DNA of 64,000 nucleotides from a virus, in the IMG/VR virus record IMGVR_UViG_3300046791_000258, positions 4,649 to 68,648 of that record, one strand, 5' to 3'. The notes under the pieces were generated by a model, which ran no database searches, was not told the origin of the DNA, and worked only from the letters and a program-made list of their open reading frames with translations. Of the stretch, positions 1-64,000 are shown piece after piece. Position numbers and translations under genes: made by a program. Numbering within the stretch: the first letter of the stretch is position 1; the number at the start of each line of letters is the position of its first letter.

Positions 1-63
1 TTCCGCGATCAGGACTGCCTGGGCGTCGTCACCTCCGATCCGCTCAAGATCAAGACGAGCTAG
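1..63 (+). CDS. 3' end of a probable GroES/Cpn10-like phage co-chaperonin (partial)
   Basis: Frame 1 reads FRDQDCLGVVTSDPLKIKTS*, resembling the C-terminal strand of GroES-like proteins that precede the scaffold gene in related phages; only 20 codons are visible. Confidence 0.4.
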   Translation, partial: FRDQDCLGVVTSDPLKIKTS

Positions 64-75
64 TGGGGGCAAGCC

Positions 76-1323
76 ATGGCACGTGACACGACACGAGTGG
101 CCCGCGGGCAGCGCGGGTTCGATGAGCACGGCGATCCGCAGCTGGGTCACGATGAAGCTCTGGTCGGCGGGGCCGACGATCAAGCTGCGACTATCACCAT
201 CGATCCTAGCGAGCTCGCCAACAATCCGTTCCTGGGCAGCGAGGATGACGACGACTGGGACAAGGGTGGTGACGGCAAGCAGCCGGGTAAGACCGGCGAC
301 GCGCCGCCGCGCCGCGAGGAGCCCCGCACCCAGCGGGTAGAGCCCGAGGACGAGGACGAAGACATCCGGCTCGCCTACGACGAGGGCGAAGGAGAGGAAC
401 GCGGTGGTCGTCGCTCCAGGCGCAATCGCTCGCGCCGGCAGGCGATCGACACCCGCGACCAGACGATCGTGTCGCTGACCGAGCGCATCGCGCGCCAGGA
501 GCAGATGCTGTCAGGCTTGGTCGGTGGCCAGCTCAATTTGTCGGCTCGCGACATCGATCAGCGGATCCAGTACCACCAGAACGCGATCGACCGGGCTGAC
601 GTTGAGATCGCCAAGGCGATCAAAGAAGCCGACGGCGACACCGCGGTCGCCATCACGCGCGAGCGCGACAAGATCATTGCCGGCCTGTTCCAGCTTCGTC
701 AGGCCCGTCAGGGTATGGAGGAGCGCGCCAAGGAGATGGCCGAGGGTGGCCAAGCAGGCCGTCAGCCACCGCCCGAGGTTCGCCAGCAGCTCGCTGCTCA
801 GGACGAGCAGTTCGAGCGCATGCGCGACGTTTTTCTAGATCGCTACTCGTGGTTCGATCCCGAGCAGGGTGACGACCCCGACCACGACTTCGTCAAGCGG
901 ATCGACCGCAAGCTGGTGGATGAAGGCTACAGCCGCCACACCCAGGCCTTCTGGCATGAAATGGAGAGGCGCATGAAGACAGCTGGGTTCCGACCCGATA
1001 GTGGTGGGCGCGACGAGCGCCTCAACGACGACGACGATGATCGCGGCAATCGACGCGACTTCCAGAGCCGGCGTGAGACCAACGGCCACGACAATGGTGG
1101 GCCGGTGCGTCGCTCGCGCTTGCCTCCGACCGGGCGCGTGCATTCGCAGAGCCGACCTGGACGTGGCGATCGCGCCTTCCAGCTCGGCGACGAGCAGATC
1201 GACCTGCTGCGCCAGGAGGGGCTGCTCGACAACAAGCTCAGCGAGGAAGATCAGGCCAAGAAGGACCGCATCATCGGCAAGTGGCGACGCGGTGCTGAGG
1301 CTCTGCAGGCGACCCGGAGGTAG
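76..1323 (+). CDS. Putative capsid scaffolding protein
   Basis: Acidic disordered N-terminus, central coiled coil, charged C-terminus; lies upstream of the head genes. Confidence 0.6.
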   Translation: MARDTTRVARGQRGFDEHGDPQLGHDEALVGGADDQAATITIDPSELANNPFLGSEDDDDWDKGGDGKQPGKTGDAPPRREEPRTQRVEPEDEDEDIRLAYDEGEGEERGGRRSRRNRSRRQAIDTRDQTIVSLTERIARQEQMLSGLVGGQLNLSARDIDQRIQYHQNAIDRADVEIAKAIKEADGDTAVAITRERDKIIAGLFQLRQARQGMEERAKEMAEGGQAGRQPPPEVRQQLAAQDEQFERMRDVFLDRYSWFDPEQGDDPDHDFVKRIDRKLVDEGYSRHTQAFWHEMERRMKTAGFRPDSGGRDERLNDDDDDRGNRRDFQSRRETNGHDNGGPVRRSRLPPTGRVHSQSRPGRGDRAFQLGDEQIDLLRQEGLLDNKLSEEDQAKKDRIIGKWRRGAEALQATRR

Positions 1324-1325
1324 GC

Positions 1326-2057
1326 ATGTCGAACGGCAAGAACGGCAACAAGATCCCTCCTGGTGTCCCCAACCCAGGCGGCAGCGATCTCAGTCAGCCA
1401 ACCGCCGATGAGGCGACCATGAGCGAGGCGCAGCGGCGCGCCGACGAGATGCGGTCCCTGGTCGAGCAGGATCTCGGTCGAGACCGCGACGAGCGCTTTC
1501 GCCTGGACGACAAGGACGGCCGCGACGAAGACCTCGACATGGCGCGCGGTGGCGAGCGGGCCTACAGCCGCGACCAGTGGGATCGCTCGATGGTGCCGAC
1601 CGACCCCGAGCGCCGGCGCCTGATCCAGTCGCGCTTCCGCGACAGCGTGCTGCCCAACTTGCCCAAGCGCGAGGGCTGGCGCCGCTGCTGGGTCTCGACG
1701 ACCCACAACTACGACACGCCGCAGTTCCGCATCGGCATCGGCTATCACTTCTGCACCTACGAGCAGCTCGCCCAGGAGGGTTGGTCGGCCGACGCCTACG
1801 CGGTCAAGGACAGCCGCAACGTCTACTCGGGCTGCGTGATGTGGCGCGAGATGATCGCCATGGAGACCGACGAAAAGAATTGGTACACGATCATGCGCGA
1901 GCTCCACCACGATCAGCCCTACGAGCTGTCCAGGGGCATCTACGACACGCTGGACGCAGCGGGCGAACGGGTGCGTGATGCGGGTGGTCGAACCTCGATG
2001 GCCCCAGGCATGGAGCAGCTGCGCACCTACACACGGCCGCCGAAACAGTTCGACTGA
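1326..2057 (+). CDS. Conserved head-region hypothetical protein
   Basis: SD (GGAGG) present; globular C-half (LPNLPKREGWRRCWVST...GY); typical position between scaffold and capsid genes. Confidence 0.65.
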   Translation: MSNGKNGNKIPPGVPNPGGSDLSQPTADEATMSEAQRRADEMRSLVEQDLGRDRDERFRLDDKDGRDEDLDMARGGERAYSRDQWDRSMVPTDPERRRLIQSRFRDSVLPNLPKREGWRRCWVSTTHNYDTPQFRIGIGYHFCTYEQLAQEGWSADAYAVKDSRNVYSGCVMWREMIAMETDEKNWYTIMRELHHDQPYELSRGIYDTLDAAGERVRDAGGRTSMAPGMEQLRTYTRPPKQFD

Positions 2058-2121
2058 TCACCGCGTTGTCATCGTTGAGAGCGACTATGCTCTCGGTTCA
2101 CTCCTTGAAAGGGAGATCCTG

Positions 2122-2448
2122 ATGCTCGTCTACATTCACCAGCTCGGCGGCAACTTCGCCACCATCACGCCTGTCGGCGCTGTCGATCCCGGTTTCGGTG
2201 TCGGTGGCATGCCTCACCCTGGTCACGGCCTGCCCGGCATGCCGCACCCTGGTCACGCGCTGCCGCCGCATCTGCCGGGCGTTCCTGACAACACGCTGCC
2301 GACCACGCCGCCGCCGCATCCGACGCCGGGCACGGTCGTCGTCCTGGCACGCGACACTGCCGGCGTGTGGCACTGGGCTGCGATCCCGGCCAACGTGATG
2401 CCGACACCGCTCCCCGTTCCGCCGCCGACCGCTGCACCCAAGACCTAA
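2122..2448 (+). CDS. Pro/His/Gly-rich repeat protein
   Basis: GGGAG SD then ATG at 2122; repeats GMPHPGHGLP/GMPHPGHALP and PDNTLP. Confidence 0.6.
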   Translation: MLVYIHQLGGNFATITPVGAVDPGFGVGGMPHPGHGLPGMPHPGHALPPHLPGVPDNTLPTTPPPHPTPGTVVVLARDTAGVWHWAAIPANVMPTPLPVPPPTAAPKT

Positions 2449-2451
2449 CGC

Positions 2452-2494
2452 TTGACGACAACACGAGCGCGAGCATAACCTCCTCGCGCTCGTG
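2452..2494 (+). promoter_or_regulatory. Candidate promoter for the capsid operon, overlapped by a 12-bp inverted repeat
   Basis: TTGACG (2452-2457), N16, CATAAC (2474-2479); CACGAGCGCGAG 2462-2473 pairs with CTCGCGCTCGTG 2483-2494. Confidence 0.45.
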
Positions 2495-2495
2495 C

Positions 2496-2700
2496 CTTGC
2501 CCGCACGTGTCCGCCGTAATGGCAGGAGTCAGCCACCCGGGTCTGATCAACCCGATGAAGAGCTGGTTTAACCACTACGGTTCGGACCTGCGGCAAGTCT
2601 GACGGCCTGGAAGTCCCCGCTGTAGGCACAGCGATGAAGGGCATCCGCCTCTGAAGGAGCATCCGTTTAACCAACGGTCGCGCTTGCTTTGCGCGCTTCG
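2496..2700 (+). ncRNA. Candidate structured RNA / 5' leader upstream of the capsid genes
   Basis: Long irregular stem 2496-2522 with 2572-2597, nested hairpins, repeated hairpin+ATGAAG and TTTAACCA motifs. Confidence 0.45.
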
Positions 2701-2708
2701 GAGGAACC

Positions 2709-3269
2709 ATGTCAGCTCTTGCAGCCCCCTCGGGGGTTCGGGTGGCGTCCCACGTCAGCGGCGACCCCCGCTTCATCGTGCTTGAGGACGGCATTCTGTC
2801 GACCTACGGCACCAACCTCTTCACCGGCACGCCGGTGCAGATGGGCACCAACGGCACCATCATCGACGGCTCAGGCGCCGCAGCACCGATCTTCGGCATC
2901 TTCGCCGGCTGCGAGTTCACCCAGCCCGATGGCATGCGGCGCATCCTGCCGTACTGGCCGGCTGGCCAGACCTACATCGCCAAGTCGATGCTCGCCAAGA
3001 TCGTGCCGATCAACGACCCAGGCGTCATCCTGATCGGTCAGTCGGGCGCCACCGTCGCGGCCACCGCGCGCGGCGAGAGCATCGGCACTGCCGCTGTCTC
3101 GGGCTCGACGATGACTGGTCTCAGCTCGCAGGCGCTGACCGCGCCGGCCGGCGTCGGCCCTGGTTCATTCACCATTCTGGATCTCGTCAAGCAGCCCGAC
3201 AACGATTGGGGTGACCCCTTCGTGTGGCTGTACCTGATGATCCAGACCAAACAGGGCCCAGTGGCCTAG
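2709..3269 (+). CDS. Capsid decoration/cement-like head protein
   Basis: GGAGG SD; immediately upstream of the MCP; small beta-rich sequence (GIFAGCEF). Confidence 0.6.
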   Translation: MSALAAPSGVRVASHVSGDPRFIVLEDGILSTYGTNLFTGTPVQMGTNGTIIDGSGAAAPIFGIFAGCEFTQPDGMRRILPYWPAGQTYIAKSMLAKIVPINDPGVILIGQSGATVAATARGESIGTAAVSGSTMTGLSSQALTAPAGVGPGSFTILDLVKQPDNDWGDPFVWLYLMIQTKQGPVA

Positions 3270-3284
3270 GAAGGGAGCTGATCG

Positions 3285-4196
3285 ATGCCTACTCCGATGA
3301 ACAGCTCCCAGTTTCGAATCCTGGTCGAGCCTATTCTCTCCGAGCACTTCGACGGTCTCTACGACATCCGCAAGGAGTATCGTGAGATCTTCCGGGTGAA
3401 GCCCGGCATCCAGCGCTCCTATCACATGGAGCCTGTGATGTACGGCCTCGGCATGGCGCCGCAGATGGGTGAAGGCGGCCCCGTGACCTACCGCGCTGGT
3501 GGCGTGGTCTTCAACAAGACCTACGTGTTCCGCCAGTACGGCATCGCCTTTGGCCTCACCAAGGTGCTCGTCGAGGACGGCGATCACATTTCCATCGGCC
3601 GGATCTACTCCGAGCAGATGGGCCAGGGCATGGTCGAGACCGAGGAGACCGAAACCGCGAACGTGCTCAACCGCGCGTTCAACGGCAACTACCTGGGTGG
3701 TGACGGTCAACCGCTGTGCTCGCCTAACCATCCGGTGGTCGGCGGCGTTCAGTCGAACCAGCTCGCGACGCCTGCAGCGCTCTCGCAGACCAGCGTGCAG
3801 TCGACCCTCACGCAGATCCGGCGTGCCCAGGACAACGATCTCAAGCGCGTGCGGGTCACGCCGCGCAAGCTGATCGTTGCTCCCGACAATGAGTGGCAGG
3901 CCGAGATCATCACCAAGTCGGCGCTGTCGACCGGTGGTGCGAACAACGACATCAACCCCGTGATGTCGACCAAAGCGTTGCCCGAGGGCTACGTGGTCAT
4001 CACCCGTCTCTCTTCGCCGACGGCGTGGTGGATCAAGACCGATGAGCAGATGGGCCTGCAGTTCCTGACGCGCCGCATGGCGCAGAAGAGCATGGAAGGC
4101 GACTTCAACAGCGACACGATGCGCTACAAGTGCACCAGCCGCTGGGACGCCTCCTGGACCAACTGGCGCACCGTCTACGGCACCGCAGGCGCCTAA
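3285..4196 (+). CDS. Major capsid protein (Mu gpT-like, HK97 fold)
   Basis: 303 aa; motifs FRILVEP, GGDGQPLCSPNHP, PRKLIVAP, LSSPTAWWIKTD, GDFNSDTMRYK and WRTVYG typical of gpT-like MCPs. Confidence 0.88.
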   Translation: MPTPMNSSQFRILVEPILSEHFDGLYDIRKEYREIFRVKPGIQRSYHMEPVMYGLGMAPQMGEGGPVTYRAGGVVFNKTYVFRQYGIAFGLTKVLVEDGDHISIGRIYSEQMGQGMVETEETETANVLNRAFNGNYLGGDGQPLCSPNHPVVGGVQSNQLATPAALSQTSVQSTLTQIRRAQDNDLKRVRVTPRKLIVAPDNEWQAEIITKSALSTGGANNDINPVMSTKALPEGYVVITRLSSPTAWWIKTDEQMGLQFLTRRMAQKSMEGDFNSDTMRYKCTSRWDASWTNWRTVYGTAGA

Positions 4197-4212
4197 AACG
4201 GCTGCGTTATGT

Positions 4213-4248
4213 GCACCGGCACTCGCCCTCACGAGTGCCGGTGTCTTC
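4213..4248 (+). terminator. Hairpin after the MCP (terminator/attenuator)
   Basis: 12-bp stem CACCGGCACTCG / CGAGTGCCGGTG with 6-nt loop; weak U tract. Confidence 0.55.
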
Positions 4249-4342
4249 CAAGCGGTGTCAGCCGCCATCAACCTGACAGAAGGCAAAAAGACGGTCGGCC
4301 CGAGCCGGCGGCTCCCGGCAGAGCAAAGTAAGGATCCGAGCC

Positions 4343-5047
4343 ATGGCCCTCACGTCGGTTACTCGCTACCCCGGTGGCGTCAACAATGCCCTGGTGAGCG
4401 ATGGTCTCGCCGATCTCAAGCTCCCGACGGCGTTCGACTACAATCTGCTCCAGGACGACTTCAACACCTACGTCGCGGCCAACTGGACCGTCGGCGGCAC
4501 GCTGCCCGGTGTGCCCGCTCTGGTCGCTGGTGCGGCTGGTGACGGTGGCATTCTGGCGATCCCGACCACGGCTGCGGTCAGCGAGACGTCGGTGGCTCTG
4601 CCCAACCTCACGATCACGCCGGCCATCAACAAGGATCTGTTCGTCGCGGCGCGGCTCAAGCTCGACGACGCGATCCTCGGCGGCTTCTTCTTCGGCATCG
4701 GCACGGTGGCGGCCAACCCGCTTGGCGTGTCGCCGACCGACGGGATCTACTTCCGCAAGCTGGTTGGCACCTTCACGCCCCAGGTCATCCTGCGCATCGG
4801 CAGCGTCGATGTCGCGGTGCTCACCTCGCCGATCGATATGGCGAGCAACACTTGGTACGACCTCGTGATCGCCTACACGGCCATCGACGGTGCTCTGCGC
4901 GCCTTCGTTAACGATGGCTCGGTGCGGGTCGCGACCAACCCGGCCAGCCTGGGCGGCGTGCCGATGAGCCTGATCTTCTCGGCGCGCACGGCGGCGACGC
5001 TGCGCACGCTCAGCGTCGACAACTACCTGATCGCCAAGGCGCGTTAG
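4343..5047 (+). CDS. Virion structural protein (beta-sandwich/lectin-like)
   Basis: TRYPGGV N-terminus, DDF motif, beta-rich; position after the MCP. Confidence 0.6.
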   Translation: MALTSVTRYPGGVNNALVSDGLADLKLPTAFDYNLLQDDFNTYVAANWTVGGTLPGVPALVAGAAGDGGILAIPTTAAVSETSVALPNLTITPAINKDLFVAARLKLDDAILGGFFFGIGTVAANPLGVSPTDGIYFRKLVGTFTPQVILRIGSVDVAVLTSPIDMASNTWYDLVIAYTAIDGALRAFVNDGSVRVATNPASLGGVPMSLIFSARTAATLRTLSVDNYLIAKAR

Positions 5048-5050
5048 GTT

Positions 5051-5341
5051 ATGGCCAACAGCAAGGTCACGCTGCTGAACCAGTCGGCGGCCGGCACGGG
5101 CACGGTCTTCGCCTGCGATTGGCAGGTCGAGCCGACGCAGCAGCGTCGCATCTTCGTGACGATGAACGCCGCCGACAGCATCCTGGTCGAGGGTTCGCCC
5201 GACGGCGTACAGTGGACGCCGTTGATCGCGGCCTTCACCGGCAGCGTCAGCGGGTTCCTCCTGGTCGAGGGGCCCGTTGCATACATCCGCGCGACCAAGA
5301 CCGGCGCCGCGGGCAATGCTCTGGTGACGGGTCTGATCTAG
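5051..5341 (+). CDS. Small virion structural protein
   Basis: 96 aa beta-rich (VEGSPDGVQW...YIRA), within the structural operon. Confidence 0.55.
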   Translation: MANSKVTLLNQSAAGTGTVFACDWQVEPTQQRRIFVTMNAADSILVEGSPDGVQWTPLIAAFTGSVSGFLLVEGPVAYIRATKTGAAGNALVTGLI

Positions 5342-5353
5342 GAAGGAGAGCGC

Positions 5354-6427
5354 ATGAGCACGTCCGGCAGCAACACCGGAGGCCTGCGCGCCTACACTGC
5401 CCGGCAGATCCTGGAGCGCGCTCTCAGGCAGGCTGGCGTGAAGCCGGCGCAGTTCACCTCCGAGATGGTCGAGACCTCGTTCGACGTCTTCAACACGATG
5501 CTCGAAGAAATGTTGAACCTCGGCATGCAGCTGTGGGGACGCGATCGCGTGTTCCTGCCGCTCTACATCAATCGGGTCACGGCGCCGACGCCGATTGGCA
5601 CTTCGGTCGTGCTCGACGTTCAGCAGCGCACTTTGATGCGGCCGACGCCTCTTGCAGTGAACTCCGACCAGGGTGGCATTGCCGCTCTTGCGTTCGACGG
5701 TGATCTCAACACGAGCTGCGATCAGATCGCTCCGATGGGTGTGATCACGGCGCAGTATGCGTTGCCCGGCACGAGCTTCTCGAACTACGGCATCTTCTTC
5801 ACGACGGCCGGCCTGTACGGTTGGATGGTCGAGTATTCGACCGACGGCGCCAACTGGGTGGCGGTCGACGGCGTCTCGGTCGACGTCCAGGCGGGCCAGT
5901 GGCTGTGGCGCGAGCTCGACGGTGTGCCGTCGAACTGCATCGGCATGCGGGTGCGTTCGGTCGATCCTCTGATGCCGCTCCACATCGGCGAGCTCTACTT
6001 CGGGAACAACCCGACCGACATCCCGATCGGCGTGATGACCAAGGACGACTACGACTCGCTGCCTGACAAGACGACGCCTGGGCCGCCGTGGACGTGGTAC
6101 CAGGACCGCATCCTGCCATCGCCGGTGCTCTACTTGTGGCCGCGGCCCAACGATCTCGCGAAGTTCATGTCCCTGGTGGTGCGTCGTCGGCGCTACCTCG
6201 ATCAGGTCACCGACATGAGCCAGACGCTCGACATCAGCCCCAGGTGGAACGAGGCGATCACCTGTTCGATGGCGCGGCGTTTGTGCAAGGAGATCCCCGA
6301 GGCTCAGCTCGCTCGTCTGCAGATGCTGACCAGCGAGGAGGGCACGGCCATGCAGCTCGCGATCGCCGAGGAACGTGATCCGGCGCCGATGCGCTATAAT
6401 CCTGGCCTGGAGGTCTACAACTTCTGA
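5354..6427 (+). CDS. Head-tail adaptor / tail tubular A-like protein with an inserted discoidin (F5/8 type C)-like domain
   Basis: Helical adaptor-like termini (ILERALRQAG; LYLWPRP; EAITCSMARRL) flanking AFDGDLNT...VEYSTDGANW...ELYF. Confidence 0.6.
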   Translation: MSTSGSNTGGLRAYTARQILERALRQAGVKPAQFTSEMVETSFDVFNTMLEEMLNLGMQLWGRDRVFLPLYINRVTAPTPIGTSVVLDVQQRTLMRPTPLAVNSDQGGIAALAFDGDLNTSCDQIAPMGVITAQYALPGTSFSNYGIFFTTAGLYGWMVEYSTDGANWVAVDGVSVDVQAGQWLWRELDGVPSNCIGMRVRSVDPLMPLHIGELYFGNNPTDIPIGVMTKDDYDSLPDKTTPGPPWTWYQDRILPSPVLYLWPRPNDLAKFMSLVVRRRRYLDQVTDMSQTLDISPRWNEAITCSMARRLCKEIPEAQLARLQMLTSEEGTAMQLAIAEERDPAPMRYNPGLEVYNF

Positions 6428-6729
6428 TGCCCGTGTTCATCAACACGAAAGGTGAGTCCACGCTCGGTATCGCGCTCTGCTCGCGTTGTCAGCGCAAGGC
6501 GAAGCTTGCCGATCTGATGGACGACGGCAACATCCCGGGCTTCAAGGTGCACCGCCCCGAGCTGTCGCCTGGGTGCTGGGACAACTACGATCCGATGCGC
6601 CTGCCGCCGCGCGCGCCCGACAAGTACATCCTGCCCTTCGTTCGGCCCGACCAGGACATCTCGATGAGCGAGGCGGCGCAGCTCGAAGCCGGTTTGCCTC
6701 TCACGCCGCCACCGCCTGATGGAGACTAG
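6427..6729 (+). CDS. Small Cys-containing conserved phage protein
   Basis: CSRC...CWD...P..RPD; translationally coupled (TGATG). Confidence 0.6.
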   Translation: MPVFINTKGESTLGIALCSRCQRKAKLADLMDDGNIPGFKVHRPELSPGCWDNYDPMRLPPRAPDKYILPFVRPDQDISMSEAAQLEAGLPLTPPPPDGD

Positions 6730-6731
6730 GC

Positions 6732-7391
6732 ATGGTCGACGCTGGCCCTACCGGAATGACGTTCGGCTCGCTGGTCGACGACCTCAAGCGATACGCCGAG
6801 CGTGGTGGTGTGCTCGACGAAGACGTCGCGATCCAGATCCCGCGCATCATCAACAACACCGAGCGCGACCTTGCCGACGAGATGAAGATCCTGGGCTACC
6901 TGGACAGCTACGTCAGCAAGATGAAGATCGGCCAACCGCGGATCTCCAAGCCGGGCAACTGGCGTTCAACGGTGTCGATCAACTTCGGCACGGGCGTCGA
7001 CATGCGCCGCCGCAAGTCACTGCGGCTGCGCAGCTACGAGTACGTTCGCGCGCTCTATCCTGACGACAGCCAGCTCGGCGAGCCCGAGTTCGTCGCCGAC
7101 TACACCAACAAGATCTGGCTGGTGAAGCCGTCGCCCAACAATGAGTTCCCGTTCGAGGCGATGATCTGGAAGCTGCCCGATCTTCTGTCGGAGTCGAACA
7201 AGGCCAACTACTTGACCGAGATGGTGCCCAACCTGTTGCTCTACCGGTCGCTCCAGGGGCTGGCGATCTACCTTAAGGATCCGGCCTCGGCGGGCCTGTG
7301 GAAGGGTTTCGCCGACGAACGCAAGGCGGCGGTGACCGAGCAGGACTTCAAGCGGATGACCGACCGCGCCCAGGTGAGGAGCACCGCATGA
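6732..7391 (+). CDS. Head-tail connector/adaptor protein
   Basis: IPRIINNTERDL, P..P, NYLTEMVPNLLLY pattern typical of podoviral adaptor proteins. Confidence 0.6.
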   Translation: MVDAGPTGMTFGSLVDDLKRYAERGGVLDEDVAIQIPRIINNTERDLADEMKILGYLDSYVSKMKIGQPRISKPGNWRSTVSINFGTGVDMRRRKSLRLRSYEYVRALYPDDSQLGEPEFVADYTNKIWLVKPSPNNEFPFEAMIWKLPDLLSESNKANYLTEMVPNLLLYRSLQGLAIYLKDPASAGLWKGFADERKAAVTEQDFKRMTDRAQVRSTA

Positions 7392-9508
7392 GCCCTCCAC
7401 TCGACAGCGACAGCTACGACGCAACATTTGGCGGTGAGAACCGTTCGCCGGCGCAGATCGACTATGTCGCCTACACGACCGACGTCGATCTCCATCTGCG
7501 CTGGCCGTTCCTGGCGGAAGACGGCGCCTTCATCGCGCCGGCCAAGCTCGACATCATCGCATCGGGTGTTGGTCTCAAGATCTTCATGCCGGACGCTTCG
7601 ATTGCGTCGGTCGGTCAGGACTGTCTGGTCCGCAACATCGGAGTCAATGCCTTCACGGTCTGCGACTTCGACGGCAACGTCATCGTCAACATCACGTCGG
7701 GCTTGCAGTGGCTGGTGTGGATCGTCAACGACGACACGCCGGCCGGGCAGTGGGCGTCGGTGCAGTTTGGCGCCAGTGTCTCGAATGCCAATGCAGCGTC
7801 CCTCGCCGGCGCCGGCCTGCGTGCCGACATCACCCGGCTCGACCAGCATCTCATCACGACGCCTCTGCTCAGCGCCCATGCTCTGACGGCGTCTGACCGA
7901 GCTCGCGTGCTGCAGAACAACGGCGGCACAGTGACCTGGACGATTGCCGATGCCAATGTGCTGGGCAACGGCTGGTTCTGCTACATCATCAACAGCGGCA
8001 GCGGCTCTCTGACCATCGATCCGGTGGTGGCCGGTCAGACTGTCGACGGCAGCGGCACCAAGGTGTTCGCTCCAGGCGAGAACGCCATCCTGTTCTGCGA
8101 CGGCAGCAATTTCATCACCGTGGGTTATGGCCGCTCGTTGGTCAGCACGGTGAGCGGCACTTCGATCAGTCTTGCCCCGGGCGGTCTGTTCGTCCTCACG
8201 CCGACGCAGATCGCCGCCCAGGTGCAGAACTGGACGGGCACGCTGACCAGCAACGCCATCCTCGAATATGGTGGCGGCGTCGGTTACTGGTTCGTCTGGA
8301 ACAACACCACCGGTGCCTTCACCGTGACGGCGCGCACCGGCGCGCTAGATCCAGGCGCGGTGATCCCCCAGGGCGCCTTTTCGATCATCCGCTCCGACGG
8401 TGCCAACATGCATGTCGCCTTCACGGCGACGACCGGCACGGTGAGCTTGATCAACACCCAGGCGGGCGAGCTGGTCGGTGGTCCGATCACGTCGACTGGC
8501 ACCATCGGTCTCGCCGACACGCTGGCGGGTGCCGGCTCGATTGGATCTCCTGGTACGAGCCCGGCCGATCCGGCGCTGGTTCCTGGCGTCGACTTCGACA
8601 TCAAGGGACGCATCACCGCGGCGGGTCAGTACCCTCTCAACATCAGCCGTTCGGTGCCGGTTACCAGCGAGCTGTTCGCCGCGGTGCTCACCGACGAGAC
8701 GGGCTTCGTGCCTGCGGTGGCGGTGCCACCGACGCCGGCGCGCGGTGTCGCGGTGTTCAGCGCTGGTCCAACCATCGATGATGCTGTCCTGGCCGGTGCG
8801 CCGACTGCACCGACGGCGCCGGCTACACCCAATAGCATCCCCAACAAGGCTTATGTCGACGCTGCCATCGCGGCCGCGGTCGGCGCGCTGTTCACCTTCA
8901 AGACCGGCGACATTAAGTACACGCTGAACGGCACGCTCGATGCGGGCTTCCTCTTTCTCGATGGCAGCACGCTGGGAGATGCCACGTCGGGGGCGACCCA
9001 TGTCGGCGTGACGTTCCAGCCGCTCTACGAGTTCCTCTGGAACAACTTCAACAACACGCTGTGCCCGGTGTCGGGCGGTCGAACCGGCTCGGCCACGGCC
9101 GACTTCAACGCGCACAAGACGCTGCAGATGATCGACGCCCGCGGTCGCGTGTTGGCTGGCGCAGACAACATGGGCGGCGTCGCTGCGGGAAGGCTCGGCC
9201 CTCCGTCTGATGCGGGAGGCATCATGACAGCGGCCACGCCCGGCGTGTCGGGTGGTCAGCAGAGCCATGTGTTGACTGCGGCTGAAATCCCGCCAGGAAT
9301 TAACTCCCCCGCTTCGGTTCTATCGCTTGAGCCGAGCGGTCCGTCTCTTGGTAATTGTGTTTTCTCGGGTGGCGGGGCATTTCAGTACAACTGGACAAAC
9401 CAAACGGGGGCCTACGGCGACCCGGCAGCGGCACCGCCACGCTCAGTCGCTAAGTCGCACAACGTCGTGCAGCCGACCGTGGTGTGCAACGTGCTGGTGA
9501 AGATCTGA
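7388..9508 (+). CDS. Tail/baseplate fibre-like protein with a C-terminal tail-collar-like domain
   Basis: ATG at 7388 overlaps the upstream stop; fibre motifs (GGPITSTGTIGL, D.KGRITAA, NKAYVD); collar-like TGDIK...DARGRVLAGADNMGG...HNVVQPT. Confidence 0.7.
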   Translation: MSPPLDSDSYDATFGGENRSPAQIDYVAYTTDVDLHLRWPFLAEDGAFIAPAKLDIIASGVGLKIFMPDASIASVGQDCLVRNIGVNAFTVCDFDGNVIVNITSGLQWLVWIVNDDTPAGQWASVQFGASVSNANAASLAGAGLRADITRLDQHLITTPLLSAHALTASDRARVLQNNGGTVTWTIADANVLGNGWFCYIINSGSGSLTIDPVVAGQTVDGSGTKVFAPGENAILFCDGSNFITVGYGRSLVSTVSGTSISLAPGGLFVLTPTQIAAQVQNWTGTLTSNAILEYGGGVGYWFVWNNTTGAFTVTARTGALDPGAVIPQGAFSIIRSDGANMHVAFTATTGTVSLINTQAGELVGGPITSTGTIGLADTLAGAGSIGSPGTSPADPALVPGVDFDIKGRITAAGQYPLNISRSVPVTSELFAAVLTDETGFVPAVAVPPTPARGVAVFSAGPTIDDAVLAGAPTAPTAPATPNSIPNKAYVDAAIAAAVGALFTFKTGDIKYTLNGTLDAGFLFLDGSTLGDATSGATHVGVTFQPLYEFLWNNFNNTLCPVSGGRTGSATADFNAHKTLQMIDARGRVLAGADNMGGVAAGRLGPPSDAGGIMTAATPGVSGGQQSHVLTAAEIPPGINSPASVLSLEPSGPSLGNCVFSGGGAFQYNWTNQTGAYGDPAAAPPRSVAKSHNVVQPTVVCNVLVKI

Positions 9509-11160
9509 TGCCGCCGGACGGCCAAAACTTCCCGACGGCCAAGCCGCAGCTCATGCTGAGCGAGCCGGGCATCCAGCGCGACGGCACGATGTTCAGCTCG
9601 ACCGGCTACATGGCGGGCGAGTGGTGTCGTTTCTATCAGAAGCGGCCACGCAAGATGCAGGGCTGTCGCGAGCTGCATCGCGACGTCGGCGGCATCGTGC
9701 GCGGCATGGATGTGGAAAGCTACGACGGCTACAGCTGGGTCCACCTGGGCAGCCAGAATGTGCTGCAGCGCTACACGATCAATCTGCGCACCGGCTTGCC
9801 CTCGGGCTTGGTCGACCGCACGCCGGCCGGTCTTGTTCTCAGCCCGGATAATAACTGGCAGTTCGCGCTGGTTTATAATACCGCCAACAATTCGAACCTG
9901 CTGCTCGCCCATGCCGCGCCCAATATCCAGGACATCTCCGACACCCAAGAGCGGCTGGTCTACTTCAGCGAAGTGCGCGATCCCAATGCTTTCCTGCCGA
10001 TCACCGGCTCGGAGGTGTCGGGCGGTGTCGTGTCGATGTGGCCGTACTTCCTGCGCTACGGCAACGACGGCGAGGTCTCCTGGAACGTCCCAGGCAACAT
10101 CACTGATCTTACCGGCACTGGCTCGGGCTCGGCGCGGCCGTGGGGCACCAAGATAGTGCGCGGCCTGCCAGTGCGCGGCAACGGCACTGGCCCCGCGACA
10201 CTGCTGTGGTCGCTCGATGCGCTGATCCGCTGTCAGTTCACCGGCGGCACCAGGATATTCGACTTCGACACGCTGACGACATCGAGCGCGTTGCTGTCGT
10301 CAAATGGGATTATAGAGCACGCCGGAATATATTATTGGGCGACGGTCTCGGGTTTCTCGATGTTCAACGGCGTGATTAAGGACATGGGTAACGAGACCAA
10401 TCGTCAGTTCCTGCTTCAAAATCTCAACTGGAATATGCGGCAGAAAGTCTTCGCGATGAAGATGCCGCGCTGGCATGAGATCTGGTGGTGCGCGCCGCTG
10501 TTCGGTTCGACCGAATGCAACTGGGCTTTCATTTACAATTATCTCTCGGGAGCTTGGTACGACACGCCGCTCAACGTCTCGGGCGGCGGCTTCAGCGCCG
10601 GCGTCTACGAGCAGATCTACCACTACCCGATCGTGTCTTCGCCCGAGATCAACAAGGACACTGGCGGCACCTCGTCGTGGCAGCATGACGTCGGTCTCGA
10701 CGAAGTGTCCGGCTCGCCGGCGGTGCCCAAGGCGATCCGCTCGTGGTATCGCACGCACGAGTTCAATCTCGTGCGGCCTGCGCAGCCGGGCCAGAACGGT
10801 CAGAACCAGACCATGTCGTTCTCGTTGATCGAGCCCGACTTCAAGCAGCGCGGCGACCTGCAGATCTATCTGCTGAGCCGCGCCAACGCGCGCGCCAACA
10901 CGCGACGCAAGGGGCCGATGATCGTGCCGGCGGTGCCGAGCGGCGCCGAGCAGATCGCCAAGACGAAGTTCACCGGCCGCCTCACCAGCTTCGTCGTGCT
11001 GAGCAATCAGCTCGGTGGCCACTACGAGGCGGGCTCGCCTCTGTTCCACTGGCAGCCGGCCGACGCGCGCACCGAGGATGGCGGCGCCCAGCCGACCGAG
11101 CTCGATACCGAGTTCCCGATCTTCCCTGACCCCCTGCCACGCAGCGAGGTGCCGGCGTGA
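9508..11160 (+). CDS. Tail nozzle / DNA-stabilisation (P22 gp10/T7 gp12-like) protein
   Basis: About 550 aa beta-propeller-like; PGIQRDGT N-terminus, EIWW, YNY...W, IEPDF motifs. Confidence 0.65.
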   Translation: MPPDGQNFPTAKPQLMLSEPGIQRDGTMFSSTGYMAGEWCRFYQKRPRKMQGCRELHRDVGGIVRGMDVESYDGYSWVHLGSQNVLQRYTINLRTGLPSGLVDRTPAGLVLSPDNNWQFALVYNTANNSNLLLAHAAPNIQDISDTQERLVYFSEVRDPNAFLPITGSEVSGGVVSMWPYFLRYGNDGEVSWNVPGNITDLTGTGSGSARPWGTKIVRGLPVRGNGTGPATLLWSLDALIRCQFTGGTRIFDFDTLTTSSALLSSNGIIEHAGIYYWATVSGFSMFNGVIKDMGNETNRQFLLQNLNWNMRQKVFAMKMPRWHEIWWCAPLFGSTECNWAFIYNYLSGAWYDTPLNVSGGGFSAGVYEQIYHYPIVSSPEINKDTGGTSSWQHDVGLDEVSGSPAVPKAIRSWYRTHEFNLVRPAQPGQNGQNQTMSFSLIEPDFKQRGDLQIYLLSRANARANTRRKGPMIVPAVPSGAEQIAKTKFTGRLTSFVVLSNQLGGHYEAGSPLFHWQPADARTEDGGAQPTELDTEFPIFPDPLPRSEVPA

Positions 11161-11387
11161 GCATCGAGATCGTCCTGCTGCCCAACCCCTTCACCATGGA
11201 CTGGCAGCCGTGGGCCGACACGGTGGCCGGCTACAACCCAGGTCTCGCGACCGAGGTCGACCCCGCGGCGCCCTGGCAGGAGTTCGCCCAACGGTTTTCC
11301 GAGGCGGTGCCGACGGCGCCGTCGCCCGATCTGTTCACGGCGTGGCAGGACTGGGCGGCGGCAGTGAAATTGGCGCTGCAGGTTTGA
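11157..11387 (+). CDS. Small Trp-rich conserved tail-region protein
   Basis: P..MDWQPWAD...WQEFA...P..F..WQDWA; coupled to the upstream gene. Confidence 0.6.
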   Translation: MSIEIVLLPNPFTMDWQPWADTVAGYNPGLATEVDPAAPWQEFAQRFSEAVPTAPSPDLFTAWQDWAAAVKLALQV

Positions 11388-11412
11388 CCGCGATGTTTAC
11401 GATGTTTACGCT
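11384..11412 (+). promoter_or_regulatory. Sigma70-type promoter giving a probably leaderless HNH mRNA
   Basis: TTGACC-N17-TACGCT; ATG at 11418 with no SD; tandem CGATGTTTA repeat in the spacer. Confidence 0.5.
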
Positions 11413-11417
11413 AAAGA

Positions 11418-11804
11418 ATGGCCCCTTTCACGTTTCCCGACAGCAACTGCAGCAAGTGCGGAAACCCGAATTATCGGCATCCCCGGCCCTACTGCCACCC
11501 CTGCTGGGCGGCCTACATGCGGGAGTACCGGCGGACCCATTCGACGCCCCGAAACAGGCCGGATCGGGTGGTCCGCCAGCGGGTGAACAACCGCGCTTTG
11601 CTGGCCAAAAGACGAGGCCGTCTCGTGCCCGAGCCGTGCGAGTGGTGCGGCTCGCCGCACACCGAGATGCACCATCCCGACTATGCGGCTCCCGAGGCCG
11701 TTCGTTGGCTGTGCCGGGAGTGTCACACTCGCCTGCACAAGGTCCAGCGGGTCGCGCCTACGGTCGATTTGAGGAAGCCCCCTAGTTGGGCGACTGAAAC
11801 GTAG
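11418..11804 (+). CDS. HNH-type zinc-finger endonuclease
   Basis: CSKC...CHPC and PCEWCG...HHPDY...VRWLCRECHTRLH. Confidence 0.75.
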   Translation: MAPFTFPDSNCSKCGNPNYRHPRPYCHPCWAAYMREYRRTHSTPRNRPDRVVRQRVNNRALLAKRRGRLVPEPCEWCGSPHTEMHHPDYAAPEAVRWLCRECHTRLHKVQRVAPTVDLRKPPSWATET

Positions 11805-11872
11805 AGTAGATTGTTGATCTGAGCGCTGGGGCAAGCGGCCGCTCGAAGACGCCTCTTTGAGGAGCCCTAGGC

Positions 11873-13975
11873 ATGACCATGCAGTCCCAGCGCGACGCCG
11901 ACCGCCAGGAGCGTGAAGCTCGCCGCCGCGAGCAGGGCCAGACGGCGTTTAGCGGGCCTTCCTGGTGGCAGCGCAACTTCGGGGGTGTGGACCCCACCCA
12001 TCCCAGCGAACGTGCCCAGAAGGCCTGGGACAGCTCCATGGACGAGTTTATCCGGTCCGGCCGCTACGCCGCCCAGAACCCGCTCGGGCGCCTCGACGAC
12101 CAGAGCCGCACGGCGGCCTACGATCCGATGGCCGACTACCCCGATCCGCGCAACGCCCAGCCGGTCGACTTCAGCGGTCGGACCTTGTGGGACAACGGTC
12201 CGATGGCCAATCAGGGCCAGCCGGTGACCAAGCTGTCGACGGCGCCGGCGATCGCCAAGAAGATCAACGCCACCCTGCAGCCGCAGCCGTCGTCGAACTA
12301 CGACGTGCCGCCCGACGCCTACTCGCCCGACCGCGGGGTCCAGCCGCAGTTCTCGGACAACTACGACGTGCCGCCCGACGCCCAGGCAGCGCCGGCGCCC
12401 CAGGCCTATGCCGGCACCCGCTACCCCGATGAAGACTATCTGCCACCTAGTTGGTGGCCGACGGCGGCGGCGGTGGCGCCCAGCGTGCCACCCCGGGTGC
12501 CGCGGCCGGTCCAGGCGGGCATGATCCCGCCGGCGTGGCTCGACGCGGCGAGCTCGTGGTTCCGGCGCAAGAAGGCCGAGGGTGGTCCGGTCGGCTACGC
12601 CGAGGGCGGACGACCGGATCTGAGCGGCTTCATGCCGCTGACTGCCTTTGGCGGTCCCGGCAAAGTAAGTGCGGCGCATGCGGTGGTCGGTCAGAACGCA
12701 CCGATGCCGACGGGATCGCTGGCGGGCGCGCGGAGCGGCGGCGCCGACGACGGCATGAGCAAGGGTACGTCGGCGATGCTCGGCAACATGATCAAGGGTT
12801 TCCGCAAGGGTGCCAACCCCGACAGCGACATCGATCAGCAGATCGCCGACTGGTCGAAGTATTACGATGGCGGTCCGGTGCGGGGCTACGCCCAGGGCGG
12901 CATGTTCGAAGGCGACATGAACACTGAGGGCGCGCTCGGCATGCTCGATCCGGCGGCCGGTTTGATCGGTGGCATCTTGGGCGGCGGCAAGGAAGGTGGC
13001 GGTGGCCTTGGCGATATCGCCAAGCTGCTGTCGCCCCTGGGGATGCTCCTGGGCGGGGGTGGTGGCGGCGGTCTGTTCGCGCACGGTGGACCGGTCGGCT
13101 ATGCCGGCGGCGGCGGCATCGAAGATTTCCTGGGCGGTGATGCTCTGGGCGGTCTCGGCAAGCCGCAGGACGACGACGACTTCAAGCCGCTGTCGGCGTT
13201 CGGTGCGCCGTCGAATATCGGCGAGAGCCACGCGGTGGTCGGCCAGAACGCGCCGGCGCCGTCGATGGGAGGCGGTGGTGGAGGCGGCGGCAGCAGTGGT
13301 GGAGGCGGTGGCGGCTTCGGCGACATCCTGAAGATGGGCATGTCGATCTTGCCTGCGGTGCTGCCGATGTTCAGCGACGAGCGGCTCAAGGACAACATCA
13401 AGCCGGTGGGCAAGACGCGCTCGGGCATGAAGGCGATCCAGTTCAACTACAAGGGATCGCCGCACACCCAGATCGGCTTGTCGGCGCAGGACGTCGAGAA
13501 GAAGCGGCCCGAGGCAGTCGGCGAGGTCGGCGGCTACAAGACGGTCGACTACAAGAAGGCGCTGATGGCGTTCGGTGGTCCGATCCCGATGATGCGCGGT
13601 GGCTATCCCGAGCTCTACACGCGGCCGACCCGCAAGACCTTCTCAACCGGCGGCGGCGACAACTACGTGCGGCCCGACGGGCGTGGCAATGGCCGCAGCG
13701 ATCACATCGATGCGTCGCTCTCTCCAGGCGAGTTCGTGATGGATGCCGAGACGGTGTCGCTGGCCGGCGACGGCGACAACGATGCTGGCGCGCGCCAAAT
13801 GGAGAACCTGCGCAAGAACATTCGCGTCCACAAGGGCAGGCAGCTCGCCAAGGGCAAGTTCTCGCCCAAGGCGAAGCCGGTCGAGAGCTACATGAGCCCC
13901 AAGCTCACGGCGGCCGATCGTGCGGCGCATGCCGGCATGAGTGAAGGTCTTGGTCAGATCGGGAGGCGCAAGTGA
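11873..13975 (+). CDS. Internal virion protein with GG repeats and an internal peptidase S74-like domain
   Basis: FSDERLKDNIKPVG...QIGLSAQDVEK..PEAV...VDY at about 13370-13560; C-terminal GRSDHIDASLSPGEFV domain; multiple xAxGGPV motifs. Confidence 0.7.
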   Translation: MTMQSQRDADRQEREARRREQGQTAFSGPSWWQRNFGGVDPTHPSERAQKAWDSSMDEFIRSGRYAAQNPLGRLDDQSRTAAYDPMADYPDPRNAQPVDFSGRTLWDNGPMANQGQPVTKLSTAPAIAKKINATLQPQPSSNYDVPPDAYSPDRGVQPQFSDNYDVPPDAQAAPAPQAYAGTRYPDEDYLPPSWWPTAAAVAPSVPPRVPRPVQAGMIPPAWLDAASSWFRRKKAEGGPVGYAEGGRPDLSGFMPLTAFGGPGKVSAAHAVVGQNAPMPTGSLAGARSGGADDGMSKGTSAMLGNMIKGFRKGANPDSDIDQQIADWSKYYDGGPVRGYAQGGMFEGDMNTEGALGMLDPAAGLIGGILGGGKEGGGGLGDIAKLLSPLGMLLGGGGGGGLFAHGGPVGYAGGGGIEDFLGGDALGGLGKPQDDDDFKPLSAFGAPSNIGESHAVVGQNAPAPSMGGGGGGGGSSGGGGGGFGDILKMGMSILPAVLPMFSDERLKDNIKPVGKTRSGMKAIQFNYKGSPHTQIGLSAQDVEKKRPEAVGEVGGYKTVDYKKALMAFGGPIPMMRGGYPELYTRPTRKTFSTGGGDNYVRPDGRGNGRSDHIDASLSPGEFVMDAETVSLAGDGDNDAGARQMENLRKNIRVHKGRQLAKGKFSPKAKPVESYMSPKLTAADRAAHAGMSEGLGQIGRRK

Positions 13976-16461
13976 GCAAGCGGCGCACGGCGTTCGGTCC
14001 TCCGCGGCGCAAGCGCGGGCAGAAGGGTATGTTCCTGGGCGGCCTGTTTGGCGCCGGCAGCACCGCGGGTCCAAGCAGCTCGGGATCGTCGAGCAGCACG
14101 ACGTCGACGCAGATCGATCCGGGCGGCAACTACACGCCGCTGATGGAGTCGGTGCTCGGTGTCGGCCAGGGCCTGCTCAACAAGCAGTACGAGGGCTACG
14201 ACCCGTCCAAGCGCTTCGAAGGCTTCAGCGCCGACCAGACGGCGGCGCAGCAGGGCGTGCGCGACGCCCAGGGCAACTGGCAGCCCAACTTCAATCAGGC
14301 GCAGACCGCGTTGAATGCTGGTCAGGCCGGCGCCGCGGGTGTCGGTGCGGCAGGCCAGACGGCGTTTGGTACTGCGGCGGCAGGCCCTGGTGGTCTCGGT
14401 GCAGCCAACCCGTACCTCAACAAGGCGAGCGGCAGCTGGACCGATCCAGGCACCGCCAGCGCCTGGATGAACCCCTACACCAAGAACGTCACCGACGCGA
14501 CGGCGCAGCAGGCGAACGAGGCGTTCCGCGGGCCCGGTGGTGCTCTCGAAGGTCTCACCGGTGCGTTCACCGGTGGCGGCGCCGCGCAGTTCGGTCGCGA
14601 GCGCATGGGCGACGTCGCGGGCAAGCTCTCGGCCGACTTCGGCCGCGGCCTGACGCAGTCGCTCGCGACGGTCAACCAGCAGGGCTACAACCAGGGCCAG
14701 ACGGCGTTCGGCAACGAGCAGCAGCGCATGGGCCAGCTCGGCCAGACCGCCGGCGGCCTGGGCGTGCAGGACGTCCAAGCGCAGACCAACCTGGGAACCG
14801 CTCAGACCAACGCGGCGGCCACCGGCGCGCGTTCGAACATCGAAGCGGGGCAAGCCCAGTCGAAGATGGGCCAGGACACTTCGGCGGCGGCCTACAAGGA
14901 CGCCTCGATGCTCGGCACCAGCGGCGCCACGCAGCAGGCGTTCGGCCAGCAGGCGAAGGACTTCGACTACCAGCAGAACCGCGAGGCCTACAACTGGGAC
15001 TTCCAGCGCGCCCAGCAGGCGCAGAGCTTGGCCCAGGGTTGGCAGCTGCCGACCACGACCAACAGCACGACGAGCACCCAGCAGCAGACCACCCAGCCGA
15101 GCGGCTCGGTGGCCGGCAACATCCTGGGAGCGGCGACGGCGATCGGCGGTCTGTCGACCGGCAAGGACACCACGGTGGCCGGCGACGTCGGCACGTGGCT
15201 GGGCAAGCAGACCGCGGCCGAGGGTGGTCACATCCATGCGGCAACGGGAGGCCACCTCGCGTTCGGTCCAGGTGGTCAGGTGCCGGTCACCCGCGCGGTA
15301 CGAGCGCGCGCCCAGCGCCGGCAGCCGGCGATCATGGCCCGCCTGCAGGCCATGGGAGGGCCTGGGATCACGCCCGGCCAGACCCCCGGTATGATGCCGC
15401 CACCCACCGCGTTCGCGTCTGGCGGCCGGGTTTACCCGGTCCAGAGCCGGACCAAGGACTACGAGCTCTATCATCCCTCGATGTGGCAGGAGGACTGGAG
15501 CGGCCTCGGCTGGGCGCGCGGTGGGCAGGTCGATGACGACGCGCATGATCGCGAGATGATCCGCAACGCGGTGTGGGCGCACGAGCGCGCGATGCACGAT
15601 GCCAACGATCGCCAGCTGACGGCGCTCAAGCGCTTCGCCTTCGGCGGGCCGGTCGGCTATGCCGAGGGCGGCTCGTCGAACTTCATCCCGGTCGGTGGCG
15701 GCACTCGTGTGGCGCCGACGGCGTTCGATGACATGCGCGATCCGCGCGTCGATCCGGCGCCCACGAGCATGATGGTGCTGCCGATGGATATTCTGGGCGG
15801 TGCAGCGACCGGAGCGGCTGGCACCGGCCAGGGCGGTGTCGGAGGTGCGGGTGCCGATGCGGCGTCGGAGGGCAGCGCGGCCGCAGGCACCAGCGGCGAT
15901 GCCGGCAGCGACGGTGGTGGCACCTACGCCTTCGGTGGTCGAGCTCGCTACGACGAAGGCGGCCCGAGCGACACCAGCGACTGGTTCGCACAGCGCGATG
16001 CGATGCGTCGAGCCAACCTGCGCCAGCGCTTGATGGAGAGCACGCTGCGCAACAGCGAACACGAGAGCGAAGCTCGCGCCGATCCGGCCGGCTATTGGGC
16101 CGACACTTCGAAGCAGTTCGCGCGCGGTCTGCTGAGCCCGACCACGTTGCTCGGCGTTCCTGGCAGCGCGCTCAACATGTGGCGCGACTTCGCTGATCTC
16201 GAAGGCAAGTCGTCATTGCCGACCTACAGCGGCATGAACCGCTTCCTCGACAACACCTTCGGTGATCCACGCACGGCCGGCGGTCGTGGGGGATCGGAGG
16301 CGGGTCGCACGTTGGCCAATGCCTTCGGTGTCGGTGCTGGCAATCGTGTTGCCAGTGGCATCGGTGGCCTGAGCAGGTTGGGCCGCACCCTGGCAGGCGC
16401 AGCTCCCTTCGGTGACGCCTGGAACCTCGGCAACGTCCTGCAAAGCGCGTTCGGTGATTGA
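13972..16461 (+). CDS. Internal virion / DNA ejection (pilot-like) protein
   Basis: Gln/Gly/Ala-rich helical region with WMNPYT; GG motifs in the C-half. Confidence 0.65.
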   Translation: MSKRRTAFGPPRRKRGQKGMFLGGLFGAGSTAGPSSSGSSSSTTSTQIDPGGNYTPLMESVLGVGQGLLNKQYEGYDPSKRFEGFSADQTAAQQGVRDAQGNWQPNFNQAQTALNAGQAGAAGVGAAGQTAFGTAAAGPGGLGAANPYLNKASGSWTDPGTASAWMNPYTKNVTDATAQQANEAFRGPGGALEGLTGAFTGGGAAQFGRERMGDVAGKLSADFGRGLTQSLATVNQQGYNQGQTAFGNEQQRMGQLGQTAGGLGVQDVQAQTNLGTAQTNAAATGARSNIEAGQAQSKMGQDTSAAAYKDASMLGTSGATQQAFGQQAKDFDYQQNREAYNWDFQRAQQAQSLAQGWQLPTTTNSTTSTQQQTTQPSGSVAGNILGAATAIGGLSTGKDTTVAGDVGTWLGKQTAAEGGHIHAATGGHLAFGPGGQVPVTRAVRARAQRRQPAIMARLQAMGGPGITPGQTPGMMPPPTAFASGGRVYPVQSRTKDYELYHPSMWQEDWSGLGWARGGQVDDDAHDREMIRNAVWAHERAMHDANDRQLTALKRFAFGGPVGYAEGGSSNFIPVGGGTRVAPTAFDDMRDPRVDPAPTSMMVLPMDILGGAATGAAGTGQGGVGGAGADAASEGSAAAGTSGDAGSDGGGTYAFGGRARYDEGGPSDTSDWFAQRDAMRRANLRQRLMESTLRNSEHESEARADPAGYWADTSKQFARGLLSPTTLLGVPGSALNMWRDFADLEGKSSLPTYSGMNRFLDNTFGDPRTAGGRGGSEAGRTLANAFGVGAGNRVASGIGGLSRLGRTLAGAAPFGDAWNLGNVLQSAFGD

Positions 16462-16463
16462 TC

Positions 16464-17969
16464 ATGGCTGAGCCCGATCCCTACGCCGATCCCTATGCCT
16501 CGCCAGCTCCGGTCACGGTCCAGGCACCACCGCAGGACTACGGCAACCCGAGCGCCTACGCGCCGATGCTCGAACGCCACCAGACGGCGTTCAACGAGCG
16601 CGAGAAGGAGCGGCAGCAGATCGAGGCCAAGCAGCAGCTCAACACCGACCAGATGTCGACCCTCCTGGAGGACGCGGCGAAGACCATCCGCAAGAGCCGC
16701 GAGGGCCGCTCGAACCTGCCGATGATCGCGCTCGGCGCCGGCATGATGGGCACGCCTGGAGACTTCGGCACCCAGGTCGGTGCCGGCCTGCGCGCGATGG
16801 TGCCGCAGATCCAGAAGCAGCGCGAGGACGAGGACAAGACCGAGCTGACGCTCGCTGAGCTGGGCACCAAGGCGGGCGAGATCCGCAACATGCCGCTCAA
16901 GACCAAGCTCGACTATCTGAAGGCGATCCAGCTTGGCGATATCGCGACGATCCGCGCCATCGAGACCGCGCAAGTGCGCGCCCAGGCGCAGCAGGGCAAC
17001 AAGAGCGGCACGCTCGATCTCAACACCCAGAAGGCGCACGCCGCGGTGATGCAGAAGGCCTCGGCCGAGGCCTTCAAGCAGCTCCAGGAGCTGAACAAGG
17101 ACAACGACTACACCCAGGAGGAGATGCAGAAGGTCTACTCCGATCTGCTCAAGCAGCAGATCACTCTCCAGGCGGGCGCGTCGGGCATGCAGCTCAACGA
17201 CGAATACGTCAACAAGGCGCTGCAGGCGCAGATGCCGGGTATGGGTGTCGCGTCCAACCAGTTCCCCAATCTGGCCGACATGAAGGCAGAGGGCGAAAAG
17301 GAAGGCCTGCCGGCGATGCCGCCGACCTACGACACGATGGGCGCCAAGGATCGCAGCAAGCAGCGCCTGAAGGAGGCTGAGGCTTACCGCAAGGAGAGCA
17401 CAAAGTGGGACGAGCAGGCCGGCACTGACAAGACCATGGACAACGACCTGCGCGAGGCCCAGGCGATCATCCAGGCGAACCCCGATCTGATCGGCAAGAT
17501 CAAGGGTCGCGGTTGGAACATATCGCCGGAAGCGGATCGTCTGGCGAAGATCCTGGCGCGTCTCGAAACTACCAGCGTACCCAAGGGCCAGGGGCAGATC
17601 ACCGACTTCGAGCGTCGGCTGTTCAAGGAAGCGCTGCCGACGATGACCAGCAACCCGGAGGCTGCGTTGCGCACTCTCCAGGTGATGCGCGACGCCAACA
17701 ACCGCAGCTCCGAGCAGCGCGCGTTTATGGACAAATACTACCGCACCTATCGCACGCTCGAAGGCGCGAACACCAAGTGGGAAGAGTACATGAAGTCGCC
17801 GACCGGCTCCTACGTGACCGAGCAGGGCGGCAAGCTGGTGCCCAACGCCGATCGGATGTCGTCCGACATCTACTTCAAGTGGCAGCGCATGGGCTCGCCG
17901 GAAGTTCGCCGGGGGCCAAACGGCGAGTGGATGGTGCGTCGCGACGGTAAGGTCGAGGTGCTGAAGTGA
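16464..17969 (+). CDS. Internal virion / ejection protein
   Basis: Coiled-coil rich; GQGQITDFERRL motif typical of ejectosome-like proteins. Confidence 0.6.
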   Translation: MAEPDPYADPYASPAPVTVQAPPQDYGNPSAYAPMLERHQTAFNEREKERQQIEAKQQLNTDQMSTLLEDAAKTIRKSREGRSNLPMIALGAGMMGTPGDFGTQVGAGLRAMVPQIQKQREDEDKTELTLAELGTKAGEIRNMPLKTKLDYLKAIQLGDIATIRAIETAQVRAQAQQGNKSGTLDLNTQKAHAAVMQKASAEAFKQLQELNKDNDYTQEEMQKVYSDLLKQQITLQAGASGMQLNDEYVNKALQAQMPGMGVASNQFPNLADMKAEGEKEGLPAMPPTYDTMGAKDRSKQRLKEAEAYRKESTKWDEQAGTDKTMDNDLREAQAIIQANPDLIGKIKGRGWNISPEADRLAKILARLETTSVPKGQGQITDFERRLFKEALPTMTSNPEAALRTLQVMRDANNRSSEQRAFMDKYYRTYRTLEGANTKWEEYMKSPTGSYVTEQGGKLVPNADRMSSDIYFKWQRMGSPEVRRGPNGEWMVRRDGKVEVLK

Positions 17970-19879
17970 CCGACCTCAACGACCTGTGGGAGACTGCCCG
18001 ACCGGTGCAGCCTGGAGGCGGCACGACGGCTGGCACCACCGGGCCGCGGCAGCCGCAGCAGCAACCCAACACCACCACCGTGGCGCCGGTCGACGAGCAG
18101 TGGAATGCCGCCAAGCCGGTGAACCCCGACTACGGCAGCACCGCGGTGCCAGTGACGGCACCCGATGCGACGTCGGCGCCGCACGACCCCTCCTGGGCCG
18201 AGGCGGGGAAGGCGATGGTTGACCCTCGCAAGATCAAGGAATCGCTTGCTCAGATGGGCCAGGACATCGTCGAGGGTGGCAGCAAGGCGGTACACGATCT
18301 GGTCGCTGACCCCCTGGGCGACATCGACAAGAGGCTGAAGCGATCGGCGAAGTTCCTCGGCTCGCCTGGGCTGAGCTTCGCGCTGCCGTTTATGAACGAG
18401 GAGATGCAGGCCAAGGTCAAACAGGTGATGGGTGGAGCGGCGCCGGAAGGCGATCCGATCGTCCAGGCTCTGATCGAGCGCTACGGCAGCCTCGATAAAT
18501 TGCGCAACACGATGTTCAAGGATCCCGGCGGCACGTGGCTCGACATCGCGTCGATCTTCGCCGGCGGCGAGAGCTTGGCAGCGCGCGGTGCGGCGCAGGG
18601 CGTGCGAGGTGCGGGGACGACGGCGAAGATTGCCGGCATCGGCGCGCGTCTCGATCCGATCACGCTGGCGGCGCGCGGCATCCCCGAGATCGGCCTCCCA
18701 GGCCTTGAGAGCGTGGCGTCGAAGGCGATCCCCAAGACCCTGGGCTGGCGCTCGGGCGTTGGGCCCGAGGTCATCACCGACATCAAGGACATCCACAAGC
18801 CGGGCAGTGAGTCCTGGAACAAGTACGGCGAGGAGGGCCCCAAAGACTTCAACGACGCCTTCAAGGGCAACGTCACGCCACGTCAGGTCGTCGACCGTGC
18901 CGAGCAGGGCATCGACAATATGCGGAGCAGCGCCAACCTCGGCTACGGCCTCAACAAGGACGAGTGGCTGAACGCTGGTGGCAAGCTCGACATGTCGGTG
19001 ATCGATCAGGCCGAGAACGACATGCGCGCGAGCCTGCACACCAGTGGCGGGTCGAGCCTGCTCAGCGAGGAGCAGCGTAAATCTTTCACCAAGATGCAGG
19101 AAATCATCGACGAGTTCCGCAAGCGCGGTCCTGGTGGCTGGACGGTCGAAGAGATGGACGCGCTAAAGCGCAACCTCAACAAGATCTCGGTGCCGCTCGG
19201 CGATCGCGAGCTGCTGCGTGTCAGGACGGCTCTCTCCAATTCGGTGAAAGACAACATCCTGGCCAATGCGTCGGGCACCAAATACCACGAGTCGATGGGT
19301 CAGTATCAGGCGGCGATGACTGACCTCGATGAGATGAAGAGCGCGCTGTCGCTCGGTAAGGATGCGCCTCAACACACCGTGATGTCGAAGCTGCAGTCGA
19401 TCCTGCGCAACAACGCGGCGACACAATACGGCACACGTCAGGGGCTGTTCGATCTCCTGGAGAAGGAGGGCGGCGTTCGTCTCAAGCCGTGGTTGCTCGG
19501 CATGGCGACCAACGTCGATGCGCCGCGCGGCATCACCGGCGCGATCGCTGGCGGTGGCGGCGGTGGTGCAGGCCTTGGCGCTGCTACCGGTATGCTTTTG
19601 GGCGGCCCGGGCGGCGCTGCGGCGGGCGCCGGTGCGGGCGCCATTCTTGGTATACCGATGGCGATGGCTGACATGTACGCGCGATCGCCGCGGGTTGCTG
19701 CTCGTGTTGGCAGGACGATGGGGGAGCACGGCGACGCCTTCTCGGAGGCCTTCCCCCTGGCGCGCTACGGCGCCTATTCAACCGGCCACGAGAATCGGGA
19801 GGAGGATGAGAAGAAGCGCCAGCACAAGGCGACCGGGGGCACTGTGCGAAAGGCGGCGTTTTCCAGGTACACGAGATGA
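17966..19879 (+). CDS. Internal virion / DNA transfer protein
   Basis: Helical, with a Gly/Ala hydrophobic stretch followed by SPRV; terminal HKATGGTV. Confidence 0.6.
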   Translation: MTDLNDLWETARPVQPGGGTTAGTTGPRQPQQQPNTTTVAPVDEQWNAAKPVNPDYGSTAVPVTAPDATSAPHDPSWAEAGKAMVDPRKIKESLAQMGQDIVEGGSKAVHDLVADPLGDIDKRLKRSAKFLGSPGLSFALPFMNEEMQAKVKQVMGGAAPEGDPIVQALIERYGSLDKLRNTMFKDPGGTWLDIASIFAGGESLAARGAAQGVRGAGTTAKIAGIGARLDPITLAARGIPEIGLPGLESVASKAIPKTLGWRSGVGPEVITDIKDIHKPGSESWNKYGEEGPKDFNDAFKGNVTPRQVVDRAEQGIDNMRSSANLGYGLNKDEWLNAGGKLDMSVIDQAENDMRASLHTSGGSSLLSEEQRKSFTKMQEIIDEFRKRGPGGWTVEEMDALKRNLNKISVPLGDRELLRVRTALSNSVKDNILANASGTKYHESMGQYQAAMTDLDEMKSALSLGKDAPQHTVMSKLQSILRNNAATQYGTRQGLFDLLEKEGGVRLKPWLLGMATNVDAPRGITGAIAGGGGGGAGLGAATGMLLGGPGGAAAGAGAGAILGIPMAMADMYARSPRVAARVGRTMGEHGDAFSEAFPLARYGAYSTGHENREEDEKKRQHKATGGTVRKAAFSRYTR

Positions 19880-20751
19880 GCGACATCTGGGGCGCCGACG
19901 ACGAGGAGAGCCCGCTCAGCCCGTTCAGCGCGGGCGTAGGCGCCGGCATCAATCCGGCGGTCAGTCGCGTGCGCCGCAGCTTCTTCACGCCGGTCGGCGT
20001 CACGGGCAAGAAGATCCCGCTCAGCAAGGCGATCACTGCCACCGCGCCCAAGGTTGACATGCCGTCGATCGCCAAGAGCCAGAGCTCGTCGTCGGGTGGT
20101 GGTGGCAGCGATGCCGGCGGTATCATGGGCGGCATCGCCAGCCTGTGGAACGCGCCGTTCGAACAGAAGCGCGCCCAGGAGAAGACGGCCGAGGTCGAGA
20201 AGCTGCGCCGCGATGCGCTCGCGATGGCTGCGTCGAACAAGGCGCCGGTGGTTACTTCCGACGACGCCGCATCGACGTCGAGCGGCACGACCGGCGGCGT
20301 GCCCCAGGGCATGCCCCTCCCAGGCGGCAGCTACGAGGCCAAGGCGCGCGCGCTCGAATCGGGTGGCAACGATGCTGCGGTCAACGCATCGGGCGCAGCC
20401 GGTCGCTATCAGTTCATGCCGAGCACGGCCGAGGGACTGATCAAGGCCAACCCGCATCTCAACATCAGCTCGAACTGGAGGACCAACGCCGACGACCAGG
20501 AGAAGCTGATGAAGGTCTACACCGACACCAGCCGCGAGCTCCTGCGCAAGGCCCTGGGGCGTGAGCCGACCGGCGGCGAGCTGTATGCTCTGCACATGTT
20601 CGGGCACGGCAAGGGCCCGACGATCGTGGGCGCGGGGAACGCGCCGCTCGCTTCTGTGACCAGCGAAGCGGAGCGCTCGGGCAATCCGTGGCTTAAGCGC
20701 TTTGCGACAGCTGCTGACCTGATGGCGTACTTCAACAAACGATTCAGTTAG
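19876..20751 (+). CDS. Virion-associated lysozyme-like / lytic transglycosylase protein
   Basis: LESGGN...SGAAGRYQFMPST...LYALHMFGHG lysozyme-fold motifs. Confidence 0.75.
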   Translation: MSDIWGADDEESPLSPFSAGVGAGINPAVSRVRRSFFTPVGVTGKKIPLSKAITATAPKVDMPSIAKSQSSSSGGGGSDAGGIMGGIASLWNAPFEQKRAQEKTAEVEKLRRDALAMAASNKAPVVTSDDAASTSSGTTGGVPQGMPLPGGSYEAKARALESGGNDAAVNASGAAGRYQFMPSTAEGLIKANPHLNISSNWRTNADDQEKLMKVYTDTSRELLRKALGREPTGGELYALHMFGHGKGPTIVGAGNAPLASVTSEAERSGNPWLKRFATAADLMAYFNKRFS

Positions 20752-23700
20752 ATGCCCGACAGCCTTCTGCCGCCGTTCGCGGTGCCGATCGCCAAGAACG
20801 AGCTGCCTGGAGCCCAGGCGCCGCTCGCCAGGACGACTGTGCCGACGGCTGGGGCACCGGTGGCCCGCAGCACGATGCCCCCAGGCGGGCCTCCGGTGGC
20901 CCGCAGCGTCATCCCTCCAGGCGCACCGCAGCCCGACGCTTTTGGCAGCACGACCGGCCTGCGCCAGTTCGTGACCCTGGTGGTCAAGGGCGGCGTGCCG
21001 GTGATGCTGGCCGACGCCTTCGGCAGCCCCTACCCGACGACCGGCCACGGCGCCCTGGTGTTCAACGTCCAGCCCGAGTTGTTCGATCCGACTATCCACG
21101 GCGGTACGTTCGACGACGCGGTGTTCAACGATCCGGTCTTCAACAACCCGACGTTCCCTGGCCTGCTGAACGAGCTCGGCGATCTGATCACCCACAACGG
21201 CACGGCGCCGGCACGCCTGGACATGGGCGTGCCTGGGACGCTGCTGACGGCGACGCCGACCGGTTTGCAGTGGCTGAACCCGCCGCCGCCTGTGGCGATC
21301 ACCTCGCTGACGCAGGGTACGGGCATCGTCCTAACGCCCAACCCGATCACGGTGGCGGGCACTATCGCTCTCGGCAACACGGCCGTGGCGGCTGGGGGTT
21401 ATGGCGACGCCACGCATGTCGCGCAGTTCACTGTCGATCAGCAGGGCCGGCTCACGGCGGCGGCTGCCGTCGCCATCACCTATCCGGCGCCGCCGACGTC
21501 GCTGCCTCCGAGTGGTCCGGCGGGCGGCGCGTTGACCGGGAGCTACCCCAACCCGACGCTGGTCGGCGGCCCGCTCAGCAACTACGCGCTGATCTCGTCG
21601 ATCCCGACGACGCTGCCACCGAATGGTCCGGCGAGCGGCGATCTCACCGGCAACTACCCTGGGCCGACGATCAAGGCCGACGTCAATCTGACTGGCAACC
21701 CGACCACGACTACCCAAGCGGTCGACAACAGCACGACACGCATCGCGACGACGGCCTACGTCGTGGGCCAAGGCTATTTGAAGTCGGCGACCGCAGCTCT
21801 GACTTATCAGCCGCTCGACGCGACGCTGACCGCGCTGGCTGGCCTCAACGCGACGCTTGGGTTGGTCGAGCAGACCGGCGTCGATGTCTTCGCCAAGCGG
21901 CTGATCGGCGTCGCGAATGCCACTGACATTCCGACGCGAGCTGATGCCGATGCTCGCTATGTTCAGAGCAGCACGTTCAACGAGCAAGTCGATGACCGCG
22001 TTGCCGTCTTGATTGTCGGCGGCACCAACATCACCACGGTCTACAACGACGTCGCCAACACGCTGACGATCAATGCGGCGGCTTACCCGACGACGCTGCC
22101 TCCGAGTGGCGCGGCGAGCGGCGATCTCGCAGGGAACTACCCAGGGCCGACGCTCGCCTGGATCTCTCGCTCCGCAGCTCAGACGCTCAACATCGGCACC
22201 GGCGGCACGCTGGGCTCCAACGCCTTCACCTCGACGGCTTACCAGCCGCTCGATGCCGGTCTGACGTCGCTGGCTGGTCTCGCGTTCTCGGCAAGCAGCC
22301 TCGTCGAGCAGACGGCGCTCGATACCTTCGCGACGCGCTTGATCGGTGTCGGCGCCGGCACCTCGATCCCGACCACCGCCCAGGGTGACGCGCGTTGGCT
22401 CGGCATCGCCGCCGCGGCGGGTGGCGCGCTCGCGGGCAACTACCCCAACCCGACCCTGGTCGGCGGGCCGCTCAGCAACTACCTGACGACGGCGACCGCG
22501 GCGACGACCTACTTGCCGCTCGCCGGCGGCACGCTCACCGGCAAGCTGACCGGCATCGCATCGCTGACGACAGCGGCGCCTCTCAACCTGCCGCATGGTG
22601 TTGCGCCGACCACCGGTCTCGCCAACGGCGATCTGTGGACGACGACCGCGGGTCTGTTCACCAGGATCAACGGCGCCACGGTTGGTCCGCTTGGTTCGAG
22701 TGGCACCGGCAGCGTCACCACTGTCTCGGTCGTCAATGCGAACGGCTTCAATGGCACTGTCGCCAATCCTACGACGACCCCTGCGATCACGATCAGCACG
22801 ACGATCACTGGTCTGCTGAAAGGCAACGGCACTGCGGTCAGCGCGGCGGTTGCCGGCACCGATTATATGACGCCGGGCAATGTGTCGGCGCTTTATCTGC
22901 CGCTCGCGGGCGGTACGCTGACCGGCGCGCTGATCGGCACGACGTTGGCGCTCAGTACCAGCCTAGATGTGGGGACAGGAGGCACCGAGGGTTATATTCA
23001 CATCAACGAGGGCGGGGCATCGAACGCAGGTTATGTTGCGTTCCACAAAGCCGACAATACTCGCATTGGTTATCTCGGGTTTCTCAATGATCGCATGGCC
23101 TACACCGCCGAGATGGCGGGGGGGTTTCATACATTCTACGGCCCCGGTGGTGTTCGCTGGGCCGAGCTTAATTCGACGGGATGGCACGCCGGTATTCCAA
23201 CTGGCATAACTGCACCTGCATCGCCCATCGACAATCAACTGTGGTGGAACAGCGACGGCAGCGCGGGCGGCGGCCAGCTTTATATTCGATACAACGATGG
23301 CTCGACGACTCAGTGGGTGCCTGCCGTTGCGCCTACAGCGGTCGGAGGCATTCTCGGTCGCATGGTGGCCGACAATACCGGCTTCGGCATCCTGACCGGC
23401 ACAATCCCGGCAGACAACACGATTCCTCAGATCAGCGAGGGTGTCGCTCACATTTCACTCGCCTACACGGTCAAGGTTACTGGCTCCAAGCTCCGCATCA
23501 AGTATCACGCTGAGATTTCTTCGAGCGGTGCGATGGTTGCCATAATGGCGCTGTTCAGGGACAGCAACGTGAACGCGATCAGGACTTGCTATTCCGTTCA
23601 GCAGGCAAGCAACTGGTCGGGAACCCTGGAAATGGATTTTGAATATGTGCATGGGTCGACGGCGGGGACAGTAGTTAATCTCAGCACGCGGCTTGGTACG

Positions 23701-23796
23701 AACACCTCAATCGGGATGTTTTTGAACGGCTATAATGGCGCGGCTCTGTTTGGCGGAACCAATGGCATGTTTCTCTCGGTCGAGGAATATATGTAA
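20752..23796 (+). CDS. Tail fibre / receptor-binding protein
   Basis: 1014 aa; repeats GGALTGSYPNPT, GDLTGNYPGPT, YQPLDA.LT.LAGL and YLPLAGGTLTG; AT-richer C-terminus. Confidence 0.85.
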   Translation: MPDSLLPPFAVPIAKNELPGAQAPLARTTVPTAGAPVARSTMPPGGPPVARSVIPPGAPQPDAFGSTTGLRQFVTLVVKGGVPVMLADAFGSPYPTTGHGALVFNVQPELFDPTIHGGTFDDAVFNDPVFNNPTFPGLLNELGDLITHNGTAPARLDMGVPGTLLTATPTGLQWLNPPPPVAITSLTQGTGIVLTPNPITVAGTIALGNTAVAAGGYGDATHVAQFTVDQQGRLTAAAAVAITYPAPPTSLPPSGPAGGALTGSYPNPTLVGGPLSNYALISSIPTTLPPNGPASGDLTGNYPGPTIKADVNLTGNPTTTTQAVDNSTTRIATTAYVVGQGYLKSATAALTYQPLDATLTALAGLNATLGLVEQTGVDVFAKRLIGVANATDIPTRADADARYVQSSTFNEQVDDRVAVLIVGGTNITTVYNDVANTLTINAAAYPTTLPPSGAASGDLAGNYPGPTLAWISRSAAQTLNIGTGGTLGSNAFTSTAYQPLDAGLTSLAGLAFSASSLVEQTALDTFATRLIGVGAGTSIPTTAQGDARWLGIAAAAGGALAGNYPNPTLVGGPLSNYLTTATAATTYLPLAGGTLTGKLTGIASLTTAAPLNLPHGVAPTTGLANGDLWTTTAGLFTRINGATVGPLGSSGTGSVTTVSVVNANGFNGTVANPTTTPAITISTTITGLLKGNGTAVSAAVAGTDYMTPGNVSALYLPLAGGTLTGALIGTTLALSTSLDVGTGGTEGYIHINEGGASNAGYVAFHKADNTRIGYLGFLNDRMAYTAEMAGGFHTFYGPGGVRWAELNSTGWHAGIPTGITAPASPIDNQLWWNSDGSAGGGQLYIRYNDGSTTQWVPAVAPTAVGGILGRMVADNTGFGILTGTIPADNTIPQISEGVAHISLAYTVKVTGSKLRIKYHAEISSSGAMVAIMALFRDSNVNAIRTCYSVQQASNWSGTLEMDFEYVHGSTAGTVVNLSTRLGTNTSIGMFLNGYNGAALFGGTNGMFLSVEEYM

Positions 23797-24272
23797 TGGC
23801 TGCCATCGACTTCCCCGCCTCGCCAACCACGGGTCAGACCTTCGCCGCGCCAAATGGTGTCGTCTATCAATTCACCGCTGGCGGGATTTGGATCGTCAAT
23901 GGACTAGCACTCACTGGTAACTCTGCCACTGTAGCGCCGGGTGGTGATATTTCTCTGAGTGGTTCAGCATACATTACAACGATGACGTTGCCGTCTGTTG
24001 GTGCTGCTGGTCAGGTGTGGTTTGCAGAACTCACTTTCAGTTATTACGGCGGCACAGGCGCATGGCTTAACGTCGCCATTCTTGCCAACGGTTCCCCTGT
24101 TCAGAGTACAACGGCTTATGACGTAAGCGGAGCAAACACCACCGTTCCCGTTCATTGGCTAGGCGCTCTTACAGGAGCGACTGTTTTTACCGCCGCCGGG
24201 CATCCTAATGGGGCTACCGGGGTACACTGGAATGGTGACGGGTCGAGACTTAGCGCGTTCAGGCTCTCGTAG
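23796..24272 (+). CDS. Tail fibre-associated protein
   Basis: IDFPASPTTGQTF...Y.F...W N-terminal module typical of fibre adaptors; AT-richer codons. Confidence 0.65.
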   Translation: MAAIDFPASPTTGQTFAAPNGVVYQFTAGGIWIVNGLALTGNSATVAPGGDISLSGSAYITTMTLPSVGAAGQVWFAELTFSYYGGTGAWLNVAILANGSPVQSTTAYDVSGANTTVPVHWLGALTGATVFTAAGHPNGATGVHWNGDGSRLSAFRLS

Positions 24273-24280
24273 GAGAAACT

Positions 24281-24541
24281 ATGGCCGAGGTTCGATACAG
24301 GGTGATGGCGGCACGGCTGGGCGAAATCGACGTTCGGTTTCGGGTGAACATCGGGACGCGCGTGATCGAACTGACGCGCACCCTTGAGTGGGACGGGCAT
24401 CCAGAGTTCGATGCTTTCATTCAAGTGCAAGTAAGCCTCGCCCATCTTCGCCTGCTGCAACTCGCGGACAGTATTGACCTCAATCCGTTTGTCGGGCGGC
24501 GTGGCACCCTCACGCCGCATGTGCCGCCATTCCCGCCATGA
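24281..24541 (+). CDS. Hypothetical protein
   Basis: AGGAG SD, 86 aa. Confidence 0.5.
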   Translation: MAEVRYRVMAARLGEIDVRFRVNIGTRVIELTRTLEWDGHPEFDAFIQVQVSLAHLRLLQLADSIDLNPFVGRRGTLTPHVPPFPP

Positions 24542-24544
24542 GCG

Positions 24545-24781
24545 ATGGACCGTCCGCCCTTCGATCCGCTGCGCGCCAGCTTCTGGCTGATCGCAACCAT
24601 CCTGGGCGTGCAATGCGTTGTCGCCCTGGCCAGCGCCGCGGTCTGCGTCTACTGGACGACGGCCATCGTCGAAGGGAAGATCTCGTGTGAGCCGGTGATG
24701 AACCGGCTGGGCGAGCTACTGACTGCCGCTCTTGCTGCCGCCCTGGCGTTCACGGCGGGCTTCACCAGGAGAGACAAATAG
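24545..24781 (+). CDS. Two-TM membrane protein (holin candidate)
   Basis: Two hydrophobic helices with a basic C-tail; follows the tail genes. Confidence 0.5.
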   Translation: MDRPPFDPLRASFWLIATILGVQCVVALASAAVCVYWTTAIVEGKISCEPVMNRLGELLTAALAAALAFTAGFTRRDK

Positions 24782-24790
24782 GAGGCTGCC

Positions 24791-24940
24791 ATGCTGCTCA
24801 TGATCTTGTTCTGGGTGATATTGGTCTTGGCCGCGCTCGGCGGCGGCTACTACTATCGCATCCAACCCTGGTTCCCCGGCGTCGGCGTCGTGCTGGTGCT
24901 GCTGGCCCTGCTCGGATGGAAAGTGTTCCCGCCCGGATGA
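24791..24940 (+). CDS. Small two-TM membrane protein
   Basis: GGAGG SD; MLLMILFWVILVLAALGGGYYY...LLALLGWKVF (49 aa, below the ORF-track cutoff). Confidence 0.55.
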   Translation: MLLMILFWVILVLAALGGGYYYRIQPWFPGVGVVLVLLALLGWKVFPPG

Positions 24941-25095
24941 CCCTCTTAATCATCATCCTGGTGATCGTGCTGCTCGGTGGCGGCTGGTTCGGACACGCGA
25001 ACTGGGGTTACCCTGGGCTCGGCGGTGTGCTCGGCCTCGTGTTGGTCGTGTTGCTGATCCTGGCACTCACAGGCAACCTGCACGGCTTAGGTTGA
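24937..25095 (+). CDS. DUF3309-like small membrane protein
   Basis: MTLLIIILVIVLLGGGWFGHANWGYPGLGGVLGLVLVVLLILALTG pattern. Confidence 0.6.
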   Translation: MTLLIIILVIVLLGGGWFGHANWGYPGLGGVLGLVLVVLLILALTGNLHGLG

Positions 25096-25101
25096 CCGGC
25101 G

Positions 25102-25127
25102 GCCCCAGGCGAGCTCCCGCCTGGGGC
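25102..25127. terminator. Hairpin between convergent genes
   Basis: GCCCCAGGCG / CGCCTGGGGC 10-bp stem. Confidence 0.5.
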
Positions 25128-25134
25128 ACACTGC

Positions 25135-25563
25135 CTATTTCTTGGCTCCCGCCAAAGCGCGCGCCTTGATCTCCTCGGGGTCGAGCTCGTCGCCCTCCTC
25201 GTCGTCCTCGGGCTGATAACCCATCAGCACCAGGAGCTGGCCGGCGGCGACCGGCGTGTAGATCCGGTTGAGGTCGTCCTCGATCACCTTGATCATCTTG
25301 CGGCTGATGTAGAGCTCGCCGTTCTCGGCGTTCTCCTTGGCCTTGGTCGCGTTGAGCGCCAGGGTGTAGCGCATCACCTGCTCGCGCGAGGTGTACGGCT
25401 TGTTCGGCTGGCCGGGCTGCAGTGCGACGTGCACCAGGATGTCGCCCACCGTCATCGGCTCGCCCTTGACGGTGACCTTGCCGTCCTTGTCCTTCTCGTC
25501 GGGCGACGACATCAGCGCGACGCCGTTGGGATGGCGCATGATGAACCGGGTGTCGATCTTCAA
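25135..25563 (-). CDS. Hypothetical protein
   Basis: AAGGAGG SD before TTG; good codon bias. Confidence 0.65.
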   Translation of the reverse strand: MKIDTRFIMRHPNGVALMSSPDEKDKDGKVTVKGEPMTVGDILVHVALQPGQPNKPYTSREQVMRYTLALNATKAKENAENGELYISRKMIKVIEDDLNRIYTPVAAGQLLVLMGYQPEDDEEGDELDPEEIKARALAGAKK

Positions 25564-25615
25564 ACAAACCTCCTTGGGGGTTCCCCCATTCAGAATCCTA
25601 CCTTAGTGTAGAGCG

Positions 25616-26377
25616 ATGAACACACTAAGTCCCTCTGAACTGTTCGAACGTGCTCCAGGCGCCCAGCCTCTCGCCAAGAAGCATTCGCCCGGACTGATCG
25701 ACACCAACGAGTTCATGGCGGTGATCCGCAAGACGCTCGGTCATAAGCCGGTGATGGCCGTCCAGGGTCGCGCCCACAGCGACGTCGACGGTATGTCCAA
25801 GAAGGCGGCGATCGCCAAGCGCGAGCGCCAGGGCCGCCACCTGATCGTCTGCGCCGACGAGAGCTCGGGCGCCGCGACGATCGTGCTGAACAGCCACACC
25901 GTCCGGCGCAAGGCCTGGATCGCCGCCGGCTTCTACGAGCCCAAGCGCGGACTGCTGCTGGTCGGGGTCGCCCTGCCGCTGCAGCGTTGGCGGGGCTACA
26001 AGACGGCCCTGGACGAGCTGGAGCGCTACCGTGCCCAGCTGACCAGGGCTCGGCGAGAACTGCGCCAGCGGGCTCCCCAGGGCCCGGAGATCGATGCTTT
26101 CGCAGAGCGGGTCTCCAAGGAGGCCTACCTGCCTGGGCACAAGCCGATCGCCCCAGGCGAGCTGGTGTCGGTCCGCTCGGGATCGGTTTTCCGGGTGCTG
26201 TTCGACATGCTGGCCAGGGTGGTCGAGGGCAACCTGCCGGCCGCTGAGCAGGACCGCCGCAAGGTCAAGCCGATCAAGGGCCCCGACGCGCTGATGCATG
26301 CCGGCAACGTGATGTGGAACATCGGCACCGACTCTCTCGCCCACCCGCCGGCGCTGCCCAAATATCGCAAGACGTGA
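25616..26377 (+). CDS. Divergent DUF932/DUF945-like protein
   Basis: Aligns by eye to 26737-27558: IVLNSH...AGFY and C-terminal VLFDMLARVVEG...K.I.G.D......MW. Confidence 0.5.
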   Translation: MNTLSPSELFERAPGAQPLAKKHSPGLIDTNEFMAVIRKTLGHKPVMAVQGRAHSDVDGMSKKAAIAKRERQGRHLIVCADESSGAATIVLNSHTVRRKAWIAAGFYEPKRGLLLVGVALPLQRWRGYKTALDELERYRAQLTRARRELRQRAPQGPEIDAFAERVSKEAYLPGHKPIAPGELVSVRSGSVFRVLFDMLARVVEGNLPAAEQDRRKVKPIKGPDALMHAGNVMWNIGTDSLAHPPALPKYRKT

Positions 26378-26691
26378 CCTGGGCAAACGAGACGCTGTTG
26401 TGGGAGTACCAGCTGCCGCGGCTGCGCGGCTGGTGGCGGCGCCTGGAAGCCTCGACACCCGAGGGGGTGCCCGACAGCTTCGGCCTGTGGAACGCCGAGA
26501 CGCACTGGCTGGAGCGCAAGATCGGCAAGCCGTCGAAAGACGCGCTGCGGCCCAAGCAGGCCGAGTTCGGCCTGGAGTGCATGCGCCGCGGCATCAGCTA
26601 CTACGTCTGCTTCGGCTATCGCGACGAGGTGCTGTTCTTCAAGGACTACACCTTCCTGATCGCGGTGACCCCACCGTACTGGAAGGCCTAA
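26374..26691 (+). CDS. VRR-NUC / PD-(D/E)xK nuclease (Holliday-junction resolvase-like)
   Basis: E..L...RRLE...GVPD...WLERK...LRPKQ. Confidence 0.75.
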   Translation: MTWANETLLWEYQLPRLRGWWRRLEASTPEGVPDSFGLWNAETHWLERKIGKPSKDALRPKQAEFGLECMRRGISYYVCFGYRDEVLFFKDYTFLIAVTPPYWKA

Positions 26692-26736
26692 AGGCGGCGA
26701 GGCTTCCCGGCCCCGCCGCCCCTGGGCGCTCGTAGG

Positions 26737-27558
26737 TTAAGCGAGCACCGGTACGGATGCCGGCCTCGCCTCGGCAGCCAGCGAACTGGCTGCCGCCCAG
26801 AGCTTGCGATTGAAGTCGACGTCGGCTGCCAACGTCGAGATGCGCTTCAGGCTAGCACGCTTGCCAGTCGACGTGCGACCCGACGCGCCACCCTTCGTGA
26901 TGTTCTCCTGGACCCGGTTGAAGGTGTTCCACAGGTTGAGTTCATAGTCGCCCTCGCGGCGGGCGATCAGCAGCGCGTCAGGATGGACGTCAAGCGCGGT
27001 GCCCCGCGCCATCAACGCGGCGCTGGCGAAGCGGGTCGCCTGGAGCCCGTTGAGCTTGATCTTCGACCAGTCCTGGGCGATCTCGATCGTGCGGTTGAGG
27101 TTCTTCATCAGCATCTGCATGCCGGTATGGAGCTGCTCGACACGGTCCTTGCCGGTGTGCCGCACCTTGAACGACATGTCGACGAGCTGGCTGTCGAACA
27201 CCCGCATGCCGTTGGTGCAGACCGCGCGATGCAGACCGCTGTCGAACGACAGGCCGCTGGTGCGATCGTGACTGTTGAGGAACAGCAGCTCGGGCGAGAG
27301 CTCACCGAGCTCGGGCGCCTGGGCGTAGTCGCTGATCCGGCGGAAGCGGACCTCGTGCATGGCGTACTGCCGGCCGTCGGGTTGCCGCTTCTTGCCCTCG
27401 CGCGCCGACACGGCCTCGAAGCCCAGGCTGCGCAGCTCACGCACCACGCGGTAGCTCGGCAGGTAGGCGTAGCGCTCGCTGACGCTGGGCGCCGCGACGG
27501 TCGCGAAGATTGACGGTGCCGCCTCGCGCAGCATGTCGTCGGTCATGGAATTGAACAT
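26737..27558 (-). CDS. DUF932/DUF945 family protein
   Basis: APSIFA...SERYAYLP, HEVRFR, LNSHDRTS, RAVCTNG, WNTFNRVQEN.TKGG. Confidence 0.85.
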   Translation of the reverse strand: MFNSMTDDMLREAAPSIFATVAAPSVSERYAYLPSYRVVRELRSLGFEAVSAREGKKRQPDGRQYAMHEVRFRRISDYAQAPELGELSPELLFLNSHDRTSGLSFDSGLHRAVCTNGMRVFDSQLVDMSFKVRHTGKDRVEQLHTGMQMLMKNLNRTIEIAQDWSKIKLNGLQATRFASAALMARGTALDVHPDALLIARREGDYELNLWNTFNRVQENITKGGASGRTSTGKRASLKRISTLAADVDFNRKLWAAASSLAAEARPASVPVLA

Positions 27559-27582
27559 CAGGAAGTCTCCGTTGGTTGGATG

Positions 27583-28098
27583 TTACTGCTTCGCCTTGAG
27601 GCTCGCCAGCAGCTGGCGAGCCCCTTCTTTGCTGACGCTGATGGACCCGCCGTGGCTGTTGCGGAACATCTGCTTGTAGTCGTTTTCGTCGTTCGGCATC
27701 GGCTCGCCGACCAGGGCGTAGAGCACCCGGCGCAAGTCGCTGACGGTCTCCTTCTCTTCGGTCTCCCGCCGGATCTTCTCGGTGGTCTCGCGCTGCTTGC
27801 GCTCGACCAGGACGAGATGCTCCTGGTAGGGCCCGAGCAGAGCGTCGGGCGTCACGTAGGTGACGTTCTTGACGCCGTGCTCGGCGTTCTCAGCCCACTG
27901 CGGCCGATCGGGATGATCTTCGATGATCACCCCCTCGACCATCGACTTGTAGTCGTGCGGCGAGCCGGTGTTGCGATGGCGTGTCGTCGTCACCGCGGTG
28001 ACCCGCAGGCGGACCAGCTCACGACCCTCGTCGTTCTTGGTCACGTCGGGACGGTAGATCGCGTAGACCGTCCCGATCTGGATCTTCGAGGCCTGCAT
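27583..28098 (-). CDS. Hypothetical early protein
   Basis: In operon with flanking genes; typical codon usage. Confidence 0.65.
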   Translation of the reverse strand: MQASKIQIGTVYAIYRPDVTKNDEGRELVRLRVTAVTTTRHRNTGSPHDYKSMVEGVIIEDHPDRPQWAENAEHGVKNVTYVTPDALLGPYQEHLVLVERKQRETTEKIRRETEEKETVSDLRRVLYALVGEPMPNDENDYKQMFRNSHGGSISVSKEGARQLLASLKAKQ

Positions 28099-28422
28099 CT
28101 AAGCCGCCATCTTGCGGGCCGACACCTTGGCGACCGTCACTTCGGTGGTCGTGGTGTGGGCAGCGATGAACTGCGGCGAGAGCTTGGCGCGGACCGCCTC
28201 CATGTCGAGGCGGTTCTGCTCCTGAGTGAACACGTTCACTTCGTAGAGCTGGCCCTGGTAGCGCTCGGGGCCGAGGCCCTTCAGCTTGTTGAGGTCGGCC
28301 TTGAGCACCTCTTCGAGAGGGGCGAGCTGGGCCTTGAGCAACCCGATCTTGTCAACCAGCTCGACGATCTGTTCGGCGGTCAGGGTGACGGGGGCGGGCT
28401 TAGTCTTTACTGCGGTTGCCAT
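28099..28422 (-). CDS. Small early coiled-coil protein
   Basis: Start-associated motif ACGGAGACTTCCC precedes ATG at 28422; VDKIGLLKAQLA. Confidence 0.7.
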   Translation of the reverse strand: MATAVKTKPAPVTLTAEQIVELVDKIGLLKAQLAPLEEVLKADLNKLKGLGPERYQGQLYEVNVFTQEQNRLDMEAVRAKLSPQFIAAHTTTTEVTVAKVSARKMAA

Positions 28423-28460
28423 GGGAAGTCTCCGTATTGGCTGTTGTTGCGACCCGACAG

Positions 28461-28500
28461 AGATAGGATGCCTGATCACGATGTTCAAGGACTATTTTAG
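28461..28500 (-). promoter_or_regulatory. Repeated early promoter/operator, copy 1
   Basis: CTAAAATAGTC-CTTGAA-catcgtgatcaggcatc-CTATCT. Confidence 0.75.
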
Positions 28501-28574
28501 CGGGAACCTCTTAGCCCTTGCGGTGCCCAGGCGGCGTGCTATTTTCCCGTTTCCTCTCACCCCAGGAGCCCCCA

Positions 28575-29087
28575 ATGCTGGCTGATGTCGTCCAGGCTCT
28601 CGTCGATTGCCGCCGCCGGATCAAGCGTCTTGAGGCCGAGCTCGAACTGGCCAAGGCCGAGCGAAAGCACCTGGAGGAGATCGACCTGCCGCCGCTGTTC
28701 CTGGCCGCCAAGACGTCGAGCTTCACCCTGGCCGACACCGGCGTCATCGCGACCAAGAGCCTGTTCGCCTACATCCGGCTGGCCAAGGAAGGGCCCAAGC
28801 GGCTGGCCACGTTGGCGTGGTTGGAGCAGGTTGGCGAGAACGATGCGATCAAGGCCAAGCTGACCGCCGAGTGGAGCCGTGGCGAGATCGAGATCGCGCG
28901 CAAGGCCTACGAGGCGCTGGCCAAGGACGGCAGCGCCAAGGTCGACCTCGCGGAAGATATCCACTGGACGACGCTGCAAAGCATCGTCCTGGAGCGGGTC
29001 AAGCGCGGCGACGTGGTGCCGCTCGACGAGATCGGCGCCACGGTCGGCGACCACGTCACGATCACCCGCGAGCCCGCGTTGCGGTGA
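28575..29087 (+). CDS. Conserved replication-module protein
   Basis: AGGAG SD; coiled coil, DLPPL...SF.L..., WL...G...IK, IHW.TL pattern common upstream of phage PolA. Confidence 0.65.
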   Translation: MLADVVQALVDCRRRIKRLEAELELAKAERKHLEEIDLPPLFLAAKTSSFTLADTGVIATKSLFAYIRLAKEGPKRLATLAWLEQVGENDAIKAKLTAEWSRGEIEIARKAYEALAKDGSAKVDLAEDIHWTTLQSIVLERVKRGDVVPLDEIGATVGDHVTITREPALR

Positions 29088-29129
29088 GCGGTATCCAATC
29101 AGCGTCCAACTAGATACCAGGAGAATTGC

Positions 29130-30122
29130 ATGGCAAAGGCGACCACCGAGACCAAGACGAAAGAGCAGGAAGCGGCCGACATGGCCGACAAGCTGGCCGA
29201 CAAGCTGGCCGAGGAGAAGGCCGGCAACGTCACGACGACGAGCAACGGTGGGGTGGCGCTGAGCGAGGATCAGCTGAAGATGATGGCCGGTGATGCCGGC
29301 AAGCAGAGCTTCACGATCCGCGAGCTGATGGTGCCGGTGCTGAAGATCTGCAACACCGCCGGCGGCGTGATGAAGGCGTCGAGCCCGGAGTACATCAAGG
29401 AGGCGAAGGAGGGCCAGCTGCTCGACACGCTGACCAACCAGCTCTACGACCCGCCGGTCACCGTCGTGATCGTTCGCTTCCAGACCAACTACATCGAATC
29501 GCTGCCCAAGATGGGTCGCACGGTGAAGCTGTGGGGCCAGGATCGCACCGGCTACGATCGCGCGATCGGCGGCGACGTCGGCGTGCGGGTGACCAAGGAC
29601 GGCAACGAGATCCGCGAGGTCGGCACCTACTACGCGATGCTGCTGCGGCCTGACCTGTCGACGCTGCCCTGCCTGATGTACCTGGGCAGCACGAGCTGGA
29701 AGGAAGCGCGCCGGCTCAACGCTCTCCTGGGAGGCCTGGAGCTGATGGGCCCCGACGGTCCGTTCATCGCGCCGCCCTACGCGCGGACCTTCAAGATCCG
29801 CACCGTGCCCGACTCGAACGAGAAAAATACGTGGATGACCTGGAAGTTCGACATGGGCCCGCTGACGCTGACGGTGCCCAACGGCAAGCACTACTACAAT
29901 CGCGCCAAGGAGCTCGAAGAGGCGATCGACAAGAGCCAGACCCGGATCGTCGGCACCCAGGACGATGAGGCGTTCGCCGAAAGGCAAGCAGCCAGCTCGG
30001 GAAATAAAACCGAGGTGGGTGCTGGTCCGCCCAGGGAGGAGCCGCCGCCGCCGGCCAGCGAGGCCGACTACGGCGGCGCCCAGGGGGCGACCAAGCAGGC
30101 GACGGACAAGATTCCTTTCTAG
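29130..30122 (+). CDS. Putative ssDNA-binding/recombination protein
   Basis: Upstream of PolA; OB-like core, acidic tail ending DKIPF. Confidence 0.6.
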   Translation: MAKATTETKTKEQEAADMADKLADKLAEEKAGNVTTTSNGGVALSEDQLKMMAGDAGKQSFTIRELMVPVLKICNTAGGVMKASSPEYIKEAKEGQLLDTLTNQLYDPPVTVVIVRFQTNYIESLPKMGRTVKLWGQDRTGYDRAIGGDVGVRVTKDGNEIREVGTYYAMLLRPDLSTLPCLMYLGSTSWKEARRLNALLGGLELMGPDGPFIAPPYARTFKIRTVPDSNEKNTWMTWKFDMGPLTLTVPNGKHYYNRAKELEEAIDKSQTRIVGTQDDEAFAERQAASSGNKTEVGAGPPREEPPPPASEADYGGAQGATKQATDKIPF

Positions 30123-30228
30123 CAAGGCGCTGGCCGCGGCCTGCACTGGAAGGTACCTCATTGTACAATCCGCCCAGGCTCAAGATGAGGCGCGCGCGGC
30201 GCCGTAAGAACCCGTTGCTGAAGAGGAT

Positions 30229-32238
30229 GTGGTGATGATGCAGCCCGGGCTGTTCGACTCGTTGGCGATGGTCGATCACCCGGAGCTGCGGCTACCCAGG
30301 AAAAAACGACAGCTCACACGTCCTGACTTCACCCGGCCCGCCGACTGGCAACCGCATCAGGATCTGCCCGAGCTGCACGGGCTGGTCGCCGTTGATCTTG
30401 AGACCAAGGATGTAGGCCTTGCTGAGGGGCGCGGCACTTCCTGGTACCGGCGCGACGGGGGTTTCATCTGCGGCGCGGCTGTCGCCACCCTCGACAGCGC
30501 GTTCTACCTGCCACTGCGTCACGCCCAGGGAAACGTGGACGCGGAACGCACGATGAAGTGGCTCAAGCATCAGCTCGAAAAGCCCGACGTCGAGGCGATT
30601 TATTGCAACGGTCCCTACGACCTGGGCTGGCTGCAACGCGACGATGTCGTACCGCGGCGGCTGCCGCACGACGTGCAGATCCAGGCGGCGCTGCTCGATG
30701 AGCACAAGCTTGACTATTCGCTTGATGCGCTCGGGCTCGAATATCTCGGCGAGGGCAAGGCGGATGATCCGTTCAAGAAAGCCTGCCTGTATGGTGGTCT
30801 CCGCGATCCGATGTCCCACATGGATCTCGTACCGGCGTGGCTCGCGGAGGCTTATGCGTTGCAGGACGTGCGGCTGACCGTGCGGCTGTTTCGACACCTC
30901 GGTGCGCAGATCACCGACCAGGGCCTCGATCAGATCTACGATCTTGAGCGAGAATGTGCCCTCGGTGCCGTCGACATGAAGGCAATGGGCGTAAGGGTTG
31001 ACCTCGACCAGATCGAGCGCGTGCGCCAGGACTTCGTCAGACGACGCGACGAATACATCGCTCTCGTACACGAGATTACACAGGTTCATGTTCGCCCGCA
31101 TGACACCGACTCCATCATCAAGGCACTCAAGGTCGGCGACCCCAAGCTCGCACTGCCACGCACCGCCCAGGGTCGCGAGTCGATCCGGGCCGAGGTGCTC
31201 GACGATCTGCCGAGCTCTCCCATTGTGGTCGCGCTACAGTGGATGCGGAAATACGAAAAGGCTATCGGCACGACGCTGAGCGGTCTCCAGGAGCATCAGT
31301 ACAAGGGCCGCATCCACGCCGACTTCACGCCGCTGCGCCGGGTCGACGAGATCGGCTCGGGCGGCGCCTCGACCGGCCGCTACAGTTCTTCCAACCCAAA
31401 CCTGCAGAACATCCCGATCAGGATCCCCGAGATCGGCATCCCGATCCGCTCGTGCTTCGTGCCCGATGAGGGCTGCGACTGGGCCAAGCTCGACTACGCA
31501 TCGCAGGAGCCCAGGCTCACGATCCACTATGCCGCGCTGCTCAAGCTCAAGGGCGCCGCCGCGATGGTCAAGCGCTTCCACCTCGACCCGATGACCGACC
31601 TTCACCTGGAGACTGCGCTGCTGATGTTCGGCCACACCCGCGCGACCTGGGAGGCGCTCGACAAGGCGCAGCGCAAGGTGCTGAGGCAGCGCGCCAAGGT
31701 GATCAACCTCGCGCTGGCGTATGGCGCGGGTGGCGCCAACATCGCCGGCCAGCTCGGGCTGGCGACCGAGCATCGCAGCTTCGAGAAGAACGGCCAGACG
31801 ATCAGCTATGTCGGTGCCGGGCCCGAGGCCCAGGCGTTGCTCGACAGGCACGCGAGGGCGGTGCCGTTCATGAAGAGCCTACAGAAGATCGCCAAGGATC
31901 GTGCCGAGGAGCAGGGCTATGTCACGACCATCGGTGGGCGTCGCTCGCGTTTCAAATCGTTCGGCCGCGGCGAGTATTCCCGCACCCACAAGGCGCTGAA
32001 CAGCGTGATCCAGGGGTCGGCCGCCGACCAGATGAAGCAGGCGCTGGTGCTGCTGCGCCGCGAGGGGATCGTGGTGCCGCTGATCGTTCATGACGAGGGT
32101 GACCTCTCTGTTCCGCGGGGCGCCGCTGCCTACATCGCCAGGGTCAAGGCGGTGATGGAGGCAGCGGTCCCGCTGCTCCTCCCGGTGGTCGCCGAGGTCA
32201 AGCTCGGCGCTCACTGGGGGGAGGTCTCGGCCGACTAG
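30229..32238 (+). CDS. polA: DNA polymerase family A with 3'-5' exonuclease (Leu762 type)
   Basis: Exo DLET, N..YD, YA.QD; TGRYSSSNPNLQNIP; motif A DYASQEPR; motif B RQRAKVINLALAYG; motif C VHDE. Confidence 0.95.
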   Translation: MVMMQPGLFDSLAMVDHPELRLPRKKRQLTRPDFTRPADWQPHQDLPELHGLVAVDLETKDVGLAEGRGTSWYRRDGGFICGAAVATLDSAFYLPLRHAQGNVDAERTMKWLKHQLEKPDVEAIYCNGPYDLGWLQRDDVVPRRLPHDVQIQAALLDEHKLDYSLDALGLEYLGEGKADDPFKKACLYGGLRDPMSHMDLVPAWLAEAYALQDVRLTVRLFRHLGAQITDQGLDQIYDLERECALGAVDMKAMGVRVDLDQIERVRQDFVRRRDEYIALVHEITQVHVRPHDTDSIIKALKVGDPKLALPRTAQGRESIRAEVLDDLPSSPIVVALQWMRKYEKAIGTTLSGLQEHQYKGRIHADFTPLRRVDEIGSGGASTGRYSSSNPNLQNIPIRIPEIGIPIRSCFVPDEGCDWAKLDYASQEPRLTIHYAALLKLKGAAAMVKRFHLDPMTDLHLETALLMFGHTRATWEALDKAQRKVLRQRAKVINLALAYGAGGANIAGQLGLATEHRSFEKNGQTISYVGAGPEAQALLDRHARAVPFMKSLQKIAKDRAEEQGYVTTIGGRRSRFKSFGRGEYSRTHKALNSVIQGSAADQMKQALVLLRREGIVVPLIVHDEGDLSVPRGAAAYIARVKAVMEAAVPLLLPVVAEVKLGAHWGEVSAD

Positions 32239-32855
32239 CTTTCGACCACCTGGGCGCCGGCATCGACCAGCCGCTTCAGGGTGACGCCGCGGCCGGCCAT
32301 CATGGTGGCGATCCTTTTATTGGCACCCTGGCCCCCAGGCGCCCGGGTGCGCAGGCCGCGGGCCTTCACGTTGCCGCCGCGGTTGCTCTCGCCAACCCGG
32401 TGACGAGCCGGCTGGAGATGCACGACGATCTTGCCGCCGGCCTCGTCGATCCGCTTGATCAGCTCGCGCTCGTTGCGCTTGTCGAACAGCGGCGCGATGT
32501 CGTCCCGGTGCTCGTACTTGACGCACTCGATCGGGATGCCGTTCTTGTCGACCCGGCTGACCACGTAGGCGGTCTTGTAGAGCCAGTCGACGAAGCCCGC
32601 GTAGGGATGCGGGAAGACGTTCTTCTGCCGCTTGACGCTCTGGGCCATCGCGCAGCACGTGGTGTTGCCGCAGCCGCCGACGTCCAGGGACTTCATCACG
32701 TCGGCCTTGGTCAGCGCGATGTCGACCGGCAGCCGGGCCGGCTTCACCTTCGTCCAATACTTCAGCACCTTGGGCGGCTCGCCGTCGTGCATGTCCATCT
32801 CGCTCTCGAAGCAGTGCCTCGGGTGAGCCCGCTTCATCGCCTTCTTCTTGGCCAT
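32235..32855 (-). CDS. Hypothetical protein (CGNTTCC motif)
   Basis: GAGG SD before ATG at 32855; own candidate CTTGAC promoter at about 32920. Confidence 0.65.
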   Translation of the reverse strand: MAKKKAMKRAHPRHCFESEMDMHDGEPPKVLKYWTKVKPARLPVDIALTKADVMKSLDVGGCGNTTCCAMAQSVKRQKNVFPHPYAGFVDWLYKTAYVVSRVDKNGIPIECVKYEHRDDIAPLFDKRNERELIKRIDEAGGKIVVHLQPARHRVGESNRGGNVKARGLRTRAPGGQGANKRIATMMAGRGVTLKRLVDAGAQVVES

Positions 32856-32959
32856 TTGAACCTCATGTGAAATTATCCCTTCGTGGGACAGGGGCAACGT
32901 GGTCCCGGGACAGGGGATAAGTCAAGCGGTCCCCCCAAAATAAATCCAGACCGCCTCGA

Positions 32960-32995
32960 AATAGTCCTTGAACACCGTGTTCAGGTACCCTATTT
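32960..32995 (+). promoter_or_regulatory. Repeated early promoter/operator, copy 2
   Basis: CTTGAA-caccgtgttcaggtacc-CTATTT. Confidence 0.8.
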
Positions 32996-33032
32996 GAGAG
33001 GGGCCAAACGACAAACCCTACGGAGCTTCCCA

Positions 33033-33944
33033 ATGTCCATCGACTTCAACAGCGGCGACGACCTCAGCGACCTGATCGGTGGCGCCGCCCCCACGACCCC
33101 CCGCGCGCTGCCCCAGGACGAGACCTTCGTCCGCATCCGCGCGACCGTCCCCGAGATCGTCGAGAGCTGCCCCAAGTGCCGCGGCACCGGCCGCTTCGTC
33201 AGCTACTCTGGCCGCCTGCTCGGCCCGTGCTTCGCCTGCAAGGGCGTCGGTTCGAAGAGCTTCAAGAACTCAGCGCCGGTGCGCGCTGCCAACCGGGAGA
33301 AGGCCGCCAACCGCAAGGTCGTCCAGGGCGACACCAACATGACCCACTACGCCGAGAAGGGTCAGGTCGAGGCTGCTCGCGTCGCCTGGATCCTGGCCAA
33401 GGGCGACACCTTCGGCTTCGCTGCCGCGATGCACGAGGCGGTCCGCAAGTACAGCAACCTGACTGCCGGCCAAGAGGCGGCGATCGACCGCTGCATGGCG
33501 AGCGACGCCGAGCGGGCCTCCAGGAAGGCCACAGCGGCCCAGCAGACGGTGTCGGCCAGCCCGGCAGTGTCCTACCCCCAGATCCGCGCCTTCCTCCAGG
33601 CGGCCAAGGGCAAGGGCCTGAAGGCCCCCGGCTTCGGCGCCGGCCGGATCGCCCTGTCGATGGCCAAGGACGGCAGCCGCAACCCCGGCGCAGTCTATGT
33701 GAAGTGGGACGGCAACTACGCCGGCAAGATCGACCTCGCCGGCGTCTATCGCCCGGTCGGCGACTTCGGTGGCAACGCCGAGCTGGCCGCCGCCCTGGCC
33801 CTGATCGAAGCCGATCCCAAGGCCTGGACCAAGACGGTCGGCATCGAGACCGGCAGCTGCGCCTGCTGCGGCCTCACCCTCACCGACCCGACGAGCATCG
33901 CTCGCGGCATCGGCCCGATCTGCTGGGACAAGTGGGGCTTCTAG
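33033..33944 (+). CDS. Zinc-finger protein with a C-terminal DUF6011-like domain
   Basis: CPKCRGTG...CFACKG; CACCGLTLTDPTSIARGIGPICW. Confidence 0.75.
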   Translation: MSIDFNSGDDLSDLIGGAAPTTPRALPQDETFVRIRATVPEIVESCPKCRGTGRFVSYSGRLLGPCFACKGVGSKSFKNSAPVRAANREKAANRKVVQGDTNMTHYAEKGQVEAARVAWILAKGDTFGFAAAMHEAVRKYSNLTAGQEAAIDRCMASDAERASRKATAAQQTVSASPAVSYPQIRAFLQAAKGKGLKAPGFGAGRIALSMAKDGSRNPGAVYVKWDGNYAGKIDLAGVYRPVGDFGGNAELAAALALIEADPKAWTKTVGIETGSCACCGLTLTDPTSIARGIGPICWDKWGF

Positions 33945-33982
33945 CCCCACCCCTTCCTCTCACCTTTGAACGGAGACTTCCC

Positions 33983-34306
33983 ATGTCAAGCTACACCCGC
34001 ATCAAGCATCTGCACTGCCGCCCCGAGCCCGGCGCTCCCGAGTACATCGTCGAGCGGCACGACGATCCCGACAAGCGCTGGCACTTCAAGTTCAGCGTGG
34101 TCGGCAAGGGCCGCTTCCCGTTCGACATGCTGCGCCACGATCGCTGCTATCCGCGCGACAGTGTCGCCGCAAGCTGGCTCGATGACGGCGAGCGCGGCGT
34201 GCGCGAGATCGAGCTGGTCTCCGAGCAGCTGCAGCGCGGCTGGCTGCCAACCTTCGAACGCTGGCGCAGCTTCGGCTGGGTCGTCGTCACCGATGCGGAG
34301 GGCTGA
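33983..34306 (+). CDS. Early hypothetical protein
   Basis: Start-associated motif; F.V.G.GRFPFDMLRHDRCYP...PT.ERWRSFGW. Confidence 0.7.
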   Translation: MSSYTRIKHLHCRPEPGAPEYIVERHDDPDKRWHFKFSVVGKGRFPFDMLRHDRCYPRDSVAASWLDDGERGVREIELVSEQLQRGWLPTFERWRSFGWVVVTDAEG

Positions 34307-34309
34307 GCC

Positions 34310-34681
34310 ATGCCGATCACCGTCGAGCCGATCACCGCCCAGGAGCGGGTGCATTGCGCCTACTGCAACAAGCCGCTGCAGCCCAACACCAGCTGCCGCA
34401 AGACGTTCTATCGCGGCACCATGGACGCCCAGGGCCGCACGCCCGAGGAGCAGCTCGCCGCCTACTCGACCAACCGCCGCGTCGTGCGCATCGCGCGATC
34501 GTATGGCTCGAAGTTGGATACGCCGGATGTCCGCGAGGTCTGGCGCATCGAGGTCGTGCACTTCCCCGAGCCTGACGACTGGGGCTTCTGGGGCACGTTC
34601 TGCGGCCAGCTCTGCGCGTCGCGCTTCGGCTACGCCTCGCATCGCGCCGGCTATCGAATGAAGAGGAAAGCAGCAGCATGA
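34310..34681 (+). CDS. Zn-finger-like hypothetical protein
   Basis: CAYC...FCGQLC. Confidence 0.6.
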   Translation: MPITVEPITAQERVHCAYCNKPLQPNTSCRKTFYRGTMDAQGRTPEEQLAAYSTNRRVVRIARSYGSKLDTPDVREVWRIEVVHFPEPDDWGFWGTFCGQLCASRFGYASHRAGYRMKRKAAA

Positions 34682-34977
34682 GCAACGAGATCGCCCCCGA
34701 CGGCCGCAATGCGCGGCGTGACATCTCCAGGCGCAAGCTGCTGCTGGCCGGCCTGCGCATGGTCGAGAAGGGCGACTTCCGCTTCTCGCTGCAGGACGTT
34801 GCCGATCGTGCCGACATGCACCGCCGATCGATCCACGACATCTTCGGCAACTTCGACAACTACCTGGAGGAGCTCCTGGCCGAGCACGAGGCGTCGATCC
34901 AGGCGGCGGTCCACGAGACCGCACGCAAGAAGGAGATCAGCCTCGCCCGCCTCGTGCTGATCGGGAGGCCGCGCTGA
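34678..34977 (+). CDS. TetR-like helix-turn-helix regulator (short)
   Basis: RRKLLLAGLRMVEKG...SLQDVADRADMHRRSIHDIFGN matches the TetR N-terminal HTH. Confidence 0.7.
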   Translation: MSNEIAPDGRNARRDISRRKLLLAGLRMVEKGDFRFSLQDVADRADMHRRSIHDIFGNFDNYLEELLAEHEASIQAAVHETARKKEISLARLVLIGRPR

Positions 34978-35423
34978 TGGCGGCCCGTCGTCCCAGGCGC
35001 CAGAGCACACACGGTGCGCCGCCGGTCGAGGTCAACGAGCGCGCGCTCGCCCATCTCTATCGCGAGGTGCTGCTGCGCTACCAATACCTCACGGCCATCG
35101 AGGCAGTGACGCTGATGGCGGTCCGGCTGTTCGTGAAGCGGGTCGGCTTCGACCGCATGCTCAACGTGCTGGTGACCTACGGCACCGCGGTGGTGGCCGA
35201 GCGCTGCCGCCACGAGCTGACGCTGCGCCAGGAGTTCATGGCGCACATGCTGGCCAAGTACCCGCCCGAGAACCCGGTCGAGGGCCAGGAGGCCATCGAG
35301 GAGATGGCCGAGGATCTCGCGGTGATCGACTGCCCAGAGGGCGCGATGCGCCTGCTACGGTTCCTCGACCGGGTGCGCAACCGCGAGATCCTGATGCGCG
35401 CCAAAGCCGGAACGGTGCACTGA
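34977..35423 (+). CDS. Hypothetical protein
   Basis: Coupled ORF. Confidence 0.55.
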   Translation: MAARRPRRQSTHGAPPVEVNERALAHLYREVLLRYQYLTAIEAVTLMAVRLFVKRVGFDRMLNVLVTYGTAVVAERCRHELTLRQEFMAHMLAKYPPENPVEGQEAIEEMAEDLAVIDCPEGAMRLLRFLDRVRNREILMRAKAGTVH

Positions 35424-35842
35424 TGAAGTCGTACAACGAGATGAACCTCGACGAGCGCATGGAGTTCCTGCACGCCGGTTTCCGGCTGCTGGAGGCGACT
35501 GGCCGCATGCAGAAGTCCGACACGATCTTCAAGCCGGCCCTGGTCGGGCTGTGGGCGATGAGCTACGGCCGCGAGGTCCACAATGTGTGGGTGCAGTACG
35601 ACATCGATGCCGAGGCCTGCATCAACGAGACGATCCGCGCCGGCGTGGCGTTCTTCACCAACCTGATCGAGATGTCGGATGACAAGCCGCCACCGCCGGT
35701 GATCACGCCGACGATGCTGCAGGACATGCGCGGCCGCGCCAGGGCGACGATCAAGATCCTGAACGACCCCAAGTACCGCAAGGTCGTCGCCGACGTGCTC
35801 AAAGAGTTCTTCGACGATCAACGCAAGCAAGGTGCGCTATGA
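35423..35842 (+). CDS. Hypothetical protein
   Basis: Coupled ORF. Confidence 0.55.
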   Translation: MKSYNEMNLDERMEFLHAGFRLLEATGRMQKSDTIFKPALVGLWAMSYGREVHNVWVQYDIDAEACINETIRAGVAFFTNLIEMSDDKPPPPVITPTMLQDMRGRARATIKILNDPKYRKVVADVLKEFFDDQRKQGAL

Positions 35843-37629
35843 GCCTGTCGGTCAATGTCGGTCCCGCCTGGACCCAGCTGCGCGACGGCGATGCCGTGCA
35901 GATCAACGACCTGATCCGCAACGCGCCCGAGCCGCCGTTCGCGGTGACCGATGGGCGCCGGCCGGTCGACTACTGCAGGAGCTGCAGCGCCAACCTGTTG
36001 TACCTGGAGCAGCAGCTGCCCGACGCAACGTGGCGCGATCCCCATAACAGATTGTTCGAGGCCAAGGCCTATCGCTTCCTGTCGAAGATCCGCGACAGCG
36101 CGCCTGGAGAGTACGAGCTCAACTGGCCGTTCAAGCTGAAGCCCGACGACTTCCAGCTCCAGGTCTTCACGCATGCCCGCATGCTGCGCGAGATTGCGCT
36201 GGCGCCGGCCGCGCTGGGCACCGGCAAAACCAAGATGGCGCTCGACATCGCGGCCGACAAGTTCATGCGCGGCGAGATCCAGGGTGTGATCGTGATCGCC
36301 CCCAACGGGGTACACCGCCAGTGGATCCAGGAGGCGATCCCCCAGCACATGACCGACAGCGTGCCCGTCATCACGCACATCTGGAAGCCGACCAAGAAGG
36401 TCGCCAAGGCGTTCCCGCTCAACCCCAATGAGAGTCTAAAACGACTCAGGGTGATGACCTTCAACGTCGAGGCGTTCAGCGCCAGCGCGGGCAAGGCGAT
36501 GAAGGCGGCGCGTGCGCTGATGCAGACCGGCCGCTGGCTCCTGGTGATGGACGAGTCGACGCGCATCAAGAACGGCCGCGCGATGCGCACCCGGGTGATC
36601 GTGAAGTACCTGGGGCCTCTCGCGGCCTGCCGGATGATCCTGACCGGCACGCCGGTGACCAAGGGCCTGGAGGATTTCTACTCGCAGTACGACTTCCTCA
36701 ACCCGGGTATCATCGGCCTCTCCTCCTGGACGGCGTTCCGCAATCGCTACTGCGTCACCATCCCGGCCTATCGCGGTGCCGCGCTCGGGGCGGTGCGGGT
36801 GATCGGCTACAAGAACCAGGAGGAGCTGTTCCGCAAGATGGCGCCGGTCACCTTCATGATCGGCGCCGAGGTGCTCGGCCTCGGCGAGCCGATCCGGCTG
36901 CGTCGCGAGGTCTCGATGACGGCCGAGCAGGAGAGCATCTACAACGCGCTGGCCGAGCGGCTCTATGCCGACCTGATCGCGCAGCGCATCTCGACGCCGC
37001 AGAACACCCTGGTCGAGCTGCTGCGCCTGCAGCAGGTGCTGTGCGGCTGGGTCTACGAGACGGCGGTCGACGAGGAGGGCCTGGAGAAGGCGGTCGGCCG
37101 GCGGATCGAGAGCCGCCGTCTCAACGTGCTGCGTCAAGTGCTCGACGACACCGACGAGCAGGTGCTCACCTGGGCGCGCTTCACCAACGACATCGACGAC
37201 ATCTGCGGCATGCTGGAGATCCAGGACGCCGCGGCGATCAAGGAGGGCTCGCCCAGGCGGTGGCGCCACGCGCGCTACGATGGCGTGGTCAAGGCGGCGG
37301 TGCGCGACGAGGGCAAGGGCCAGTTCAGGGACGGCGAGATCGAGTACATGGTCGGCAACCCGGCGGCCGGCGGTACCGGTGTCGACGGGCTCCAGGAGAA
37401 TTGCAGCCTCGCGGTCTACTACTCCAACTCCTTCAACCGCGAGCATCGCTGGCAGAGCGAGGGCCGGCTCTACCGGCGCGGCCAGAAGGCTGTCGGGAGG
37501 GTGCGCTTCCTCGATCTGGTGGTGCCCGACACGGTCGACGAGCTGTTCCTCCAGGCCTACGAATCGACCGAGGAGCTGGCTAAGATGGTGATGACTTCAC
37601 CTGACATGTTGCGAGGAGGCCGTCGATGA
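35839..37629 (+). CDS. SNF2-family (SF2) helicase
   Basis: GTGKT, MDESTRIKN, LTGTPV, LRLQQV, G.GVDGLQ, QSEGRLYRRGQ. Confidence 0.9.
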   Translation: MSLSVNVGPAWTQLRDGDAVQINDLIRNAPEPPFAVTDGRRPVDYCRSCSANLLYLEQQLPDATWRDPHNRLFEAKAYRFLSKIRDSAPGEYELNWPFKLKPDDFQLQVFTHARMLREIALAPAALGTGKTKMALDIAADKFMRGEIQGVIVIAPNGVHRQWIQEAIPQHMTDSVPVITHIWKPTKKVAKAFPLNPNESLKRLRVMTFNVEAFSASAGKAMKAARALMQTGRWLLVMDESTRIKNGRAMRTRVIVKYLGPLAACRMILTGTPVTKGLEDFYSQYDFLNPGIIGLSSWTAFRNRYCVTIPAYRGAALGAVRVIGYKNQEELFRKMAPVTFMIGAEVLGLGEPIRLRREVSMTAEQESIYNALAERLYADLIAQRISTPQNTLVELLRLQQVLCGWVYETAVDEEGLEKAVGRRIESRRLNVLRQVLDDTDEQVLTWARFTNDIDDICGMLEIQDAAAIKEGSPRRWRHARYDGVVKAAVRDEGKGQFRDGEIEYMVGNPAAGGTGVDGLQENCSLAVYYSNSFNREHRWQSEGRLYRRGQKAVGRVRFLDLVVPDTVDELFLQAYESTEELAKMVMTSPDMLRGGRR

Positions 37630-37889
37630 GCCAGTCGAGCCTGGACCACTTCGTCACTCAGATGCGGGCCGCCCAGGATCGCGGCCTGCCGCTCACCGCC
37701 AACGACGTCCTGGAGGGCCTGCAGTTCGCCTTGGTCGAGCGCCGGGGCGGCACGGCGATCCGCTACGCCGAGGGCATCGACCACGTCGAGAACATCATCA
37801 GGAGCCGCCTGGAGGCCCACCGCACGCCACGCCAGCAGGCCGAGGCCGGGCAGCAAACTATTTTGCCGTTCGCCCAAAAAAGTCCTTGA
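37626..37889 (+). CDS. Hypothetical protein
   Basis: GGAGG SD, coupled. Confidence 0.55.
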   Translation: MSQSSLDHFVTQMRAAQDRGLPLTANDVLEGLQFALVERRGGTAIRYAEGIDHVENIIRSRLEAHRTPRQQAEAGQQTILPFAQKSP

Positions 37890-37913
37890 ACCCCCGGTTC
37901 AGGTACCCTAAGT
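37880..37913 (+). promoter_or_regulatory. Repeated early promoter/operator, copy 3
   Basis: CTTGAA-cccccggttcaggtacc-CTAAGT. Confidence 0.8.
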
Positions 37914-37947
37914 CAGGGGGGCGAAACGACAACCAACGGAGCTTCCC

Positions 37948-40200
37948 ATGACTTCCCTGATCTGGACTTCCACGACCTTCAGCGACCGCACGGTCTACCT
38001 CGCGGTCAACGGTCGCAAAGGTGTCTACGAGATGCGCGCGGCGCGCGCTCCCGACGGTGACCTGATCGTCACCACCTACCTCAACGACAAGCCGATCTCG
38101 GTCGGCCACATCGGCTACCAGGACGCCGCCGACTTCGCCCAGTCCAACGACAACGGCGACTTTGATGCCGATCACTTCGACGGCAGCCGCGGCGAGCATG
38201 CCCACGGCATGCCGATGGTCCCGTCCGACGTCGAGACCTTCCACAGCCCGCGGGAGGAGTAGGCGATGTTCGAGATCCAGCAAGTCTTCAAGGATCCTCG
38301 CTCGGGCGAGGATTTCGCCACCTCCTACATGAGTTTCCCGACCAAGGCCGAGGCGCTGAAGGAGGCGCGCAAGCTCAAGGGTCGTTGGCGGATCATCGAG
38401 ACCCGCATCGTCGCGTGGTCGAAGGAGACCGCGTGATGGCCAACCCGACAACCCCACGCATGGTCGGCCGGCGCTTCGCCAAGGGCAAAGTGCACTGCCT
38501 CAAGCCGACCGCCAAGAAGAACGGACCGCACCGGCTCTACCTGTGCTGGCTCGACGATGGCAGCGATCGCGGCCAGCTGATCCTGGTGCAAGGCAACAAC
38601 CTGCGCAGCCGCGGCTACAGCGGCGCGCCGTTGAGGAGAGCAGCATGAGCTGGTGTGCCGAGGTGATCGCCGACAACAGCGGCAAGTGGGTGGGCAACCA
38701 GATCCGCCTGCCCGACAAGGAGCAGGCCTACGCCTACGCCAAGGATCTCTCGTGGCGCTGGACCCTGGTGCGCGACTACCGCGTGGTCGAGAGCACCGAG
38801 CCGGTCAACTACCACTTCGTCGACGGCAAGCTAGTCGACGCTGTCGCGGCGAACTTCACGGGGATCTCGGGATGAAAAAGAAAAAGCTGCAGATGGGGCC
38901 GCTGCTCGGCGTGGTGATGACCTATCTGCTGATCGCCGGTCCGCCGTTCGCCCTGCTCGCCGCCGCCGTCGATGCAACGACCGGCCAGTGCCTGCTCGCC
39001 GGCATCGCGGGGCCGCTCGTCCTGGTCGGGCTCGGCGTCATCGAGCGGGGCTGGCCGTGAGCATCCGCCCGGTCTGCGTCGCCTGCGAGGTGTTCTACCG
39101 GCCGCTCAAGAACGGCATCTTCCTGCTGGAGCAGATCAAGACCACGAGCGGCCGGCGACCTTACAAGATCTGGTCGGCCGACCATTGGAAGTGCCCGGGC
39201 TGCGGCCACGAGATCGTGGTCGGCAGCGGCAGCAAGCCGGTGCGCGAGGATCACGCCGCGGACTTCGACGAGTGGCGCGAGCAGACCACGGTGACGGTCA
39301 ATGGCTGACGCGAGCATCAAGGAGATCGAGCACCTGGGCGACGGCGTCTATGCCGGCCACGACGGCTGGCAGGTCTGGGTGAGGGCCAACAACCATCATT
39401 TCGGCGAGTGGTCGGAGACGCCGGACGTCGCCCTGGAGCCGCGGGTGCTGTTCGCCTTGATCGACTACGCCGAGCGCAAGGGATTGATTAAACGCAAACC
39501 GGAGAACGGATGATGACCCGACTAAGAACCTTCGCCTGCCTGGGCGTGCTGCTCGCGACCCCCGCCTGGGGCCAGACCCCGACCCCGCTTGGCGAGATCC
39601 GCCGGCCGGCCTACCAGGAGCCCGAGGGCCCGCCAGCACCGCGTGCGCCGATCCGGGCCAGGGCGACCGCCAAGGCCGCCCAGGCGCCCGCTGGAGGGCA
39701 AGTCCTGGTGCCGTGCTGGTACGTGCCCAACGGGGCGGCCATCACCCTGCAGTGCGCTAATGGCTTCTGGCAGACCATCATGCCCGACGGGCTGGTCGTC
39801 ACTGGCCACGGCATGCCCGACCCCAACGAGGCGGTGCGCGGCTCGGGGCTGGTCATCAACCCGGGGACCGGTGGGCCCTACATCGGCAACGGCCCGACCG
39901 TGACCCCGCCCACCCAGGTGGTGCCGACGCCGGCGCCTGGGCAGGCCAGCCAGTACGGCCTGCCGCCCCTGGAGCAGTGACATGGTCGACGTGGTGTGCG
40001 AGCGCGAGGGGGTCTCGCTGCGGATCGCCGGCGTGGTCTATGCAGTCACGCTGCAGCAGAACAGACGGGGCCGCGGCTGGTCGGCGATCCTGGCGGACTA
40101 CCCGACGCCCCAGGGCCCGCTGATCGGCGACGGCCCGAGCGAGGTCGCCGCCCTGGCCGGACTGATCGACCACGCCGCCCGCCTGGAGGGGGCGACGTGA
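37948..40200 (+). other. Cluster of small early ORFs: 37948-38262, 38266-38436, 38436-38648, 38645-38875, 38872-39060, 39057-39308, 39301-39513, 39510-39980 (signal peptide), 39982-40200
   Basis: Tightly coupled ATGA/TGATG junctions downstream of promoter copy 3. Confidence 0.65.
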
Positions 40201-40427
40201 GCCGGCGCCACCACATACGCGAGCTCGCCAAGGTGGCCGAGGCGCTGGGCTACACCCAGGAGGGGCTGACAAGCCGGCAGCACGTCAGGTGGCGCAACGC
40301 CCAGGGCGTGCTGGTGATCACCGCCTCGGACCTCCCGACGACCCGCCACATGCGCAACTGCGAGACCTTCCTGCGGCGCTACAGCGCCAAGGACATCAAA
40401 AGTATTTTAGCGGAAAAACGAAAATAA
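40197..40427 (+). CDS. HicA-like (dsRBD-fold) small protein
   Basis: RELAKVAEALGY...RQHVRWRNAQG..VITAS...R..RN...LRR. Confidence 0.5.
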   Translation: MSRRHHIRELAKVAEALGYTQEGLTSRQHVRWRNAQGVLVITASDLPTTRHMRNCETFLRRYSAKDIKSILAEKRK

Positions 40428-40437
40428 CCCCAGGCGG

Positions 40438-40467
40438 TCCTTGAACCTAGTGTTCAAGTACCCATCT
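40438..40467 (+). promoter_or_regulatory. Repeated early promoter/operator, copy 4
   Basis: CTTGAA-cctagtgttcaagtac-CCATCT. Confidence 0.75.
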
Positions 40468-40505
40468 GGGGAGGGAGACAGACGACCAACCAACGGAGCT
40501 TCCCA

Positions 40506-42726
40506 GTGACCAACCATTTCTACGTCATCGATCCCCAGGGCGTCGCCCACACCCGCAGCTCGAAGAACCGGACCTACACGCACACCGTGCTCATCTTCCG
40601 CGGCCCGGCCATGGAGGCTGCCGCCCTGGCCCGCGCCCAGCGCAGCACGCTGGCCGACAGCATCAAGACCCACGCGACCTACATCAGCTGGTCGCAGTGC
40701 GTTGATCTCGGAAGCCGCCCAAGGCCGATCGTCGCCGGCGACTACCTGAACCAGCGCGGCCTGGAGCATGTCGCCAAGTTCGCCTCGGCCGAGGCCTACG
40801 AGGCCTCGCAGCTGGCGTGGCGCCTGCAGTGCCATGCCAAGGACGTCGCCAAGGGCCAGTACAGCAAGTGGCACAATGCCGGCTGGTGCGGCCGCCCCGA
40901 TCTGGCCGTCAAGCTGGCCGCCCAGGAGACGGTCACGACGAAGATCCTGGAGGCCCAGGTCGGCAAGCCGCCCAAGGCCACCAAGCAGCAGGAGGCAGCG
41001 TGATGCGCCAGGATCCGATCCGCTTCGAGTGGAGCGAGAAAATCGACCGCCTGGGCCACGTCAAGGCGACCCTGCAGTGCGACGAGCTGCGCGCCGCCCG
41101 GTCCTGGTGCACGATCACCGAGATCGACCTCGGCCATGGCGACGGCAACAGCCAGCGCTTCTCGCGCAAGACCTGCAACGGCAGCGCCGGCTCGACCCGC
41201 TACGCCCAGTTCAAGACCCTGGCCGAGGCCTACGAGGCGACGGTGCCGTGGATCAAGCGCAAGGTCTACGATCATCGCCAACAGGTCGGCATCCGCACCG
41301 CCTCCACGATGTTCCGGTTCGCCCGCCTGCTGGCGACCGGCAGCCAGTGGGGGCCGCGATGAGGATCACCCGCAACAACCTCGTCGCGGTGGCCCGTGCT
41401 CAGGGCTGCACGACGACCCCCGAGGCGAGCCGGATCCTGATCAAGCGCGGCGACACGGTCGTGGTGCTGAGCGAGGACGGTTCGATGTACCGCGGCGACG
41501 TGCTGCTCCACCTCGCCCGCGCGATGCGGGTGTCGGATGCAGTGCGGGCGCTGAAGCTCGATACCGAGCGCGGCCAAGCAAGAGGACACTGACATGACCG
41601 AGGAGACCAAGACACCGCCCAGGCTCACCTATGTGAGCAAGACCGAGGGCGAGCTGGAGAAGCTCGCCTGGGACGTGGTGGGTGGTCAGGTGTTCGGCAC
41701 GTGGAGCCATCCCGAGGCCGCCAAGCTCAGCTTCATGGTGCTGATGTTCTTGGACAACGAGCAGCGCCAGCAGATGCGCGACGCCAAGATCGTCCACATC
41801 TACGAGTACATCGACAAGGCGGGACCACGATCGATCAACGGCCTGCCGTCGTTCATGAGCATGCAGCTGCTCGACGAGACCGACGCCGAGAAGCTGCGCA
41901 TGCGGGTGTTCGAGCTCGACAAGCTCAAGGACGCGCGGCTCAAGGCGACGGCACCCAGGAAGGAAGAGACATGAGCATCAGCAAGCTGCTCAAGGCGGTC
42001 GAAGCACAAGACCGCGAGATCGAGCGCTGGCTGGAGCTGAGCCACGACGCGGGCTGGAGCGACACCGAGAAGGCGCGCGTGCTGATCGGGTGGCTCGGTA
42101 CCGAGCGGGCCAAGGAGATGAACGACTTCATCAGCGAGGGCAAAGACAAACGACCAGTCCAGGAGAACAAGTCATGAGCGACCCCAAGGCCTACCTGCTC
42201 GACGAGCTGATGTTCGAGCGGCTGAAGCGGATCAAGGACCGGCTGTACGATGACAAGCCGCTGAGCGGCGACCAGCGCCGCGATCTCGCCAACACGCTCG
42301 ACGCGGTGATGCACAGCTTCCAGCCGCTGCTCGACGAGCGCGACGCCACCAAGCTGGTGTGCGGGCCACGCGAGATCCAGGCCGGGCTCAAGCGATGAGC
42401 GGCGCCCTGGTCGTCAAGCTGATCGCGCTGTGGTGCAAGCTGATCGTGTGGACCCACATCATCGACGCGCTGCGCGAGCTCACGCAATGAGCTGGCTGCT
42501 CGGCCTGCTGATCGTGTTGGCGATGGCGCCGACGGTGGCGATCGTCGGGCTCGGCCTGTGGATCCTGGTCGACTGCATACGCAGGCGCCACGCCGGCTGT
42601 CGCGGGGAAGAGGAGATGCCCAGCCCCGACAGACGGCGCCTGGAGAAGCTGCAGCGCAAGCTGTGGGCCGAGCATCACGCACGCGAGCGGCGACGATCGT
42701 TCAAGGTCGTGCAGGGTCGCGACTAA
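40506..42726 (+). other. Cluster of small early ORFs: 40506-41003, 41003-41362, 41359-41592, 41594-41974, 41971-42177, 42174-42398, 42488-42726
   Basis: Coupled ORFs downstream of promoter copy 4 and a start-associated motif. Confidence 0.65.
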
Positions 42727-42740
42727 GGCGGGGACACGAA

Positions 42741-42770
42741 GAAGGGGCTGTGGATTAACACAGCCCCTTC
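42741..42770. terminator. Strong hairpin ending the early cluster
   Basis: GAAGGGGCTGTG / CACAGCCCCTTC 12-bp stem. Confidence 0.6.
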
Positions 42771-42903
42771 CCCTGTCGCCGTCGAAGGATTACGGTTTGC
42801 GTGCGGTCGCCGAAACCCCAAGACGTCGAAGCTCGGAAGCTAAGACCCTATTTCCATTTTGGTGGTCGCGTCAACCAGGAGAGAACTCCAGGAGCGCGTT
42901 GCC

Positions 42904-43899
42904 ATGTTCAGCCAAGACGTCAGCTTCTCGGTCGTGCAGGACGCGCACGACAACTGGCCGGTCAAGTACACCCTGCCGTGGCCCGCCCTGGCCGGCCGGC
43001 TGGCTGACCATCGCCTGGGCGACAAGGATGGCAGCGCGCTGATCTGCGGCACGTTCAGCGGCACCCGCAGCAGCAAGACCCTCCTGGAGCGCTGGCTGGT
43101 GGCGCTCGATGTCGAGGAGAACAAGCTGACCGGCGAGGTGCCGCCCGACCCCGAGAGCGTGGCCCACCTGCTGATGGCCAAGGGGCTGGCCGGCGTGCTG
43201 TGGACGACCTGGAGCTCGACCCCGGCAACGCCGCGCTACCGGATCGTGCTGCCGCTCGACAAGCCGATCAGGCCGCTCCAGGTGAGCCGGCCGATCGACC
43301 GGCTGTACAGCGCGCTGGCCGCGGCGAACCTCCGTCTCAACGGGGTGGTCGACAAGGGCAAGTTCGGCGCCGCCAGCCTGATGTTCCTGGCCCGTCATCC
43401 TCCAGGCGGATCGTTCTTCAGCCGGGTGGTCGAAGGCGTGGCGCTCGATGCTGCAGACATCGGCGCGGTGGCGCACATGGTGAACGAGAAGGATGCGATG
43501 CGCGAGGCGCAGCGCGAGGCCTTGAAGGCGACGACCCAGTTCGCGCCCGAGGTGCGGGCCAAGATCGACCGCTACAACGGCCTGCATGAGATCGGGGATC
43601 TGCTGTCGCAGTATGGCTATCGGCGCGGCGGCGATCGGTTCAAGAGCCGCTACCAGCATCCGAGCTCGCAGCCGGCGACGGCGATTTTCCCGGGCGACGA
43701 GATGTGGTGCACGTTCTCGCAGTCCGACATCGATGCAGGCCTGGGGACAAAGAGCCAGGACGGCGACAGCGCGTTCGGCGATGCGTTCGCGCTCTACCTG
43801 CACTACGAGCACGGCGGCAATTTCAGGACGGCGCTCAGCGCCATCGAACTGCCCGAGGATTGGAAGGCCGAGCATGGAGCAGAACAAGGATCCGCTTGA
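42904..43899 (+). CDS. Primase-polymerase (AEP-like)
   Basis: ALDVE acidic motif; WTTWSSTPATPRYRIVLPL; C-terminal DAFALYLHYEHGG. Confidence 0.75.
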   Translation: MFSQDVSFSVVQDAHDNWPVKYTLPWPALAGRLADHRLGDKDGSALICGTFSGTRSSKTLLERWLVALDVEENKLTGEVPPDPESVAHLLMAKGLAGVLWTTWSSTPATPRYRIVLPLDKPIRPLQVSRPIDRLYSALAAANLRLNGVVDKGKFGAASLMFLARHPPGGSFFSRVVEGVALDAADIGAVAHMVNEKDAMREAQREALKATTQFAPEVRAKIDRYNGLHEIGDLLSQYGYRRGGDRFKSRYQHPSSQPATAIFPGDEMWCTFSQSDIDAGLGTKSQDGDSAFGDAFALYLHYEHGGNFRTALSAIELPEDWKAEHGAEQGSA

Positions 43900-44134
43900 T
43901 GAGCCGAGTGGCGTGTTCGTGATGCGTCAGGCGAAAGGCGGCGGCGAGGTCGAAGTCGAGCTGACGTTTCGAGAACTGTCTCGCGAGTGTGCAAGCGGCG
44001 GCGGTATGATGAACACCTGGGACACTATCGGTCCTGACCTGCGCGCCAAGAACCAAGTCGGCAACGACCCGGCCTATCGTCCGATCAGGCCTTATGCCGG
44101 GCTCAAGAAGCACAAGCGTTGGAGGGGGAGCTGA
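43874..44134 (+). CDS. Hypothetical protein
   Basis: MEQNKDPLDEP... overlapping the primase end. Confidence 0.4.
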   Translation: MEQNKDPLDEPSGVFVMRQAKGGGEVEVELTFRELSRECASGGGMMNTWDTIGPDLRAKNQVGNDPAYRPIRPYAGLKKHKRWRGS

Positions 44135-44739
44135 TGAACCTCGATGTCGGGCTGCTGATCAAGATCATGGGGCGCACCCAGTCAAGCAGCGACGGCGAGG
44201 TGCTGATCGCCATACGCAAGGCCAACGAGATGCTGGCCAAGGCGCGGGTCGGCTGGACCGAGGTGATCAGCCTGGGCAACGGCACGGGTGCTGCGGTGCG
44301 CGACGAGATCCTGCGTCAGGCGACCGCCCAGGCGAGAGAGCGCAACTTCGGCGAGGAGCTGCGGGCACGTCAGGCACAGCGTGATCGGGCGGCCGACGAG
44401 CGGCGCTTCGCGCCGGACTTCGCGACCGACGGGTTGAGCGGCTGGACGACGCGCGACGCCTACACGGCCGAGCGTGCGCCAAAGCCCGACTGGAAGATCC
44501 CAGACGACGAGGCAGACGAGATCGCGGCACGCGAGATGGCGCATCAGATCGAGGGCGAGCTGGAGCAGACCAACCTGTTCGTGTTCGCGATGAACGAACC
44601 CGAGATCGCGCGCTGGCTGTTCGAGCAGCGCAACAGCGGGATCTTCACGCGGGTGTTGTTCAGGCAGGTCTGCGAGCGCGGCGAGCTCGCCGCCGGGCAG
44701 CGCGTAGTGTGTCACCACATGAGGGAGCGTGGGCGATGA
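44134..44739 (+). CDS. Hypothetical protein with a DUF2786-like N-terminal helix pair
   Basis: KIMGRTQSSSDGEVLIAIRKANEMLAK...W. Confidence 0.6.
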   Translation: MNLDVGLLIKIMGRTQSSSDGEVLIAIRKANEMLAKARVGWTEVISLGNGTGAAVRDEILRQATAQARERNFGEELRARQAQRDRAADERRFAPDFATDGLSGWTTRDAYTAERAPKPDWKIPDDEADEIAAREMAHQIEGELEQTNLFVFAMNEPEIARWLFEQRNSGIFTRVLFRQVCERGELAAGQRVVCHHMRERGR

Positions 44740-45137
44740 GTGCACAGGCCAAGCCCGAGTTCAACCGCGAGAAGTTCGCCAAGCTGTGCGAGATGATGAC
44801 GTCGGACCATGACGCCGAGGCGCTGACTGCGCTGCGCATGGCGAGCCGCATGCTGAAGGGTTCGGGCCTGACCTGGAGCGAGATTGTGCTGGCCGAGCCG
44901 GTCGAGCGCGAGCCTGACTGGAGCGACGAGCCGAGTGCCGCGGTGACTGCCGAGATGAGGCGCTGGGCGGTGTTCGCCAACAGCTATCCGAGGCACGCCA
45001 AGTGGATGCTGGAGAATGCCGCGACGTTCGAGTTTGCGGCCTCGCTCAAGGCAGGCGTGATGCAGTGGGGGCGGCTGACACCGAGGCAGCAGGCGGCGGT
45101 CGAGAAGTGCATGCGACGCGACCCGGCCTACGGTTAG
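44736..45137 (+). CDS. Paralog of the preceding protein
   Basis: KLCEMMTSDHDAEALTALRMASRMLK...W; C-terminal FAASL....GRLTPRQ. Confidence 0.6.
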   Translation: MSAQAKPEFNREKFAKLCEMMTSDHDAEALTALRMASRMLKGSGLTWSEIVLAEPVEREPDWSDEPSAAVTAEMRRWAVFANSYPRHAKWMLENAATFEFAASLKAGVMQWGRLTPRQQAAVEKCMRRDPAYG

Positions 45138-45141
45138 CGCG

Positions 45142-46884
45142 ATGAGCAGCACGACCGGCGCACAGACCGACGGCGATGCCCTGGAGGCACTCGCAACACG
45201 TCTGCTGCAGATGATACGGGCCGGCGAGCGCTACCCGCTCAGGCTGATCTCTGACGATGACGCCGAGCTCCTGGTGCGCTGCTACGCCAACTCGATGCTG
45301 GCAGTGCATCGCTTCGAGGCCGAGCTGGAGCGGCTGTGTCGCGAGCACAAGATCACGGCGCGCTACTACAGCCTGGGCAATTTCAAGAAGCGCGGCCGCG
45401 CCCAGGCCAAGCAGGCTGACGAGATGGCGCGTGCGAGGGAGCGCGCGCAGCGGGCAAGCGGCACACACAACACCGCCCAGCAGCAGCAGACCAGACGACG
45501 CGCCGAGCAACCCGCCTCGAACGCCGAGCAGATGATGCTGCACGACGACCCGATGGTGCGGATCATCGGGTTGCTGCTGCACTTCCGCAACAAGCGGATC
45601 TGGGTCGACGACTTCCACAAGACGATCCGGCTCGACTGGAAGGGCGACGACAGCGCGGTGGTGCCGGCATTCAATCTCGATGACCCGACGATGCTGACGA
45701 TCATGGTGTGGGCGAACAGCCAGGACAGCGAGCTGGCAGGCGCCACCAAGCAGCGCTTCGTCGATGCGATCGAGTATGTCGCGAACCTCGATCACCGCAA
45801 CGAGGTCAAGGACTGGCTGGTCGCTCTCGCCTGGGACAAGACGCCGAGGCTCGACGTGATGATGCCCGAGATCTTCCACACCGAGGCTTCCGAGTTCAAC
45901 TGCGCGGTCGGCACCAACATGCTGGTCGCGATGGTCGCCAGGATCTTCGAGCCTGGCTGTCAGTTCGATAATCTCGCGGTATTGATTGGAGGCCAGGGCC
46001 TGTACAAGTCGCAGTCGCTCAGGGTGCTCGGTGGCCAGTGGTACCGCTCGCTCCAGGCGGGGATCGACAGCGAGAACTTCGTGCGCGGCATGCACGGCGC
46101 CTGGGTGATCGAGCTGCCCGAGCTCAGCAGCATGACGTCCAACCGGGCAGGCGCCGAGCAGATCAAGGCGCGGCTCAGCACGCAGGTCGATTCGCAGCGG
46201 CCGCTGTACAAGAACTTCTATCGCGACATGCCGCGCAACAGCGTGCCGTGGGGCACCACCAACGACGAGCGCTTCCATCACGATCCGACCAGTGATGATG
46301 CGCGTCGCTACTGGCCAGTGTTCGTGTCGGTCGACGGCGAGATGATCGAGCTCGATCGGCTCAAGGCCGAGCGCGACCAGCTGATGGCTGAGGCGGTGGT
46401 GCGCTATCGCGCCGGCCACAAATACTGGGACGTGCCACGCGAGGGACAGCGCAGCGCAGTGCGCCTCGTCGAACGCAGCAACGAGTTCCTCGACCCGATC
46501 ACAATCTGGCTCGACCACCAGGAGGCGATCGGCCTGATCTACGACGGCATCAGGACCGACGTGCGGCCGGTCTCGTGGAACGGCGGCGATCAGCCCGAGG
46601 ACTTCGGCACCATGGTCAGCACCCATCGTGTCGCCAAGGTCTGCCTGGGCCTCACCAAAGCGCAGCTGCAACAGAACCAGAACGCACGCACGATTGCAGA
46701 GGCACTGCGTCGCCTGGGCTGGTCCAATCGCCAGCGGCGGCCACACGGCGGCAACGCGGTCATGGTTTGGCAGCGCGCCTGGGGTGGCCTGACAGACACC
46801 ATGGAAACGGCCTTACGGGCCGATCAACCAGAGGCCGATGGGTCTCCTGGTGCAGCTGGTGTGCAAGGCGACATCCCCTTCTAA
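45142..46884 (+). CDS. VirE/VapE-family helicase (P-loop NTPase)
   Basis: WDKTPRL, VARIFEPGCQFD, Walker A GGQGLYKS, WVIELPEL, GTTN, DPT...RRYWPV; ends DIPF. Confidence 0.88.
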   Translation: MSSTTGAQTDGDALEALATRLLQMIRAGERYPLRLISDDDAELLVRCYANSMLAVHRFEAELERLCREHKITARYYSLGNFKKRGRAQAKQADEMARARERAQRASGTHNTAQQQQTRRRAEQPASNAEQMMLHDDPMVRIIGLLLHFRNKRIWVDDFHKTIRLDWKGDDSAVVPAFNLDDPTMLTIMVWANSQDSELAGATKQRFVDAIEYVANLDHRNEVKDWLVALAWDKTPRLDVMMPEIFHTEASEFNCAVGTNMLVAMVARIFEPGCQFDNLAVLIGGQGLYKSQSLRVLGGQWYRSLQAGIDSENFVRGMHGAWVIELPELSSMTSNRAGAEQIKARLSTQVDSQRPLYKNFYRDMPRNSVPWGTTNDERFHHDPTSDDARRYWPVFVSVDGEMIELDRLKAERDQLMAEAVVRYRAGHKYWDVPREGQRSAVRLVERSNEFLDPITIWLDHQEAIGLIYDGIRTDVRPVSWNGGDQPEDFGTMVSTHRVAKVCLGLTKAQLQQNQNARTIAEALRRLGWSNRQRRPHGGNAVMVWQRAWGGLTDTMETALRADQPEADGSPGAAGVQGDIPF

Positions 46885-47127
46885 TCCGCAATAGTCAAAT
46901 CACGAGGCCTAAAATCAGCCCACAGCCTGTGCATGGGCTGACCGAAATTGTCGTGTCGTTTCAACGCGGTCCGTCCGTCAACCTATATCAACCCATTTTC
47001 ATTATAAATGACTATACGGGTGGTAGACGTAATTATATTACCTGTACACGATGTGCACGATTAAATTAAAAAACGTACCTGAGAGAGTTACCCCCCCACG
47101 TGCCTTGACCGTTGACGGTCCGAGCTC
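46885..47127. other. AT-rich, palindrome-rich intergenic region (candidate origin or packaging site)
   Basis: Most AT-rich non-coding stretch seen; several short inverted repeats. Confidence 0.45.
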
Positions 47128-47631
47128 ATGAGCGATGAGAAGATCCCCCAGGCGCCGCCATCGAGCGCCAAGCTGCGTGCCGCCGACCTCGCGCTGCTGG
47201 AGGAGGACGCCCGGCGCTACGTGGTGCGGGACCGGCCGGCCACCGATGCCCTCTGGGTGGCCCTGCTGAAGCCCAGGGACGTGATCCTGCGGGAGGCTAG
47301 GGTGATCCACCAGCGATGGGGCGATCTCGATCCTGGGGCTCCCCTGGGCCGCCTGGAGGCCGTCCTGGGCGGGCCGGCGGCGATCCAGTGCATCGCGACC
47401 GCGGTGGTGGCCAAGGCGATGATGGGCGACACGGCCTCCCAGGCGCAGGTTTTCGACCGCATCGAGGGCCGGCCAGCCCAGCGCAAGCTCGACGAGACCG
47501 AGGCCGCGGAGAGCCGGGCGACGATGATCGCCGGCATCGAGGGGCTGGTGCGCGAGATGAACCGCCACCGCCCAGGCGACAATGCAGTCGATGTGACACC
47601 GGTGCGTGATGACGGGCCGGCCAAACCCTAG
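47128..47631 (+). CDS. Putative terminase small subunit
   Basis: AVVAKAMMGD...QVFDRIEGRP.Q (DUF5681/TerS-like tail), ends with VDVTP. Confidence 0.5.
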   Translation: MSDEKIPQAPPSSAKLRAADLALLEEDARRYVVRDRPATDALWVALLKPRDVILREARVIHQRWGDLDPGAPLGRLEAVLGGPAAIQCIATAVVAKAMMGDTASQAQVFDRIEGRPAQRKLDETEAAESRATMIAGIEGLVREMNRHRPGDNAVDVTPVRDDGPAKP

Positions 47632-47865
47632 CCGGTGGATCCCGGCCGTGCGCACGGCTGAGCTCCAGGAGGGCCAGGGCTGCCCGGTGTGTGGTGGTGT
47701 GTTCATGGACTGCCCGTGCCCCGCCGATTACATGGCCGAGCTGTACGAGTACCGGGACGGCCCTGGTGGGCGCCTGGAGGCGCGGCTGAAGCTGCCCGAG
47801 GACCGCGGCTAACCGGTTAGCCCGTCAGATTTTCCATAATGGCCGTTATACGATCTTGGCGATCC

Positions 47866-47918
47866 CGCTAAAATAGTTTTGGCCCACTACTTGAACATCA
47901 TGTTCAATAATACCATCT
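47866..47918 (+). promoter_or_regulatory. Repeated early promoter/operator, copy 5
   Basis: CGCTAAAATAG...CTTGAA-catcatgttcaataata-CCATCT. Confidence 0.8.
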
Positions 47919-47940
47919 GCGTAGGGAACGGAGACTTCCC

Positions 47941-48759
47941 ATGCAGATCAAGATCACCCCGGCTATCCAACAGCTCATCGACGACGGCGCCCTGTTCGCC
48001 ATTAATCACAGCGGTGGCAAGGACAGCCAAGCGATGGCGATCGAGCTGGAGAAGATCATCCCCAAGGCGCAGCTGGTCTACGTGCACGCTGACCTGGGCC
48101 GCATCGAGTATGAGGGCACGCTGGCTCATGCCAAGGCCCAGGCCGATGCCGCCGGCATCCCCTTCCTGGTCGCCAATGCGGTCTACAAGGATGGCAAGGC
48201 CAAGACGTTCTTCAATTATGCCGAGCATCGCAAGGAAGTGAACCCGACCGCCCCGAGCTTCCCCTCGGCCAACGACGCGCGGTGGTGCACCAGCGAGCTC
48301 AAGCGCGATCCGATCAACCGCGTGCTGCGCCAGTACGCCAACAAGCACGGCTTCAAGGCGATCGTGAGCTGCCAGGGCATCCGCGCCCAGGAGAGCACGA
48401 GCCGCTCGAAGAAGCAGCCCTGGGCGGTCGAGGATCGCCTGGACTGCGCCAAGCGCGCCGGCTTCGTGTGGTACCCGATCTTCGAGATGTCGGTCGCCCA
48501 GGTGAAGGCGGTGGTGGCCGAGGCCGGCCAGCAGCTGCACCCGGCATACGCCGCGGGCAATGATCGGCTGAGCTGCGTGTTCTGCATCATGGCCAGCGAC
48601 AACGACATCCTGAACGGCGCCCTGGCCCGCCCCGAGCTGCTGGCCGAGTACATCGCCCTCGAAGAGAAGCTTGGCTACACCATGCACGTCAGCCGTCGCA
48701 GCCTGGGACAGATCGTGGCCGACGCCCAGGCGGCCGCGGAGCTGCCGATGGCAGCCTAG
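47941..48759 (+). CDS. PAPS-reductase-family (PP-loop) protein
   Basis: HSGGKDS, RWCTSELKRDP, GIRAQES..R, YPI, HPAY..G.DRLSCVFC. Confidence 0.88.
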   Translation: MQIKITPAIQQLIDDGALFAINHSGGKDSQAMAIELEKIIPKAQLVYVHADLGRIEYEGTLAHAKAQADAAGIPFLVANAVYKDGKAKTFFNYAEHRKEVNPTAPSFPSANDARWCTSELKRDPINRVLRQYANKHGFKAIVSCQGIRAQESTSRSKKQPWAVEDRLDCAKRAGFVWYPIFEMSVAQVKAVVAEAGQQLHPAYAAGNDRLSCVFCIMASDNDILNGALARPELLAEYIALEEKLGYTMHVSRRSLGQIVADAQAAAELPMAA

Positions 48760-48776
48760 CCTGCGGCAGGCGGTCG

Positions 48777-57722: not shown

Positions 57723-58165
57723 TGAATTTCGAGTATCACTTTCCAGGGGCCGTGAAGTGGGAAACCTTCATTACCAGGACAGAGGTCGGTCGCGCGTTGC
57801 ATTACTGCGAGGTGCCGCTCACTAAGACCGGGCGAAAGTCGCCGCTCAAGCAGCGAGCAATTAGGATCTGTTTGTATTTGAACCTGGAGACCCGCAAACA
57901 GGTCGAAGATTATCCGTTGCACGAGTTCCTGCTGCAGCCCGATGCCGGTCCGGCTACGCTGCGCTTCCTCTATCAGATGTTGAATCTTCCGGTGCCGTTG
58001 TTCCTGCTCGACCGGAAATCTCGGATACCGCCCGACATGGAGCGCAAGGTCCGCGCGTTCATGAAGGAAACCGGCTACGGCTGGATCCAGTTGCGTTCGC
58101 TGGTCGGCCATGTGCTGGCGCGCCTCGATCCTGATCGAGATCCTGAAGAGGAGGATAAGAATTGA
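57722..58165 (+). CDS. Hypothetical protein
   Basis: Coupled ORF, AT-richer codons. Confidence 0.55.
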   Translation: MNFEYHFPGAVKWETFITRTEVGRALHYCEVPLTKTGRKSPLKQRAIRICLYLNLETRKQVEDYPLHEFLLQPDAGPATLRFLYQMLNLPVPLFLLDRKSRIPPDMERKVRAFMKETGYGWIQLRSLVGHVLARLDPDRDPEEEDKN

Positions 58166-58560
58166 GCCTCGATCGACAGAAGGCTTTTGCGCTCGCCCAT
58201 CCGGTGTTCGATCCGCAGAAGCAGATCCTGACCGGCCACGGCTGGCCGATCGATCGTCACACCAGCGGCGTGCTGACCGTCAACATCGGCATGGAATGAA
58301 GCGTCTACGCCCAGGGGCGGCCGCTGTGGCATCTGTCACTGTCGCCGCAGCCCCGGGTGCCGGTGTCCCGTTGGGACCGCGCTACACGCCGCCGCATCGA
58401 AGCGATCAGGGACAGCATCATGAGCCGCCTGGGGACCAACGAAGCACTGATCGAGGAGCGAGGCGACGTGCTGCCTCACTGGCGAAAGCCGCTGACCTTG
58501 GCCGAGGTCAACCAGATGGCGCAGACCCCCGAGGTCCGCGCGCGCCCTGGGCGCCCGTGA
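58162..58560 (+). pseudogene. ORF interrupted by a single in-frame TGA (58297-58299)
   Basis: GAGGAGG SD, TTG start, continuous protein-like frame either side: ...LTVNIGME*SVYAQGRPLWHLSLS... Confidence 0.55.
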
Positions 58561-58727
58561 TGCGTGACATGGTCGCCCTGGTGCTGCTGGTGATCGGCGC
58601 CTCGCTGCTGTTCTTCGGCGTCATGTTGGCGCTCGAAGGGTCGGAGATGTGGCCGATCTCGGGTATCGTGTCGTTCATCGGCGGCCTGGGCATCGGTTTC
58701 GGAAGTTGGACGTTGCTGACGAGGTAG
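58560..58727 (+). CDS. Small two-TM membrane protein (holin candidate)
   Basis: MRDMVALVLLVIGASLLFFGVMLA...SFIGGLGIGFGSW; near the endolysin. Confidence 0.5.
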   Translation: MRDMVALVLLVIGASLLFFGVMLALEGSEMWPISGIVSFIGGLGIGFGSWTLLTR

Positions 58728-58729
58728 CA

Positions 58730-59059
58730 ATGAGCAAGCAACAGTATGTCGAGGACTGCGTCGGCTGCCGGCCGGTCGCGGTCGACCTGCAGACCGGCCA
58801 GCCGTGCGGCGAGGATCATCCGCTGTCGCGCGCGCTCGCCCGGGTGTGGGGGCAGATGGGACCGCTGCACAAGGCGGCGTTCCACCGCGTGACCTGCCTG
58901 AGCAGCCGCAACCCGCTCGACCTCGCCCTGGCCAAAGAGTACATCACCAGGGTCAAGGCGGCGGCGCTTAAGGAACAAGGCAATGGGAACCTACCTGACC
59001 CACCACTTCAGCCTGGAGGAGATGACGGCAAGCCAGACGGCAAGCCGGTGCTCCATTGA
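58730..59059 (+). CDS. Hypothetical protein
   Basis: GAGG SD; overlaps the endolysin 5' end. Confidence 0.5.
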   Translation: MSKQQYVEDCVGCRPVAVDLQTGQPCGEDHPLSRALARVWGQMGPLHKAAFHRVTCLSSRNPLDLALAKEYITRVKAAALKEQGNGNLPDPPLQPGGDDGKPDGKPVLH

Positions 59060-59429
59060 CAACGATCCCACCGACCAGCAGCTCGTCGAGCTGACGCGCA
59101 CCTGCCAGATGCTGGAGCTGGTGCGCGCGCTGTTCGGCCAGCCGATCCTGATCAGCTCGGGCTATCGCTGCGAGGCGCTCAACGAGGAGTGCGGCGGCTC
59201 GGAGAACAGCCAGCACTGCCTGGGGCAGGCGGCAGACTTCACCAGCCCGGCGGCCGGCACGCCGCGCGAGATCTGCGAGCGGATCGTTGCCGACGGCATG
59301 ATCCCGTTTGACCAGTTGATCCTGGAGTACGGCGACTGGGTGCATATCTCGCAGCCCGGCATTGGCAACCAACCGCGCCGTCAGGTATTGACGATCGACG
59401 AGACCGGCACCCGCGAGGGGCTGCATTAA
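58983..59429 (+). CDS. Peptidase M15 (M15_3-like) endolysin
   Basis: HFSLEEM..S.TA...IDN.P; ISSGYRC..LN...GG..NSQH..GQAADF; FDQLILEY..WVHIS. Confidence 0.88.
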   Translation: MGTYLTHHFSLEEMTASQTASRCSIDNDPTDQQLVELTRTCQMLELVRALFGQPILISSGYRCEALNEECGGSENSQHCLGQAADFTSPAAGTPREICERIVADGMIPFDQLILEYGDWVHISQPGIGNQPRRQVLTIDETGTREGLH

Positions 59430-59440
59430 GGGGTTCGCAC

Positions 59441-59611
59441 ATGCCGCTGCAGAAGACCGGAGGCAAGGCCTCCATCGGGCCCAACATCAAGACCGAGATG
59501 GCCGCCGGCAAGCCCAAGAAGCAGGCGGTCGCGATCGCCCTCGACGTGGCGCGTCGCCAGGGCACCAAGATCCCGCCGATCCCCAAGGTGGGCAAGGCGC
59601 GTGGCCGCTGA
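59441..59611 (+). CDS. Small basic conserved phage protein
   Basis: MPLQK...NIKTEMAAGKPKKQAVAIALDVARR. Confidence 0.65.
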   Translation: MPLQKTGGKASIGPNIKTEMAAGKPKKQAVAIALDVARRQGTKIPPIPKVGKARGR

Positions 59612-60643
59612 TGGCCAACGTGGTCGCTGACTTCAAGGACGGTCTGGGCAACCTTGCCCACGCCATCCAGTGGGACGGCGACCTGATCGATACTTGGGCT
59701 AACATTCACGCCTGGACCAAGCGCGCCAACATCAATCACAGGGGCGTGTTGGCGATCCAGACGGGAGCGATCAATTTGAATGTCGGGGTCGGCGACTGGA
59801 TGGTGATGGACAGCTCTAAGAACCCCCAGGTGTTTTCGATGACCGATCCGCAATTTCAATCGACCTACACGGCTACTACACCCTGAAGGAGGCGAGCATG
59901 GGCTACGTGTTGAAGGACGGCAGCGGCGAGATCGAGGCCAAGAAGCTCGATCCGGCGAGCTCCAGTGCCGAGCAGCTGGCGGCGTGGTGTGGTGGCGTGG
60001 TCTCCAATGGCGGCATGGCCTACGCGACGCTGACCCTGCCCAACGGCGAGATCGTCCACTCGGGCGACTGGGTGCTGGTCAAGGACGGCGTGGCGACCAT
60101 GGTGAACGAGGACAAGATCCGCGAGCTCGCCTACCTGCCCGAGCCGACCGAGGCTGAGCTGGCGGCCAAGGCGGCGGCTGAAGAGGCCGCGGCCAAGAAG
60201 GCCGAGGAGGATGCTGCCAAGGCGGCCGCCCAGGAGGCCGGTGTCGCTTACGTTCCACCGGCGGCATGAGCAGCCAGCTCACCGACGAGCAGACCGCCCA
60301 GGAGACGCCGCTCGACCGAGGCAAAGACATCGAGGTGACGCTCACCTTCAGGGTCTCGGCCGAGGCGATCGACCGGCTGCTGCCGCGCAACGCGACGCGG
60401 CGGCAGTTCGAGGCGGCGCAGGCGACGCTCCTGGCGGCTGGGCTCTACACCCGGCTCCAGGTGCTGCGCGATCTCCAGCACACCGAGAAGGTCGATGTGT
60501 TGGTCGCTCCAGGCGTGGTCAACGTGCCTGGGATGCGGCGCAAGGAGGAGCTTAAACAGGCCGGCAGGTACGCCCAGGTGGCGCTCACGCACCTGGAGAC
60601 GGTGGCGCTGTGGTCGGACAAGGCGGTGGTCTGGACCCTCTAG
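59611..60643 (+). other. ORFs 59611-59886, 59898-60269 and 60266-60643; the first two share a W...G..L...G...GDW.V SH3-like pattern
   Basis: SD and coupled starts; shared pattern. Confidence 0.6.
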
Positions 60644-60709
60644 ATCGCCTATTTTGGGCCGCCCGGGGGCAAGTCGGGCGCCATCGATCCCTAGCAAGGC
60701 ATCGCCCTC

Positions 60710-63700
60710 ATGCCGCGCGACCATATCCGAGACTTCTACGCGAAGGGCGGCTACATCAAGCCGCAGACCGACCGCAAGGGCGAAGCCCTGGCGCGGGTGA
60801 AGTACGACCTCGGCGGTCCGGTCCTGGCTGCGGCCAATCCTAGCAGGACGGTGCTGCCGCTGATGCGGTGGACCGAGAAGATGTGGGACAAGCTGCCCGA
60901 CCTGCGCAAGGCGGCGCTGCAGAAGGTCGGCCTGCACGGGCTCAAGGAGGGGACCGAGGCGTTTATCTACGGCCGCGACCCGAGCAACACTATCGATGCC
61001 AGCACGCCCGGCTGGATGTCGAAGATGACCAAGGGCGATTCGGGCTCGGTCGACCTGCCGCCGTCCTACATGAAGTTCACCAAGAGCCCAGGCTCGAAGC
61101 CCGGCGTTGGCCAAGCCTGGAACGTGCACAATCACCCTGGTGTCGATTCGACGGCGATGCCGTCGAGCGTCCCAGGCGACTACGGCACGTGGCTCAACCC
61201 CAGTGCCAACCGGTTTTTTAGCTACCCGGAGGGCAGCGCGCGGCCGTGGCAGGACATGATGATCGTGGCGCCGCGCAACGATCAGCTGTTGCAGATCGAT
61301 GCGCCCAACAATCTGTGGGAGCAGCCGGCGCAAACGTCTGGGCTGTGGAACCGCAATCAGCGCCTGACCAAGAAGTTCATCGAGGAGACCCAACCCAGCC
61401 GCTGGCTCTACAACCAGGATGGCACTGGCGCCGGTGTTACGGGCCAGATGAACCTGATCGAGGAGTGGGCCAAGGCGCATGGTGTTGGGTTGCCGCGCAT
61501 GGACCCGCTGCATGACATCGACCCCAAGACCGGCGAGCGCATGGAGCCGGTGATGGGCAAGCAGTTCTGGCCGGTCTACCAGAGCCTCGCCGGCGGCCGC
61601 TGGATGGATCGCATGGGCGATCTCGGCGTCGGTACCGAGATGGATGCGGCGACCAAGCTGCCCAACACCGGCGTCAACCTGCGCGACGCCTTCGAGAGCT
61701 ACATCCCGCTGGCCAAGCAGAAGTTCGGCTTCGACGTCGGCGGTCCGGTCAGGGCGACCCAGAAGGCTTTGCGCTTCCTCAATCGCTACGCCGATCCGGC
61801 GAGCGAGGTGATCAAGGACTGGACCTGGAAGCCGATCAAGGAGGCGATGCGGTCGCTCCCAGGCGGGGTGCCGCGCGAGATCCCCGAGCACGTGCTGAAC
61901 TACGGCGACTTCATGCGGCGTGCTGCTGGCAAGGTGGAGGACGAAGGTCTCGCACCGCGCGATCTCCTGAAGGCCTACACGACCACGCTGTCATCGATCC
62001 AGCGCCAAGCGATCAATCGTGACAACCTCCCAGGCATCAAGCTGAGCTCGCCCGACCAGCTGATCAGGCCCGAGGGTGCGTTCGCCGATTGGCTGGGCTC
62101 GCCGGCCGGCCAGAAGTACCTGTTGTTCGGCTCGCAGGGCGAGGCGCACCCCGAGGCCATCGCCGACGCGGCGAAGAACATGCGGTCGTTCGGCCTGCAC
62201 AACAAGCTCGCCGAGGATCTCACCGAGGCGCCGCAGCGCATCCTGGGTCTCGATACGCCGATGTCGGATGTCATCACGCGCGCCATGCAGGGTGCCAGCA
62301 CGCCTGCCGAGTGGGCCGAGGTGACAGACAAGCTGAAGGGCATCGATGCCGCCAAGAAGGGCTTCGTCGGCGCGATGGTAGGCTACGGCGACCGGCCGAC
62401 GCTCGATGCACGACAGCTCGGTATCCACACTTACGATCCCGAGGCGCTCTCGAAGTTCGGCCGGCGTCAGCGTGGCCAGGGCGGCGAGGATGCGGTGGCG
62501 CGTCTGGCGGCTCGACAGAACGCTCTCAACATGTCGATGCCCAGCGAGTACGAGCCGTTCCGGCAGCACCTCACCCATCACACGCTTTGGGATGCCGCCA
62601 AAGATACCCAGACGTCGCACGGTGACATCATCGACATGATGGAGAACCGCTCGCGCGGCGGTCGTGTCGGCTTCGACATCGGCGGCAACGTGCAGCGCGG
62701 CGCCAAGATGGCGGCTAAGGCGGGGCAAGCGCTGGAGCGCATGTACAGTGGCAGCCTGTTCGAGAAGTGGGCGAAGGACACCGGTCGCACTGCCGAGGAG
62801 CTGGTCGAGGCACTGCGTACCAAGAACCCCAATGTCCAGAAGGACCGCGACATCCAGGCGATGCGTGGCGTCAGCGACCGCATGGATCCTAACCTCTACG
62901 CCGGCACCAAGGTCGACATGACCCAGCCGGCGCCGCTGATGCGTCCGACCATCAGCCCGGAGGATATGAGGGGCGGCTACGTGGTCGGCGGCATGTCCGA
63001 TCTGTCGTCGGCAGGTCCGACGATCCGCGGCATCAACGACATCGCGATGCGCAAGCCGATCTGGATGCCGGGCGGCTCCGATTTCCCGGTCTACAATCCA
63101 GATCTGTGGGCGGGTGCTCCTGGCGCGCTGAGCGGTCTCACCAATGCGTTGTCGAGTGCCGGCTGGAAGCCGGGCAAGAACCAAGCCTATTTCGCCAACC
63201 AGCTGATGCTGCCTCAGGCGGTCGACCAGACGCACATGGCGATGGAAGCAGCGCTCTCGATGCTGCAGCAGTCAGGTCTCTCGCGGAAGGAGGCTGGGGC
63301 CTTCAACGACGCGGTGCGCAATTTCAAGATCAGCGTCAATCCGACCAAGGCCGATCCGCGGCGCACGGTCGAGGCGATGCCTGACTTCCCCGGCATCAAC
63401 AGCGCCAACATCGACGAGTACATTGCCAACACGCCGATGGCACGGCGTGCGGCGCTGCTCAAGGTGATGGACAAGAAGGCTATGAACGATATCGGCGTGC
63501 CGAGCTCGTCGTCGATTCGGGCTGCGCTCACCGATCCGACGCTGGTCGGCGCACCGCAAGGCACCACCGGTCGCACCATTGGGCGGCTGGCCGACGATCC
63601 GATCATCACCGATCCGATTATCCCGCACGAGAGCTACAGTTCCAACTTGGGTGGCGACTTCCTGGGGGGCTTCGGCAAGAAGGTGCCGGGCCAGCTTCTG

Positions 63701-64000
63701 TTCAAGGACTGGGTGAAGGAGAAAGGCTTCGATCCCAACAACATGAGCAGCAACGACATGCGCTCGATGATCATCAGCCCGGCCGTGCAGAAGATCGACC
63801 AACGCTTCCTCGACTGGTTCATGCCCAAATACGAGAAGCTGCCCGACTGGAAGCGTGGTGGTCGTGTGGGCTATGCCTCGCTTGGCTCAGTGAAGAAGCT
63901 AGGCAGCGCTGCCGAAAAGGCGCTCAACCGGATCCGCACCTATCACGGTTCGCCGTATCTCTACGACAAGATCGATCCGGCCAAGATCGGCAGCGGCGAG
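60710..64000 (+). CDS. Large polyvalent protein (JAB + HhH-GPD-like + unknown + ART-PolyVal), open at the window end
   Basis: Manual translation from ATG 60710 found no stop to 64000; HNHP.....PS...D at 61127; LKGIDAAKKGF...GYGDRPTLD at 62333; YHGSPYLYDKID..KIGSGE at 63941. Confidence 0.8.
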   Translation, partial: MPRDHIRDFYAKGGYIKPQTDRKGEALARVKYDLGGPVLAAANPSRTVLPLMRWTEKMWDKLPDLRKAALQKVGLHGLKEGTEAFIYGRDPSNTIDASTPGWMSKMTKGDSGSVDLPPSYMKFTKSPGSKPGVGQAWNVHNHPGVDSTAMPSSVPGDYGTWLNPSANRFFSYPEGSARPWQDMMIVAPRNDQLLQIDAPNNLWEQPAQTSGLWNRNQRLTKKFIEETQPSRWLYNQDGTGAGVTGQMNLIEEWAKAHGVGLPRMDPLHDIDPKTGERMEPVMGKQFWPVYQSLAGGRWMDRMGDLGVGTEMDAATKLPNTGVNLRDAFESYIPLAKQKFGFDVGGPVRATQKALRFLNRYADPASEVIKDWTWKPIKEAMRSLPGGVPREIPEHVLNYGDFMRRAAGKVEDEGLAPRDLLKAYTTTLSSIQRQAINRDNLPGIKLSSPDQLIRPEGAFADWLGSPAGQKYLLFGSQGEAHPEAIADAAKNMRSFGLHNKLAEDLTEAPQRILGLDTPMSDVITRAMQGASTPAEWAEVTDKLKGIDAAKKGFVGAMVGYGDRPTLDARQLGIHTYDPEALSKFGRRQRGQGGEDAVARLAARQNALNMSMPSEYEPFRQHLTHHTLWDAAKDTQTSHGDIIDMMENRSRGGRVGFDIGGNVQRGAKMAAKAGQALERMYSGSLFEKWAKDTGRTAEELVEALRTKNPNVQKDRDIQAMRGVSDRMDPNLYAGTKVDMTQPAPLMRPTISPEDMRGGYVVGGMSDLSSAGPTIRGINDIAMRKPIWMPGGSDFPVYNPDLWAGAPGALSGLTNALSSAGWKPGKNQAYFANQLMLPQAVDQTHMAMEAALSMLQQSGLSRKEAGAFNDAVRNFKISVNPTKADPRRTVEAMPDFPGINSANIDEYIANTPMARRAALLKVMDKKAMNDIGVPSSSSIRAALTDPTLVGAPQGTTGRTIGRLADDPIITDPIIPHESYSSNLGGDFLGGFGKKVPGQLLFKDWVKEKGFDPNNMSSNDMRSMIISPAVQKIDQRFLDWFMPKYEKLPDWKRGGRVGYASLGSVKKLGSAAEKALNRIRTYHGSPYLYDKIDPAKIGSGE

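Follow-up and report, generated by a model that had tools for sequence, protein, structure and literature searches.

Two phage proteins that are trimmed during maturation carry, near their cut, a short di-glycine motif of the form [FYW/K/R/M]-[A/D]-x-G-G-x-[V/I], and both are ejected ahead of the DNA, as are the internal proteins of podoviruses. These are gpH of lambda, processed to gpH* and gpHC, and pb2 of T5, processed to pb2* and pb2C. Lambda gpH has FATGGF (residues 733-738) and YATGGYV (residues 778-784) in its Gly-rich, trimmed C-terminal region. With the weight matrix described below, these are the only matches of at least 12 bits in the annotated lambda frames, and YATGGYV, at 19.5 bits, is the best lambda match over six frames. 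Gel masses put the gpH cut some 20 residues ahead of the first motif, with the bond precise to about +/- 20 residues; by computed masses, residue 735 falls at 79.9 kDa. According to the available part of a virion study, gpH residues ~690-817, the motif region, are unresolved in the particle (PMC12617516). For T5 pb2, the cut is reported at R1127, between FVPR and AEGGMM (Linares et al. 2023, PMC10038345), although this bond is contested in another source, R1127 versus V1148 +/- 1, with R1127 being a trypsin site too (PMC11937520). The computed mass of pb2 residues 2-1148 is 123.9 kDa, exactly the older measured value. The R1127 cut lies just before the motif and V1148 +/- 1 about 17 residues after it; T5 carries the K/R variant, with R instead of an aromatic residue, and its site obtains no score with the matrix. 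A 1973 paper on T5 mentions host involvement in its title. The "cut" in JBD30 is a speculation by its authors. Both gpH and pb2 differ from the proteins described here in having one or two copies near the C-terminus rather than arrays of 4-6, in lacking sequence homology beyond the motif, and in being located in the tail tube and not in the head.

A further parallel is gp7 of P22, an ejection protein of a short-tailed phage that is trimmed before assembly at a bond just upstream of G-G (after SYPE and before KGGKGG). Conlin, Vimr and Miller reportedly found in 1992 that host oligopeptidase A removes its 20-residue leader. The GenBank note to P22 gene 7 reads [quoted passage not shown], with which a table footnote in the accessible text of PMC4992974 agrees, so that such maturation need not be phage-encoded. 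The P22 gp7 site resembles the motif only loosely, in that its aromatic residue stands four, not three, residues ahead of G-G, without the Ala or Val, and no matrix match was obtained in any annotated frame of P22, those of its ejection proteins included. Oligopeptidase A is not known to accept anything but short peptides, so it could process terminal tags, whereas internal joints would hardly be within its reach. In T4, a short N-terminal capsid targeting sequence sends cargo into the prohead and is then cut off by gp21, which provides a model for one peptide as both address and cutting site; however, that sequence is unrelated to the motif, and the prohead protease cuts after L/I-x-E, once per protein and N-terminally. 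Adenovirus protease, ASFV pS273R and the JAMM isopeptidases are cysteine proteases or metalloenzymes that cut directly after G-G, and for the first two a di-glycine lies within the recognition signal of virion polyprotein maturation, but such an enzyme was not found in this genome. Finally, polyvalent chains were proposed to be proteolytically processed by Iyer, Burroughs, Anand, de Souza and Aravind in 2017, who, in the parts of the paper at hand, credit zincin-like metallopeptidase domains with the processing (PMC5512222). Like those proteins, ORF 60710 of the present phage is a multi-module chain encoded beside the portal gene. The words "glycine", "linker" and "diglycine" have 0 occurrences in the main text of PMC5512222, and the junction peptide is thus not described there.

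We analyzed a window of 64,000 nucleotides (positions 4,649 to 68,648 of IMG/VR record IMGVR_UViG_3300046791_000258). The phage genome is about 68.6 kb and has an SU10/P22-type portal and adaptor, and the phage is therefore probably short-tailed. The following genes are considered:

11873..13975, plus strand: ORF 11873 (P0001), 700 aa, a Gly-rich internal/ejection-type protein bearing four clusters of the motif and, internally, a Peptidase_S74 chaperone domain
13972..16461, plus strand: ORF 13972 (P0002), 829 aa, a helical core (residues about 45-365) followed by a linker- and motif-rich tail
16458..17969, plus strand: ORF 16458 (P0005), 503 aa, part of the same 4-nt-overlapping gene chain
17966..19879, plus strand: ORF 17966 (P0003), 637 aa, with a single weak motif near its C-terminus
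60710..64000, plus strand: ORF 60710 (P0004), first 1097 of 1379 residues of a polyvalent-type protein

Frequently the motif is doubled, with a spacing of 8-9 residues. All 15 sites listed in an earlier sequence-only reading were recovered at their coordinates and in frame from translations and recomputed nucleotide positions, the position of site 15925 being derived from residue 652 of ORF 13972. In the gene chain of ORFs 11873 to 17966 the sites and the S74 domain are:

12572..12610, plus strand: tandem motif KAEGGPVGYAEGG, residues 234-246 of ORF 11873
12860..12901, plus strand: tandem motif YYDGGPVRGYAQGG, residues 330-343 of ORF 11873, matrix 15.0 and 15.6 bits
13076..13114, plus strand: tandem motif FAHGGPVGYAGGG, residues 402-414 of ORF 11873, matrix 17.1 bits
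13373..13519, plus strand: Peptidase_S74 (intramolecular chaperone), residues 501-549 of ORF 11873, Pfam PF13884, E 3.1e-07
13565..13606, plus strand: motif MAFGGPIPMMRGGY, residues 565-578 of ORF 11873, directly after the S74 domain
15214..15282, plus strand: motif cluster AAEGGHIHAATGGHLAFGPGGQV, residues 415-437 of ORF 13972, low-confidence segment 410-437
15412..15432, plus strand: FASGGRV, residues 481-487 of ORF 13972, low-confidence segment 463-519
15511..15531, plus strand: WARGGQV, residues 514-520 of ORF 13972, matrix 15.2 bits
15634..15672, plus strand: tandem motif FAFGGPVGYAEGG, residues 555-567 of ORF 13972, matrix 17.5 and 13.9 bits
15925..15966, plus strand: tandem motif YAFGGRARYDEGGP, residues 652-665 of ORF 13972, 12.9 bits, low-confidence segment 557-668
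19823..19846, plus strand: HKATGGTV, residues 620-627 of 637 of ORF 17966 (H620 = 19823, K621 = 19826)

Residues 2-5 of KAEGGPVGYAEGG (AEGG) are the same as in the T5 pb2 site RAEGGMM. PHROGs annotates residues 464-566 of ORF 11873 as "virion structural protein" and "DNA ejection protein"; the S74 domain starts S-D-E-R-L-K, and its putative self-cleavage at the Ser is presumed from the family. ORF 16458 has no motif of its own, and ORF 17966 no family match in Pfam, PHROGs or NCBIfam. Absent from the earlier list are MGEGGPVTYRAGGVV, at residues 61-75 of the major capsid protein, and YAGGGYV, in a 93-residue Tyr/Gly-rich ORF at 53248-53529.

The sequence-only reading had proposed enrichment in four proteins, and this holds for three of them. 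Each protein was shuffled 1000 times in full and 1000 times with Gly positions fixed, and the motif is in about 20-fold excess in ORFs 11873, 13972 and 60710 (0/1000 shuffles each). The pattern of the earlier reading occurs 5, 4 and 5 times in these ORFs, against shuffle means of 0.12-0.27, and its Gly-matched comparison also came out in favor of the motif, the observed count being matched in 0/1000 Gly-fixed shuffles for each. The site count of ORF 17966 was equalled by 116/1000 full and 184/1000 Gly-fixed shuffles, and its site is therefore not significant alone. Among 79 ORFs, a crude set of the phage proteome, [FYW][AD]xGG has 16 copies, 14 of which lie inside the three enriched proteins. 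A weight matrix trained solely on 381 sites of homologues from other genomes gave 14 matches at a threshold of at least 12 bits where 1.02 were expected (82 ORFs, 20,499 residues), 12 in the three proteins and 2 elsewhere, a test that is not fully independent, as the matrix was built from homologues of two of these three proteins. Composition bias was measured on 389 [FYW]xxGG sites from 181 proteins at positions not used as anchors: Ala at +1 reaches 46% (3.6-fold), and Val at +6 reaches 41% (10.3-fold). Codon choice differs among the copies, and GGPVGYAEGG, identical in ORFs 11873 and 13972, has only 26/30 nucleotides in common between them; the motif is maintained as an amino-acid sequence, not as a DNA repeat. 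It is real, non-random and confined to the virion-internal/cargo gene set. We found no published description of it.

The motif is also shared by hundreds of relatives, in phages whose G+C ranges over 36-67%. ORF 13972 has 349 relatives at E <= 0.001; in 150 of them, 162 motifs were observed against 18.9 expected, with at least one in 70 and no strict motif in 80. Among 25 relatives of ORF 60710, the figures are 26 observed and 3.0 expected, with at least one in 14. Across 26 related loci there are 50 matrix matches against 4.6 expected, and 41 of the 47 matches placed by gene offset fall in the gene of the family itself or in one directly adjoining it; 10 of the loci have no matrix match. Members of the ORF 13972 family have their motifs either ahead of the core or beyond about residue 395. 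The AlphaFold model of ORF 13972 has a core of pLDDT 70-93 and motif regions below 50, and finds no match in a PDB fold search. As the linker placement predicted from the earlier reading would have it, 6/6 motif clusters are within or at the edge of segments of pLDDT <50, outside the confident helical core, although low pLDDT does not by itself prove disorder.

Module boundaries in ORF 60710 coincide with the motif. This protein runs on across the contig ends and has its stop 4 nt inside the portal gene, a gene called solely from Atlas features and structure. Its sites within the window are:

60734..60757, plus strand: FYAKGGYI, residues 9-16, N-terminal (F9 = 60734, Y10 = 60737), 15.8 bits
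60803..60823, plus strand: YDLGGPV, residues 32-38
61730..61750, plus strand: FDVGGPV, residues 341-347, 2-5 residues upstream of the module B start
62648..62692, plus strand: tandem motif RSRGGRVGFDIGGNV, residues 647-661, module B end
62963..62983, plus strand: DMRGGYV, residues 752-758, module C start, absent from the earlier list
63848..63877, plus strand: WKRGGRVGYA, residues 1047-1056, module C end, 16.2 bits

The full 1379-residue protein has a further copy, KARGGRV, at residue 1365, likewise absent from that list. FYAKGGYI is conserved in the homologue P0007 and similar in P0008. In 15 of 25 homologues, their own residues 4-7 align at query residues 349-352, the start of module B; the module B block stops at query residues 644-661 in 9 homologues; and separate module C blocks have their starts within query residues 725-833, with three falling at 748-754. 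ORF 60710 is a long chain of at least four modules that also occur independently, and its gene immediately precedes that of the portal. The modules were described as recognisable enzyme domains in the earlier reading, yet none matches a named family in Pfam, PHROGs or NCBIfam, and neither a MuF nor a metallopeptidase domain was found. Named domains occur only in homologues, fused to the shared module B: InPase (PF18823), ART-PolyVal, Amidase_2 and Hydrolase_2. Related phages combine these modules differently, again with motifs at the joints, and motif-flanked cassettes have moved between proteins there. In locus L006, a homologue of the ORF 11873 S74 module (59% identity, residues 475-572) is found inside an ORF 13972-type protein, bordered by FAHGGPV, which is also part of FAHGGPVGYAGGG, and by RARGGSI. 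In locus L007, some 720 further residues are fused to the homologue of ORF 16458, and FKGGGQV marks the joint. The motif sits in linkers joining independently exchangeable modules, as homology blocks and AlphaFold low-confidence segments indicate, and its module-delimiting role is upheld.

We tentatively favor, at rather less than an even chance, a reading in which the motif is a conserved signal for maturation or for junctions in ejected proteins and is recognized by a peptidase, possibly the host's. The main rival, possible if unlikely, is an uncut docking or address tag, a helix cap and short strand that binds a common partner by strand addition, whether for procapsid/portal loading, internal-stack cohesion or trans-envelope conduit assembly, with multiple copies adding avidity. 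Copies stand at the very N- and C-termini, where little would be gained by cutting: motifs lie within 10-40 residues of protein ends in ORF 60710 (residues 10, 32 and 1365 of 1379) and ORF 17966 (621 of 637), and a cut there would free a small peptide only, more in keeping with a tag than with a separator. In many relatives of ORF 13972, one or two copies fall within the first 5-105 residues, and the ORF 16458 homologue in L006 carries a copy at either end (residues 16 and 509 of 522). ORF 60710, P0007 and P0008 resemble one another over their first ~30 residues, also outside the 7-residue core, even though the next module of P0008 differs, and ORF 60710 adjoins the portal gene. Against a tag, the motif is also present in tape measure proteins, whose assembly takes place in tails and which do not enter the capsid, so that a single capsid receptor cannot explain all cases; the unresolved motif region of lambda gpH is evidently not stably or symmetrically docked; and no partner was identified.

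Less probable still is a passive joint, a flexible linker or helix cap compatible with any neighbour, so that the modules carrying it recombine successfully and spread without a protease or receptor to read it. The exchange of cassettes at motifs between proteins and phages would suit such a joint, as would the low-confidence linkers around the motifs and a copy number and spacing that vary even among close ORF 13972 relatives. A passive joint, however, would not preserve Ala +1, Val +6 and aromatic 0 over 36-67% G+C, and because the copies are unlike as DNA, homologous recombination within the motif is not favoured. Ordinary inter-domain linkers in the same phage are without the motif, with 2/14 matrix matches outside the three proteins.

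The model of the sequence-only reading, in which an N-terminal JAB domain of ORF 60710 acts as an in-virion protease that cuts after G-G and frees effectors, is very improbable. Residues 140-157 are H-N-H-P-G-V-D-S-T-A-M-P-S-S-V-P-G-D and invariant in P0007, a stretch that we take to resemble the JAMM/RadC H-x-H...S-x-x-D pattern with longer spacers. In its favor also, lambda gpK, which is needed for tail assembly, matches NlpC/P60 (E 3.4e-13) and partially Prok-JAB (E 6e-05, below the Pfam cut-off). Yet ORF 60710 has no JAB, Prok-JAB or RadC match in Pfam at E <= 1, and RadC PF04002 matches nothing genome-wide at E <= 10 while matching in 12/14 control genomes. The JAB-like stretch has no PDB sequence match and no shorter homologues were found, and the AlphaFold model of residues 1-347 failed (mean pLDDT 30.6). 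The N-terminal module occurs in 1/25 homologues (P0007), against a strict motif in 14/25 and in ORF 13972 relatives; being widespread without that module, the motif does not depend on it. Iyer et al. 2017 argue that RadC-type polyvalent JAB domains are without the ubiquitin-tail groove and work on nucleic acids (PMC5512222). Neither reported T5 bond follows G-G, which leaves an adenain- or JAMM-style cut without precedent in the closest known cases and counts against the proposed cut directly after G-G. The search of the genome for a protease candidate found none, the only peptidase families seen being S74 (a self-processing chaperone) and an M15 endolysin. Chance or composition, by which Gly-rich, high-G+C proteins yield G-G words and a pattern defined after looking picks them out, could account for the ORF 17966 site and the capsid-protein pair, but has a negligible probability overall and is refuted for ORFs 11873, 13972 and 60710 by the Gly-fixed shuffles (0/1000), the recovery of sites by an other-genome matrix, the bias at unanchored positions and the presence of the motif in loci of 36-50% G+C.

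Returning to the maturation signal, we infer cleavage at the motif in this phage from two tape measure proteins. The marked proteins would be the ejection-type ORFs 11873 and 13972 and the 1379-residue polyvalent cargo ORF 60710, with the motif serving as the element recognized when they undergo limited proteolysis, either in the course of assembly or upon delivery. The cutting enzyme, possibly a host peptidase, would not be the JAB-like stretch in ORF 60710; P22 gp7 (cut by OpdA just before K-G-G-K-G-G) and T5 offer precedents for a host enzyme. The bond that is cut would more probably be found immediately ahead of G-G, or some residues past it, than right behind it. Through such a signal, long module chains may be trimmed or split at their joints in a tape-measure-like manner.

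A short di-glycine peptide of the form [FYW/K/R/M]-[A/D]-x-G-G-x-[V/I], often doubled, is a selected, widespread element found where exchangeable protein modules join or end. Every site listed for it in the sequence-only reading of this phage was located in frame. ORFs 11873, 13972 and 60710 carry 5, 4 and 5 copies of the pattern as given in that reading, with shuffle means of 0.12-0.27, and these counts were reached in 0 of 1000 shuffles (1000 plain shuffles and 1000 with all Gly positions fixed were run). The single site of ORF 17966, which had been counted with the others, was equalled in 116 of 1000 plain and 184 of 1000 Gly-fixed shuffles and is not evidence by itself. Of the 16 [FYW][AD]xGG words in a crudely called set of 79 ORFs, 14 fell in ORFs 11873, 13972 and 60710. 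So that the pattern would be judged on data other than those from which it came, a weight matrix (threshold 12 bits) was built from 381 [FYW]xxGG sites in homologues of other genomes. This matrix found 14 matches of at least 12 bits, where 1.02 were expected (82 ORFs, 20,499 residues), and 12 of them lie in the three proteins, in a test that is not fully independent because the training proteins are related to two of the three. Among 389 aromatic-x-x-G-G sites from 181 proteins, Ala occupies position +1 in 46% (3.6-fold) and Val position +6 in 41% (10.3-fold). Gly-Gly 5-6 residues upstream and Val 3 residues upstream are also biased, reflecting how often the motif is doubled as G-G-x-V-(x)-G-[YF]-A-x-G-G.

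The record (CheckV completeness 99%; the window covers positions 4649-68648 of its 68,648 bases) closes on itself, by circular permutation or an assembly overlap, since window positions 63977-64000 copy the first 24 bases of the record (L001:1-24, at the record start outside the window) with one C/T mismatch; IMG/VR classes it as linear. In addition to a family A DNA polymerase, helicases and a primase-helicase, the following genes were recognised:

3285-4196, major capsid protein, Mu gpT/Phage_capsid_4, by family match
6732-7391, SU10-type adaptor
7298-11160, two tail or virion proteins
11418-11804, ORF of 128 residues, after the tail genes and before the internal-protein block, PHROGs 'endonuclease' phrog_2340 (E 1.1e-10)
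from 11873, ORF 11873, 700 residues
from 13972, ORF 13972, 829 residues
from 16458, ORF 16458, 503 residues
from 17966, ORF 17966, 637 residues
19876-20751, SLT-type transglycosylase
47941-48759, ORF of 272 residues, phage PAPS-reductase-like, phrog_424 (E 4.5e-38)
53649-55349, large terminase, upstream of ORF 60710
58983-59429, M15 peptidase

The 128-residue ORF may be a homing-type endonuclease, and the M15 peptidase is probably the endolysin. Between the tail and replication genes, ORFs 11873, 13972, 16458 and 17966 and the SLT-type transglycosylase follow one another as a chain of five genes (11873-20751), and a 1014-residue ORF abuts the transglycosylase directly. Four 4-nt overlaps within the chain (13972-13975, 16458-16461, 17966-17969 and 19876-19879) suggest translational coupling of the whole internal-protein block. 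From the position and make-up of the chain we infer that it encodes internal or ejection proteins; the sole direct support for this assignment comes from the PHROGs matches of ORF 11873 to 'DNA ejection protein' and 'virion structural protein'. Just outside the window, a 913-residue ORF (L001:873-3614) was placed as an SU10/P22-like portal (Atlas features 0.97; structure TM 0.62-0.67) and had no match in Pfam, PHROGs or NCBIfam; this placement indicates that the phage is probably short-tailed. ORF 60710 continues past the window end into the record start, for a total of 1379 residues, and its stop lies 4 nt into the portal gene. With the portal adjoining and the terminase upstream, it has the virion-associated gene neighborhood that characterizes polyvalent proteins. 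The nearest cultured terminases are those of Caulobacter phages RW and RLK (45.7% identity), and the structural genes of RW are unlike those found here. Neither ORF 13972 alone nor ORF 60710 alone retrieved related loci when used as a query in viral contigs, a tblastn search of cultured phages with the former had no match, and the latter gave only two weak partial matches.

Two further occurrences lie elsewhere in the window. Residues 61-75 of the capsid protein (window 3465-3509) read MGEGGPVTYRAGGVV, a tandem-looking pair of the motif kind inside the capsid Pfam match (residues 26-298); two loose-pattern matches there were equalled by 3 and 7 of 1000 shuffles, and the pair could be due to chance or be a hairpin loop of the capsid fold. 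A 93-residue ORF at 53248-53529, just upstream of the large terminase, contains YAGGGYV (16.5 bits). It has a hydrophobic Cys-containing N-terminus, a Tyr/Gly/Gln/Pro-rich body and no family match, and may not be a real gene.

ORF 13972 has 349 relatives at E <= 0.001. In the 44 proteins compared, motifs either precede the start of the conserved core, marked by a hydrophobic F-L-G-G-L-F, or follow approximately residue 395; only ORF 13972 itself departs from this, with a weak RGPGGAL at residue 186, and 4 of the 44 proteins have no match. An AlphaFold model of ORF 13972 (45-sequence alignment) predicts a helical core at approximately 45-365 with pLDDT 70-93. All six of its motif clusters lie in or edge segments with pLDDT < 50, with three short helices between them. 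A Foldseek search of the core against the PDB returned nothing at E <= 0.001, the best matches being coiled-coil proteins at E 0.48. In ORF 11873, a Peptidase_S74 domain (PF13884) was identified at residues 501-549 with 31 bits (cut-off 22), spanning profile positions 1-57 of 58. A Ser/Lys pair at the start of S74 domains has a catalytic role, and the pair is present here, within S501-D-E-R-L-K506. A suspected likeness between the C-terminal PGEFVMDAE of ORF 11873 and lambda RGEFVFTKE received no support from BLASTP or NCBIfam.

ORF 60710 is modular: its 25 homologues resolve it into several independently occurring blocks, as in polyvalent proteins with their 2-15 domains. Only one homologue (P0007) has the N-terminal module, 24 have module B, most have module C, and the last module recurs in none. 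BLAST blocks place the start of module B at query residues 344-360, right after FDVGGPV (341-347), and in 15 of the 25 homologues this start corresponds to the homologue's own residue 4-7, so that the module there begins a protein. In 9 homologues, alignment to module B stops at query residues 644-661, at the RSRGGRVGFDIGGNV pair (647-661). Separate module C blocks start at query residues 725-833, three of them at 748-754 (DMRGGYV lies at 752), alignments through module C stop at 957-1081, several near WKRGGRV (1047-1053), and the last module ends 14 residues past KARGGRV. Among homologues, module B is joined to InPase PF18823, Amidase_2, Hydrolase_2 or ART-PolyVal PF18760 (the last at 25.5 bits, below the cut-off), and here too the motif marks the joints. 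ORF 60710 itself has no match in Pfam, PHROGs or NCBIfam. Of the earlier description of its motifs as lying between recognisable enzyme domains, the position at module boundaries is upheld, and the enzyme domains are not recognised in these three databases.

Conservation of the peptide extends well beyond this genome. Among 150 relatives of ORF 13972, 70 have at least one copy of the strict motif and the total is 162, vs 18.9 expected; among the 25 relatives of ORF 60710, 14 have at least one and the total is 26, vs 3.0 expected. Across 26 IMG/VR loci carrying a relative of ORF 13972 (G+C 36-67%), ORFs of at least 100 residues contained 50 matrix hits vs 4.6 expected, a count to which four near-duplicate loci contribute 8 hits together. 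Of the 47 hits that could be ordered, 41 fall in the family gene or its immediate neighbor; 10 of the 26 loci have no hit. A repeat or recombination hot spot at the DNA level was ruled out, as motif copies differ in their codons, including those for Gly. The decapeptide GGPVGYAEGG is identical in ORFs 11873 and 13972, where 26 of 30 nucleotides are shared. Codons differ while the peptide is kept, which places selection at the peptide level.

Related phages also record the movement of modules bounded by the motif. In the related locus L006, a 1388-residue ORF (L006:1361-5524) combines, in this order, the ORF 13972 core, an S74 cassette and the ORF 13972 C-terminal domain; the cassette has 59% identity to residues 475-572 of ORF 11873 and is flanked by FAHGGPV and RARGGSI. 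Such an arrangement constitutes direct evidence for transfer of the S74 cassette between two motif-bearing proteins. The presence of an S74 domain within non-fibre internal proteins is unusual. The ORF 16458 homologue of a second related locus, L007, extends approximately 720 residues past an FKGGGQV joint, and that of L006 has the motif at both ends, whereas the copy in the window has none. Some genes of the 11873-20751 block are fused in these two phages.

Tape measure proteins provide the closest comparison with known processing. A cut in the maturation region during assembly is described for lambda gpH and T5 pb2 in passages of three papers (PMC12617516; PMC10038345; PMC11937520), and a passage of the 2025 lambda paper (PMC12617516) states that the enzyme trimming gpH is unidentified. 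Lambda gpH contains FATGGF (733-738) and YATGGYV (778-784). These are the sole lambda matches of at least 12 bits in an annotated frame, with frames checked by hand against gene coordinates, and YATGGYV scores best in the genome (19.5 bits, six-frame scan). Computed masses of gpH to residues 710, 720 and 735 are 77.7, 78.5 and 79.9 kDa, respectively, which brings the first motif, FATGGF, within gel error of the cut as a candidate site only. At the reported cut in T5 pb2, NSFVPR precedes the bond and AEGGMMYPGVSYQMGEHGTEVV follows it, although the position is contested. The relevant passage of Linares et al. 2023 (PMC10038345) places the cut after R1127, one residue ahead of A-E-G-G; a 2025 reply (PMC11937520), in the part concerned, cites earlier work giving V1148 +/- 1 and notes that R1127 is a trypsin site. 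Residues 2-1148 have a computed mass of 123.9 kDa, identical to the value measured in the older work. The two candidate bonds are each no more than approximately 20 residues from the motif, and as neither comes after G-G, they give no precedent for the proposed cleavage directly after the di-glycine. At the T5 site the aromatic residue is replaced by Arg, a substitution that recalls KAEGGPV of ORF 11873. JBD30 was set aside as a third mapped cut, as its authors only propose it, from a predicted Arg-C site.

No homology accompanies this resemblance in the searches made: the Pfam families TMP_2, Tape_meas_lam_C, TMP_N and TMP_C match gpH and pb2 and none of the window proteins, and BLASTP of ORF 11873 against gpH and pb2 gave motif-sized alignments only (best E 0.08). 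What the window proteins share with the tape measure maturation regions is [FY/R]-A-x-G-G-x-[V/M], located where a probably ejected protein is Gly-rich and probably unstructured. The motif is restricted to virion-internal or cargo proteins, sits in probable linkers and is common to these maturation regions.

Such a distribution would fit a signal that is read by something. The explanation we rank first, ahead of a docking tag and then a passive joint, is tentatively that the motif is recognised for limited proteolysis by a peptidase, possibly of host origin. For a host enzyme, the ejection protein P22 gp7 and oligopeptidase A provide a precedent. The GenBank entry for P22 gene 7 reads 'N-terminal 20 amino acids cleaved by host Salmonella OpdA protease', and a table footnote in PMC4992974 likewise attributes removal of the gp7 leader to OpdA, citing Conlin et al. 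1992. The bond, between SYPE and KGGKGG, lies just ahead of G-G; the resemblance to the motif is loose, and P22 has no matrix match in annotated frames.

A docking or address tag is a lesser possibility, for which the best arguments are the many motif copies that lie 10-40 residues from protein ends and the similarity of entire N-terminal leaders in ORF 60710, P0007 and a further protein, P0008. A single capsid receptor for such a tag is difficult to reconcile with two facts above all: tape measure proteins carry the motif although they stay outside the head throughout, and the motif region in lambda is disordered. Proteolysis and a tag are compatible roles, as the T4 capsid targeting sequence combines both, being an address and a cut-off leader. 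That the motif is a passive joint between modules is unlikely.

The protease originally put forward was a JAB domain in ORF 60710, releasing effectors from packaged polyproteins. No JAB, Prok-JAB or RadC family was detected in this protein at Pfam E <= 1, where SLT_2 alone appeared (E 0.12), and RadC PF04002 matched nothing in the genome at E <= 10, compared with matches in 12 of 14 control genomes. The JAB/JAMM metal site has the pattern E...H-x-H-x(7)-S-x(2)-D. Within its N-terminal module, ORF 60710 has H140-N-H142, S152/S153 and D157 (H-N-H...P-S-S...D, 140-157), residues that are invariant in P0007, with spacers of 9-10 and 3-4 residues vs 7 and 2 in the JAMM pattern. An AlphaFold model of residues 1-347, built on an alignment of 2 sequences, had a mean pLDDT of 30.6 and was unusable. 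A PDB sequence search with the JAB candidate gave no match, and for residues 40-340 an Atlas search gave scores of 0.77, an uninformative level, and a word-index search no shorter homologues. In passages of Iyer et al. 2017 (PMC5512222), RadC-type JAB domains of polyvalent proteins are argued to act on nucleic acids. The motif itself occurs in hundreds of proteins that do not carry the module. With no profile, fold or PDB support and a single homologue, cleavage of the motifs after G-G by this domain is highly improbable. The genome shows no other protease candidate, the peptidase families seen being the S74 domain, a self-processing chaperone, and the M15 cell-wall peptidase.

In lambda, we asked by complex prediction whether the JAB/NlpC-P60 tail protein docks the motif; gpK (TIPK_LAMBD) with gpH residues 715-800 (TMP_LAMBD) scored 0.01, which has no bearing on binding either way. 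Lambda gpK (L005:1277-1876 in the lambda region, 199 residues) matches NlpC/P60 (E 3.4e-13) and, below the cut-off, the C-terminal half only of Prok-JAB (positions 63-112 of 114). An unannotated 148-base gap separates gene K from the upstream gene L.

Each of the three themes, polyvalent proteins, ejection proteins and tape measure cleavage, has been described before; the shared junction peptide is new to the literature searched. Among the matches listed for motif strings, tape-measure cut sites and polyvalent-protein cleavage, the articles themselves, apart from their supplements, hold no description of it, and the main text of Iyer et al. 2017 (PMC5512222) does not mention a junction motif. 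Giant polyvalent cargo proteins, the ejection proteins of podoviruses and the trimming of tape measure proteins at their C-termini are treated as separate topics in the literature; one peptide is common to all three, and suggests that hosts may supply the enzyme. In annotation, the motif is an inexpensive flag for proteins inside the virion or ejected from it, and for the borders between modules in phage ORFs that cannot be recognised by other means; in phage engineering it suggests sites for module exchange. It also predicts where virion proteomics may find termini and which residues of lambda gpH to mutate.

A broader and quite unlikely reading is that the motif forms a general maturation code of tailed phages. 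Unfolded linkers containing [aromatic/K/R]-A-x-G-G-x-V would be recognised by a single conserved reader that does not depend on the phage. This reader could be a ubiquitous host peptidase resembling oligopeptidase A, or some other enzyme of the cytoplasm, and would trim or separate all classes of proteins that pass through the tail, from tape measure proteins to the ejection proteins of podoviruses and the chains of polyvalent cargo. Such a code, if true, would account for the lambda gpH and T5 pb2 cleavages and would provide ready-made injected modules that can be freely swapped.
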